A stretch of DNA of 64,000 nt from Oikopleura dioica. Its lineage: Eukaryota > Animalia > Chordata. A program made the translations under genes and the position numbers. Location: positions 8,370,001 through 8,434,000 of the forward strand of contig OU015568.1 of NCBI GenBank assembly GCA_907165135.1, read 5' to 3'. Of the stretch, positions 1 through 64,000 are shown one piece after another. The notes under the pieces are model-generated. The model did no database searches, was not told where the DNA came from, and was given only the letters and a program-made list of their open reading frames with translations. Numbering within the stretch: the first letter of the stretch is position 1; each line of letters begins with the position of its first letter.

Positions 1-17
1 AAATGAGAACACCGGAT

Positions 18-1281
18 AAGTTTCGAAAAATGTTTTCAGGCCAAAAATCACTTTTTAACTGTTAGTGCCATCTTCACCGCCGTCTCAAACCGAGTCGAAC
101 GGTATATGTCTGGCCTCGGAATCCTGTAAACAGGAACAGGGACAGGAACAGGGATTTTAGTTTTTGGCCCATTTGCAAAACAGGAAACAGGACAGGATAA
201 AATACACAGGAACAGGTCCTGTTTTACAGGTTTCACAGGTTTTGCAGGCCTGTAAACTCAAATTTCAGGGTTTTAATTTTTCCTTGAAGAATCAAAATGA
301 AGAATTTTTTCTCGTTATAATCATGTCTATAGACAGTTTCAACTATAAAAGGTTCTTTATAACATATTTGAAAGAAATTCCAAGAAAATTTTTACGAAAA
401 ATACCTTATCTTCCGAATTTCTCGCCTGTTTTCCTGCAATTTTTTACAGGCCTGTTTCAATTTTACAGGGCTGTCCCTGTAAACAGGCGTGTTTTCATGT
501 ATTTCCTGTATTTCCTGTTAACAGGCCTGTTTACAGGTTTATTTTGGTCTCGAAATGCAAGACAGGAAACAGGACAGGGTCCAAAAACAGGAAACAGGAC
601 CTGTTTCAGGTTTTTAGACAGGTCAGAATTCCGAGGCCAGGTATATGTATCGCTTGAAAATTCTAGAGTTTCGTGTACTTCCGGTCGAATTTACGAAATT
701 GTAGTATTCCACTGCCGTTTTTGATAAAGAAATGGTACTATTGCATATAGCATATCAAAATGACCGCTAGGACGTGAGGAGTGCAGGGTCTCAAAAAATA
801 AGTACTTTTGCAAAGAAAAGTACCTACTAATAATTATTTTGTGATTTTTAGCACTAAAAATATCAATTATTGTTTTTTCGGGCAGAAAGCATGATGGATA
901 ATCAAGTTATATCTCTTATAAATAAATCTACAAAGAAAACTACATTTAAATCGAAAATTTCTTGAAATTTGATATTTTTAGTGCTAAAAATCACAAAATA
1001 ATTATTTTTAGGTACTTTTCTTTGCAAAAGTACTTATTTTTGAGACCCCTGCACTCCTCACGTCCTAGCGGTCATTTTGATATGCTATATGCCATAGTAC
1101 CATTTCTGTATCAAAAACGGCAGTGGAATACTAGAATTTCGTAAATTTGACCGGAAATACACGAAACTCTAGAATTTTCAAGCGATACATATACCGTTCG
1201 ACTCGGTTTGAGACGGCGGTGAAGATGGCACTAACAGTTAAAAAGTGATTTTTTGGCCTGAAAATATTTTTCGAAAATCAT
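18..1281. mobile_element. Non-autonomous foldback/MITE with ~315 bp inverted arms, left arm interrupted by a nested MITE
   Basis: 21-109 plus 641-866 is the reverse complement of ~968-1276; 8-bp direct repeat CACCGGAT at 10-17 and 1282-1289; the extreme termini are imperfect. Confidence 0.75.
110..640. mobile_element. hAT-like MITE (531 bp) nested in the left arm of the element above
   Basis: TIR CTGGCCTCGGAAT / ATTCCGAGGCCAG; 8-bp TSD GTATATGT at 102-109 and 641-648; the uninterrupted right arm shows a single GTATATGT; internal ACAGG/CCTGT sub-repeats. Confidence 0.9.
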
Positions 1282-1329
1282 CACCGGATTGCTTGAAATA
1301 TTCATCACGTGATTAATTATTCAAGCGCT

Positions 1330-2105
1330 AGTGAGATATTGCATTCCGCGATTATCATAGTTCTACAAAATAAGACCCGACTATTCTTCATTTAAAATTC
1401 ACATTAGTAAGTGTGCGCCTGGCAAAGGGTGTTTCGCCAAGTTCCGTGTTTATTTCGAACACAAGCACCTTTCGTCAACTGGAGTACAAAACCAAAAGAA
1501 AGAAATGTGTGGATTACGAAAGGTCGAATGCGTATTTCGGCGCGATAAGCTCGAGCAGCTTCAGTATAAATATTTGCCAAGGCCGTGCCTGAGTAGCTCT
1601 TTAAATCTGTCCAAATTCGGGAGGTAGTGAAGAACTTGGGCAATCGTGGAGAAACAAACCGCGACGGGTTTTGCCTCGCTACGACCTTTTTCAGGCTCAA
1701 TTTATAATTATAAGTACATTACGTATGTATCGATAATTTGGGTTCATAACTTTTAAAACCCATAAATTTTGAACTGTCGTCAATTTTGTTCTTGATTGAC
1801 TAACGACCATCTTCCTAGAGAGGATCAATAAAAGCCAAAAAGAAACATTTTCCTTTAGAAAAAAATTGAGCCAAGTTTCCTTTGATGTCATAAATGCGGC
1901 GATAGCCAATTTCGCTGGAGATTGAGGTGGCGATTCCGTAGAGCGTATCAGTTGGAAAAGCAATCACTCCATCCTCGCTGAAATTGGCTCCAAAAGTGTT
2001 AATACAACATGATTTCAATATGCAAAAATATATAAAAGAGGATTGTACTGACACAGTAGTCTGAGGCTCAGACTCTGAGCGATATCCAAATACAGAAAGG
2101 TCCAT
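1330..2105 (-). CDS. YRDC: YrdC/Sua5 threonylcarbamoyl-AMP synthase (multi-exon; both ends uncertain)
   Basis: GVIAFPTDTLYGIA...RRIYDIKG joined to RSEAKPVAVC across a GA-AG intron (1686-1879); typical YrdC N-terminal motifs. C-terminal exons not resolved. Confidence 0.75.
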
Positions 2106-3076
2106 TCAAGGACAATCGATCGAATCATTATTGAAGTGGATTTTGACTCATTATCTTTGTATGCCCAATTTCCAGATAAATAATATTGTTTCTACGAATT
2201 GAAGTTATTCGATAGCCGAAAAATTCAATTCAAATGCGAAAATATAACCAAAGCTAAAATTACGTCATTTCGAAATAATTTTACTTTTTGTCTAGCCGCC
2301 AAAATTACGATTTCTGCGGCTAAAGTATTCTTACTCGTTCTATAATAATAAATCTCTATTTGAGTGGCTAGTTCTAGCGCGAAAAAGGGTGAAAACGAGG
2401 GTTAAAACTCGATCCTCTTAGTTTTTCGCTATTTTCCGGCCAATTCCTTAACATTTTCTTCGCTTTTTCCAAGTTGGCTGTAGCAGAGACCATTTTTCTT
2501 GTTTTATCTTTTCTCGATTTTGTTTCTAAAGCATTGAATTCTTGAAAAAAAAAAGAAGGAAAGCAACGAAACGAGAGAACTGGCAGCGCGCGATGAGTCA
2601 TAAAAGCGCGCGAGTCAGAATTGAAAATTGCGTGGGCGTTTTCAATTTTGTTTTATTACTTTGGCTTCGGGTACCTTTTGCAGGGTCGAAATAGCCTCGG
2701 GCAAATTATAGCGACATTACACGATCTTAGTAGAAAAAATAACGCTAATTAATTTTAATTATTAAATACGATCACCTACAAACAAGATCTTAGGTACTAA
2801 GTAACTCATTATCATTACTAAGTACAGCAGTTTTTTATTCTATAATTTTTATGATCTAGTAGGTTTTTATGACCCTTCTCGGCGAGGGTACCCTTATCAA
2901 TATTTGAGCCCCCTTCATGAATTGCTAAAACTTGTCTCAATATTAAATTGCTTGAGTTGAAATCTACTCAAATCTCAATTGAATTTTTAACAAAGCAAAA
3001 GTTACTTTCAATTACTCGATTACTAATTGACGCGAAATTACTCTCAATTTAGGAGGAAATTTTATATTTGCTGACA

Positions 3077-5353
3077 TTATCTCCCTGTTTCAAATTTCGA
3101 CCCGTTCCAGAACTGACCAGCAGAGTAGCAAAACCTCCTCAGAGTTTGGTCAAAACTCTTCGTGTCGATCGGGAGGTCTGTTTTCTGAGTGATCGCGAAA
3201 ACAGCTGCTCTTCGAAATTTGCCTTGGGCCTGGACCATTTCAGCCATTGTTTGAAGAATAAATGCGTCTTCCTTTCGCTCACTAGAAGTTTGAATAAATT
3301 CTGAAGCCCCTTTTAACCCAAACTGACCAGAAAGCAATCGAATGCGGAAAAGCAACGAGCGCGCTTCCATCTACCATCGTGGTCGCTACGTCGTCGATGC
3401 TCTGTAAACCGAGCGCGCTCATGAGATCGCGCTTTCGCCCGATCGGCGGCTCCTTGTTTTCAAGAAACCGGATGATCGACTTTCTTCTCCTGTCAATTTC
3501 AGCGTCCGATTCGGCCGGACCAGCGAAGATGCCGGCACTGTTGCTGCCAACTAAACGATCGGGGTCGGTCTTTGGGGTGAAAGAAGACGAGTTGTCGTCT
3601 TAGAGGGATGAATTCTCGCAAAAAACTCAAGAAATCTCCAAACGTCAGAATATTCTAGAACGTCTATTTTGTTTAAAACCAAAAGCATAAAAACATCCGA
3701 AAAATTGACTTTTTCCTCCTTGTTTTCAAGCTAAAATAAACCTTTACTTCTTGACAATAGACATTTATAAGAGTTTAATTGTTATCTAATAAAAAATCAT
3801 CCCAAAACTTGTCCGTTCTGACCCGGATGTCCTTGGAAAGTATCGCCACTGAGTCGCTCCATTTTCACCTGTGGATGTCCATTGGTAGTTCCATTCGATT
3901 GATTTGCGCTAGTCTCATCCCTTCTCTCTAGTTTTACTTCGACGTTCGCTGCCTGGGGCTGTCGATTCTGAAGTGGCGGAGAGCGTAAACCCCTTGGCGC
4001 GCGCCCGGGGGATCTAGAAGGACTCTTCGAAAGCGTCCGGCGACGCAGGGCTTCTGCCCGTTGAGCCAGGCGATTTGAAAGTTCCTTTTCAAGGGCATAA
4101 AAAATGAAAACATATTCTATGAAAAACATGGTATTTTCCTTGTCTAGCAGACGGACTCATGTAACTCATCATTTTCGCCCATTTTCCTGCGTGAGTTCAT
4201 TATCAACTGGCTCTCCTTCTGGAACCAGAAGCAGCCAATTTTGAATTTGACCTTCTGTCTTGGCCAGTTTCGCCACAGTGTCCCTTTTAGTCACTGGGAT
4301 TTGCACGTTTGGGGCGAGGAGTTCATTCAGTGCCGAGATGACCTTATCCCTAGCCATGTCGCTTCGCTGATCTCGCTGGTATCTGATGCATCCTTTAAGA
4401 GTAAAGTAGCCTCGAACCGCCCAGCAGAGAATTTTCAAATTGTCGTTCAGATCCTCTTCCGAGTAGTCGCCGAATTTGGCCTTTAGATGAGAATAGCTCG
4501 CTGCCTGTCCGTCCCAAAGATATTCCATCAATTTGTCACGCAATGCTCGATCGTACTCGGAGTCTTTCTTCGTCTCCTTGTGGGACATATTTTCCAAATA
4601 CGCTTCGATCGGCGCGTACTCTTGATTCTTCACATGCGCTTCTGAAGCATCATAGCTTTCGTTCAGCGTTTCCACCGGATAAACAGCCAGATTCTTCCAA
4701 GCCTCTTCCTCGACTTCTCGTTTGTGCGAGGTGAATGTTTTAACGGGCGCGTGAGAAGAGGCCGTTTCTGTTCGGTTAATTCGAACTCGAATCTTTTGAG
4801 TTGAGCTGGATTCGTCGTCAGAGCTGTCACCATCTTTGTTGTCAATCTGAAAGTGATTTTTTATCAAAAGAGGATTATTATTTCTTTTACCATTTTGACG
4901 GCGCGATCCATGTAGCCGAGACTAGGGCGTAGCTGGAAAGTGGTCCGAACGGGAAATAACACCAGTCGGCCGTTTTTCACCACTCCGGCGAGGTAGTATC
5001 CCTTTGTCGCTGTTTCACTGCCTTTGAGTCGGATATGATCGTACTTCCTACAACGAATTGAAGCTTTCTTTTCGAATGGGAAGACTTTACTTTGAGCTGA
5101 AGTACTTATTGTCCGCATTTGTTCGCAAACTAGAGTCCTCTGGTCCATCAATTGTTTCTGCCATCATTTCCGCTCTATCTTCATCAATATTCGGCCCAGA
5201 ATTCGTCAGTTGTTCTGTCACCTCGAGAACCCTCGTCTCCGGCTTGATTCGTACATTTCCATGGTCTACTCTTCGATCCCTCTGTCGACCGACGTACTGA
5301 GTCAGGGTCAGCTCATCGTTAGTTCTGACTACGACTGGTATTTTTATACCCAT
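3077..5353 (-). CDS. POLR3E: RNA polymerase III subunit RPC5 (Sin-like), multi-exon
   Basis: YYLAGVVKNGRLVLFPVRTTFQLRPSLGYMD and EEEAWKNL match the RPC5/Sin_N pattern; ORFs 5087-5566, 4864-5151, 4169-4867, 3797-4129 and 3077-3370 chain on the minus strand. Confidence 0.85.
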
Positions 5354-5670
5354 TCTGAAAGAGAAAATGTTGATTCTTCTTTTTGAACATTGGTGGCCAA
5401 AGGCGAAAGTATTGAAAAAAAAGTTAGAACTGCAGAAATAGGTAAAATAGATAATTATAAGTTGTTTTGTCAGAAGCTTGAAATGAAAATTATCAAAAAA
5501 TATAGAATACTTTGAATGAAAGAAACGAACTGAAAAGTTAAGTATTGCAGAAAGGAAAGAAAGCATATTTGAATTGTAATAAATTATACTTTGATACGAA
5601 GAGCAAAAGCGAAGAAGTAAAATTGTAAACTTTGAGATTCGATTTGGATACTTTGAAAGGTTGAATTGTT

Positions 5671-8600
5671 TTACAATGTAACGATGAGCTCAAACGGATT
5701 GGCAAACTCGACATCTCCTTCTTCCAAATTCACCCGTTTCATGCCTGAAAGTCCGGTTTTCTATTGACAAAAATGGGTTGAGAAAAACCTTTGTAAGAGG
5801 ATCCATCGATGGAACTGATAGATGAGTCATGCTCGGAGGTACTCGTCGATGTTTTCTGTACAAGTCTTCTTAGCGAGAGAATAGGCAGTCGCAGGTCGCC
5901 CATAAACAGCGGCATCAAGTCGACTTTAATTGACTGCAGGAGGTTATGTTCTGCACCAAAGTGCATCACTCCCGACGTCAAACCAGATATTCCCCAAGCG
6001 GAGCGATCATCAGCAATGTGCCAGCTGATCGCGTCCGTTTCCCCTCGTTCTGTCGGGTAACAACGCTTGACTTTGATTGTTAGTGGCAGCAGACCAGTAA
6101 TATCGTCCAGTTTTTCTGTTTCGTACTGAAGGAAATTTTGATTTTTCGCTAGAATCAAGCTCGTTTTAATATTATTTTTGGGCGAAGACAACTAAAAATG
6201 TTGAATTCGGAGATCTTCATAGAGGAAAAACTCTCAAAAATCGCGCGTATTTACGATTTACTCGTCAAGTTTGGAGAAAAGGTCGATATCTTCGATGAAA
6301 ATGTTGGAAACTACGAAAGCGGAGTCATCAAATCATCGGAATTTGGAATCTTCGACGAGATGATAAAAATAATCGAAGAGGATATTGAATCAATTAGATT
6401 GCTACAGGAAAATTTGACTGAAGAAACAAGTGATAAGCCCGTGCATTTTGTGGATGAAATAGCGGCAAAAATAGAAAAAAGAATCGAACAACAACATTTT
6501 ATTGTCATCCATGAGATTTTTACAAGACATCTGGCGAAATTCATCGCAGCAAAAAGCCTCCTCGACAGTTTTGAGAAACCAAATGGGCCGGAAGAGTATT
6601 CTATTTATGAGGACGAAGATCCAAATATGAAGAAACTTGAGGATAAATTAGGTTTGGGCCGAAATAAACAAGTTTTTTAGTCTTATTTTGGACCCAAGAT
6701 AAATAAATGCCAGCCTTGAAAAGATTTAACTCTGGAACTATTCATGAAACTCAACGCATTGGAAAAAGAAAGCAGCATGAGATTGACCCGAATTGACGAT
6801 GTCTGCGCAAATACAATTGCGTTTACTGAAGCTGGAAACGAGTTCCTCGAAAAGGCGCTTGACGACAAACACAGTGCCGACGCAAAGAAGTTTTTATTAT
6901 TTTCCTCAATGGCATTTCTCTTAATCGGACTTATTGGATCTTCTGTTGCGCTAATTGCATCAACTTTAAATGCTGCGACGAAATAAATTATTATGAAGAA
7001 AATTTTTTGTTAAAATATTTTTTGGTTAATTTTACCTGAACTCGGTACATGGGCTTGAGGCAGTTGAGCATTTCGTAATGTTCATACTTGTAGACAATGT
7101 CTTCTGCCTCAAGTTCGAAGCAAAAAACAAACTCGGAAATGGCAGCGGAAGGGGAGGGCGAGGAGTGGGGCAGTTGCCAAAGGTATTTGAATCCTTGGCT
7201 TGGCAGGAGTTGGAAGTCATCTGTTAAATTGAGCGATTTAAGACATTTGGCTGAACGAAAAATGAACGGTCGTTGGATAAATAGGGACTTACGGGAAGGA
7301 TCATTGTCAGAGAGCAAGCGAGCTACAGAAGATTTGATAGACCAAGGGCAAGTAGAGCGGTTTTGAATGTTGAGCGACAGAAATTTACTATAGGTAGAAG
7401 CTTTGATGACAAACGGGAGCATGAAATTGAGATTGAACGTGTTGTGCTTGGCAGATGATTGGAGTTCGATATTCACGTGGTGTTGTTTGATGTTATTCCC
7501 ATTACCGCCGGCTCCAGTGCCGTCTTCTTCGTCCTCGGAAGCGCCTTCTTCTTCAATTAAAGATCCCGTGTCAGAAATGAGTCCATTAAAATCAGACTCG
7601 TCACAGTGAAGAGGGCACCTGACCTCGAGCGAGAAGGAAACTTCAGATCTCTTCGCAGCAAAGGGGATTTGCAACGTCATCTGATTCGACCATCGTTCCA
7701 AGTCGACGATATTCTTTTGGGTGCATTTGCTACTCGGCGTTTTTATGTTCATCGCGACTTTTTCTGACAGAACTTTTAGTCCTCTCGAGACGATGACTGT
7801 TATGGTCTCATTTTCCAGCGGTCTGGAGCCTACAAGAATTGAAAACTCCAGAGTACTCGACACGCCGGCGTAGAGTCGTTCGTTTTGAAGATTCATCGTT
7901 AAAACCGGCTCACTGTCCATGACTTCGATGTGTACTGGCGGATCGAGTTGGCTGCTGATCATTTCTGCTCGTGCACCATCCAAATCATAAAAAAGACAGA
8001 GGCGGGAGATACTGTAACGGCCTGCTGTGGAAGAATCCACATCGAACTCGAGTTTGTTAGCACCCTTCAAAAGGTTGACTTCGCGGGGATTCGACCTCAA
8101 TGATGGTGAAGGAAAAGACGGTTGCTCGATCATTGATGTTGAACGGAGGCTCTTTCCTTTCTTGCTCCTTATTCTTCGCAGCGCAGGGGAAGAAATGCCT
8201 ACCATTCTAGTCCTCTTCGACCTTTGATCGACGTGTGCAAAGTATCTCAAGTCAGGACCAGAGACACTCTCGGTATCGTTGAATTGAATCAGATTGTTGT
8301 GCGTGAAAAATCCATCGTCCGACGATTCATTTGACGAAAATCGACCGATCTGTGCAAAGTCCATTGGGTTCCCCGAAGTTGCGTAAGAAGCTGGCAAGGA
8401 AATCGCAGTGCTTGCTTTGCCAACAGAGAAGACATCGACCATACTGTTGCTGGCAACACTTGGCGTTAGCATTGAGAAATCACGGTTTGCCTCTTGCGAC
8501 ACCTCCTCCAGCCAAACTTCTGCGGTTATCTGCCCTAGATCGAATAAACAGTACAACTCAAATTGGATTTTCAACTGATCTTTGATGTCCACCCTCGACG

Positions 8601-11600
8601 ATGGAGTACAATGCGCCCAGAGCGGTCGGCTGATTTGTTCCAATGGATATTGCAGCGTTTGCGCGCTCTGTACGTCGCTTATTGTTTCATAAAACATTCG
8701 GAAATAATCGTTCGAAGCTGCCGACATGGAATAATAAACAGACGCTTCTTTGACAAGATTGCCAGTTGTTTTGTGAACTTCAACGAGCTCCCTGCTCACA
8801 AGCTGGACTTTTTCGAGTTTTGCATGTAAATATTTAAAATGACAACGAAAGAAGTGTATTTCATAAATTTCCAATTAGTTTAACTCTGACCTAAGTGAGA
8901 CCATTTATCATTCTGAAAGAGTTCCAGCAACTCGAGAAGAAGTTCTTCTGCTTTATCAAAGTTTCCCCGGCGGCAATGAAACTTTGCAAGATCGCGCCCA
9001 ACTAAGATGCCAGTTCTAACACGCCCAACTCTCTTGAACTCGTCCATGGTTTTTGAGCAGACGTTCAAGTAGAAAGCTTCGAACTTCGAGGGACTTGAAA
9101 GGGCCATTTCCAGTCTACTGGTAATTTCCTGGCGGCCAGCAGCCAGGGATTGTTCGCCATTTCCATTTGGGTCGTCAGGGCTTTTCTTTGGGTAAACAAT
9201 TGTAATTATTATAAAGTGCTCTTTGTTGATTTCAAACGAATATTTCTAATTGAAATTTCGAAAATGAAATCCAGTCTTAGTGTCGTTATTCATAATTTAT
9301 CGTTGAAAATTTCAAACAAATGACAGGTTTTTTTCACCCATTCCTTTCCTGATCGGATTCGACCGCTAAGCTGACAAACCCAGCAATCAAGGGTTCAATG
9401 TCCTCCACCGCTGGGCTACCCTCCGCCAGTCCAAGAGCATCCCCAAGCTTAAATAAATGCCCGCGAGCAAGATCCAGCAGGGCAGCGCCATTAGTAGTGA
9501 TTCTAGTGTGGCCATCCGGTGTTAGCGCATCCGCACGTTCCACCAACTGGAAGGCGGAAAAGCCAGCTAGAACCGCCCAAGTCCGAATAAATTGCGGCTT
9601 GATTGTGGTCAAACTGCTGAGCTCCTGGAACGTGCCAGACACGTATACCAACGAGGCTTTCGCTAATTCCTCATGAAGCTGAAGCTGGCTTAGCAAACGC
9701 GCACGCCGCGAAAACAAGTAGTTCCGCAAATCTAACAAGCTCGCCGTTCTATTCGCGATTTTCTCCACTTGCTCCAGCGTGTAATTTGGCTCCAGCTGAA
9801 ACGAGTCCCACCGTGTGATATCGCTTTTGAGCAAGTTCGAAAGCCAGTGAGGTCGTGCACCCACTATTTTTATAATGAAAACTCTGATCTTATTGCTAAT
9901 TAACTTACCTTTTGCATTTTCAAGGTACTGTGTGAGCATTGCATCCAACTCATCATACTGTATCAGTGCGTCAGAATACAAAGCTAATTAATGTTGATAT
10001 AAAAATAACTCGAGAAAGATTTACCAAGAGATTCATAAAGAATCGCAGCTTCTTCTTGTAGCAAAAAGAACTTGCAAAAGTCCCATTCCTGCGAGTTCCT
10101 GGACTCCCTTTCAACCCTGACCGCATTGAGCAGCTGCGTAAATGCAATTTCCACATGTGTAAGGGTCAAGTCGATGATTCTATCGCACAGCGTCGCCCAA
10201 GACTAAACACAAACAGCTCGACTCTTGTCTTTTCATAATCAACAAAAGGCTCAGCAGTGGTGAATTCATTCATTATTCTCTCTTTCATAATAAAAAAGGA
10301 AAGGAAGAACGGGCTTTACTCATTGCGAATTTTGGTGTTTAGTTGAGCCCGCCCTTCGGGCAAATGACATAAAAAAGACGCTAGTTTTTGGGTGATCTTA
10401 GAGGTTTTATAACTCAGCGAGCGGCCTTGATGCTAAATAAGAGAGAATGAAGTTGTCCAGAGCCGGTTTTGGCCTCATCAGGAAAGAGGTTAACCCGACG
10501 GTGACGGGTAAAACTTGGCCAGTAACTAGAATCGATCAAGCGTTAACCTCAAAACAGCGTGCAAAGTAGCACTTTTGAATGTCCATCCTGGTGCGAATGC
10601 CCCAGGGATAACATCGCCAAATGTAACGAAATTCCCGATTTCAGCTGGACTTTGGTCAGTCAGATACCAGAGTCGACAACTCATTTACAGCTCAAAAGCA
10701 ATGGAATCAAAGAACTGAACGCAAATAGTTTTGAGTCACTTGAAAATCTAGTGTATTTGGACTTGGATGGGAATAATATAGGAAAGGTTTATCGGCACAG
10801 CAACGATCTTCAAATTAATTGGCATAATCGTACTAAGAATTTTTTATGAGCGTTGCAAATCGCCGTAAACCTGTCTTAGCTCACATCGATCAAGCAGCTT
10901 TTAGCCCTCTTTTGGATCTTAAAATTTTATGGCTGTCAAATAATGCAATCACAGAACTGCCCGACGATGTGTTCTACGACAACGAAGAACTCGAACAAAT
11001 CAATCTCGCCGAGAACCAGCTCGAATACGTCCAGCGACTTATGTTTGCCGATTTAGAAAATCTCAAAGCGATCTTCTTGAATTCGAACAAATTGAATTTC
11101 ATCCACGCTAATGCATTCGAAACGAATGAAAAGGTGGAGCGTTTATTTCTTCATGGGAACAGGTTAGCGGCTTATCCTTGTGATTAATAATAACAATAAA
11201 CTAATAGGCTCACAACAGTTGAGACTGGGTGGTTTGCTGAGCTCGACAACTTGAAAGAATTATACTTGGACGGAAATCAAATCAACTGCAACTGCGGAAT
11301 TCAGAAGTTCATTGACTTTGCTAACGAAAAGAAGCTTTGGGACCTGATGGATAATAACATGCCTACTTGCTCAGGACCCGTCGGCTATGAGCGCAGAAAA
11401 CTTACGGAATTACAGAAAGATGAAATTGTTACTACATGTTCTGAACCTGTAATTACCAGTGACATTCACGAGGTTACCGTGAATTTGAATGAAGATATAA
11501 AAATTCCGTGTTTTGCGCGTGGCGAGCCGACCCCGGATATAAGTTGGTTCTTTACGAGTGCGTCTGGGCCCGAGAAAGATGTGGACGTGGGCACAGATGG

Positions 11601-14142
11601 AACAGACGGTACCCTCTTCATTCCAAAAGCTCGATTAGAGGACAGCGGAACTTACACGTGCATCGCGCAAAGTTATATCAACGATCAGGTGAAGGAAGAT
11701 AAGATGGTTGTTCGAGTCAATGTTATGGAGCAATCTGAATCGCCGCTCGAGCCTTTATCCCCAGACGCGAATCCGGATAATTACAGAGAACAAAATAAAG
11801 AGATCGACAGATTTGCTCTACCACCGGAAAAAGAAAATTATGATGACAAAGACTACAATGACGACGATGATGATGACGACTACGATGACGATGATTACGA
11901 TGACGATGATGATTATGACTCACTAGAAGATCTTTGCCCGGAAGACTGCTATTGTGACAAATTTAATTCAGATAGGTTCATTGACTGCAAAGATGTTGAT
12001 CTGAACACCATCCCAAGTAAGTCAATCACAAAAAACTAGGCCTAAATCAACTTCTAAGAGGATATCGGGGCTATGAACCCTGCACATCTCGACCTTCGCG
12101 ACAACGACATCACAACTATCGATGAAGAATCCCTCGAAAACATGGAAGAGTTGATCGAACTTAACTTGGACGGAAACGAAAATATTCAAATTGACAGAGA
12201 TGATTTCTATGTTCTCGACAGCCTCAAGATCATTACTCTTTCGAAAACTGGGTAAGTGAGCTCATAAAAACTCTTAATAACATTTTGATCAAGGCTATCA
12301 CAGATTGGCTCGATGTTTATGGATATGGACAGCTTGGAGAAAGTTGTGCTTACAAACAATAATCTCAGATCTCTTCATCGAGTTAATTTTCAAGATTTGA
12401 CAAATCTTCAAAAACTTTATCTTGGGAATAATCAGGTAAACGATCATATTTTTCAGTGAAACTAAATGGCATCGTAGATTGACACCATCGATCCGGAGAC
12501 CTTCCTTTCTCTCCACAATCTTAAGTATCTCTACCTGGCCAACAATAGAATCCACCGAATCGACCCTCTCTGGTTCTCGGCTTTCACCGATCCGATCATA
12601 ATCCGAGTCGACCTGAAAGGCAACCCTATTGCCTGCGATTGCCAATCTCTCGGTGGGTTTTCTGACTATGTTAGAACCCATGACTGGCTGTTGGATCCTG
12701 TCCTGGATATTGATGGAGAGACCTGTTTTTATCAAGGAAAAGAAGTCGACTTGCTTGATGCTATTGATGAAATAATTGATGAAAAAGAGGAGAATCCAAA
12801 ATTCTGCGAAGAAAGTGATGAACGCGACCGAGTTCGTAAGCCCATCAAATAATATATCGGATAAAATAAAATATTTCAGAGGCAAAGGCGAAGCTTGACG
12901 AGGACATGAAGCTCGAGCGAATTAAAGAAGCAATAGCCGAACAAGAAAAGAACCAAAAAGCAAATGTTCTCCGTCCAATCGACGATAGGATCGGCTCCGA
13001 CTACAACATCGATGATCACGCGACAGATCATTTTGAGACTATCACTCAAAGTAAATCTACGCAGAAAATCAGCAACACTCACTGGGTCATCACTACTTTT
13101 CTGTCCTTCGTCGGAGTGTTCCTTTTTGTTACGTTCAAGCGCTGGAGAAACTACTTCCTCCGATGTATTTTCAACCTCTGCGCGGATAATAACTCCCTCC
13201 AGCAAATTCTAGCGCGGACGGGAGGAGGCGACAGACCTTATTATAGACCTAGCTATTCATATTCATTTACTGACAGAGCGTCAAGTCGAGAGACATTGAT
13301 TTAACTATTGAGCTAGAATAGATGGCTCATTTCGGAGATAACCCGCCAAAATAGCAGCCTAATTATGCCTCACGATCAACATGTATTTATCCCTTATTAT
13401 CTGATTCGCAAATTTCTGTATAAATAGATCGCGGGCGTAAAACACCAGGCTGCGCTAGAATTGCTCCAAAAATAGTTCCCTATCTAATTCTACTTCTACC
13501 AGTGCCTTATTCCTTCATTGAATGCCGCAAAACCAATTTTACTTTTCGCAATACTTATCAATCATTTACTGCAATAAATTTTTTGCAAAAAAACTAAACT
13601 TACCTCGCGGGATTTAGGCGTGTCTCGGTAGGGCTCGTAAAGGACTACCAATCGATTCACGTATTTTGAAAGAAAGTCTCCTTTGATTTTGTCTGCAACG
13701 GAAGAGCGGATTTGAAGCTTTCTCTCGCCATTTACTATTTATGAAAATTGATATTTGAGATTTGAATTTTGTTACTTACCGATGATTATGAGAAAGTTGG
13801 AATTATTCTCTTCAATAGTTTTGAACCAATTTGCGATGTCATTTTTAACCGTTCTCTTGTACACATCCACATCATTGCAAGTGACGAAGTAGATATGAAG
13901 ATAGGGGACGGTAGATAGTGATGTTGAGCGGAACTGCGTGGGATCAAAAGGGATGAACTGGGTAAAGAATATTTTGAAGAAATGAGGCGGAAATAACTGA
14001 CCTGGAACTGGAGGCGAAGTTGAGTCTGAGAACGAGAATGAACAAAGTTGTTTTTGATGGACTGATTGCGTATTAGCCGCTTGATTGTCTTGCAGAGTTC
14101 AGTGCCTTCCCCATCGTATGTACACAACAATCTGCGTTTCAT
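5671..14142 (-). CDS. TRAPPC10: TRAPP II subunit TRAPPC10/Trs130, with large introns at 10203-13603 and ~6127-7035
   Basis: PYLHIYFVTCNDVDVYKRTVKNDIANW (~13800-13900); SSVADKIKGDF...KSRE spliced to SWATLCDRII; WDFCKFFLLQEE; DALIQYDELDAM; GRVRTGILVGRDLAKF; C-terminal WGISGLTSGV...LMPLFMGDLRLP. Phases are consistent at the junctions checked. Confidence 0.92.
6198..6986 (+). CDS. Divergent syntaxin-like (Qa-SNARE-like) tail-anchored protein nested antisense in a TRAPPC10 intron; predicted intron 6652-6723
   Basis: The spliced product KKLEDKLDLTLELFMKLNALEKESSMRLTRIDDVCANTIAFTEAGNEFLEKALDDKHSADAKK plus a C-terminal TM follows the syntaxin H3 pattern; helical N-terminal region. Confidence 0.7.
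10447..13304 (+). CDS. Type I membrane protein LRRNT-LRR-LRRCT-Ig-acidic linker-LRRNT-LRR-LRRCT-TM, nested antisense in the TRAPPC10 intron
   Basis: CPSWCEC, LxxLxLxxN repeats, NQINCNC, Ig (IPCFARGEP...DSGTYTCIA), D/Y-rich tract, CPEDCYC, NPIACDC, TM WVITTFLSFVGVFLFVTF. Confidence 0.88.
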
Positions 14143-14570
14143 CTTTCTCCGTTTCAATCAACTACAGCCTCATCGTTTTCTATCCCAGTCCACTGAAATC
14201 AAGGAAGACTAACTCAAGAATCATAGCAACTTGATTTTTATAGTGGAACTCTTTTGGATATAATAGACTATTTTAACAAAAGTTGAAACAAAAAATACAG
14301 TTTTCTTTAAACAATGATTCGTAACGGCGATATTTCAAAAATTAATCTAAGGCACCTTCTCTTCTTTTCATGAGGATACATTTTTATCTGTTGACTTTTG
14401 GAACTTGATTGGTAGTAATTGCACAGTGTTGATAGTGACAGTAGAAGTTAGTAGAACTTTGAATTGATGATAGGCAAGAAAGCAAGAAATACAGAAGTAA
14501 TATTACAGAGTTTTATTTAGATAAAAATGATGGCTTTAGTTTTTGTGAAGTTGGGATAATAATTTCGGTT

Positions 14571-17170
<2,600 letters not shown>

Positions 17171-17451
17171 GGACTCTTCTCTCTCTTTTCTTTTCTTCTA
17201 CTTCCTTCTTTTCAATGATTCGACTAGCCACATACTAACTGTATCTCGATTTCTCTATCTTAAAAAATTCAAAACGTAAAGATTGGCTCTAGCGTGCCTG
17301 GGGGTGGCCAGGCCAGTGCGCGCAGAAGTAAATAATAAAGAAGGATGATCCGCTTATAAATTGTTACACAACCGGTATTTCTTGTGCTATTTATCAACCA
17401 GGCAGTTCAACCTTTTAACTAACCGCCAAGGCGATGGATTTTGGCTTTGCT

Positions 17452-18367
17452 TCACTCCGCCTTCCGCTTTTCACCACGTCGGTCTTCGAACCCTCCTTCA
17501 AGAAAAAAAAATTTGATAGCGCTGATAAAAACGTACCGTAAAACACCTGAAATCGGTGATTCAGCGCCGGCAGAGTATGAATAGATTCTCGAGTTCCGCA
17601 AGAGCCATCAGTGCCGCATTTTTTCACAAAAAACAATCGTTTGATACGAGAATGACTCAAAGCCATCGAGCACATCAGACACGGCTCTCTATACATGTAG
17701 ACTTCCAAACCCGTTAGAATGTATTCTCCCATTCCAGCTGCTTTCGCTACGAGATTGAGCGCTACATGGCCGAGGGGATTCTTCTTTATATCTTCCAAAG
17801 CTTCAGTTAGTATATCTGACGAATCTGGCGAGTCCCGGACGAGTATAGCGGCCTGAGGGGGCATTTGCTCGTCTTCCTCGTATTTAAAAGCGTTTTTGGT
17901 CAATAATCCAGTTTTTGAGATGCAAATCGTGTGTAAAAAAGGTAAAATAACATCATCTTAGTCTCATTTGCACCTCTGAACCTAATCACATGCTCTCTCT
18001 TCTCCAACTCTTTCTGAGAAAAATACTTTTTCTCCATCAACTTCGTCGTTTCAATTACATTTGGCAAGTTCAACGGCCAAATGTCATTGGAAACTCGCCA
18101 CTCAACTTGGCTCATCGGCGCTCGTAAAGGTACTTGGACAGCCCTTATATTTTCTCCGACGATTTCTTCGTGCGAAATTAAGACCTCCAGCTTTCCGGAT
18201 TCTTTCTCGGGTCGCACGCGCTTCAAATGCCGGAACTCGGCAATCGCCGGGTATTTTTTAAGGGTTAAGGAAACTTCTTTCTTTTCGGACAAAATCGCAT
18301 ACGCTGTCATGGATTTAGGGAAGTCGCCAACTTCAGGGGAGAGAATGCATTCAGGGTGCGTTAACAT
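17452..18367 (-). CDS. ADAT3: tRNA adenosine-34 deaminase non-catalytic subunit Tad3/ADAT3
   Basis: HLKRVR N-terminal motif; PLGHVAL (no catalytic Glu); YILTGLEVYMYREPCLMCSMALSHSRI; LNHRFQVF. Confidence 0.9.
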
Positions 18368-18850
18368 TCTAAAAGGGTGGTTCGATCAGTTGATATGAAT
18401 CTCCAGGTGACAGACCGCCTGGCACAGACGTCAGTAGACAAGTGCATATTTCCTCCACTTTATCGCCATCTATACGATTGTACTTTGAATAGTATACGTA
18501 TAAAGAGAACAAAAAACATTTTTCCATCATAAAGAAAAAAGTTATTACTTTTGAAATGACGCAAAAGTTCGAATCTGATTGAATGCCGATGATATGTCAA
18601 TAATTACTTAATTGTTCTTGATAAAATGAAAATATTTAGAAATTTGTCAGTCCTAGAAATCTGCAAAACTCAAAAACTCATGACTTTAGTAAAAACAATG
18701 TACCTATATGATATAGGCTATATCTATATAATGATGCGACAATTTGAAATTGATTGTATGCGCTAGTCAAGTCACTGTCCTTATTGTTAAAATACAACCG
18801 TAACATCAGAAATTCCCAAATAATGGTTTTAATAAAGTATTAATTATGAT

Positions 18851-20306
18851 TTATTTAACTAGCTTTCCAGACCAGTACAGTTGAGCATATTGTCTCTGGG
18901 CTTCTGCAACTTTATGATGAGCAAGCTTCTTATTAAAAGAATATCCTTTACTCTCGGCAGCTAAAGAAAGGTTAAATCAATTATATTCAGAAGCATTCTA
19001 CCTCTTAAAAACTCTTCAGCAAGTCGTTCTCTATTGCCCAATCTGTCCAATCCCATATTCATTTTTGCAAGAGGACCTAAAACAAATATATTCCAAAAAG
19101 AGGCGCGAACTCTCTACCTTTTGTGATTGCAAATTCTTTGGTAACATCAGGAGTCTGAGTCGCTTCAATAATCCACCGAAAAGCGTAGTCAATGGCTCTA
19201 GTTTCTTCAATTGGCTTTGGGACGACGATGACTTGTCCGACTGTGCCTTTTCGTATGTGCTGGAAATCAATAGTTGGTCGGACATTATCAATTGCTTGCA
19301 TAACGACTTTGTAGGGGTCCAATTCAATTGATAAAGATGCTTTCTATTATCAGTTTTAGAACTCTATTAACAAAAAATAGAAGAAAACCGAAGCGACTTA
19401 TCGACATTAAAATATGCGATCATCTTCATTTTTAGGTTTATAGAACTGTTCCTTATATTTTTCCATCTTGTCCAGAACCTCTTGATAATGCTCCTCAACT
19501 TCCTTTCCCTTTTCTTTTCCAAATGGGCTCAACGACCCAACTCGTAAATAAATATCATCGGGCAGAAACTTTTCCTTTCCTTCCGATTCTTCTGTTAAAA
19601 TCTGCGCCAATTTCGACTTTATTCGATTTACATTCAAGTCCGTGACAATAAGCAGATCTTCTTCAAGCTTAGCATAATCGTCAAGCGCTGGCTGGTGTTT
19701 CTTCCGCATTTTAGCGACTTTTTCGAGCTGAATTTGACGGATTGAATACATGACGTTTTGCATCATTCCTCGGCGGCCTTTGTCGCGGTTTGTTTGGGCC
19801 CAGCGGTCGTCGAGAAATTTGAGAATTGGGCAGCTGAAGGGGCCGAAGTTAACCGAAGTCTAAAAGTGATGAACTTGAAAAAGCGGCCTTGAAATAGAAC
19901 TTACGTGTAGTGGAACGATTCCAGGATGCTCTCCAGTGCCCGTGTCCTTGGCAAATCTATTCGACGCGTTCTCTTGAGCATCTGCCATCGTCATTCTCGA
20001 TTCAAACTCGTTTGATCGCAAATATCGTTCGCCCTCTTCCTCATCGTAGATTCGTTGGACATTCTTTAAATTCGTGGTTTTGAAGAATTTGTGAACATTG
20101 TATGCGTTGTTGGGCAGCCGTGGGTTCTTTTGCCAGACTGGCTTTTGCTTGGAAATTGGGCTTCCGTACTCGTGAACCGGGTAGTAATTTGGGTTGAATT
20201 TGATGCGCTTCCAGCCGCCGACACGGATTCGTTTTGCGCCTTGCTGGGCATTCGCGCTTTCTACAGTCAGTGATAGGAAACGAGCTGGTCCATTTGTCCG
20301 AAACAT
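18851..20306 (-). CDS. MRPS7: Mitochondrial ribosomal protein uS7m, apparently enlarged
   Basis: DPYKVVMQAIDNVRP...RKG...VP.P...AFRWII; C-terminal KKLAHHKVAEAQRQYAQLYW; PILKF...MMQNVMYSIRQIQ; N-terminal presequence-like segment. Confidence 0.8.
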
Positions 20307-20397
20307 TGTCTAAAAAAGAATCGTTTGTTTATTAAGTCTCTAGATAAAGGATGTCCCAGCAGGTCCCTCACAAATCATCAGATCAAATAAAAACACG

Positions 20398-21674
20398 ATG
20401 AAGATGATGCTAACCGGAGTTATTTTCTCCTCTTGTTTTCTACCGAGTTGTGCCGAGATTTTCAATAGAGAGGAGATTTGTAAGGACAGGTTTTGCACCC
20501 TTTGCTACAACATCATCAACTACGAAGAGTCTACTGAATACAGTGAGTCACTTATTGAAGGATGTTACGAATTGCTGGACATGAGCAACTGCTGCAGCAT
20601 CTATATCAATGGACAAGGAAAAGTTCAAAATATTAATCTGCGTTGCTTGAGGAAAATAAGATATAGAATTCATTAGGAATTTTTCAAGGGTCTGTCATAT
20701 CAAGGGTGGTGTCGGATGATATGCAGGATCTTGAAGACCTGTTTAACAAAAAGCACGATGTCATCTCGAACAAGTAAGATAACAATTTACTCTACCAGCA
20801 AAAAGTGATTCTAGGACTGACTCATCGGAGTCGACTGAAGCAGATACAAGCAGTTCTGGCCAGAAGATTGAAGTTCCGTGGGGAAAACTCATTATTGGAT
20901 TTATGTGCGGAGCGATTTTTGCAGTCATACAAGCGGCTGTACAAGAATTTCTGGGTAGGCTTCATTTGCACAATAGCTTCATTTGCACAGAGCCTCATCT
21001 GCACAAGAGCTTCATTTGCACAATATGTGCAAAAGAGGCTTTTGTGCCAGTGAGGCTCTGTGCTAATGAGGGTTTCGATTCCGTGGGCTTTTTCAATGAA
21101 TGCTTATTGGCTGCCGACGATACTATTTTTCTTCGGAAAATTTTTCAAATAAGGTAAAAATCATTCTTAGCAGATCACAACTTATTTTGTGTTCTCTATG
21201 AAGTTCTTAGTTCATAGTATGAACCCTTCTTAATAATCAATCGATTTTAAACTCATTTGTGTTTATTATGAAATTGGTTCTGGCTGAAACTTACTGCTAT
21301 GTTCAAAAATGGAGATGAGTCAACGCGACATACTCGTAGTTTTCTGGCGTCTGGCAGACCTACTCCATACAATCAAACTTTTCATTTAACTCTTCCAGAT
21401 AATTTAATTACACCTATGTTTGACTAAAGATACAAAAAACTTGATAAAATAGTTGCGTCAAATAAACAAGTTTTAATTTTCTCAAAATATTTTTCAACAT
21501 TTCAATTTTTTTCATAAAAAATAAAATTTGACACTCATTTGTCCAAGAGCCTCACTGGCACAAAAGCCTCGTCTGCACAGAATGTGCAAATGAAGCTCTT
21601 GTGCAGATGAAGCTCTGTGCAAATGAAGCTATTGTGCAAATGAATCCTACCCAGAATTTCTCGATGAAAACTGA
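20398..21674 (+). CDS. Small Cys-rich type I membrane protein of unknown family; last exon interrupted by a MULE-type MITE
   Basis: Signal-like N-terminus, C-x4-C-x2-C...C...CC domain, predicted introns 20618-20676 (GA-AG) and 20774-20814, S/T stalk, TM WGKLIIGFMCGAIFAVIQAAV, empty-site ending QEFLDEN*. Confidence 0.6.
20953..21652. mobile_element. MULE-type MITE (700 bp)
   Basis: Termini GGGTAGG / CCTACCC; ~120 bp TIRs built of AGCTTCATTTGCACA repeats; 9-bp TSD AGAATTTCT at 20944-20952 and 21653-21661. Confidence 0.92.
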
Positions 21675-21763
21675 AAATGCAGATCATTTCTAAATCATAA
21701 TTTTGTCGAAAGTTTTTATTGAAAAGACTCTTTTCAAAAGAGAAAAAATATCGAACTGAGTTT

Positions 21764-24700
21764 TCAATATTTCCATGGCGGATTAAAAAGTCGTTTCTGA
21801 TAATAACCATCAAGATTTTTGTAGCGCTCGTCGAGATCGAAGACATCGTCGAAATCGAGTTTCTTAATAAAATGCTCCCCGTCTTTTCTTTTCAAATATG
21901 CGTTGTAATAGTTCGAGTATTCGTAAAGCGCTTCGTTCGGACTTATTCCTCTTCTTTTTGCGAAATATTCAATGTCGTTTTTCAGCTCTTGTCTGATCTT
22001 GTCTGTTTGGTACTGATAGTTGTTTCGCATGAAGTGGGTGCCGATGAAAATTAATGCAAGGACGAAGATAATTCTGACTGCACCAGGGATGGATAATTTG
22101 ATTTCAAAATGTTTTTCCATTTTTCGGAGGGATGGAATTCCAGTTTTTCCATTTTTTCCATTTTGGAATGAGAAATTATTCCATTTTCCACTTTTCCCAA
22201 AAAACGGTCTGCTCATTTTCGGAATATGGGATTTCCATTTTTTTGGGATTCCAGTTATTCCACAGTGAGAAATATGTATTTTTGGAAAATGGGATTCCAG
22301 TTATTCCATTTTTTAATTTCAGTTATTTCATTTTAAAACTCTGATCTGCAAAATTGGCGAAACATGGGATTTTCAAGTACTGAAGGGCCGTTTCCCCCCC
22401 TTCCCTGGCTTTAAATTTTAAATGGGCTTGACGGCCCGAAGGGCCGTTTCCCCCCCTTCCCTGGCTTTAAATTTTAAATGGGCTTGACGGCCCGAAGGGC
22501 CGTTTCCCCCCCTTCCCTGGCTTTAAATTTTAAATGGGCTTGACGGCCCGAAGGGCCGTTTCCCTTCCCTGGCTTTAAATTTTAAATGGGCTTGACGGCC
22601 CGAAGGGCCGTTTCCCCTTCCCTGGCTTTAAATTTTAAATGGGCTTGACGGCCCGAAGGGCCGTTTCCCCTTCCCTGGCTTTAAATTTTAAATGGGCTTG
22701 ACGGCCCGAAGGGCCGTTTCCCCTTCCCTGGCTTTAAATTTTAAATGGGCTTGACGGCCCGAAGGGCCGTTTCCCCTTCCCTGGCTTTAAATTTTAAATG
22801 GGCTTGACGGCCCGAAGGGCCGTTTCCCCTTCCCTGGCTTTAAATTTTAAATGGGCTTGACGGCCCGAAGGGCCGTTTCCCCTTCCCTGGCTTTAAATTT
22901 TAAATGGGCTTGACGGCCCGAAGGGCCGTTTCCCCCCCTTCCCTGGCTTTAAATTTTAAATGGGCTTGACGGCCCGAAGGGCCGTTTCCCCCCCTTCCCT
23001 GGCTTTAAATTTTAAATGGGCTTGACGGCCCGAAGGGCCGTTTCCCCCCCTTCCCTGGCTTTAAATTTTAAATGGGCTTGACGGCCCGAAGGGCCGTTTC
23101 CCCCTTCCTGGCTTTAAATTTTAAATGGGCTTGACGGCCCGAAGGGCCGTTTCCCCTTCCCTGGCTTTAAATTTTAAATGGGCTTGACGGCCCGAAGGGC
23201 CGTTTCCCCCCCTTCCCTGGCTTTAAATTTTAAATGGGCTTGACGGCCCGAAGGGCCGTTTCCCCCCCTTCCCTGGCTTTAAATTTTAAATGGGCTTGAC
23301 GGCCCGAAGGGCCGTTTCCCCCCCTTCCCTGGCTTTAAATTTTAAATGGGCTTGACGGCCCGAAGGGCCGTTTCCCCCCCTTCCCTGGCTTTAAATTTTA
23401 AATGGGCTTGACGGCCCGAAGGGCCGTTTCCCCTTCCCTGGCTTTAAATTTTAAATGGGCTTGACGGCCCGAAGGGCCGTTTCCCCTTCCTGGCTTTAAA
23501 TTTTAAATGGGCTTGACGGCCCGAAGGGCCGTTTCCCCTTCCCTGGCTTTAAATTTTAAATGGGCTTGACGGCCCGAAGGGCCGTTTCCCCTTCCCTGGC
23601 TTTAAATTTTAAATGGGCTTGACGGCCCGAAGGGCCGTTTCCCCTTCCCTGGCTTTAAATTTTAAATGGGCTTGACGGCCCGAAGGGCCGTTTCCCTTCC
23701 CTGGCTTTAAATTTTAAATGGGCTTGACGGCCCGAAGGGCCGTTTCCCCTTCCCTGGCTTTAAATTTTAAATGGGCTTGACGGCCCGAAGGGCCGTTTCC
23801 CCTTCCCTGGCTTTAAATTTTAAATGGGCTTGACGGCCCGAAGGGCCGTTTCCCCTTCCCTGGCTTTAAATTTTAAATGGGCTTGACGGCCCGAAGGGCC
23901 GTTTCCCTTCCCTGGCTTTAAATTTTAAATGGGCTTGACGGCCCGAAGGGCCGTTTCCCCTTCCCTGGCTTTAAATTTTAAATGGGCTTGACAAAGGCAG
24001 CGAACATTCACCTTATATGTTCGGAAAAATGGCTTCTTTCCCCAACCCCGCCCTCACCCATTCTTTATAAAAATCAAATTGGTTCTTGTTGAACAATTCT
24101 TATGGTTTATTTTTTAGATCCTTGTTATTTTTATTTATTTGAGTTCTGCCGAGGTAAGGGGTTCTCGAGCGCTAAGTATTCGCAATCAATAAGTTTAAAA
24201 TGAAAACGGAAAATGGAATCATTCCTTATTCCATTTTTCAAATCTGGATTTTTCGTTGCCCTATCAAATTCGGAATTCGGAATGAAAAATTATTCCTTTT
24301 TTCCATTTGAAAAAATAGGATTCCAAAATGGGATTCGTCTTCATTCCGATTTCGGCAAAATGGAAAAACTGGAATCCCGCCTTTTAGAAAAATGGAAAAA
24401 CTTTTTGAAATCAAAATATCCACCCCTGGACTGCACTCTCGCGGGCCGTATTCAATTCTGCTGCTGCTTTTCTGAAATGATTGGGAAATAGATTTTATTC
24501 GCGATTTTGTACGCAAGGACCTTCTACGATCTTTAAAATAATGCGTACCGGTACTTTCAGGTTTCATTTTATTCCGAGGTTTTGTTGGCGCTCCAACAGT
24601 TCCAAGTTGAAACTTTCAACGGTAATTGGTTACAAGTGAAACAAATCTTCTAAGAAAAATACATTAAAATGTAGCATTTTAATACTGGTGATCAGTCGTT

Positions 24701-25250
24701 TTGTTAATACGAAAGAAAAAGAAATATCTGTCTTCATTTTTAAATGAATACAGCGAGTTTGATGCCCTTATCCGCCTTCTTATTAAGAAAAATTTGAGCA
24801 AGAGCGACAATCTGTTTTCCAATCAAACCAAAATTTGGTTACCAAATACCTATTTTTGCAAGGTGCATATCAATCTTATCATTCTTATCGTCCGTTTATC
24901 TACTGCTATAGCACGGAACATCTGTTCATAAAAGCCCCTGTTGAGTTTTTTTCCAAAACCAACCTTTGAGCTTCCCGATGAGCGGCAACATGAGGGCTTT
25001 CCTCGCTTCTTCCCGCCGCTGCTCTGGAATACGGCCTTGTTCTCAGCTCTTCCAACACTTCATACGCTTCTTTCAACTCCTGGAACTTCGCTTCGTCTCC
25101 AGTAGGCATGTCTGGATGAAGAACACGGGATTTGTCCTTATACGCCTTCTTGAGTGCATCTTTAGACGGGTTCGCTTCAAGCTCTAGGATTCTGGCATTT
25201 TTGAATTTGCGAAAGAGGAATGATCTGGCACCTGAGAGCAGTTGCTTCAT
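21764..25250 (-). CDS. J-domain (DnaJ/Hsp40) protein with probable C-terminal TM; last exon interrupted by a hAT element
   Basis: LKKAYKDKSRVLHPD...KFQELKEAYEVL J-domain in ORF 24906-25250; the empty site gives an open frame KAAAELNTARESAVRIIFVLALIFIGTHF...PPWKY*. The exons linking the two parts are not resolved. Confidence 0.6.
22084..24428. mobile_element. hAT-family non-autonomous element (2345 bp) carrying a minisatellite
   Basis: Termini CAGGGATGGA / TCCACCCCTG (Ac-like CAGGGATG); 8-bp TSD GACTGCAC at 22076-22083 and 24429-24436; subterminal TTCCATTTT repeats in inverted arrangement. Confidence 0.92.
22382..23992. repeat. Minisatellite 1, ~30 copies of a 52-56 bp unit with an ACGGCCC-GAA-GGGCCGT hairpin
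   Basis: Unit TTGACGGCCCGAAGGGCCGTTTCCCCTTCCCTGGCTTTAAATTTTAAATGGGC; variation almost only in C-run length. Confidence 0.97.
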
Positions 25251-25428
25251 TCATGAAACGGTGGGAGATTCGTGGGAGGGTCAAACGAGTCCGATTTAGG
25301 CATATTCTGAGCATCTGAGAATGAATAGTAAATAATTTATTACATAATGAATTTACTGGATAAAAGATAGTACAGAAATAACGAAAAAGAATAAATGAAG
25401 AATAGGTGTATGTGACTTTTGATCATGT

Positions 25429-27069
25429 TTAGGTCTCTTTTGCGTTTGCGGATTCTTCTTGTGAGGAATTTTCGGTGTTTTTGGCTGTTGAATCTTTCGA
25501 TTCTTCGGCATCTTTTGGATCCTCCGGCTTCTTCTCGCCCTCTTCATCCGTTGGAAAAATGATATCCCCCGGTTCCGGCATGGGCGGTAGCCACTCTTCT
25601 TCCGGACAAAGCTTTTTGAAAAGATTTTCGGCCCAGGAAACAGCGTAATCGTAATCTGGGTCGAATTGAACTGTAGGAGAAACTTGTACGTTCGCTGGAA
25701 GATCGTTGAGGTGGACTTTGGAGTTGGTGAATTCCATTTGCCAAAGAGAATCGGTGGCGAACTTGGAAGAGAATTTATCGAGAGTGGGTTTGTGGCGGCA
25801 TCGGAGAGTGACGATTGATTTTCCTTTTGGTGTCGTGGAGGAACTACTGTCTGATTCAAAGGGTTGTGAATGAGAAGGGAAAAAATTAATTGGGTAACTG
25901 AGCGTTATAAGAGAACATAAACCCTTTTCCTAATGCGAGTCCCCAGATATGATGACCATCGACAATAGCAGTAATGATGCAATGATCTGGTTCTGGTCCA
26001 GAATCTTCCGCCAGCGCGAGTTTCTCATCCTTGATAATCTTCTTGAGGTCGTCGTCAGTCAAAATGATGATGACCTGATGAAAATCTTCCTCCGTGTTAT
26101 TGTGGTATGATTCGAGGTAGTTTACTTCTGCAATCATGTGATCGCATCGAACTTTATGGGGCGTTGAAGATTCTGGGACGGAGATCGAAAGCGATGTTAC
26201 GAGGTCATCTTCGAGAAAGATTTCTTTGAGAGGATATTCTAGCACCGTTATCCCGCCAAAAACCGCACACATCCGAGCAAATGCTTGAGCTAACTCTCCA
26301 GATCCATAAGAAGCGTAAAGAAAAGCAGAAGCTGCGGAATATTTTCCCAGGGAGCTGATGAATTTCTTGAGCTTAGCCAATCCGTCATAAAGTGATAAAT
26401 CCTCGGTGTTGGAGAAAATTATTGAAGATTTGACGAAGGATTTGAGCTTTTCTGTGAGCTTGAATCGCTCTAGAAACTGATCGAAAGTTGAAATTTCTTC
26501 GGATGGTTCTTCTTGCAGTGATTTGGTCAGGAAGTTCATCATTTTTCGCTTTTCAATGACTGTAACTCGTTTCGACGCGAAAAGATCAGCCCTGGAAGCT
26601 GGAACCGACATGAATTCATCTTCGTAGACCGTTTTTAGCGAAGCTACGTTTTTGAAGGATAAATATCTCGTTGCCTTTGACTGAATCAAAAGCTCCGTCA
26701 TTTTTCCAGTAGAAAATAAAGGGGAATTGTCGACGTTTATGTTGAAGCGGTACTGCTCGGTCCTGAGGAACATCTCAAACGTATCCCAGCATTCGGAAGG
26801 AGTGAATTTCAAGTTGGAAATTACTTTCGAAGATTCGCAAGAGGCCTTCCAGCTTTTGGCTTCTTTCATGTTGAAATTGCTCCATTCTGAGCCGTAGAAT
26901 GTGTTTCTGAAAAATAATGATAAATTTTGCAAAAATAATGATGAAGAACGCAGTACCGATCAATTTGCAGCACCGATTTTCCAATTCTAGCGCAGGCAGC
27001 TGCAAAAATCGAGCATGGAAGACCCGTCCCGCAAACAACAAAATCGACTTTCTTTGGCAACTCATCCAT
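25429..27069 (-). CDS. CHM: Rab escort protein (REP/CHM, GDI family)
   Basis: DFVVCGTGLPCSIFAAACARIGKSVLQID; YGSEW; VPASRADLFASK; YGSGELAQAFARMCAVFGG; C-terminal AENLFKKLCPEEEWLPPMPEPGDII. Confidence 0.92.
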
Positions 27070-27339
27070 TTTCTTTTTTTTCACTTCTCTTTTGAACTTC
27101 TCTAGATTCGCGAGGGATGAGTCATTCAAGAAATAATTTTTTTCAACTGCCCGCTGATTGGCCGCGAGCTGTGACGCAATCTGAATAGAATTTTCTCAAG
27201 AATTTTTGATTGATTTTATTGTTTTATTGCAAGGAAAAATAGTAGTATTTACAGTGAGAATGTCCAGTTTTTTCGAGTTTCCTCTTCTTTTTCTTTGTCA
27301 CTAGAATTTTTTCTCAGCGAACTAAATTTCTAAGAGAAC

Positions 27340-30300
27340 TCACTCTGAATGAACTGAAATGGAACCAATCGACTCCATGATGTTTCCCGATGAGATGTTT
27401 TCGTAAATATTCATCTTCTGTTGATGTTTGTAAGCGTCGTAAACTTCTGTCGTGCTCTTTCGAAAAGTCGCCTTTTGTGCCTCCGATTCTGCTGCTGAAA
27501 TCGCGTTGCTTTCGTAGACATTTGTCAAAAGATCAGCCTGGGAACGGGACTGATTCGAAGTTGTTGACCCTCTCATGCGAATTCCTTCTTGCTTTTCGAT
27601 GCAAGTTGCCACTAGAATTTGGTAAGTAAGGCTTTTGAGGTCAGACTCACCGGATAATCGCGATTGATGAGCACTTTCTTCCAGTTCAGACGAATTCGAG
27701 CTCTGTCGAATTCTCTCCTCCATTCTCGCAATCGATTCCTCCTGTAAAAGTGACTGTCTCTCTGTCGCTTCCGTGTGGATCAGGTTTTCGAAGTGGAAGC
27801 TCCCACTTCTCGGTTCGTCTGCCTCTATAATATTTATAGAAAAAAAATTTTTCGATAGATCTCACCTGACTGGTATTCAGAAACGTATGCTTCTGAAGAA
27901 TCGTCAGCGGGCTCTCCGCCCCTTCCCGCCAGGTGCTGAAAATGAGATGCTAAAGGGGCTTCACAAATCATCATGTTTAGGCCTCTGTGAAAGATGACGG
28001 CCGAAACACGAATTCATAATGATGTGGTAAGATTCGAATGCTGTAAGTGTTTGTCTCTATGTGAAGCCTTTCCTTGTTCGCTATTGAGAGTGCTTACTGG
28101 CTCGTCATCGAGGCTTGATGGATAGGCTTCTGTATCTTAAAATTTACTGTAATTCGATCTATAGAAAAGTTGACTCTCTTACCGTCGTAAAGAGGCTGGT
28201 ATTGATTCCTAAGCTGGACCCGGAGAACATCTGTCACTTCCGAGTCTAATTCGTAGCTTGAAGCTACGTCAACGGGGACAATAACTTCCTCCTTTTCTTG
28301 CTTCTGTTGATCCTTCATGAGATCCATGGCTTTTGGTCCAAGAGACTGAAGAAGATCCTCATTTCCGTCAGTTTCTATTTTTCTGTACATCTGCGTCTCT
28401 TCAATTAATTGATTATATGATTTATATGATTGAGATTGTTGTTGTGCAGAGACTTCTTGTTTAGCCACTCTTCCGATGATAGTTTCGGTCGTCAACGTGA
28501 CCTTCGCCATTGTCTTCGACCCGGTCTGATCACGTGGCCCAATCGTATCTGCTTCAACTTGGGCGAACATTGACAAGTCCTGCGAGCTAATTAAATCCCC
28601 AGTGCGCTGTCTATCTTTTCCTCCACTGGCTTCTTCAACAACATGAGCCTCTCTCATCTTGTTCACGTGATCATACGAAAGCTGTCTTGTTAGGTCACTG
28701 ATCGACTCCGCGAAGAAAATGCTGTTTCGGTCGGAGCTTTTCATTTGGTCAATCGTTACTGTACTTGTCTGAGCTTCACCAAGGCCCCATCGAGTTTCAG
28801 CTCGGATTTCGAAGGTGTACTCTTCTGATTTTTTCAATTTGCTGATTGCTATTGTTCGTTGACTTCCAGGAAGTGGCAGGACTTGTTTTTGCTTAGGATT
28901 TTTCGTTGGGTAGTAGAGGAAGAGATATTTGGTGATTCTAGTGTCTATATCTGGGGGTTCGCCCCAGGAGACATGAACAGATTGGTCGTCTATGTTGTCA
29001 AAAGTGATGCGCTGTGGGGGACCAGGAGGGCTTCCCTTGGTAACGACACGGACATGTTGAGAGCATTTGTATTTGTTGTCGTAGTCGAACGCGGTCACTA
29101 GAACTTGATACTCACTGTCAGCTTGAAGAGCTGGAATGAGTGTTTGCGTTTCTTCGGGAGACAGTTTAACCATTCTTTCGTCTTTGTCATCGTCGTAGAG
29201 TTTGATGCAGCTCACGATATAGTAAGCGACGTCGCGCTGATAGTCCCAATTGGCGATGGCATCGTTCGCGCCTACAATGTTGACAGCGACTTGAGGTGGT
29301 GAAATTGGCTCTCGTTCCCGTTGCTGCTCGACTTCTTGGATTGTGTGGGGGATGATCGGCGTGTTTGCCATTGTCCAAGATGAGGAAGACGACTGTTGCG
29401 AGGAGACCGATGCCAACGATTTCATCGAAGTCTGCATCTCCTGGTCTCTTGATAACGGCTTGTACTCGACATCAGTGCTTGTTCCGGCAGTGTTGAATTG
29501 AGTTCTGAAAAAAGAAATGATTGATAGATGTGTTGAAAAGTGAAAAGTTAAACCTTGGTTCCGGTGTTGGTGGTATAACAACAGGTGTGCTTACTCTTCG
29601 CTGGGGCTTCTCAACTGGCACTGTAGATTTAGGAGCGATAAGTTCATCCAGTTCGGGCTCGTTAGCACTATTCTCTTCGATTGGAATTTTTGTCACAATA
29701 TTTCTTTTACAATAAAGCCAGCAAAACTGCAATAAGATCAATAACAAAAGCAGTAAAAGAACCCAAGGAATAATAATCAGGGAAACATCCGACTCGGCGG
29801 TGATTGCTGCAGTTGTCATTTCCATTGTCGTTTCTTGGAAATCTGGCTCTCTACGAATTTCTTCACGATAATCGCAAAAATCTCCTTGACGTAGCTGACT
29901 TCCGTTGCGACACTGGCATTCATCCAGCTCGTTCAAGTACGCCCCATTGCCAAAGCACGACACGCAGGTCGAGGTCATCTTTGCTTCCAAAAAATACACT
30001 CTGCAATTACAGGTTGATTTATCCTGGCTGAGTATGGCTGACTCCTCATCGCAAACGCAATTTCCTGTCGCAGACATAACCGATGTCGGTCCTTGGCAAG
30101 GAATGCACATGATGTCTTCGTAGACCATTGATCCTTCCGGACAAGTGCACTCATTGGCGGTTGAATTTTCAATACCACCAGCGCACATTGCGCAGACTCC
30201 TGGCTCTTTCATATAAAAAGTGCCTTGAAAACGTTGTTTAGTGAAAAACTTAGATATTGATCGAGCTTGAAATAGGGTTAACAACGATTCCTGTGCAGTA

Positions 30301-32670
30301 GCAGACACCGTTTTCGTCGAGCGCTGATCCAGGTCCTGTACAAGGTAAGCATTGACTGGCGTCTGGGGAGAGCTAAACTAGGGTTTTATTGCTTCAATTT
30401 GACCTCTTATTTATCTTCCTACTATAGGCATCTAGGCCAACTAACAGAAACTTTTCATTTTTAGAGTTTTATTTAGGATATTTCAAACCCTATAACTGAG
30501 TTCCTTCTTCACAGACGCAGATTTCACCTGCAGTACCCATGCGCTCGGAATAATTTTGATTTACAGTAGACCCCGGAGGACATGTTATACACGCCCCTGT
30601 AGAGGTTAGAAACGTATCTTCGGGGCACATGCATTCGTCTTCTTCTGTTAGCGCTCCTTCGCACGGAATGCAGGTGCCTTCACTGCTTCTCTGATAGCCA
30701 GTTTTACAGGTGCACCCTTTCTCCGGATCTGCGAAGGAATTGAGATCGCCGCAAACGCAATTATTATTTTTGTCTAGTGCGGCTCCTGGGCCAAAGCAGG
30801 AAACACAGGCGATCTTCTGGAAATTCAAAATGGAAAATTTCGCGTCGCAGGCGCACCTGTTGTCTCAGTGAATGGATACTTAACTCAGACGGGAGCAGTC
30901 AGACGAGAGACGCCTTGGACGCTAATTAAAAAAGAAACCCTATTTCCCGTGAGATTAGTTCCCGATGAATTTGGCCAAATTCGAAAATGGCTGCACGATT
31001 TCAAGTAAATCAAATGATTTTGTATCCTGCCCTTTGATAAACGCGCCCGGCCCCTCGCAACGCGTGCATGAGCTGCTATCGTCGGACAGGATGAATCCTT
31101 CGTGACAGGAGCAATTGCCGCTTTGGGTCAGATAACTTCCAGCGCCGTGGCATTTAACGCATTTGTTTCCAGATAAAATAAACTCTAATAATCACGTTAG
31201 CTTTCCTTACTTAGAAACAGGCAACAACGGGGACAAGAGATATTGATGTTTACCGTGATCACAGGAGCATTTATCGCCTCTCAGAAAACTCCCTTCTCCT
31301 TCGCACCGAATACACTCTCCAGTTTCGGATTGAATAAATCCACTGTCACAAATGCATTCCAGCCCATCGAGTATTTTTCTGTCGCCAAAGCAGGGCACAC
31401 AAGTTCCCTCGGAAGAAAGTTGACTTTTTTCTTACACTTGCATTTTCCTTTCTTCGTTAAATAACTTCCAGGACCATTGCAAATTACGCAAGTGGCAGTT
31501 TCAGAATTCAAAATGCCATTCTCGCAGTGGCACTGATCATCTTGAAGCGAAGCTCCTGGTCCAGAACATCTTACGCACTGCCCGCTAGAACTCAGCAGAC
31601 TAGGCCCTTCGCACGTACACTGACCACCTATCTGATCCAAGGATGACCCATCGCCAAAGCATTTCACACATTTTGCTTCGCTCTTCCAAAGCACGTGGTT
31701 TTCTGGGCATGTACAATTTTCTTCGTTATCCAGTTCACCACCAAAGCATTTGATGCAGGAAACAGTTTTTGAGGTTTCTTGATTTGATATTTTTGCTATA
31801 ATTTGTCGGTAGGAGGGGTCTTGTTTTATCTTATATGATATAAGTTATATCTTTTAAAGGAATAGCTGATCCTCGGAAACCTATCTAAAGGAGCTATAAA
31901 GATGACCCTCTGGACACGTACAACTATTATTAGACACATGTCCTCCTGCGCACGGTAGACAACTTCCAGTTGGCGTTAGCACAAAGTCTGAAGGACAGTG
32001 GCAAACTTTCTCTGCAGGAGACAAGCGATAATGCTGTAATTCACACGAGCACTGGTGGTCGACTACAACAGCGCCCGGGCCACCACATTCGATGCACTTC
32101 GATCCATCTTTTAGGTGATTTTCCCCGCTATTTCTTTAGATAATATCTTTTTCGCGAATTTCACTTACCAAGAACACGTGTTTTCGACGAGATGAGCCGT
32201 TGGGCCAGAACATGGAACGCATGTTTGATCAGTTGATTCTAGATAATCTGTCTGGCAGACACATTCGCCATTTTCCAGCGTAAAATGCCCTTCTTCGTCA
32301 CAAATGGACTCGCATTGATGACCATTCCACGTCGTTTTTATCGGACAAGTACAATGAATCTCGTTTCCATTTTGGAATACGCTGCCCGCACCGCAATGGC
32401 ACTTTCCAAATTTGATAAAGGCCCCGTTGCCCGAGCACTTGATGCACCTGCTGTTCGCCTTATCTAAATGCAAGAAAATTACGACGCATCCTAAATCCAC
32501 TTTTAACCCTTCAAAGCACCTTTTTACCTAATAAATATCCTTCATCCTTTTTACAGTCACATTCTTTCGTCTCTCGATTGTAAAAAGAACCTTCTTTGCC
32601 AAGCTCGTCTTCGCAAATCTCACAGGGAGATTTCTTCTTGGCTTTTATTATTCTTCTTCGTTCAACCATC
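27340..32670 (-). CDS. Type I membrane protein: long extracellular CxxCxGxG...CxC repeat array, TM, two cytoplasmic FN3 domains, long tail (5' end unresolved)
   Basis: Repeats such as CVSCFGPGAALDKNNNCVC over many exons; TM IIIPWVLLLLLLLILLQFCWLYC; downstream FN3 pair ending EYTFEIRAETRWGLGE. Confidence 0.75.
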
Positions 32671-33529
32671 ACACCATTCTCTCTTTTTCCTATTCTTCGA
32701 CTGCGAATCTCTTAATTTCTTTCTCTTTCTTGAAGGCAAAAAAATCAACTCGTTTTCACTGAAGAAGTTGCTACGATCTCGAACCAAGGTCAGGGTGGGC
32801 ACACGTTTTCCCTGTCTCGGGGTGTTAATAGTTAGGACTAACTATCGCTCTGATGCAAGTCACTAAACTTAACAAAAAATACTTTCATCAAGATGCAATG
32901 AATGCCACCCATACGATGTTTGACTGTCCAACTTGGACCGTTCTCTTCCATTCCTTTTGCTCTTTTTTTGTCATTAATATTTCATGAATAAAGAAGCTTT
33001 TCTTAAGGAATTAATGGAACATTAAGAACATGAAACAGTTTTTAGAACATTTAGTTTCTTAATGGAATTTTCGGAAAAGCTTGAAAATAATTTGGTTTGG
33101 TTTGAATTGAATCTTGTAGTCCTGCTTTTTCTGGATAAGATGATGTCTTTGTTTATATTCGTTCCGACATAGTGATCATTATTAATTTTAATTGGAAAAT
33201 TAAACCCATTGTTATCAGGGCTCCTGCGACTCTGCATTGCTAATTATTGTTAACCCTAACGGAACACGAGGCTTTGAAATGCGTAAACGTAAGCCCTTTG
33301 CATGAGCTGGAGGGTATTCAATGAGGGTTCTTTGAGAGAACGTCGTACTTGCACTGAGGAGCATCGCCCACATACGACTGGCCACGAGTTTAGTGCAAGA
33401 ATGCAATAGCCCCGGGCTGAAAGAACATGTAACGCGCATGGTTTCGCCATTTCGTTTGGCCACTTTCAAATTACTTATTCTTCAGCCATATTGTTTTTTG
33501 AATTTCGCCCGTGTAAAAGAGCCTGCTAA

Positions 33530-36500
33530 ATGGGGTTTTGCTTATACAGGGCTTTTTGTTTGATACTGGCAGTGTTGCACAGAGATGACTCGATGGTTCA
33601 TGCAACACAGTGCATGTCGGTTAAGGATCTCCATACTGATAAAACCAACTATCTCATGTCCAATGGGTTCCCTAAGAGAGGCAGCGCGAAGCAAGATTGT
33701 ACTTTTACGTGAGTAGAACGAAAGAAAAACAGAGAAAAAATGAAGCAAGAAATCGTCATTTTCGCGGGAAATAGAGCATTAGACAGGGTGTAATTACTAT
33801 TTATAAGGTCGACAGGGAGAGTGCCAAGGCAAGGAAATTCAAATGAATCTGTTTAGTTTGGCGAATTTAAGGGTCTCACCTTGAATCGTCTTCAAAATTT
33901 AATTATTATTATGATCTTTAGGTTTTAATTTTACAATAAAAAAGTAATTTAAAAAGTCTATCTCGTATAGATGGGGTTGAAATTTTCGACTCGAAAAGCC
34001 TTGTTATGTTAGCTTCCACGTATTTAAGAAAGTAAGGTACACGTTATCGTTGTTTAATCTGCTTATCTAATCACAAGAGAATATTGTTTTTCTTCCGTCC
34101 AGCTTATCTGTCGAATTTCAAGATGCTCCCAAAGTTGAAAAGGATCCCACTTTTTCTTCAAACAAGATCTCTGAAAATCCCGTGTTCGAAAGCTCCAGCT
34201 TACAGCTAAATTCTAAAATTAACACCTTCATCCTCTTTGGGACGAGGCGAAAAATTCGGAATTTTTCGTAGAACGAATTTATCGTGCGATCGTTTTGGAA
34301 ATAACTTTCAATTTGACATGACCACATTAGAGAGAGCGGAAGGGTCAACGATCACAACGTTACGTGTCCGGATGGGTTAATTTTCTAATCCACGGAACTT
34401 CTGATAAGCTCCGTCTATCCAACCGTATTTCAGTGAGCTAGACTAGCCACTGAGGGAAAAACTTATATTCTAACTACCCATTGAAAACATTTCTAAACAT
34501 TACCTAGCAGCTTTGACATTTTTAAACATTGTGTTGCGGGAAACATAAAAGCGAAATTAAACATGTCCTGAATTAGAACTCTTTTCACGACCTTTTCAAT
34601 TCGTATTTCAAGGCGCTAAATTTAGGTTTAAACTTTCTTTGATACTATAAATTAAGGGTGTCACTTTTTTATAGATTGAAAAAGTTGGATCTTGCGATTT
34701 TTGCCTTCATGCTTTTCTATTCATAAATCGTACTTTAGGTTGAAATTAAATCACGGTTCCTATGTGAAGATTCTCCCGGAAGTTGTTGACATTCCCTGTG
34801 GTGGAGGAAATGGACTGCGAATTTACGATAGAATCGATCCAGGAGCAAAAGGAACGGATATTTTTTCGCGTAAAAGAAGATCATTGAGAGAATTTATGGG
34901 CGAAGAGATCTACGTCTTTGATCCCGTTACTTCAAAGTCAATAGCTTTTCACCTCCTGTAGGCTACGGTCTGTTGTAATCGACAGGCTGGCACCTCTGCT
35001 CTAGAAGACAAAACCAAAAAGGCCCGACCGAGATTTGAACTCGGGATCTCCTGATTACTAGTCAGGCGCTTTAACCAACTAAGCCATCGGGCCTGTCTAC
35101 CTCGCTTCAAAAAGCTAGTTAAATTACAATATTAGAGATTAAGGACCTCCCTCCGATAAAAATATCCCAATCAGTCACCGACCAAAACACTCCAGGAAAA
35201 CCATCAGAATTCCAGACACCACTCTTCTGCGGAAAGAACGTCCGAATTCCAGCCTTCGTTTCTACCGACGTTGAGATGCTGATCCACTACAAGGGTCCAG
35301 TAAGTACCATGGAGTTTTACTCTTGATGGAGAAAGTCCCTGGGCCCCCTTCCCCGTTTCCCGCGCAATGCGATGTCGGGGGATTCTAGAAATTTTGCCAA
35401 GCCTATGTTTGGCGTTTTCTCGAATCTCGAAATTATGTGCGGAAGAAAAATGTCCGCTGATTGGCTAGACACAGCTGGCGCAAAATTAGGCGCGCTCTGA
35501 ACTGAGCGTCGAATAAAGCCTATGCATTTTTCGACGCTCAGATTCTCTTATCTCCACTTAGAGCTCAACTCCATGGTAGATTAACGCTGTATGCGGCAAA
35601 TTGTCTTTGGTGTTTTATAATCAAATTGACCGGCCAACGTGTATAGAAGCGCATTGGTCCTCTAGTTTTGGGTAAAAACAGGCGATTTCAGCACGATAAT
35701 GGTGATAGATGTACGTGCGAGCATCAAGGGTACTTGAGAAAACCCCCTTTTTTGAGGAGCACTTAGAAATACCTTTCTAGTTGTTTTCAGAATTTAGAAA
35801 TTTGGAAAACGTTGTTACTTCATAACTGACGTTTTTGAAAATCTGTGTGTTTGTTTAACACGAGCGGAGAGCATAATCTTCTGAATATTGGATAATTATA
35901 TCTTGTTACCCGCGTCTCCTGGGCGAAAATAGCACCGTCATTCTGATTGACCTTTTTGCCTGCGGACTCGGAATGTTGCTCAGTAATTTGAGTTGATGTT
36001 TGAATATGCCGAATCAACAAGAAATTTATAAATCGTTAATTTTAGCCTGGCGCGAGGTTCAAGATCGGATACAAGGCAGTTCGTTCGTCCAAGGGGCCCA
36101 AGGTTCCGCGTATCGCATCGACCAGGGATGAAGCCATCCAGGATCTGAACAAATGGAAAAATCAGCTCAAAAAGATGCAGAAGAACAAAATCTCTAATTA
36201 CGCGGCTGGAGGCGGAGGAAGCAGCCCGAATGAAAACTGGTCTGTTTCTGCGCCAGAGTGGAAGCCGCCCGGAAACAACCCTGTCCAGCTTAAAAACCAC
36301 CGTGGAGGCGGAAACCACAACGCGTACGATTACTACCAGGGAAATAACAACGCGAGGAACAACTACAACTATAATTATGGAAACAACAACTACGGGAATA
36401 GAGGCGGCTTCGGAAGAAACAACGGGCCAAATTTAAACAACCACGGTCCTTATGAGCCCAAAGAAGACTACGGCGTCTATGACTTTGAAGCTTTTGACGA

Positions 36501-36836
36501 AGAAGAAACGCCGAAGCAAGGGCTCGGTTCAAGTACAAAAGCAGCGCTGGTGATCCTTTTTCTTTTGGTCGTAAGCGGAGGAAGTTTGGTTTATTATAAC
36601 GAGCGATACCTTCCGGAGAAAAACGAAAGGAGGAAGAGGCTCTTAGCTACTTGCAAAAGAGGCATTCTAATCCAACGTCCACTAATCCAGGAACCGCTGC
36701 TCCTGGTGAATCTACAGTAGCAACAACTACCAGAACAGAGGCTACTACAGACGAGCAGAAAGAAGAAGACCAGCCCCCGAGTTTTGAAGAGGCGGAGAAG
36801 GATAAAAAAGATGCCAAAGAGAAGCCAAAAGAATAA
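33530..36836 (+). CDS. CUB-like domain type I membrane protein with N/Y/G-rich stalk; probable 1-bp frameshift near 36620
   Basis: Signal peptide MGFCLYRAFCLILAV; SNGFPKRGSAKQDCTFT and LFCGKNVRIPAFVSTDVEMLIHY (CUB-like); TM AALVILFLLVVSGGSLVYY. Confidence 0.55.
35020..35093 (-). tRNA. tRNA-Thr(AGT)
   Basis: GGCCCGATGGCTTAGTTGGTTAAAGCGCCTGACT-AGT-AATCAGGAGATCCCGAGTTCAAATCTCGGTCGGGCCT folds as a cloverleaf with A/B boxes; T-runs follow on the minus strand. Confidence 0.95.
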
Positions 36837-37170
36837 ACAAACTATTTAACCGCTTGAATTCTGCGGCCATGCTTGCTCTAAATATTATTTCTGCGTTGCT
36901 ATTTTTCTGAGTTTCATTCGCTAAAAAATGCTAATCTACACTTCTTCCGAGCCCAGATCTTCTGTAATAAGAATATTGAACATGTGCTTTGTACAAACTA
37001 TTATTTGATAATAAATGCTATCGAAACAATAGATGCTGATTTGGTTTTACGAAAATTTCTTTATTGAACTTTCGGTGAGGTTTGTCGTGAGGCAGTAAGT
37101 GAGAGAATAAGGGAACGTGAGAGTTACAGGAATGTGAAAAAGTGAAAAATATACAGTGAAAGAGGTGAAC

Positions 37171-40100
37171 TTATGGTCTCAAGTTGTCGTAGAGACTTTT
37201 GACATAGTTGAGGCTGCCCATTTTGGGAAGAGCCTCAATAGTTTCGGCGCAGGCGATCAAGTAGTTGATGTTGCTCGTGTCAACAGTCGCCACTGCATCT
37301 TCAATGTCCTTCGTGACACCGGCTTTGTACTGGTCGCTAAAATTAGGGTGAAAACACGTCGTTTATTATCGTCACTGGCTTACATGGGATCAACGACGCC
37401 GGCGAAGGAGAAGGCCAATGTTTCGAAGTCAAGTTTGAAACCGACGTGGAATTTGGTCATCTGAAGGGTTCTGACCATAAACACAACCCGGATGATCTGC
37501 GTTTCCGGATGATAGTAGATTCTGTTTCTCTTTGACTTTCTGAGAAAGGATTCGAACGAGTTATAAATAAATTTAACATGAAAAAATAGCGTTTATCAGA
37601 ACGCTATCGATAAAAAAAAATTTTGTATCTAAGAAAATATCAAATCCGTCCATAAAGTTCAGAATCTTGTCCAGCGCTTGCAGATAGATCTCGTTGTGGC
37701 TGTTTATGAAGGGATAGATTCGCGCTGTCATGCGCTCACCTTGTGCCCTCATCGAGTTTGCTACAAACAAAGGATTTACAACCCGAAAACACAAGAAAAA
37801 CTTACCCTTCTCCGCAAGAAATTCGATGAAGTGATCATCAAGTTTTCTGAAGTTCTTTCCAGGTTGCAGGCTTGGAGCGCGGAAGGAACGCAAAGCTGCA
37901 TGCTTGATGGAGATGTGATGGATGTCGTTGACTGGCCATCGCTCAAACTGCATCGTCTTGCCTCGGAAAACAAGGCGAGCATCGATGAAGAGATTCATCT
38001 CCCACGGCGCCGCGCAATATCGGAAGTTGTGTTTCTTCGCGACCGTCTCGCATCGCTCATCCCAGTTGATTCGTTTTACTTCTGGAATCGCGTCGATCTA
38101 CCAATAATTAGACAAATGAACATAATTTGCGACGAGTACCTTTGCCTGCTGCTCCTCTAACTGGCGCTCTAGCTCCTCAATCTCTTTCTGAAGTACATCA
38201 GTTTGAGATTGAGCTCTCTCTTGTGATCGTTTTTTGTTCGCAAGATCCTCTTCTTCACGAAGAAGTTTCTCGTGTTCGACCTCAAGATCGGCAAGAATCG
38301 GAGTAAGCTCTTCGTCTTTTTTGAAGACTTTTTCGGCCTCGGATTTGTAGAGCTTCACGTTGTCTATTTGAAGATTATAACGATATTGAAAAAGAGAAAT
38401 TGTTCTTACCGAGAAGAGGAAGATAATCGCCTTGGATTTTGATTATCGTTTCGTAAGCACTCTTCCTTGATTTCTCCTCCGCAGCAGCAATCACCTTCTC
38501 GAGATCGACTGGAAACTGGTCGAAATCCCGCGCGTAGTGGAATTTGACAGGCGCTGGCTTGCATTTTTTCATGTCTCGCAGGAACTTGTCGCAGAGATAT
38601 TTGTCCAGCTCCACCTTCGACTGGAGAAGAAGGTTGTCCATGATTCCAGGGTGAGGACGATCTGCCGGAAGTGGCTTCATGACGATCTCTGGGTGTGGCT
38701 TATCGAAGGCCGCTTTTATATCGCTAAAACGAGGGGTGAACAAGGGTCAGAAACAATGATTTCTTACGTGACGAATCGGTCGATTTCTTCACTTTGATCA
38801 GGTACATCTGGCAGTTCCGAAATCTCCCCGAAATTGCTCGTTGTCGCCATTGTGTTGTCACCAATCAAGCTGCGAGCGTTGATCTCAGCAGTTTTACTTT
38901 CCGCGAGCAGATCAATCTTCATCGTCATTTTCTGCATTTGCTCGGTCTTCTCATTCGATATCGCCTCCTTCGACTGGATCGCTTCAGTCGTGTCTGGAGT
39001 CACCAACGATTCTTCCATTTCGACATCGTTTGCCACAGTTGGTGAGTCCAAGTCGAGTTGTGGAATGCTTCCAAGGGAATCGCATGCCCCTAGTTCAGTC
39101 AAGTCAAGTCGCTTTGGAGCGACGGGGGTAAGCGATTCTAGCGCAGTTCTCTCAGAAACGTTGATGCTCAAATTAGTGGAAATCTGCTCCGTCACCGTCC
39201 GCTGAAACTTCTTCATCTGAGTATGTTTCGCCAATCCAAGGGAATCACGAGCGCGCATTAGGGCCTGTCGACCGCGAGAGCGACCGAAATCGGGAGTCGG
39301 AGGAGCGTAATCGTTGCCGTTGAGCAGGTCGATTTCTCGTGAAATCCCGTCGAAGTCGACAAGTGGCGATCTTATTTTCGGCGAGGGAATTTCAAACGGA
39401 GCCGCGGAGCTCATATTCGACGAGGCGATCTTTTTGACGTCTTCTGGAGTTCGAGGGTTGCTAAAGAAAGAAGTTTAAATATGGAAAATTTATCGGCAAC
39501 TTACTCAAGAATATTTTGAAGGCTTTTATTCGCCTTTGGAGTGATGACAACTGGCTTGGCAAGAGACTTTTCGAGGGCGAGAGATTTCTGCTCTTCTTCC
39601 TCCATTTGTGCCGCCTTCGCTTCCATTTGAGTAAACATCTCCGTTGATCCTTCCTCGTAATCGCCCATGGGACTGCCTGGACTGCCAATGACTGTCTGTT
39701 CCATAAAGACAGTCTTGTCAAAATTCTTTTGCTGGCCACCAAGATTGACCGTTTCATCCATCGCCATCGTCTTTTCCAGCGCGATCGTTCTATCAGCACA
39801 CATTGTCGGCTCTTCTGAATCATGGAAGAAGGCCATCGTCTTTTCCATTTTCTCAGTAGATTCTCCTTCCCCTTCATCATCTGCGCTCGAACCGGAACCA
39901 GGGCTGGAGCCACCTGTGGAGGCGAAAAGAGCAGCTAGGTTCGCCCTTAGAGCAGCCGCAGAGTCCACTTCTTTATCTGATTCTGATTGCTTCGTTGGCG
40001 TTGATGGAGATTCGGGACTGGAGGAGCTGGCGTAGCTGTCGATTTCGCGCTGGAAAATGCGCCGCTGGTGGACTTGTTGAAGAAGACTGGGGCGTTTCTT

Positions 40101-43100
40101 TTCTTGCGATCGGACAAGGGGATTTTCGGCGACGGAGAGAGTTGGAACGCTGGCGAGAGCGGGGTTTTCTCAGTTGGCGTTTTTGGGAGAAAATTTTGAG
40201 TCGCCTGACTGGTGACAGAAAGACGATTCTGGGTCAAGGAAAAGTCGTCTCCACCGCCCATCAGATCTGAAAATACCGATTATGATTCTTGAATTCAAAT
40301 AAATTGAAGCTTACCAAGTGTATTGTCCAGGACTTCCCTAGGCTTAGAACCAATTGGAGCAGTTGACATATTGAACATGGACGGAGATTCCTGGTCCATC
40401 GCTAGGATTCAAATCCGGAGAGGAAGGGCTGAGGTAAATTGCGTTGGTGTGTAGGTTTGAGAGAGGCGATTTTCTGGCAGTTCGATTTTCTGGCAGTTAG
40501 ACTTTCTGGCAAAGGCGATTTTCTGGCACTGCAAGAAAATCTAATATGCCAGAAAATCTAACTGCCAGAAAATCGCCTCTTTTGATTTTGAATAGATTCT
40601 GTAGATACAGTTAATGATCCTGGAAGGTAAAAAAACGGAGAGAAGAAAAGCTCGTAACTTATCTTCTGATTCTTCAGATAAAAAATCAGGCGCGCGTGAG
40701 CTCAAAAAAAACGAGGAGATTCTATATGAACAACTTTTGGAAGCATCCAAATCTTCGTTGAACAGCGGAATGAAAGGTCTTTCGAATATGATTGATTTTC
40801 ACACAAGACTCGCATCTTGAAACGGAAGTCAGGATCGTTGTTTTCAGAAAACAGAATCGTTTTCTTCGCTTTTTTGCTTTGAAAGCATATGATCTGGAAG
40901 CAATTTTGTCGAGGAAGGATGCATTGTTTTGAGTTTTGTTGAATCGTTACTCAGGCAGGGTTTTCGAAAGTACCACCAATGTTTTCTTACATGTTTTATG
41001 AAATTTCATTGACAAAGGCCACTTTTGACCCATTTATTCAACATTATTGGCTGAAGCAAACATAAATCAGCTTCTTCCGGGAATTTCTGTGTTAATCACC
41101 CGGTGTTATTTGCATCTGATTTGGAGTACTTGGTCACAGTAAGCAGCCACTGAGATAATGCCGCACGCTAATGCTTTTTGAAACTGAACTTGTTATAAAA
41201 CTATCCTGAAAATTCTTCCTCAGAAGTAGGTGGAATCGGTGTCATTTATAACATTTTTCTATCCGAATCTCTTCCTCATCCTCCATTTTCTCAAAAAAAT
41301 CAAAATCTAACTTTTCAGCTGCCTGTTAACCCGTTTGTCACTTCGAAAACAGCAAGAACGAACTGCGGATGCTGCCCTCATTCTATTTTTAGCGCAGAAA
41401 TCTCAATTCCAAGATGCGAGTCTTGTGTGAAAATCAGTCATATTTGAAAGACCTTTCCTTCCGCTGTTCAACGAAGATTTGGATGCTTCCAAAAGTTGTT
41501 GATATGAAATCTCCTCGTTTTTGAGCTCACGCGCGCCTGACTATTTCTCAGAAGATGAATTCCGAGCTTTTCTTCTCTGCGTTTTTTTATCTTCCAGGAT
41601 CATTAACTGTAGATTCAAAATCAAAAGAGGCGATTTTCTGGCAGTTAGATTTTCTGGCATATTAGATTTTCTGGCAGTGCCAGAAAATCGCCTTTGCCAG
41701 AAAATCTAACTGCCAGAAAATCGCCTCTCTCTGTAGGTTTGGCTCTCGCGCTTAGAGGTAAGCGAGGCTCTACCTCAAGATACCTCTGCGCTGGATGAAG
41801 TTTGACTCATAGGAAAATAAAGCAGTTTGTTGTTGGGCTCCCCTCACATTTTCCCTTTTCACCCCTTTGATGATTCATGAATCAGTTCATGGCAAAATGC
41901 AGCGCCCAAATGAGAGCGCTTATCGAAAATTCCTATCATCCGGCCCAAAAACGAATCATTCAAGGAGAATTTGCTGGTGCTTCATTTTCTCGTGCCGCGG
42001 CACCGTGCCGTGTCCAAACCTTTACTCCCTGAAAGGTTGTAGGTGGTCATGTGGGTACCAGTACCCACGTTCGATCTTATAAATGAATGTGGGTACCAGT
42101 ACCCTCGCTCGCTTTCTTTCTTGAACGTGGGTACCAGTACCCACGCTCGCTTTCTTCCTTGAACGTGGGTACCGGTACCCACACTCACTCTTGCTGATAA
42201 CCGTGGGTACCAAAAACCCCTGAAAGCCTGGAGACTTGAACGTGGGTATTTTCTCTAGAGCATTTTTGTTACTGTTATTTATTAATCAATTTGACTCTAC
42301 CACTTGCTAAGAGAATGAGTGATTTAAGCAAATTGTCTGTTGAAAAACTACAAAAATTAAAGGATGAAATTAACGGAATCTTAATGGTATTGATAATATT
42401 AATTTTTTCATGATTTAAATTTATAAAGGCCCCAGTTTCCAATGAACAAAATGGCTGCAAAGATGGAAATGGTCAACCCTCTGTTCTCCAAGCAAATGAT
42501 GACTCTTTATCCGATGATGAGCTGGATGCTATTCTCAATCAACGAAGTCCTTCTTACAATTTCATCCAGGATGAAATTGAATTTACTGAAGTTGATGAGA
42601 ATTTTCCCATGGCTTGTGGAGAGTCGAACCAATACGCTCAGGAGTCGAACGAATATGCTCAACAATCGAATCAGACGCCAACTTTGGAAGCTGTTGTGAC
42701 ATCAAGGATGAACAGAACACATTTGGTGATAGATGATGGTCGTCGATCTGAATATAAAAAATCATTTTCTACGAAGAAAAAATTTGTTTATCAATGCTGT
42801 AAGCTGTCTCCTGATGGCAAAGCTTGTCCGAAAAAATACGATGTCAGCATCGATCCTGCCCTGACATTTATGAATGTGAAGAAGAGAAAAAATGACAAAC
42901 AACAATCCTACTTGGACATCAATCCAAATGTCAATAAAAGCATTCTCTTCGACAAGGCCTTCTACAAGCTCGTTCCAAATCCAGCTCAAGAAAAAGTTCG
43001 TCATACCTGCGTTAGCAATGATGATGATCCCAATAATGAAAATATGGAGAAAGAAATTACTACGAAGATTAAAGCTTATCTTTACGATAACTTTCAAGCA

Positions 43101-46100
43101 CTCCGATTTTCAAGTCCTAACAGTATCAAGCGACAAATATTGGAGCTTCTTTCTCATGACTATACTTATGATGAGCTTGTTGCGAATTTCCCGAATCAAC
43201 AAAAATGGGAACAATTATATCGATATTATCGTGAAGCCAATTCCCCTGTGCGGGAAGCACTGGAGAGCATCGAAGATTTCGAATTCAACCCAGAGGATTT
43301 TTTGGTTAATTCAAGAACAATTATTCATAAAGAAGGGGCCGACTTATACTTCTACGATGAAGAAACAATTAAACAGTGCATTGATATTTCTGTAATTCAA
43401 GCAGGTGTGTGAAAATGAATCTCATTTACATCCTCATTTACTTTCATTTATCACTTACCTCACTCAGAAATCCGTATTGAAAATCGTTGTCAACTAGACA
43501 TCGACGTTGTTGGTCCAAGATTGTCAACTAGACATCGACATTGAAGGTCCAAGATTGTCCAATCTAAAAGATACTTTTATCAAACGGAACTGTTAATCAT
43601 TCAAAAAAAATTCAAACGGAACTGTTAATCATAATCAAATTAAGATGGAACTTCTTGGCGTGGATGGGGCAATCATTTTGATCAGCTGTGCAATTTTCTC
43701 TGTCGGATTAAAACAAAAGATGGTGACTACAAGTCAACCCTACTGTTCAGCTGTCTTCATCGTGGCCGATTTGAGGAAGATTATCGCCGAGTTTTTGGCC
43801 ATATGGCTTCAGTTTATAAAAAAATTGTAGGTAAGGATATAAGTTGTAATTTGCTGCTCACGGATTCAGAGTTAGGGCTTAGGAATAGTATTAGGGATAT
43901 AGTAGGACATAAGTTTTTAAAGAATTGTTTTTTTCATTTTAGTAAGAATCAGAAGGATAATTTTAGATTAGGAGGAGTAAGCGTAGAAAATCGTAGGTTA
44001 GGAGAGATTAGGGATATGTATAGTATTTGTAGGAACTTAGTTTATGTTAATGAGAATTTCGTTGTTGATTTCATAGGGTATTTGAGGGAATGGAATAAGA
44101 CTAGGGAATATTTTAGTGTCACTGAGGATAATTTAGTCATGATAGGTAAATTAGATGAGATTTTAAAGGGATTAGGGAAGAGGTTTTCGAGTCATAGGTC
44201 GGTTTTGTGTTGGGATGATGTTATTTTAGATTCTGATGTATATTTAGATAAGACTAGCAATGTAGTTGAGAGGTTTAATAGGAGAATTAAGGAAGCATTA
44301 GTTGAGAGTAGGCGAATTAGAACATTAGATAGAATTAGGGTTGTCGCTGAGGAGTTTAACATGATAAATTTTGATTTTAGGGTTAGTTTTAGGAGTAAGA
44401 GTAGGGCCCCAAATAAGAAATCCGTGAGAAGCCACGAGAGAGCGCGTGATTTGATTAAAATGTTAAAGCTTAGAAAAAATAAGGATGTTAATTTTGATAG
44501 GATTAGGGAACTTCTTGTAGATCTTTAGAGATAAGATTAGGGTTAGGATTAGGATAAGAGTTAGGGTTAGGATTATAAACTGAAACTATTTGTCAAAAAC
44601 GTGGTGATAATCTTCCATCAGGCAATTTTATTTGTTTATTTTCGATATTATTTTCTATTTCTAGTTTCTGTTTCTTTCTTGTTTTTTGATACTTCAGTTC
44701 ACTTTTTATGTTTATGTTTGTTCAAAGTACTGTTTGTTCGTTAAAATAAAAATACCTGATAAAATTTTGAGTTGATTTGATGTAGTCGTTGTTGTTGTAG
44801 CTTGATTTGATCCGGGATAGAATGGTTTTTCACTTGTCTTTGCGCGCTCAAAGCTTCCAACTCGTGGCTCATGCCGTGCGTTATGGCCAGATTGATCGCA
44901 GAAGTTAGGAGTGTGTCGACGATTCGCTCGATCGGTCTTTAAAGTACCCACGTTCAAAGTGCAGAGCGGGCGAGGGTACTTGGTACCCACGTTCAAAGAA
45001 GAAAGCCAACAGGGGTACTTGGTACCCACGCTCAAAATCTTAACCCAATGTGGGTACCAGTACCCACGTTCAGAAACTAAAGCCAATGAGGGTACTGGTA
45101 CCCACATTCATCATGTGGAGCGAGTGTGGGTAAAGTACCCACATGACCGCATACCACCCCCTGAAAGGAGCGGCACGGCACGGCACGTGCCGTGCCGTGT
45201 CCGTGCCGCGGTGCCGTGCCGTGCCGTTGACCTTTCCCCACCCTGCTCTAAGGGAAGTTTCAAAATTTTGTGACATGGCAAAAATTTTTTTGAATTTTCA
45301 AGTCGATCTTGTTAAGTGAGAAAAAAGAAGCATTTTGATATAGATTTCATGGAATTTGAGTCAGTATAATGGAAGTTATTGCTCATTTAGTGTCTAAAAA
45401 TAGCAAAACTTTGCGCGCAGTTTCTGACTCATCCGTGCATGGAATTTCAAATTTTTTCTGATAAATATATCACTCCAGGCCTGAACTTCATGTGTTTTTT
45501 TTTATTTGTGTTTTTGATTAGGGAATCGCCGGTAAAATGCATATTTATTTGATGGTGTTTGGTGATTAAAAATCGGCTGAAATTTGAGACGAAAACAGGA
45601 ACGCGCAGCGACAAAACGGCCTCGAAATCAGGCGCTGGAAATAAAGCTCATCCCATTTTCAAAATGAAAATTTCGGAAAGGAAAGGGCAGCGACTAAACG
45701 GGGTCGAAATACGGCACCACAAAATAAGTTTGGCCCATTTTCATCATGAAAATGATCTTGAGTCATTTCATCCATGTCTCCCCAATTTCGCCTTTTCCAA
45801 CAAATAAAAAATCGGTCAATCCTTGGAGTTATCAAGTGTTAGACCCACCATTCGACTCGTCTCAACGAGCTGAACAAAACTGCGCTATCAGTTTTTCAAC
45901 CTCTTCTTTACAAATATAGAATCAGACCTTCCACGTCGACGAAAATCTCCATCAAGTTCTTGCCATCTGCCGAGCTCTGATCTCGCCCGATGAAAACTTT
46001 TGATAAAATAATGAAAACCAAAAATGGTTCGGCGCTACAATAGAGGATGCACCATATATGGTGTTCTTGGCGGGTACCTTAGAAAATCCACTTTTGGCTG

Positions 46101-49100
46101 TCTTTTCGACGTCTTTATTCATCCTCTTTTTCTTCCGATGTCAGTCGAGGTCACGTGGCCCCAAATGACCTCAATAAAAGCGAGATGAAAAAATTATATC
46201 TTTTCAAATGAACAAATTTTTCATATTTAAAATGAAAACCATAATAAAGTATAAAACAAGAATATTTTAAATTTTTATATCAATGGGTGTGGGTGGGGTT
46301 GGGGACGTAACTAGTATTGATAAACTCAGAGTTCCAGGCCTCTGTCAAGCCCCTTAAAATTAAAAGTCAAGGAACGGGGCTGAAACGGCCCGAAGGGCCG
46401 TCAAGCCCTTAAAATTAAAAGTCAAGGAACGGGGCTGAAACGGCCCGAAGGGCCGTCAAGCCCTTAAAATTAAAAGTCAAGGAACGGGGCTGAAACGGCC
46501 CGAAGGGCCGTCAAGCCCCTTAAAATTAAAAGTCAAGGAACGGGGCTGAAACGGCCCGAAGGGCCGTCAAGCCCTTAAAATTAAAAGTCAAGGAACGGGG
46601 CTGAAACGGCCCGAAGGGCCGTCAAGCCCCTTAAAATTAAAAGTCAAGGAACGGGGCTGAAACGGCCCGAAGGGCCGTCAAGCCCTTAAAATTAAAGTCA
46701 AGGAACGGGGCTGAAACGGCCCGAAGGGCCGTCAAGCCCCTTAAAATTAAAAGTCAAGGAACGGGGCTGAAACGGCCCGAAGGGCCGTCAAGCCCTTAAA
46801 ATTAAAAGTCAAGGAACGGGGCTGAAACGGCCCGAAGGGCCGTCAAGCCCCTTAAAATTAAAAGTCAAGGAACGGGGCTGAAACGGCCCGAAGGGCCGTC
46901 AAGCCCTTAAAATTAAAGTCAAGGAACGGGGCTGAAACGGCCCGAAGGGCCGTCAAGCCCTTAAAATTAAAAGTCAAGGAACGGGGCTGAAACGGCCCGT
47001 AGGGCCGTCAAGCCCCTTAAAATTAAAAGTCAAGGAACGGGGCTGAAACGGCCCGAAGGGCCGTCAAGCCCCTTAAAATTAAAAGTCAAGGAACGGGGCT
47101 GAAACGGCCCGAAGGGCCGTCAAGCCCCTTAAAATTAAAAGTCAAGGAACGGGGCTGAAACGGCCCGAAGGGCCGTCAAGCCCCTTAAAATTAAAAGTCA
47201 AGGAACGGGGCTGAAACGGCCCGAAGGGCCGTCAAGCCCTTAAAATTAAAAGTCAAGGAACGGGGCTGAAACGGCCCGAAGGGCCGTCAAGCCCCTTAAA
47301 ATTAAAAGTCAAGGAACGGGGCTGAAACGGCCCGAAGGGCCGTCAAGCCCCTTAAAATTAAAAGTCAAGGAACGGGGCTGAAACGGCCCGAAGGGCCGTC
47401 AAGCCCTTAAAATTAAAAGTCAAGGAACGGGGCTGAAACGGCCCGAAGGGCCGTCAAGCCCCTTAAAATTAAAGTCAAGGAACGGGGCTGAAACGGCCCG
47501 AAGGGCCGTCAAGCCCCTTAAAATTAAAAGTCAAGGAACGGGGCTGAAACGGCCCGAAGGGCCGTCAAGCCCCTTAAAATTAAAAGTCAAGGAACGGGGC
47601 TGAAACGGCCCGAAGGGCCGTCAAGCCCCTTAAAATTAAAGTCAAGGAACGGGGCTGAAACGGCCCGAAGGGCCGTCAAGCCCTTAAAATTAAAAGTCAA
47701 GGAACGGGGCTGAAACGGCCCGAAGGGCCGTCAAGCCCCTTAAAATTAAAAGTCAAGGAACGGGGCTGAAACGGCCCGAAGGGCCGTCAAGCCCTTAAAA
47801 TTAAAAGTCAAGGAACGGGGCTGAAACGGCCCGAAGGGCCGTCAAGCCCCTTAAAATTAAAAGTCAAGGAACGGGGCTGAAACGGCCCGAAGGGCCGTCA
47901 AGCCCTTAAAATTAAAAGTCAAGGAACGGGGCTGAAACGGCCCGAAGGGCCGTCAAGCCCTTAAAATTAAAAGTCAAGGAACGGGGCTGAAACGGCCCGA
48001 AGGGCCGTCAAGCCCCTTAAAATTAAAAGTCAAGGAACGGGGCTGAAACGGCCCGAAGGGCCGTCAAGCCCCTTAAAATTAAAAGTCAAGGAACGGGGCT
48101 GAAACGGCCCGAAGGGCCGTCAAGCCCCTTAAAATTAAAGTCAAGGAACGGGGCTGAAACGGCCCGAAGGGCCGTCAAGCCCTTAAAATTAAAAGTCAAG
48201 GAACGGGGCTGAAACGGCCCGAAGGGCCGTCAAGCCCTTAAAATTAAAAGTCAAGGAACGGGGCTGAAACGGCCCGAAGGGCCGTCAAGCCCCTTAAAAT
48301 TAAAAGTCAAGGAACGGGGCTGAAACGGCCCGAAGGGCCGTCAAGCCCCTTAAAATTAAAAGTCAAGGAACGGGGCTGAAACGGCCCGAAGGGCCGTCAA
48401 GCCCTTAAAATTAAAAGTCAAGGAACGGGGCTGAAACGGCCCGAAGGGCCGTCAAGCCCTTAAAATTAAAAGTCAAGGAACGGGGCTGAAACGGCCCGAA
48501 GGGCCGTCAAGCCCCTTAAAATTAAAAGTCAAGGAACGGGGCTGAAACGGCCCGAAGGGCCGTCAAGCCCCTTAAAATTAAAAGTCAAGGAACGGGGCTG
48601 AAACGGCCCGAAGGGCCGTCAAGCCCTTAAAATTAAAAGTCAAGGAACGGGGCTGAAACGGCCCGAAGGGCCGTCAAGCCCTTAAAATTAAAAGTCAAGG
48701 AACGGGGCTGAAACGGCCCGAAGGGCCGTCAAGCCCTTAAAATTAAAAGTCAAGGAACGGGGCTGAAACGGCCCGAAGGGCCGTCAAGCCCCTTAAAATT
48801 AAAGTCAAGGAACGGGGCTGAAACGGCCCGAAGGGCCGTCAAGCCCCTTAAAATTAAAAGTCAAGGAACGGGGCTGAAACGGCCCGAAGGGCCGTCAAGC
48901 CCTTAAAATTAAAAGTCAAGGAACGGGGCTGAAACGGCCCGAAGGGCCGTCAAGCCCTTAAAATTAAAAGTCAAGGAACGGGGCTGAAACGGCCCGAAGG
49001 GCCGTCAAGCCCCTTAAAATTAAAAGTCAAGGAACGGGGCTGAAACGGCCCGAAGGGCCGTCAAGCCCCTTAAAATTAAAAGTCAAGGAACGGGGCTGAA

Positions 49101-51528
49101 ACGGCCCGAAGGGCCGTCAAGCCCTTAAAATTAAAAGTCAAGGAACGGGGCTGAAACGGCCCGAAGGGCCGTCAAGCCCTTAAAATTAAAAGTCAAGGAA
49201 CGGGGCTGAAACGGCCCGAAGGGCCGTCAAGCCTCTTAAAATTAAAAGTCAAGGAACGGGGCTGAAACGGCCCGAAGGGCCGTCAAGCCCTTAAAATTAA
49301 AAGTCAAGGAACGGGGCTGAAACGGCCCGAAGGGCCGTCAAGCCCCTTAAAATTAAAAGTCAAGGAACGGGGCTGAAACGGCCCGAAGGGCCGTCAAGCC
49401 CCTTAAAATTAAAAGTCAAGGAACGGGGCTGAAACGGCCCGAAGGGCCGTCAAGCCCCTTAAAATTAAAAGTCAAGGAACGGGGCTGAAACGGCCCGAAG
49501 GGCCGTCAAGCCCCTTAAAATTAAAAGTCAAGGAACGGGGCTGAAACGGCCCGAAGGGCCGTCAAGCCCTTAAAATTAAAAGTCAAGGAACGGGGCTAAA
49601 ACGGCCCGAAGGGCCGTCAAGCCCCTTAAAATTAAAAGTCAAGGAACGGGGCTGAAACGGCCCGAAGGGCCGTCAAGCCCCTTAAAATTAAAAGTCAAGG
49701 AACGGGGCTGAAACGGCCCGAAGGGCCGTCAAGCCCTTAAAATTAAAAGTCAAGGAACGGGGCTGAAACGGCCCGAAGGGCCGTCAAGCCCCTTAAAATT
49801 AAAAGTCAAGGAACGGGGCTGAAACGGCCCAAAGGGCCGTCAAGCCCCTTAAAATTAAAAGTCAAGGAACGGGGCTGAAACGGCCCGAAGGGCCGTCAAG
49901 CCCTTAAAATTAAAAGTCAAGGAACGGGGCTGAAACGGCCCGAAGGGCCGTCAAGCCCCTTAAAATTAAAAGTCAAGGAACGGGGCTGAAACGGCCCGAA
50001 GGGCCGTCAAGCCCTTAAAATTAAAAGTCAAGGAACGGGGCTGAAACGGCCCGAAGGGCCGTCAAGCCCTTAAAATTAAAAGTCAAGGAACGGGGCTGAA
50101 ACGGCCCGAAGGGCCGTCAAGCCCTTAAAATTAAAAGTCAAGGAACGGGGCTGAAACGGCCCGAAGGGCCGTCAAGCCCCTTAAAATTAAAAGTCAAGGA
50201 ACGGGGCTGAAACGGCCCGAAGGGCCGTCAAGCCCCTTAAAATTAAAAGTCAAGGAACGGGGCTGAAACGGCCCGAAGAACACCATATATGGTGCATCCT
50301 CTATTGTAGCGCCGAACCATTTTTGGTTTTCATTATTTTATCAAAAGTTTTCATCGGGCGAGATCAGAGCTCGGCAGATGGCAAGAACTTGATGGAGATT
50401 TTCGTCGACGTGGAAGGTCTGATTCTATATTTGTAAAAGAAGAGGTTGAAAAACTGATAGCGCAGTTTTGTTCAGCTCGTTGAGACGAGTCGAATGGTGG
50501 GTCTAACACTTGATAACTCCAAGGATTGACCGATTTTTTATTTGTTGGAAAAGGCGAAATTGGGGAGACATGGATGAAATGACTCAAGATCATTTTCATG
50601 ATGAAAATGGGCCAAACTTATTTTGTGGTGCCGTATTTCGACCCCGTTTAGTCGCTGCCCTTTCCTTTCCGAAATTTTCATTTTGAAAATGGGATGAGCT
50701 TTATTTCCAGCGCCTGATTTCGAGGCCGTTTTGTCGCTGCGCGTTCCTGTTTTCGTCTCAAATTTCAGCCGATTTTTAATCACCAAACACCATCAAATAA
50801 ATATGCATTTTACCGGCGATTCCCTAATCAAAAACACAAATAAAAACACATGAAGTTCAGGCCTGGAGTGATATATTTATCAGAAAAATTTGAAATTCCA
50901 TGCACGGATGAGTCAGAAACTGCGCGCAAAGTTTTGCTATTTTTAGACACTAAATGAGCAATAACTTCCATTATACTGACTCAAATTCCATGAAATCTAT
51001 ATCAAAATGCTTCTTTTTCTCACTTAACAAGATCGACTTGAAAATTCAAAAAATTTTTTGCCATGTCACAAAATTTTGAAACTTCCCTAAGCGAGAGAGC
51101 CCAACCTACTCGCCCACGCAATTTACCTCAGCCCTTCCTCTCCCGATTTGAATCCTAGGTCCATCGTGTTTTCTTTGTCCACGGAAATATCTTTTGCAGC
51201 AGAGTTATTGGCGGACGAGTTAGAGGTGTAATCATCGAATTCTAGCGCAATCAGTGATTAGTAAAAATCAACTCAAGTCAATCAAGCATTTTATGGATGA
51301 TCGAAAAATGATTGTTTCTCAAAATAGTTCAATTTTGTTTGAATATATTTTGAAATCAAAACCCAAAAAAGACTCACCTTTGACCTCATTTTTCGGCGCG
51401 AAAGAAACTCGTGACTTTCTTCTCTCGGATCGCCGGACAGGTCCGTTTACTTCCGACTTGAGAACGCTTTTTCGCGGCTTTTTCCTCTGACCTGTCCGGG
51501 GACTGCTGGCAGCTCTCTTCTCCGACAT
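37171..51528 (-). CDS. KNL1: Kinetochore scaffold KNL1/Spc105; exon 2 interrupted by a 10.76 kb composite transposon
   Basis: N-terminal RKSVLKS and RRKSRVSFAPKNEVKEF (SILK/RVSF motifs); disordered region with M[DE]xT-like repeats; coiled coil (38098-38358); C-terminal domain consistent with RWD. The frame is continuous across the empty site (KENTMD-QESPSMF). Confidence 0.8.
40459..41731. mobile_element. MULE-type MITE (1273 bp) inserted in the left TIR of the outer element
   Basis: Termini GAGAGAGGCGATTTTCTGGCAG, inverted arms ~330-360 bp; 9-bp TSD TGTAGGTTT at 40450-40458 and 41732-41740. Confidence 0.92.
42035..45158 (+). mobile_element. Putatively autonomous Mutator-like (MULE) transposon, 3124 bp
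   Basis: Imperfect TIRs GGT.GTA.G.GGTCATGTGGGTAC with arrays of the palindrome GTGGGTACnnGTACCCAC; TSD CCCTGAAA at 42027-42034 and 45159-45166 (extendable to 9-10 bp); encodes a transposase. Confidence 0.88.
42315..44528 (+). CDS. MULE DDE transposase with FLYWCH-like Zn finger; exons 42315-42386, 42429-43404, 43645-44528 (643 aa)
   Basis: GT-AG introns join one stop-free frame of 1932 nt; motifs QADGT...FDQL, TDSE...CFFH, TSNVVERFN; LVIDDG...YQC...C...HTC. Confidence 0.85.
45252..51087. mobile_element. PIF/Harbinger-type foldback element (5836 bp) inserted in the right TIR of the outer element
   Basis: GGG...CCC termini, TAA TSD (45249-45251, 51088-51090); near-identical ~815 bp inverted arms 45252-46068 and 50276-51087; no transposase. 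Confidence 0.88.
46344..50278. repeat. Minisatellite 2, ~70 copies of a 55-56 bp unit with the same hairpin core as minisatellite 1
   Basis: Unit GAAACGGCCCGAAGGGCCGTCAAGCCC(C)TTAAAATTAAAAGTCAAGGAACGGGGCT. Confidence 0.97.
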
Positions 51529-51975
51529 ATCCGCTTCACTCTGCAAATTTGCCTCAATTTTCTGAAAATAAAAATCTCAAGTCTGGTGCCAAGGCGGAGC
51601 GAAAAAGCAGAATTCAAACGACTCTCTTAAAATGGCGCGCGCTGATTGGCTGCGACGCTGAACTTGGCGCACACTTTGCGATTTCTCTTGTTCTCGCGAT
51701 ATTATCTAAAAAGCAGGAAAACGGTTTGAACCTGAAGATTGTCTGGCCGTTTATCGATACATCAAATTTCCAGAATATTCTAGAAAATGCTTCTTTGAAA
51801 AAATCATTGAACATTCTCTTTTATGGCCGAAAACTCAACTTTCAGACACAAACCGAAATTAAAACTCATCATTATTTCACTAAACATCTTTTCTCAATTC
51901 TTTCCACTTCTCTCTACCCTGATTGGCCGGCTTCATCATCTCTAAATTTTCCTAATTTTCAGAAATCGTCGAAAA

Positions 51976-54632
51976 ATGGCGAGTAAAAGAGCATTCCTTC
52001 AAGAAAACCTGGAAGAGGAGCAAGAAGAATCATCTCAAAAACGACTCTTTGAAGAACCGACCCCAGAAATTCAAACCTCAAAAAAGGGTGGAAAAGAAAA
52101 TGAAAAAGATAGATTTGGACCGACTCCGGTTCCGAGTGGAAAAGAATTTCTCAGAGACGAAAATAAGGTTCAAATGAGAACTGCTCATATAAGGTACCTT
52201 TGTCCTTTCGTTTTTCGCTTCATCCTTTTTTTCTTCAGGCTACAGAAAGACTTGAAAACGATCAACAAACGGGCGAAAAATGCGTCGCAAAAGGCCGAAA
52301 TGCTGAAAATTCTTGAGCCGACAGAACATGGAGCGATGAAGAAAACGGGCAAAATCTATTCTCAGAAAGATATTCTAAAAGTGGCGGATGTCCAGACGAT
52401 GCAGAAGAAGTTCTCGCTCGATTTGGACATGGGCCCGTATATTGCTCGATACGACGCTAGGTAAACCTTGAAAAAGGCTCTTCCCACCCTTATTATCTCT
52501 ATTCTAGCGGAAGACATCTTCTCCTGGCTGGAGAGCTTGGTCACGTGGCCATGATCGATCATTACACAAAAATGCCAAAATGCGAGTTTTCCGTAAAAGA
52601 AAAGATTTCGGTCGGCTCATTTTTTGCCTTCTTTTTCTGAATTCAAATTTCTAGGACGCGATTTTCCTCCAAAATGAAAAGCTAATGGCCGTAGCGCAGA
52701 AAAAGTGGACTTATGTTTACGATAATCAGGGGACAGAAATTCACTGTTTGAAGAAAACGGATAGAGTGAACAAGATGAATTACTTGCCCTATCATTTTCT
52801 ACTCGCTTCAATTAACAGACTAAGTTAGAAAATGCCAAGAAGATCACCTTTATTCATAATTTGCTTTAGATTATCTCTCCTACATCGACATATCAATCGG
52901 AAAAGAAATCTACTGCAAGCGAGTGAGCGAAGAAGGAAGTCTAAATGTCATTTGCAACAATCGAACGAACGGGATCATCCATCTTGGCCACACGACGGGA
53001 ACTGTCACTCTTTGGTCGCCAAATAGCGAGAAATTCGTTGCAAAGATGTTGTGCCACAAAGTAAGCTTTTCCTTTTTTTCTGATCATCAGCTTCGAATTT
53101 TAGAGTAATGTTATTTCCACGGCTGTTTCAAGCGACGGAAAATATATGGCGACTTCAAGTCAAGACGCGTCGCTGAAAATTTGGGATTTGCGAACTTGGA
53201 AGTGTTTGAGCACGAAAAGATTGCCTCGAGGAGCGCATCAGCTACAGTACTCGCAGAGAGGATTGCTGGCGGCTTCGTTTGCCAATGTTGTGGAATTGTG
53301 GAAACGTAAGTTACTAAGAGAGAAAAGTGTGGTTGATCTAGGCTGGTTCGATCTTGTATCAGATTTTGCGCCCCGCTGAGGGAGGTCAAGTGTAGCGCCC
53401 TCTTTTGGCCATAGTTGTTCATTAAACATAGGTTTCTATGCTTTTACAAACAAAGATATGAAAATTTTTGAAATGCATCACGAGCATGTGGGGTGTCGTC
53501 ATCGTCAGTAACGACTGTTACTTGTATGAAAAAATAAATAAAATCTTGATCAATATTTCTGACTTATTTGATTTTGCAGATCCTTGGGAAGAAGAATGCA
53601 CACAGCCAATAATGCAGTACAAAACGGCTCTCACTCCAACCACCCTTGATTTCTGTCCGTACGAAGACGTGCTCGGAATCGGCTCCAAAAAGGGCTTCGA
53701 AAGCATCCTCGCTCCTGGAGCGGGAGAACCAAATCCAGACAGCTGGCAGTACAACCCCTTCCAGACTAAAAAGCAGCGGGCGGAGACGGAAGTTAGAATG
53801 TTACTGGAAAAGGCGCCGGCGGATACGATTTGTTTGGATCCGAACTTGCTGGCGAAATTGGACGAAAGCGCTGCTCAGGGTGGCTATTTTGGATTTGGGG
53901 GTTAGTTGGAATTGGATTGGATCCAATCCAATAAGGTTTGGATGGAATTTGGATGGCCAGGGTACCGGATTTTGTTGGGAAAAATTGGGCAATTGGGGGA
54001 AATTGGGGAATTGGATCCAATAAAAAATATATCGCTAAACTATGCAAAGAAGGGTCATTTTCATGATTAAAATGAACAATTTCGGATAAAAAATCATTGT
54101 TTTGACTCTGTTGATCCTCCTTTCGGATAAAAACTAACTGTTTCGCTTCTTTTCAAAGTACTAAAAGCCTTGGAAAAATTGGAAATCCAATTGGATCTAA
54201 TTGGAATTGGGGATTTTTGGGGAATTGGGTAATAATTGGATTGGGTTGGATTTTGGATGGATAGCTTGGAGTCAAAATTTATTGGATGGAAATTGGATGG
54301 CCAGACCCCAAAATTTTGTCCAAAATAGCCACCCTGGCGCTGCTCAAGGTAGTTTCTCAATGATTCTCGGAGTTTCTGACTTTTGAATTTCAGAATTCGA
54401 CGAAGAACAATTGAAACGAGTTGGATTCAAGCGGGATAGAAAGTTCGAACCTCGAGTACGAAAGCGAGGAAAAGGCAAAACCGGAGCGAAGGAAGCAAGA
54501 AAGTCGAAAATGCGAGAAGCTGCGTTCAAGAAGCATTTGCTGGCAAAGAGGGAAAAAGAAAGCAAACAGACGATCGTCAAAAAGGAGCAGGCGAAGAATG
54601 TTCTGGCCAGATTCATGAAGAAAGACAACTGA
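51976..54632 (+). CDS. WDR46: WD-repeat protein WDR46/Utp7 (SSU processome)
   Basis: KAEMLKILEPTE; KKFSLDLDMGPY; IIHLGHTTGTVTLWSPN; FCPYEDVLGIG...PGAGEPNPD...NPFQTKKQRAETEVRMLLEK (BING4CT-like). Confidence 0.93.
53876..54336. mobile_element. hAT MITE (461 bp) inserted 4 nt before the end of a WDR46 coding exon
   Basis: Perfect TIR CAGGGTGGCTATTTTGGA / TCCAAAATAGCCACCCTG; 8-bp TSD GCGCTGCT at 53868-53875 and 54337-54344; internal TTGGA repeats. Confidence 0.95.
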
Positions 54633-54764
54633 AAGAAATGACTGTTTTTCTGTTCTGTTCTTTTGAATTAATTCAATAAATTGAATGCAGAAAAGAATGA
54701 AAAAGAAAACTTCATATGATTTTATCACTCAAACTTTTTTTAAAGATCTTGATTGGGTCCAAAA

Positions 54765-55121
54765 ATGCTCGAAAAGTACGAAAAAGCGTGGAATTTCGGC
54801 GTTCAAAAGCGGAAAAAGCCCGAGACTCCCGAAAACTCAGACTCCGAAACCTCCGAAAATGAGAATGATTTGCCTGAGAAGCCCGAAAAAGCGCCAAAAG
54901 AAAAAGTATCGATGGCTGCTCACATGACTAGGCCGCTTGAAAGTCAAGAGTTGTTGCTGCTCTTGTGTTTGATTCTTCTGATAGCTATTTTTCTGTTTGT
55001 ATTTTTTAACCCCGATTTGATGGAAAATCCGCTCAAAGAGGATCGTCAGAAATCTCAATTACCGACCCTTCCGGAATCCGAACCTGACTCGCTCTATGAA
55101 AACTTGCAACAGAACTTGTAG
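54765..55121 (+). CDS. Small single-TM protein of unknown function (118 aa)
   Basis: ATG-initiated ORF with an acidic N-terminal half and the hydrophobic stretch LLLLLCLILLIAIFLFVFF, between WDR46 and TSSC4. Confidence 0.5.
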   Translation: MLEKYEKAWNFGVQKRKKPETPENSDSETSENENDLPEKPEKAPKEKVSMAAHMTRPLESQELLLLLCLILLIAIFLFVFFNPDLMENPLKEDRQKSQLPTLPESEPDSLYENLQQNL

Positions 55122-55170
55122 AATAGAAATAATGCTGGTGACGATTTTCAACCTTTTTTCTTTTCAGAAT

Positions 55171-55949
55171 ATGGCCGACACAGAGACAAAATCATCAGAA
55201 TACAATTCTAAGAAATCTGCACTAGAATCCGCTTTCGACGCAGCAATCTCATCTGGTTCAAAGACCAGACTGGGCGTCAGAGAAGCCCCGTCCTTGGAAG
55301 GTCAGTGAAAGGTCAAAAGTACAGCGAATGTGAATTTCTGACTAGAACTGGACAGATTTTCAAAGAAAGAGTGCCGCTCAATCAAGGAGCACCAGTTCGA
55401 GAGGCCGAATTCGAGACCTTGCAGAAAGCGCCGCGCTCCGCGAATTCCATCTCACATCAAAAATCCCGAAAAATTCAAAAAGGTACTTTTTTCCGTCGCC
55501 GTTGTATTCACATGCTTTTAGTATGACTTGAGCGATGTATCTTTGAGCTCATCACAAGATAATAAAAAAGCAGCTTTATCTTTTCTCGCTGAAATGCGCG
55601 ATAGAAAGGAGCCGAAGGAAGATCCCTACGACGAAGAACGCGATGGAAAGCTCGTTTTCAAGAAACCCACACTTTCTTCAAAGAACAAATCAAAATCAAC
55701 CTCAAAGTCAAAGACATCCAAGACTTCAGGTAAATTAGTGTTTAGCAAACTTATGCCTATTTTTCAGATCGACAAGGTGCAGAAATCACGCATTTTGAAC
55801 ACGACTGGCGAGAAGAACTGGAGGCGAAAGCTGCCTCAAGTCTCGTCGAAAAATCAATCGAAAGCAATGAAACTCCCGAGAAAACGACTTTTGCCAAGAA
55901 AACTCGACGGAAAAACATTCGAAAACGGACTGAATCTGACGATGAATAG
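55171..55949 (+). CDS. TSSC4: TSSC4 (U5 snRNP chaperone)
   Basis: Spliced PSHIKNPEKFKK-YDLSDV...DNKKAALSFL matches the TSSC4 signature. Confidence 0.8.
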
Positions 55950-56010
55950 TTTAATAAATAATGACGATATTTTTTGAAATATTTTTATTCGAAAATGATT
56001 GAGAAACTTT

Positions 56011-57136
56011 CTACACTTTTGTTTTCTTTCGCAGTGTTCTCGGATAAAAGTAATTTCCTTTTCCAGTGACAACGTCAAATTTCATTTCTTCTTCGTTAGC
56101 TTCAATCAGCTTAAATTATTGGTTACTGATTGTTTCGACAAAATAATTACCAAAATAGCAAGTCGTTCACCCTTCAGAACTGAGAAGTAATCGAAGTCAG
56201 CTTGAGGATTCAGTTCGTGGTTCATATTTTTCAGGGAAATGTTGATTGCCTTGCCCATCCCAGTGACGAAGTAATGGATCCTTTTGCCCAGGAAGTGTTG
56301 CATATTGTGGTCGTGTCCGCAGATGTAAGCATCAGCATGATGTTTTTCCAGTAGAGGCTTAAAACTTTGTAATCATAAGCCATTAAACGAAGGCTACCTG
56401 TAAATATCGAATGATCTTTTCGGTTGGCCCGTGATTTCCGACGCTGTAGATTGGATGGTGACCGCCGACGATGCAGTAATCAGCGTAGCAGTTTTCAAGC
56501 TCTTTGTCGATCCACTGATTCTGTTCTTCTTGATAGTCTCGATCTGGGTATTCAGGAAGTTTCTTCACGTTTCCCATCATGATTTCCGTGTCAATCATCA
56601 TGATTTTGACGCTGAACTTTGGCTTCTCAATCTAAAACCCGTTTTCAGAACCCAGAAGTATTGTTGAGTCATACCGTGAAGGAGTACCATAAATCCGGAA
56701 ACTTGAAATTTGTCTCTCTTTGATGTGAATAAATAACCTGAAAACTGCGTTTTGGGCAGTTGGGTTACCGTCTGACCTGCGCTGTAGCATTTCGCCTGTG
56801 ATCATGATTCCCAAGACATTGGTAAAAGTCTAGATTTTTGATGTTTTCTCTTTCGGACGCGAACCCGTAGATATTCTCATAAGTTCCATTGAATCTGATA
56901 TCATCGATGTTGTAAACTCCATCCCAATAAAAATTGTCTCCGAGGGAAAGCATGAAGTCACAATCTCTCTCGCCGCAGAGTTTATCCATGCTTGCTGCTC
57001 CCCATTCTTGGGAATAACGGTTTCCTCCTGGATAAATGACTGGGATAGGATCGGCTCCGCCCCAATCGCCTATTGCCGGAAAGCGGACGTAATCGTCTGA
57101 TGCAAAAACAAGTGATAAGAGAGAGAAAGCTCTCAT
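56011..57136 (-). CDS. ACP5: Tartrate-resistant (purple) acid phosphatase
   Basis: GDWG, LGDNFY, LGNHDH, GHHP and CGHDH metal-ligand motifs; signal peptide. Confidence 0.93.
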
Positions 57137-57286
57137 TTTCTCAATTTTTGGACAAAACTGATCGGTTTTTTCATCGAGTGTCGAGCACCTGACATATTCT
57201 CATGAATTCCAAAGTTACCCATGAAGTCACAAATCAGTCTGGAATAAACTAACAGCCAACTTTGACCTTCTTCAGTTAGAAAAATA

Positions 57287-59163
57287 ATGGAACGCCGGTG
57301 AGAAAAAATCATAGAGGACAGATATCAATTGTTTTTGGGATTTTATGCAAATCTTTCCATTTTTCTCTAGAATACGGTCCCGTTGTTGTTCTGCGGGACA
57401 ATGTCCGCGAAGCCCTCTTCAGTTCGAAAATAGCCAACCCGCCTGCAATGCCTACCAGGAAAGTGATGAGAATTTGACTTTTAGATTTAATTTTTTTTGA
57501 AATCAAGACAGAAGGTTTCCCTCTTTAGTTTTTTTCTAAGATTTTGATCATGAGAAAATGATCATGCTACTGTAGATCGATTTCTTCTGCGGATAAAACT
57601 GAAAAGATTTCTCATCCCAAAAAAAGGGTTCCCCTCCGGAACAAGGTGCGTGCGCGATGCCTAGAAGATCGTTATTACGAAGCCGCAAAGAAAATTCAAG
57701 TCTATGTCAATGGAGATCAGCATAAACGACCAAAGCTGTTCACAGTGCCCAAGAGCAAGGTCAAGGTTCTCACTTTTTAACCCTCGCCGTGTAACATGGT
57801 CAATTTTTAGGGCCCAGAAGCAATGGAAGTTTTTATGACACAAATGACAGATTCTTTGCGCAATAATTTTCATCTACGTTCTGCGATCAGGCATTTATTT
57901 ACACCAGAGGGCGGCACCCGCATCAAGAAACTGGAGCAACTCAAGGATAGAGGCGTATACATCGCATCAACTAAGGTAATCAGCGGATATAAGACCAAGA
58001 AGCTGATATTTTTCCTAGGCTAAATTGGAGAAGGCAGATTATTCAAAGAACCACAGCCCCCCAAAGAAGCCCCGACTGCGAAACATCCACACTACTTACT
58101 CAAAACTGCGTCGAGACTCAGAGATCTATGTCAAGCCCGTCAAGCACTGGGATAAGGCTGCTGAGCATTACAGGAAGACGCCTACCGATCTTCGCTCGCA
58201 CTACAAGGATAGTCTTTCCTACTATCAGACTATCAAGGTAAAACTCAATTCTAAAGCCCAATCTAACGACTTTCAACTAGGAGAGCACGAAGCCTCACAT
58301 CAAAACTCTCTACATCTTCGCCAATGGAGACACTCACCGATACTACTCCGTCATTCTCCGCGGAAAGCTCGCCAGCGATGAGAAGGATACCGAGTGCTTC
58401 CAGAAGATTTTGAACCAAATCTCGACCACCGTTGGTCGAGCCCAGACCCGAGATCGAGGATCTCTTGCCGTCCGACGACTTTACAACCTTGACGTAAGTT
58501 TTAATCAATGAACTCTTTTCTCAACTCATTTCAGGGCAAACGAGTGAAGACCCAGCGAGGATTGCACGATGGCATGGCCTACATCTGCGTGGGAGATACG
58601 AAGCTCAAACGACTTCCGTATGGAAGCGAGCATTCGATGAACCCCCAATGGAAGTCTACTATCAAGCCAATGCGAACGACTAGCGGCGCTATTAGGTAAA
58701 GATAAAGCGATCTTATTATTCTAATAATCTTTTCAGCGTGATGGGAGACAGCCCAAGAACACCACGAACTCCCTACCCGGACTCTCCCTTGCCCCCGATC
58801 AAGACGCCTGTCCCCCAGATGGCTACGCGAACGATGAACTCCCCGCGCCCGCTCAAGACACCAGTTCAGCCGTCGGCGAAGACCACCTATGCTGAAGCCC
58901 CTGTTCCCAAGAAGGCGAACTCGCGCACACCAAAAGCATTGAAGGCACCAAACAAGGGAATTCCAAAGGGCATCGCAAGCAACATGCCCATCATCAAGAA
59001 GAAATCTAACCCAAAAGTCGGCTCCAAGCATCAGATTCTCCCCGACTTGAACCAGATGAGAACCGAAGCGGAGGAATTTGACGCCTCCCAAATTGAAACC
59101 GCAGATGAGCAAACCTCATCAAGGGTATCGGTAGGACAAGACAATTTCAATGAGGAAGAATGA
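57287..59163 (+). CDS. Tandem doublecortin-domain protein (DCDC2-like)
   Basis: KKIQVYVNGD...IRHLFTPEGGTRIKKLEQLKDRGVYIA and KTLYIFANGD...VRRLYNLDGKRV...LHDGMAYICVG; Pro-rich tail. Confidence 0.85.
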
Positions 59164-59551
59164 GCGGCATAAAAAGGCTTATTTTCACTGTACATACTCA
59201 GTTTTGGATATATAATCAATACAGAAATATATATATTTTAAAAACTCATGAGATTAAGAACTGTATTTTACAAAAAAAATTAAATACAGTTCTTAATCAA
59301 TTTGTCTCTTTAATTTGTCTCTCGGCGGCTCTGATGAAGCTGATTTTTTTTTTCTGGAATCTCGAGAATTGTTTTGGTCAATTAGCGGAGAATCATCAGT
59401 TTTGATAATTGAGCGTAAGCGAAGGGAAAGTCACGCACTTTCCCAGTTTTATGTGTTGTCGCTAAGCAACGAATTTTCTCAAATAAGGTATTAATTAGCT
59501 GCTTTTCTCGTAAACTACTGTTGAGATAGGTGCAGAAGAATAATTCGCCAT

Positions 59552-60547
59552 CAGAGTTCGAAATCTGAAAAGAAATAGCGACTGCCACTGCCAAGCGACT
59601 GCCAGCTTTTTTAAAATGGCGACTGCCACTGCCAAGTGACTGCCAGCCTTTTTTAAATTGCAACTGCCACTGCCAAGTGACTGCCGAAATCGGCAGCTGC
59701 CAGTTGACAGCAAAAAACTGCCGATTTCGATACTTTTTGTAAAATTTTTTAAAGTCAAACTAAGTTCAAAACAGTCGTTTTGACAAATTGGCAATATAAA
59801 AGAAACGTTATCATAAATAAAAATGTCTCTTTTGATAAGAAAAATGGGGGGGTACTGAATTGTGCCGCCCTGCGCCGCCCTGCGCCGCCTTGCGCCGCCC
59901 TGCGCCGCCCAGCGTCGCCCGGTCCGAAACCATCCGGCTCTCTTCCGCCCCAACCATGACCTAAGAAACAATCCTGAACAAGAGCGAGAGTTGGGCCCCG
60001 CCAACCCAATGAGTTCTCTACCAGAAAATGCGCGCGTAAGGGCCTCTGGCCCGTGGCGTGCTCAATTAATTAGTGATTTTATTCCAAAATCGGACTTCGG
60101 TTGAGAATTACTCTACTGGCACCCTAAATTATGGGTTTACCTTTTTTTAATTTTAAGACAATATAAATATGTCAAAATAACTAAGTTGACACGAAAATCT
60201 AAATTTCCCGCTTTTGAAAGACAAAATATCTTCGGATCCGGTAAGACCGGCCGACGCTGGGCGGCGCAGGGCGGCGCAGAGCGGCGCAGGGCGGCGCAGG
60301 GCGGCACAATTCAGTGTCTCCCGAAAAATGGAATAAAATAGGTCTCGGGAGCAAAATTTGGTCATTTACGCTATTTTTCTTTGTCATTCTAGAAAGAAAA
60401 ACTAATATCTTTTGAAGTGGCAGTCGGTTGGCAGCTGCCAGTAACTGCCAGTCCTTGAAAAGTGTAACTGCCACTGCCAAGTGACTGCCAAAATTGGCAG
60501 CTGCCAGTGGCAGTCGTGGCAGTACTGCCAGCAAATTTCGAACTCTG
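59552..60547. mobile_element. hAT MITE (996 bp) inserted at the STYXL1 start codon
   Basis: TIR CAGAGTTCGAAAT / ATTTCGAACTCTG; 8-bp TSD TTCGCCAT at 59544-59551 and 60548-60555; ACTGCC sub-repeats. Confidence 0.92.
59847..60322. mobile_element. Nested MITE with GC-rich (GCGCCGCCCT)n inverted arms
   Basis: ACTGAATTGTGCCGCCCTGCGCC inverted at both ends; GGG termini; direct repeat GAAAAATG(G) at 59839 and 60323. Confidence 0.75.
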
Positions 60548-60553
60548 TTCGCC

Positions 60554-61545
60554 ATGGCTGGGGTGGAATTTATATCAGTAACAGAGACTTACAATTTACT
60601 GAACGCGCAGGATACATGTGGGAGGCCAAGAGTAGCGGAGCCTAATTTTCTTTTACTCTTGGATACGAGGTCAGTTTTTTGGATTTTTATCGAGTGATAA
60701 TTGATTTTAAGATCGATTAAAGACTACCGAACAGCTCACATTAAATTCTCACAATATGTAAGACGCAATTCGGAAGAATTCCTCAAGCCAATGAATATAA
60801 ATGTAAGCTGGAATTGGTAAGATGAGTAAAGCATTATTTTTTTCATAGATAGACTGTATCGAAAATATCATAATTCTCGACGAAGATTCAAAATCAAGCA
60901 CAGGCGCGAAGGATCAGATAAAGAAGCTCGCTGAGAACTTTTCGGACTGGGGCTCAAGAAACAAAGTAAAAATACTCGACGGAGGATATCGCGGATTCAC
61001 GAAAAAGTACTCGTTTCTCGCAACGTTTTCTCCGAATTTGACAAGAAGAAAAGTCCAAGAAAACATTTTGGTAAGAGAAAATTTCTAGCGAGAGCACCTT
61101 CAAAATCGTCTTTCAGACAATGCCTCTCGAGCTATCAGATAAAACATTCGTCGGATCACAAGAGCAAGTAACGAAAGAAAATCTTCACAATCTCAAAATT
61201 GACAAAATCATCATCGCAGAATCGTCAGCAAACGAGTGCAATCTTCCAGACGCTCCTGAAATCGAAGACAAAATCATTCGCATAAATGGTAAGTCAAAAG
61301 AATCAATTCTAAATCTATCGAAAATGGTAGCAAATGAAATGAAGAGACAGTCCGTGGACAGCGTGAAAGACAAGCGAGTTTTGATCATTTGCAAAAAAGG
61401 AACTGAGTGGTCTCTCGTCCTTGGCGTACTGATGTTGAAAATGAGCTCTGGATCAAGTCGAGAAGCGTGCCTGGAGAAAGTGAAGCTGGTGGAACCCAAT
61501 TTCATCCTCGGAAAAGCACACTATGATATTATGAGTACTTTCTAA
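60554..61545 (+). CDS. STYXL1: MK-STYX pseudophosphatase (rhodanese + DSP-like domains)
   Basis: MAGVEFISVTETYNLLN...EPNFLLLLDTR resembles the STYXL1 N-terminus; ILDGGYRGF..KYSFL; DSP-like domain with degenerate P-loop. Confidence 0.8.
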
Positions 61546-61913
61546 CAAAATCCTCAAATCTGCTCAATTACGTTTTCTTTCCAATAAACACATTCAAACA
61601 TTTTCGACAACAAGGTTTTGCGAATCAGAATAATTTAATTTGGTGAGGCAGAAATATCCTCGGGTACAAAATGATTAATTTGGGGACGAAATAGAAAGTA
61701 AGTAGAAAAGTAGTTGAGAAAGGGGTTTCAACAGAAAATTGAAAGTTGGGCTAGAATGATTTTACAGTGAAAAGTGAGAAACGAAGATACAGTGGAGATT
61801 AGTCTTGCGGCTACTCACCCCTCACACTTCCACACATGAGAGGTCAGGAAAGTCTAATCGTCGCAATGCACTACTTTTCACACTCGAAGGAAAATCTTCT
61901 GGTGGTTAATAAA

Positions 61914-64000
61914 TTAGGCAGAGTCCAACAGGTCTTGATACTTGACATCTTTAGCCCTAGAAACAAAAGTAAACACTTCCTTATAATTTGAAATTGACCT
62001 GTTGTTGATCTTTTGCATGTCATCTGGTTTGTCATTGTCCGTGGCCTGTCCGTTCTTTTTGTCAGTGTCCGGTTCCCGCTCAGCTTCAAGAATTGCCGCG
62101 GCTGTAATACAAGAGTCGCAGTTAGAGACAACTCGCTCGTGGGATTTTTCAATGTTGACTAACTCAACTGCAGTGTCAACTGCAGCCTCGATCTTCACAG
62201 CGTTGTTGTTGTTCGTGTTTGGGTTGGTTTCCTCGAGTTCATATTCCTTTTCCATAGTGGCGGGCTCGACAATAGCGACGGTTTCGCCATTGAGGTCAAA
62301 GTCCTTGTCGTTGTTGTTGTTAGCGTTGGTGTTGTTGGAGGCGTTCTGGCCAAAGAGAGAAATGCTAACGTGGCATTCGGTCTTCTTGGCGCCAACTTTG
62401 GCAGTGTAGACACCAGCATCCTCTTCGCAGATTGTCTTCTTGATGATCAAGCGGCGGATATTACCGTCAGTGACAAATTCAACGTTGTCAGACTGCTTGA
62501 GTCGCTAAAAACGGAGTTAAAATTTGTTCGTTTTGTAAATTTGTTTACCTGTCCGTCCTTCTTCCAGTGAATGTTGTCGGTGTTGTTGGAATTAACTTCA
62601 ACTTCGAGCTCAAGAGAAGGAGCGGCGATCTCAACTTCCTTGAATGGAGGAAGTTTGGCCATGAAGACCTGCTTAGCAAGCTTTGCAGCAGCCTTGGCGG
62701 CCTCCTTGGCAGCTTCTTTCTCGGCGTTGTCGATTTGAGGACGCTTTCGCATCTCAAGAACGTAGTGCTCGACCTTGCCAGTCTTTGGAGCACCCCACTT
62801 AAGAGTAGCAGTAGATTCTCCAACTGCAAGGACCTCTGGTCGACCTGGTCGGCCAGGAACAGATTCGGGATCCTTGGCGACTTCAGGCTCAGAGGGCTCG
62901 GACCAGATACCAAGACCGGCCAAGTTCTCAGCACAGACGCGGAAGATGTAGTCACGGCCTTCTTTGAGGTTGGTGACCTTGAACATTCGCTTGCCAGATT
63001 CAATAGCCTTCTTGTTGATTCGGCTCCATCGGTTGGAGTTGGGCGAGGACATTTCGACCCAGTAGCCGGTGATTGGAGATCCACCATCCCATTCAGGCTC
63101 GGCCCATTTGATGGCCATACCGTTCTTAGAGATAGAAGTGTCCAAGACCTGTGGGGATCCATTTGCTCGGGCACTTCGAACAAGTAGCAAGCAACAATAG
63201 GAGCGGAAAGAGCACCGTCACCCATTCCGATGTCGTTTCGAGCAGAGACTCGGAACTCGTATTCGCGTCCTTCGACAAGTCGCTCGGCCACGTAAGAAGT
63301 GGCGTCGGGCTTAACGTCAGCGGACATCTTGCCCCAGACCTGTCGGCCGACTTCTCGCTTTTCAACGAGGTAGTTTCGGATAGGAGTTCCACCAGCATCC
63401 TTTGGCGCTTCCCAGATAAGCTTGCAGCTCTTCTTGGTGATATCAGTGATATCAAAGTTTTCTGGGATACCAGGTCGATCCATGACATTGACGGAAATGC
63501 GCTTTTCGGCCTTGCCGTTATCGTTCTCAGCAGTGATGATGTAAATACCACTGTCAGATCGGTTAAGGTCGTTCATCGTGAAGGTAGAGGACTTCTCAGT
63601 ATCCTTGATGCCGACTCGAGAGTCGACGGAAAGTGGGAAGCCATCCTTGACCCAAGAGATCTCAGGCTGAGGTTTACCCTGGATTTTGGCGGGCATGACC
63701 ATTCGGTTCTGAGTGACCTTGACGTCGAGGCCGTTTTCGGCACCTTCCCAAAGCTCGATTGATGGTGGAACCTTGTCCATCTCGACAGCAACCCATTCAG
63801 TTGGTTCGCATGGCTCGCCTGGGCCAGCTTCGGAGATGCACTTGACTCGGAATCGCCATTTGGACATGTACTCGAGTGGAGTAACGAGACATTCGGGCTT
63901 CTTGGATGGTTTTCCAGGGCTGAAGACTTGGTAGTAAATCTCTTCTTCCTTGAGCATCTCAACCATGTAACCACCAGAGGCAGTGACGGGGGCAGATGCT
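61914..64000 (-). CDS. 3' end of a titin/twitchin/IGFN1-like FN3-Ig repeat protein; apparent 1-bp frameshift at ~63155
   Basis: FN3-Ig-FN3-FN3-FN3(partial)-Ig motifs (WEAPKDAGGTPIRNYLVEKRE, GKPQPEISWVKDG, DSGIYIITAENDNG); continues beyond the window. Confidence 0.85.

Follow-up and report, generated by a model that had tools for sequence, protein, structure and literature searches.

hAT- and MULE-like insertions in four coding exons of Oikopleura dioica: probable segregating alleles with mixed predicted outcomes

Exon insertions of the maize elements Ac/Ds (hAT) and Mu were reportedly found by Wessler and colleagues, in the late 1980s to early 1990s, to be spliced from the transcript and to give leaky alleles. 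Cryptic donors in the element termini act with nearby acceptors to remove most or all of the element, and partial function is left. In this plant system, splicing is usually imperfect and yields several products, and it is seen as a buffering of mutation, not as a path towards fixed introns. Among animals, the larvacean O. dioica shows extreme intron turnover, the source of which is unsettled.

Introners of Micromonas pusilla and Aureococcus are non-autonomous TIR/TSD transposons in exons, with one splice site brought by the element and the second formed by the duplicated target (Huff, Zilberman and Roy 2016, as presented in PMC11282704). They number in the hundreds to thousands, as near-identical introns that are demonstrably spliced and have short TSDs (3 nt in M. 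pusilla). Fritillaria borealis, which belongs to the same animal class as O. dioica, possesses MITE-derived non-canonical introns with traces of TIRs and TSDs (Henriet et al. 2019, as outlined in PMC11282704 and PMC13326754). Described there as short, fixed, and present in great numbers, its introns mostly have AG-AC or AG-AT termini, and a permissive U2 spliceosome neutralises transposon insertions.

The window analysed here comprises 64,000 nucleotides of the PAR chromosome of the Okinawan O. dioica assembly OKI2018_I69 and contains five elements (E1 to E5), each with TIRs and perfect TSDs. One is a MULE-like MITE with a 9-bp TSD and four are hAT-like with 8-bp TSDs, and each family has a single copy within the window. 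E1 to E4 break coding exons of a small membrane protein, a J-domain protein, a KNL1-like gene, and WDR46, respectively; coding placement was checked by comparison with other sequences. An earlier note on this DNA had proposed four exonic elements with intact TIRs and TSDs (at 20953, 22084, 40402, and 53876) in coding exons of conserved genes, and a fifth at 59552; the perfect TSDs and the coding context bear out the four, their hosts are indeed conserved, and the fifth is real, with its own TIRs and TSD. The division into hAT and MULE types proposed there also agrees with the element ends. hAT TIRs are short and begin with a YARNG-type motif, which CAGGG (E2 and E4) and CAGAG (E5) fit, with CTAGG of E3 one base off, and the 8-bp TSDs GACTGCAC, GTCCATCG, GCGCTGCT, and TTCGCCAT of E2 to E5 are perfect at both ends. 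As in MULEs (TSD of 9–11 bp, TIR of about 100 nt or more), E1 and an element nested in E3 combine long TIRs, whose arms are 94%–98% complementary, with the TSDs AGAATTTCT and TGTAGGTTT. No long ORF was found in the window copies of E2, outer E3, E4, or E5. Four of the six non-nested insertions lie in coding sequence, a share explained by random insertion into local DNA that is approximately 70% coding (annotated 21-kb neighbourhood).

The cleanest case is E4, a hAT-like MITE of 461 bp (53876–54336; TIR CAGGGTGGCTATTTTGGA, TSD copies at 53868–53875 and 54337–54344). It belongs to a many-copy family, with a k-mer depth of 11,000–26,000 over the element versus about 150 in the flanks (roughly 75–170 times single-copy). 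Its host, WDR46/UTP7 (BING4; 51976–54635, plus strand), has WD40 exons and, after them, the exon at 53580–53879 that encodes the BING4CT domain (domain match 6.9e-30), and the element sits 4 nt upstream of the donor that follows this domain. The old donor, caag|GTAGTT, now lies at 54349. In the filled allele, a merged intron is predicted at 53880–54393 on the plus strand, running from a GT in the TIR (ctcagg|GTGGCT) to the old acceptor (tttcag|AATTCG). The hAT end CAGG|GTGG would set a canonical GT at the phase of the old exon, such that the old intron would merely be lengthened and the protein left unchanged; E4 is thus probably harmless. The predicted protein equals that of the empty allele, with CAG in place of CAA (both Gln), and the predicted mRNA junction specific to the filled allele joins ...GCTGCTCAGG to AATTCGAC, the empty allele having CAAG. 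A second in-frame GT occurs within the element at 53901 (+21 nt), ahead of the first stop; unspliced read-through would give ...AAQGGYFGFGG*.

E1 is a MULE-like MITE of 700 bp (20953–21652; TSD copies at 20944–20952 and 21653–21661). Its TIRs of 116 nt are 94% complementary, begin GGGTAGGCTTCATTTGCACA, and contain 17-nt subrepeats; the RNA of the element folds into a hairpin whose stem spans about 120 bp (−287 kcal/mol, z −20). The host, g10774 (20404–21674, plus strand; P0001), encodes a small protein with a signal peptide, a Cys-rich part, and a TM segment, and is interrupted four codons upstream of its stop. The empty-allele stop is TGA 21672–21674 (...AAVQEFLDEN*), and the orthologous empty site in two metagenome contigs reads ...AAVQEFLPVN*. 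The annotated CDS (20404–21427) terminates within the MITE: the published model takes its donor from the GT of the E1 TIR and its acceptor from inside the element. This GT (G|GTAGGC) is probably used as a donor, with one of two outcomes. Splicing to the AG of the duplicated target site would add three residues, and use of the MITE-internal acceptor, as in the published model, would create a new short C terminus.

E2, a non-autonomous hAT-like element of 2,345 bp (22084–24428; TIR CAGGGATGGATAATTTGATTTC, TSD copies at 22076–22083 and 24429–24436), contains a satellite of thirty 53-nt units at 22382–23992. Its host (21764–25314, minus strand) would, uninterrupted, encode about 221 aa with a DnaJ domain (1.6e-11), a TM segment, and a C-terminal domain; exon 3 begins at 24471, and the insertion falls at ...ARES/AV/RIIF... 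of this conserved J-domain protein (Bergen orthologue P0010). Owing to E2, the gene is annotated as truncated: the published, RNA-hinted OKI model runs into the transposon and ends after 123 aa at a stop within the hAT TIR (TGA 24413–24411). E2 more likely represents a damaged allele that yields a truncated J-domain protein and is carried heterozygously.

The largest insertion, E3, is a composite hAT-like element of 10,757 bp (40402–51158; TSD copies at 40394–40401 and 51159–51166) with TIRs of about 72 nt that begin CTAGGATTCAAATC. Three insertions are nested in it, a hint of somewhat longer residence at the site: the MULE-like MITE at 40459–41731 (arms about 111 nt); an ORF-bearing element at about 42046–45140, flanked by a 9–10-bp repeat (CCCTGAAAGG); and a third element at about 45245–51086, in which a satellite of seventy-one 56-nt units accompanies perfect inverted arms about 0.8 kb long. 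The two ORFs of the second (42609–43412 and 43803–44528) gave no transposase domain in Pfam at E<=10. The host (37500–51546, minus strand, 3′ limit approximate) is a putative KNL1/Spc105-like gene, named from its motifs with Pfam and Atlas silent; SVLK and RVSF motifs lie in exon 1, and MELT-like repeats and a coiled coil downstream of exon 2. E3 breaks exon 2 at ...DKENTMD|QESPSMFNMS.... The sole canonical donor, a strong GAG|GTAAAT in the TIR, leads to a frameshift (+40, +67, or +29 nt). Unless weak GA or GG donors outcompete this strong GT, E3 more likely causes damage, with a frameshifted or truncated KNL1-like protein, and this allele too would be carried heterozygously.

E5 (hAT-like, 996 bp, 59552–60547; TSD copies at 59544–59551 and 60548–60555) lies outside coding sequence. 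It abuts the 5′ side of the ATG of the next gene (60554–60556), which is restored at the right TSD copy only.

Every readable data set yielded empty alleles, and all of E1 to E4 are represented among them. Those of E1 and E2 were found in the ENA metagenome contigs L007 and L008, that of E3 in DNA runs X1 and X3, and that of E4 in runs X1 and X2 as well as in a Tara contig. Since the empty E3 and E4 sites occur in other DNA samples, both insertions are still polymorphic.

The earlier note had calculated net length changes of +9, −6 (or +6), +12, and 0 nt for splice paths through E1 to E4, and this arithmetic is correct. Canonical GT-AG in-frame paths exist for E1 (+9), E2 (−6 and +3), and E4 (0), with the GT borne by the TIR or TSD; read-through would meet a stop after 5–12 codons in E2, E3, and E4. 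The same elements were also placed at random coding positions in a simulation and scored for at least one local in-frame path. With G-N donors, such a path arose in 64% (E1), 51% (E2), 93% (E3), and 71% (E4) of placements, and for all four together in about 22%; with GT donors only, the values were 33%, 15%, 18%, and 28%, and the chance for E1 and E2 jointly was about 0.05. Under permissive donors, the insertion geometry of E1 to E4 therefore keeps the frame no more than chance would (0.22 expected), as anticipated by the earlier caveat that such donors make in-frame paths easy to find. Nor are hAT ends inherently 3n, as they combine an 8-bp TSD with a ...CCCTG terminus that provides no 3′ AG.

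RNA run X24 placed two reads on 5.9 kb and probably derives from another cryptic lineage, and a metagenome scan for removal of the elements from mRNA returned chance bacterial matches only. Empty-allele mRNA aligned to the filled reference mimics perfect excision of an element plus one TSD, and thus reads showing exact removal are no proof of splicing.

Set against introners (sensu Huff 2016; Gozashti 2022), E1 has just this geometry: its G|GTAGG comes from the TIR, its ...CCTACCCAG| from the first two TSD bases, and its TSD is 3n. The rule that one site derives from the TSD is, however, not followed in three of the four cases. The window also differs in having one copy per family, TSDs of 8 or 9 bp, polymorphic alleles, and predicted splicing. 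In contrast to Fritillaria, the predicted paths are GT-AG or GA/GG-AG and the elements are 0.46–10.8 kb long and segregating; termini of the Fritillaria type (AG-AC or AG-AT after exonic TAC) are absent from all candidate paths of E1 to E4. The mechanism proposed for E2, E3, and E4 is that of maize Ac/Ds and Mu. Perfect TSDs, empty alleles elsewhere, and an exonic share equal to coding density are equally features of ordinary insertion polymorphisms in coding sequence, from which E4 and E1 differ in bringing ready-made canonical splice signals and in being potentially neutral.

We judge, with roughly even confidence, that these are young, segregating insertions with outcomes that differ gene by gene, rather than a tuned introner system; the elements, one of MULE type and four of hAT type and all non-autonomous, would have settled on the haplotype that became the Okinawa reference. 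The evidence leans away from a tuned, frame-restoring system in that frame retention is at chance level, the exonic share matches coding density, and the insertions are polymorphic or young; the truncated E2 model, the different acceptor of the E1 model, and the frameshift at the E3 GT lean the same way. Against this account stand the canonical GT-AG in-frame paths in three of the four elements, the three insertions nested in E3, which may point to greater age, and the fact that both WDR46 (conserved, ribosome biogenesis) and the KNL1-like gene (probably essential) are hit, 14 kb apart; if neither were rescued, the haplotype would be a double recessive lethal. That hAT and MULE MITEs are instead routinely spliced out by a single permissive spliceosome, via a TIR donor (GT, GA, or GG) joined to an AG in the TSD, the flank, or the following intron, leaving four functional hosts and newborn introns, appears unlikely. 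Such splicing would accord with in-frame paths in all four elements (canonical in E1, E2, and E4), with the classic geometry of E1, with the proportion of O. dioica introns that are non-GT/AG (about 11%; PMC8008620), and with the MITE-derived introns known in F. borealis (review PMC11282704). Yet the frame arithmetic is within chance, hAT geometry is not inherently 3n, the strong E3 donor breaks the frame, the E2 host is truncated in its published model, both proposed E1 sites would be buried in the 120-bp TIR stem, and excision-type reads also arise from empty alleles.

Equally, it is improbable that each of the four is simply a loss-of-function or altered allele, rare, recessive, and recent on one male's haplotype, with none productively spliced. 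Empty alleles in all readable data sets, early read-through stops in E2, E3, and E4, and the truncated E2 host are what this would predict; the TIR GT of E4, in identical phase and backed by a second in-frame GT, nevertheless makes partial rescue hard to avoid, E1 affects the last three codons only, and the loss of two presumably essential genes on one haplotype would be costly. An artefact of assembly or haplotype merging, with the insertions not truly within these genes, is very improbable. The assembly is Nanopore-based and from a single individual (PMC8008620), and the filled junctions are known from this assembly; mis-assembly, however, makes no TSDs, and here five independent perfect TSDs of 8 or 9 bp match the single copy at empty sites, with the MITE families many-copy in three other DNA runs.

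More tentatively, and on balance doubtfully, Okinawan O. dioica may have been caught acquiring and remodelling introns by means of hAT and MULE MITEs with usable terminal donors (CAGG|GT and GG|GTAGG): by donor replacement at E4, by a new intron or terminal exon at E1, and by removal of the 10.8-kb E3 via GA-AG. If exonic MITEs are spliced, these would be segregating intron births open to genotyping, crossing, and assay in a laboratory chordate, with E4, where the GT comes from the transposon end in an unchanged codon phase, as the clearest example. Such a process, introner-like, polymorphic, and involving several superfamilies, would, if true, be without documented precedent in animals. If they are unspliced, the window shows the load of damaging insertions that one reference haplotype can bear, and users of the OKI2018_I69 gene models are affected, as with the truncated J-domain gene.

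Five young cut-and-paste transposons, E1 to E5, lie where the earlier note had placed them, and reading of the ends together with a script check bore out both their TIRs and their TSDs. E1 (20953-21652) is MULE-like, with a 9-bp TSD (AGAATTTCT) and 116-nt TIRs that are 94% complementary and composed of 17-nt subrepeats. E2 (22084-24428) is hAT-like, with an 8-bp TSD (GACTGCAC) and ends CAGGGATGG...CCACCCCTG. E3 (40402-51158; 8-bp TSD GTCCATCG) has TIRs of ~72 nt that start CTAGGATTC; nested within it are a second MULE-like MITE (TSD TGTAGGTTT), an ORF-bearing element (42046-45140) flanked by CCCTGAAAGG, and a long-armed element filled with satellite. E4 (53876-54336; 8-bp TSD GCGCTGCT) ends in CAGGGTGGC...GCCACCCTG, and E5 occupies 59552-60547 (8-bp TSD TTCGCCAT). 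An independent screen, which looked for TIRs of 10 nt bounded by exact TSDs of 8 or 9 bp, again picked out E3 with its nested MITE, E4, and E5, and added one element at 110-640. This last element is 531 bp long (TSD GTATATGT, ends CTGGCCTCGGAATC...) and adjoins a 227-nt inverted-repeat pair (640-1195).

The nested element at 42046-45140 possesses 38-nt subterminal repeats (GTGGGTACCAGTACCCAC...), a flanking repeat of 9-10 bp, and ORFs of 267 and 241 aa, neither with a Pfam match; the motif ...VVERFNRRIKEAL... in one of them may resemble a motif found at the C-terminus of Mutator/IS256 transposases. Satellites fill parts of two transposons: 53 nt x 30 in E2 (22382-23992) and 56 nt x 71 in the long-armed element nested in E3 (46344-50278). 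These are ~85% alike in reverse complement, which suggests one satellite carried around by different hAT-like elements.

E1 to E4 had been assigned to coding exons, and uninterrupted orthologous or empty sequences, along with domain and motif context, confirm this. A protein search matched the first exon beside E1 to one protein, Oidioi.mRNA.OKI2018_I69.PAR.g10774, at 99% identity; its contig, OU015568.1 of GCA_907165135.1, puts the window in the pseudo-autosomal region of the Okinawa reference. E1 lies four codons upstream of the stop of g10774, the empty allele of which ends ...AAVQEFLDEN, and the site is uninterrupted (...AAVQEFLPVN, then stop) in ENA metagenome contigs L007 and L008, both of a lineage ~88% identical. 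E2 is within exon 3 of a J-domain gene, whose Bergen orthologue (P0010, 221 aa) is continuous across the site (...HREAQR/KAAEELNTAREGGIRIIFVL...), and the exact empty site is present in the same two contigs, L007 and L008. A separate small gene with a 14-nt first exon was ruled out at E2, because the Bergen orthologue puts the exon in the J-domain gene. E3 interrupts exon 2 of a KNL1-like gene (...DKENTMD/QESPSMFNMS...), exon 1 of which bears SVLK and RVSF motifs spaced by ~18 residues; MELT-like repeats and a coiled coil come after them. The name is taken from motifs alone because Pfam and Atlas searches with the exons gave nothing usable; a representative search returned exon fragments of other lineages but no full-length annotated protein, and the contig of P0002 ends before exon 2. 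In WDR46, E4 is positioned four bases upstream of the donor next after the BING4CT domain (E 6.9e-30), and E5 lies directly 5' of a start codon, outside coding sequence. Coding sequence makes up ~70% of non-transposon DNA in the annotated 21-kb neighbourhood (~9.4 kb of 13.6 kb), and four of six non-nested insertions fall within it; exonic location is thus unremarkable, as expected with unselected insertion. Just downstream of WDR46, a single-exon ORF of 118 aa (54765-55121, plus strand) includes a TM segment and is conserved, at 65-94% identity, in marine contigs from ENA and JGI; the protein collection searched contained no OKI2018_I69 protein of similar length, so this is possibly an unannotated gene.

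DNA read runs X1 to X3 differ from the Okinawa reference (OKI2018_I69) by up to ~4% in places and hence come from other animals. At E4, one contig each in X1 and X2 joins 53869 to 54339, skipping 469 bases (the element and one TSD), and E4 is also absent from Tara Oceans contig L005 (~95% identical; ...GAAAGTGCTGCTCAAG/GTAGTTTC...). At E3, one contig each in X1 and X3 reaches 51160 from ...GACATGTTGAACATGGACGGAGATTCCTGC, which is the left flank at ~40372-40394 with two SNPs; another haplotype thus has the exact empty site. From these contigs, E3 and E4 are polymorphic within or near the reference lineage. E1 and E2 are at least derived. At all four sites, the filled alleles (those with the element) are known here from the reference. 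Estimation of filled-allele frequency from contig depths in X1 to X3 was dropped, as the contig break at 54339 could equally reflect a TSD SNP. X1 also carries, at full depth, a haplotype ~4% off the reference in the WDR46 5' region (51478-52613; 33 differences in 854 nt), indicating very high within-lineage diversity.

The net changes in length that had been proposed for splice paths removing E1 to E4 (+9, -6 or +6, +12, and 0 nt relative to the empty allele) are arithmetically right, and further paths were found. For E1, the +9 path (ttctgg/GTAGGC ... CCTACCCAG/aatttc) would yield ...QEFLEFLDEN and a stop, with a predicted junction of ...TTTCTGG + AATTTCTCG, as against ...TTTCTGG + ATAATTTAA in the published model and ...GAATTTCTCGATG in the empty allele. 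E2 offers two paths with canonical sites: at -6, GT and AG both fall in the TSD (predicted junction ...GCGAGA + TCAGAA), and at +3, a TIR GT (ccaggg/GTGGAT) is combined with an AG formed by the TSD end and flank (...CCAGGG + AATTAT); GG donors give 0, +6, and +9. In-frame paths for E3 (+12, 0, and -6) use only GA or GG donors, the +12 junction being predicted as ...GGACCTAG + CGATGGAC. The sole canonical E3 donor, a strong gctgag/GTAAAT situated 32 nt into the TIR, leads to +40, +67, or +29 (predicted +40 frameshift junction: ...GGCTGAG + CGATGGAC). At E4, joining the TIR GT at 53880 to the old acceptor at 54393 would give a protein identical to that of the empty allele, with predicted junctions of ...GCTGCTCAGG + AATTCGAC when filled and ...CAAG + AATTCGAC when empty; a second in-frame GT at 53901 (+21) is located upstream of the first stop. 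The E1 transcript is predicted to form a ~120-bp stem (-287 kcal/mol, z -20). Continuing into the near-palindromic TSD, this stem would pair the two proposed splice sites with each other, which could either draw them close or conceal them. The internal acceptor of the published model falls in an unpaired loop of this predicted fold. The predicted fold of E4 is less exceptional (z -3.5).

Chance expectation was simulated by inserting E1 to E4, in forward and reverse orientation, at randomly chosen points of long ORFs in the window. A trial counted when at least one stop-free path had an absolute net change of at most 12 nt and used sites within the TSD (+/-3 nt) or the last 10 nt at the element's end. 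When G-N donors were allowed, in-frame paths arose at rates of 0.64, 0.51, 0.93, and 0.71 for E1 to E4, respectively (product 0.22), and the claim of frame preservation above chance is, in this permissive form, therefore not significant in the window simulation. With GT donors only, the rates were 0.33, 0.15, 0.18, and 0.28; the canonical E1 and E2 paths are together mildly unusual (~0.05), in a comparison picked after the paths were known.

A single male provided the OKI2018_I69 assembly, whose genes were predicted by AUGUSTUS with RNA-seq hints (PMC8008620). The published protein of g10774, P0001, ends ...QEFL/DNLITPMFD, using the TIR GT at 20955 and an acceptor inside the MITE (ctcttccag/AT); its last exon begins at 21399 and gives the protein a new C-terminus (stop codon 21425-21427), which differs from the +9 path. 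The J-domain gene is annotated at 123 aa (25314 to 24411, minus strand) because the model reads into E2, stopping five codons into the hAT TIR (...ESAVQGWIF); left without annotation are the 108 residues of the TM and C-terminal part (21767-22090), which are conserved in Bergen and wild contigs. The hAT end of E2 also provides an in-frame ATG (MEKHFEIKLSIPG-AVRIIF...), which could start an N-terminally truncated J-domain product. The published E1 and E2 models support none of the proposed frame-restoring paths, and as weak evidence neither proves a real transcript. In RNA run X24 (2026 oligo-dT RNA-seq, same species label), two reads at 90-95% identity mapped to 51092-57000, a 5.9-kb span covering all of E4, the donor side of E3, and several housekeeping genes; the run is thus probably from another cryptic O. 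dioica lineage. The species label is, on this example, no guarantee of the right cryptic lineage. Among JGI metagenome contigs, the WDR46 exon end, with either A or G accepted at the diagnostic base, had three matches, all bacterial and due to chance, and the protein collection searched held no transcript-derived proteins for the host genes. Empty-allele mRNA mapped to a filled reference mimics exact excision of the element and one TSD; hence, proof of splicing comes only from junctions that keep element or TSD bases, or from linked SNPs (CAGG versus CAAG at E4; GAC versus GAG at E3).

We consider it an even call that these are young segregating insertions whose outcome differs gene by gene, with all splicing steps being ones that we infer. 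E4 would probably be neutral, its TIR donor replacing the old donor, and E1 would probably be tolerated because only the last three residues are affected under either path; E2 and E3 have probably damaged the alleles that they occupy, which would be carried by heterozygotes. Extending such damage to all four insertions, as plain broken alleles, strikes us as rather unlikely, and that the insertions are an artefact is highly improbable.

A genuine introner-like system is likewise doubtful. In its favour are the ~11% of O. dioica introns that are non-GT/AG (PMC8008620), the MITE-derived introns of Fritillaria (PMC11282704), and the presence of insertions in two presumably essential genes on one haplotype. 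The candidate paths here have neither of the Fritillaria-type termini, AG-AC and AG-AT. E1 shares the insertion geometry of algal introners but is at most a candidate for their defining features, which are demonstrated splicing, many intronic copies, and an above-chance frame bias; of these, the frame bias was not significant in the window simulation. Mechanistically, E2 to E4 have their nearest precedent in maize, where Ds and Mu insertions are spliced from exon transcripts via donors in the element ends. No O. dioica introns derived from hAT or MULE elements were reported in the literature searched, with Denoeud 2010 and Henriet 2019 outside its coverage, and Oikopleura is absent from the main text of Gozashti et al. 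2022.

The introner interpretation is thus a candidate with partial support. As it stands, and read from genomic sequence, the window holds a well-documented set of polymorphic exonic transposon insertions; were splicing to be shown, it would become a case of real interest.

Follow-up and report, generated by a model that had tools for sequence, protein, structure and literature searches.

Insertion of a transposon into a KNL1-like gene

In Oikopleura dioica, a KNL1-like gene encoded on the minus strand has its coding exon 2 split by a 10,757 bp element with terminal inverted repeats (TIRs) at 40402-51158 of the window, i.e., the whole 64,000-nucleotide stretch of DNA that was analysed. None of the other haplotypes readable at the site carries this insertion. 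We favor, with somewhat better than even confidence, the view that a composite, probably hAT-like transposon inserted recently, which would leave a disrupted or at best leaky allele beside an intact allele in the reference animal or animals. The original prediction placed a transposon within a coding exon of this gene, and the TIR pair and the 8-bp target-site duplication (TSD) bear this out. The duplication is perfect, and CGATGGAC is read on the minus strand on both sides of the element. The features of the host gene around the insertion point are listed below.

51378-51528, minus strand: exon 1 of the KNL1-like gene (MSEKRAASS..SVLK..RVSF..NEVK), conserved in the sister-lineage contig L003
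51242-51377, minus strand: GT-AG intron after exon 1
51159-51241, minus strand: exon 2a, EFDDYTSNSSANNSAAKDISVDKENTMD, ending in ...VDKENTMD
51159-51166, minus strand: TSD copy 1, CGATGGAC, the final 8 nt of exon 2a
40394-40401, minus strand: TSD copy 2, CGATGGAC, with its ATG in frame with exon 2b
40315-40393, minus strand: exon 2b, QESPSMFNMSTAPIGSKPREVLDNTL, reading QESPSMF... and followed by a GT-AG intron

The gene starts at 51528 on the minus strand with MSEKRAASS...RKSVLK...RKSRVSFAPKNEVK. Its likeness to KNL1 is one of motif architecture only, namely SVLK...RVSF, the MEKT/MDET/MEQT repeats, and a C-terminal coiled coil, and we call it KNL1-like. PP1-docking motifs of the SILK type and RVSF are present N-terminally in exon 1 (...RKSVLKSEVNGPVRRSERRKSRVSFAPKNE) and are conserved in L003. 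The MELT-type-like repeats (MEKTMAFF, EKTMAMDETV, and DKTVFMEQTV) are kept across lineages without a Pfam MELT match, and a coiled-coil-like exon lies at 38098-38358. Pfam searches with all large exons and with the sequences of the relatives gave no match. The protein atlas yielded a weak lead to a KNL1/MELT cluster (score only 0.52) and nothing for the C-terminal coiled coil/RWD part. Likewise, no match came from exact-protein look-ups of three window ORFs adjoining the junctions or from a homology search that used the initial portion of exon 3. The AlphaFold2 single-sequence model of 37576-38097 had a pLDDT of 33, and it was unusable.

Anatomy of the element

The element ends in inverted repeats (CTAGGATTCAAATC...) that match over 56 nt at 93% between 40402-40457 and 51103-51158. 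With a nested foldback removed, the TIRs are ~72 nt long. Three insertions are nested in the backbone, each with its own target duplication. In the list and in the text that follows, a slash marks the candidate splice boundary.

40402-51158, unstranded: composite non-autonomous TIR element of 10,757 bp, a MITE backbone of ~0.5 kb with three nested transposons
51087-51158, unstranded: right TIR, ~72 nt; on the gene strand it starts CTAG/GATTC and contains GAG/GAAGGG (candidate donor at 51137) and GAG/GTAAAT (candidate donor at 51126)
40402-40458, unstranded: left TIR, resuming at 41741-41755 past the nested foldback; gene-strand end TTTAC..CCCTTCCTCTCC..GAATCCTAG/
40459-41731, unstranded: nested foldback MITE with arms 94-98% alike, 16-17-nt subrepeats, and a 9-10-bp TSD, TGTAGGTTT(G)
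42037-45158, plus strand: nested Mutator-like element (MULE) with a 10-bp TSD, CCCTGAAAGG, and 38-nt subterminal repeats
45253-51086, unstranded: nested long-inverted-repeat element with arms of ~835 nt, 96-100% alike; TSD CTAAG (or TAA)
46344-50278, unstranded: 56-nt satellite, ~71 copies with 98% matches, enclosed by the long arms

The only transposase-like ORFs within the element are those of the nested MULE (42609-43412 and 43803-44528), and they run antisense to the host gene. They resemble MULE transposases through atlas feature matches to PF10551 clusters (score 0.94), while Pfam gave no match for them. On the gene strand, the element contains nine AATAAA signals.

A single copy of the element is present within the 64-kb window. 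The DNA contig sets X1, X2, and X5, drawn from same-organism sets with shares of 0.41-0.81, and the RNA run X19, selected by its species label alone, were mapped on 50700-56299. The contig depth over the TIR was ~3-6 times that of single copy in the DNA sets. Backbone copies in the X5 contigs were devoid of the nested long-arm element, leaving a loose end at 51087. The long-arm sequence in X1 and X2 was 4-5% off the version in the window, the window's own letters being absent among the matches listed. X1 was apparently homozygous in the region covered. Pattern scans of the JGI metagenomes found neither the TIR nor the end of exon 2a.

Superfamily placement

The element is probably hAT-like. 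An 8-bp TSD, as in hAT elements, was found: the window contains two copies of CGATGGAC, and each of the empty contigs L003-L006 contains one. The TIRs of hAT elements are short (~10-25 bp) and begin with YARNG. The repeats found here are 56 nt at 93%, extending up to ~72 nt, and they begin with CTAGG; shifting the register so that they start at TAGGA destroys the TSD. The window offers a neighbor for comparison.

53869-54339, unstranded: hAT MITE, TSD GCGCTGCT, TIR CAGGGTGGC..., 2.7 kb from the element

This MITE and the element share an 8-bp TSD, the non-autonomous nature, and a segregating presence/absence. In contrast to the MITE, which has the usual hAT-type CAGGG, the element has a long TIR (~57-72 nt) starting with CTAGG, and because of this its superfamily is uncertain. 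The MITE was missing from X1 and X2, where the exact joint shares 8 nt. Therefore, young segregating insertions are common here.

The empty site in other haplotypes

Contigs from outside the reference assembly revealed the site without the element. A 1.9-kb Logan contig of a sister lineage (L003), with one protein matching the exon 1 ORF query, was empty. On either side of the insertion point it aligns collinearly with the window (90.5% and 85.3% identity), and the two aligned segments meet at that point. L003 carries a single target copy, CGATGGAG, in an uninterrupted exon 2. Searching with the exon 3 ORF led to a 98% identical protein (P0005) on three ENA marine metagenome contigs (L004-L006). 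These contigs showed 97.4% DNA identity to the window, they are collinear across the site, and each has one target copy. L006 is exactly the predicted empty site, ACACGATGGACCAGGAATC, and the junction between exons 2a and 2b would read ...ACGATGGACCAGG in transcripts of the empty allele. The expectation of an empty site with a continuous reading frame was thereby confirmed by both the wild and the sister-lineage contigs.

The wild haplotypes differed from the window at 16 of the 250 aligned bases in 51160-51410. Since L004-L006 are mutually different and 97.4% identical to the window, they represent three haplotypes of the same lineage. The absence of the insertion from these three haplotypes and from the sister lineage indicates that it is derived, polymorphic, and young. 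The allele is probably rare.

Nesting was considered as a sign of a long, tolerated residence as an intron. We rejected this idea because the wild haplotypes are empty; hence, the nested insertions are no evidence of a long stay in the KNL1-like gene. The composite probably moved as one unit, together with its three nested transposons.

A possible second lesion in exon 3

As assembled, the window allele carries a further difference downstream of the element.

40099-40102, minus strand: A-run one A short (-1 frameshift); AAGAAAAGAAA in the window versus AAGAAAAAGAAA in L004-L006
39947-39949, minus strand: premature stop in the shifted frame

The frameshift lies ~290 nt downstream of the element, and it was found in the window allele only, being absent from L002-L006 and from the protein P0005; L003 has five A in the run. 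The conserved frame reads ...SPSPKIPLSDRKK before the run and continues after it in the +1 frame as KKRPSLLQQVHQRRIFQREID.... The same continuous reading was obtained for P0006 and for the translation of L002, which come from more distant lineages. P0007-P0011 match the query in the post-run frame over 85-99% of its length, as judged from the match extents only. The remaining indels between the window and the wild contigs are multiples of three or intronic.

The missing A may reflect a homopolymer error of the long reads. On population-genetic grounds, a recessive lethal allele is very unlikely to carry a second, independent lesion. If the frameshift is real, no splicing of the element rescues the allele.

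Two further ideas about this lesion were discarded. The window is shorter in all three of the one-base differences, and this homopolymer bias was examined as a sign of assembly error. At 51267, no indel was seen for X1, X2, and X5 among the matches listed; these sets may share the T5 of the window, and the bias is therefore poor evidence of error. We also considered whether a +40-nt splice and the -1 deletion could together restore the frame; this fails, the shifted frame meeting a TAA within exon 2b.

Candidate splice sites at the element ends

Translation past exon 2a gave LGFKSGEEGLR and then a stop, so that read-through ends 11 codons into the TIR, as anticipated. The original prediction proposed that the element is removed by splicing from the donor TAG/GATTCA at 51154 to the acceptor CCTAG/ at 40402. 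On paper, this pair leaves +12 nt and MDLAMDQ in frame. All coordinates and the arithmetic of that proposal are correct, including the donors at 51154 and 51126 and the acceptor at 40402. Its reading of the 8+4=12 nt as a frame-preserving design found no support, in view of 38 in-frame stop-free pairs, the weak donor, the best donor being out of frame with the TIR acceptors, the exon 3 frameshift of the assembled allele, and the absence of the insertion from three wild haplotypes. Allowing GT, GC, GA, or GG donors with any downstream AG, within ~130 nt of the ends, we obtained 658 donor/acceptor pairs, 38 of which were in frame and stop-free. Therefore, one such solution is expected by chance, and the 8+4=12 relation is unremarkable.

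The quality of the individual sites varied. In published GA donors of Oikopleura, the GA is preceded by a conserved AG and followed by a conserved A (PMC7072748). The proposed donor AG/GATTCA has zero matches at +3 to +6, and it fits the consensus only at AG/G. The AG/GA letters cited from elsewhere in the window, at 20618 (plus strand) and 1879 (minus strand), are indeed present; both read AG/GAAA and are candidate donors. GAG/GAAGGG at 51137 is a better GA candidate than 51154; paired with CCAG/ at 40391, it yields +18 nt in frame. The best donor by a wide margin is GAG/GTAAAT at 51126, located 28 nt inside the element. As the original prediction had stated, this site does not share a frame with the TIR acceptors but does so with an exonic CCTAG/G. 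Spliced to the TIR acceptors, it leaves 32+8=40 or 32+27+8=67 nt, and the exonic CCTAG/G at 40338 (-24 nt) is the only acceptor in frame with it.

The downstream TIR end looks like a fair acceptor: TTTAC and a 12-nt pyrimidine run are followed by CCTAG/, and the left TIR closes on the gene strand with a pyrimidine tract and the terminal AG at 40402. In both orientations, the TIR offers donor-like sites as well as a pyrimidine tract with an AG. The TIR RNA was predicted to pair over ~57 bp, starting from CUAG, with -109 kcal/mol for the dimer as compared with ~-34 kcal/mol for the ends folded apart. According to this model, the pairing would bring the exons together but bury both of the proposed sites.

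The RNA run X19 turned out to be of another lineage. It gave 57 mapped reads, none of which was at least 99% alike, and nearly all of them continue into sequence unlike the window stretch. Transcript-derived proteins for the gene were not found in the databases.

Probable fate of the interrupted allele

With the above results in hand, the preferred reading of a recent composite insertion can be set out as a sequence of events. A ~0.5 kb MITE with 8-bp TSDs would first have acquired the foldback MITE, the Mutator-like element, and the long-inverted-repeat carrier of the satellite. The composite would then have transposed as one unit into exon 2 of the single-copy KNL1-like gene on the haplotype that was assembled. 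Transcripts from this haplotype could read into the element, where translation would stop after 11 codons. They could also end at one of the nine sense-strand AATAAA signals, or the GAG/GTAAAT donor could be spliced to a TIR acceptor, resulting in a frameshift. The animal would live on its intact second allele, like those of wild animals. The sequenced animal is most likely heterozygous, and the transcripts of the interrupted allele most likely fail to yield the full-length protein.

The strongest competitor is removal of the element from the pre-mRNA by the permissive larvacean spliceosome through some in-frame pair, which would produce a working KNL1 and a newborn intron. We regard this as fairly unlikely. 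The candidate pairs are 51154 to 40402 (+12), 51137 to 40391 (+18), and 51126 to 40338 (-24), and the exon 3 frameshift would have to be an assembly error. Oikopleura dioica has many GA-AG introns with RNA support (PMC7072748), and transposon-derived introns occur in the related Fritillaria borealis (PMC11282704). The element itself contributes the donor-like sites, the pyrimidine tract, and the AG in both orientations, and the ~57 bp TIR pairing would draw the exons together. On the other hand, the 51154 donor fits the consensus only at AG/G, a stronger GT donor lies 28 nt downstream as a competitor, and both proposed sites would be buried in the TIR duplex. The resulting intron of 10.7 kb would also stand out against the other introns of the gene (~40 to 140 nt), and none of the three wild haplotypes has the insertion.

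Within this alternative, the exact 12-nt product is improbable as the main transcript. The broader idea of a built-in GA-AG intron is a long shot to the same degree. It holds that the symmetric ends (CTAG/GATTC ... GAATCCTAG/) serve as an intron that, together with the TSD, leaves a 12-nt in-frame scar in either orientation.

A truncated protein might also be made from the far side of the element. Transcription would begin inside its left end, and translation at the ATG of the second TSD (MDQESPSMF...). Such a product would be without the first 77 residues, i.e., without the SVLK/RVSF phosphatase-docking motifs. The ATG at 40399-40397, within CGATGGAC, shares the frame of exon 2b, but the protein would still be cut short by the exon 3 frameshift, should this be real, and we consider this outcome very improbable. 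The least credible explanation is a long-read misjoin that placed the element in the exon: the assembly may carry homopolymer errors, but a perfect 8-bp duplication of a target found just once in each of four independent empty contigs, together with the matched TIRs, is a signature of transposition.

Relation to known systems and implications

Transposon alleles of maize Ds/dSpm and C. elegans Tc1 are partly spliced out of exons, as the junctions in cDNA have demonstrated. Like these, the present case is a cut-and-paste element in a coding exon, with termini that carry cryptic donor and acceptor sites by which most of it could be removed. Unlike these, with their cDNA junctions, the element is known here from DNA, it is 10.7 kb long and composite, and its best donor causes a frameshift.

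A second comparison is offered by the introners of Micromonas and Aureococcus (Huff 2016) and the MITE-derived non-canonical introns of Fritillaria borealis (Henriet 2019), which are reviewed in PMC11282704. Again, an element with TIRs and a TSD resides in coding sequence, and the splice signals, here candidate ones, come from the element ends. The host type is shared with the Fritillaria case: a larvacean whose U2 spliceosome is permissive and in which GA-AG introns are frequent. Introners are short and multi-copy, they are spliced in many genes, and they are largely fixed. The element described here, known from DNA, is huge and out of frame with the canonical sites. Introners are established across individuals, whereas the three wild haplotypes and the sister lineage were empty at this site.

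On present evidence, the case adds one more young, segregating insertion in an exon to a reference that represents a very small number of haplotypes. Users of the reference should note that the KNL1 model is broken by 10.76 kb, and by a frameshift as assembled, while the wild alleles are intact. Should carriers remove the element by in-frame splicing, one would directly see a transposon turning into an intron within an essential gene of a chordate relative, in a lineage whose splicing is already known to be permissive. If the notion of a built-in GA-AG intron were true, essential genes would tolerate members of the family as soon as these insert, and the case would represent intron birth in a chordate.

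Repeats nested in the composite element

The 10,757-bp TIR element that splits coding exon 2 of the KNL1-like gene (minus strand) contains the following two components.

42037-45158: Mutator-like element flanked by a 10-bp TSD; it carries arrays of 38-nt subterminal repeats and two ORFs of 267 and 241 aa
46344-50278: 56-nt satellite of about 71 copies (98% matches, very homogeneous), with a GC content of about 0.5 and a strong AT skew

The Mutator-like element is possibly autonomous. Its second ORF (241 aa) gave atlas feature matches to MULE clusters, and a Pfam search of the same ORF returned no match. The satellite is flanked by 835-nt inverted arms, which match each other perfectly. In the DNA runs X1 and X2, the arm sequence was found at roughly two-fold single-copy depth and was 4–5% divergent from the arm in the window. 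In X19, an RNA run from a different lineage, 39 read pairs matched solely a 34-nt piece of the arm (50710-50743), and the sequence of these pairs was unlike the window beyond the match on both sides. The lineage of X19 transcribes a repeat related to the long arm.

The candidate GA donors of the original prediction elsewhere in the window, 20618 (plus strand) and 1879 (minus strand), both read AG|GAAA. This is consistent with the published pattern for Oikopleura, in which AG precedes the GA and A follows it (PMC7072748).

Segregating variation and the KNL1-like reading frame

A further insertion was located at an exon/intron border of the neighbouring gene.

53869-54339: hAT MITE with TIR CAGGGTGGCTATTTTGG and TSD GCGCTGCT

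The X1 and X2 contigs lack this MITE and display an exact joint, with 8 nt shared; therefore, it is a segregating insertion.

Within exon 3 of the KNL1-like gene, the A-run at 40099-40102 (minus strand) is one base shorter in the window than in the three same-lineage wild marine contigs (L004–L006) and the sister-lineage contig L003. The one-base deletion shifts the frame and leads to a stop at 39947-39949. In L002, from a more distant lineage, the frame stays open across this position. Either the gene carries a genuine second lesion here, or the missing base is a homopolymer error of long-read sequencing. A 6-nt in-frame indel polymorphism was observed at position 39670, where the window encodes PMGDY and the wild contigs PMAMGDY.

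Across 51160-51410, a region spanning intron 1 together with exon 2a and the tail of exon 1, the window differed from L004–L006 by 6.4%. Among the differences listed for X1, X2 and X5, none fell between 51046 and 51568. The 5' end of the KNL1-like gene may exist as two deep haplotype classes.
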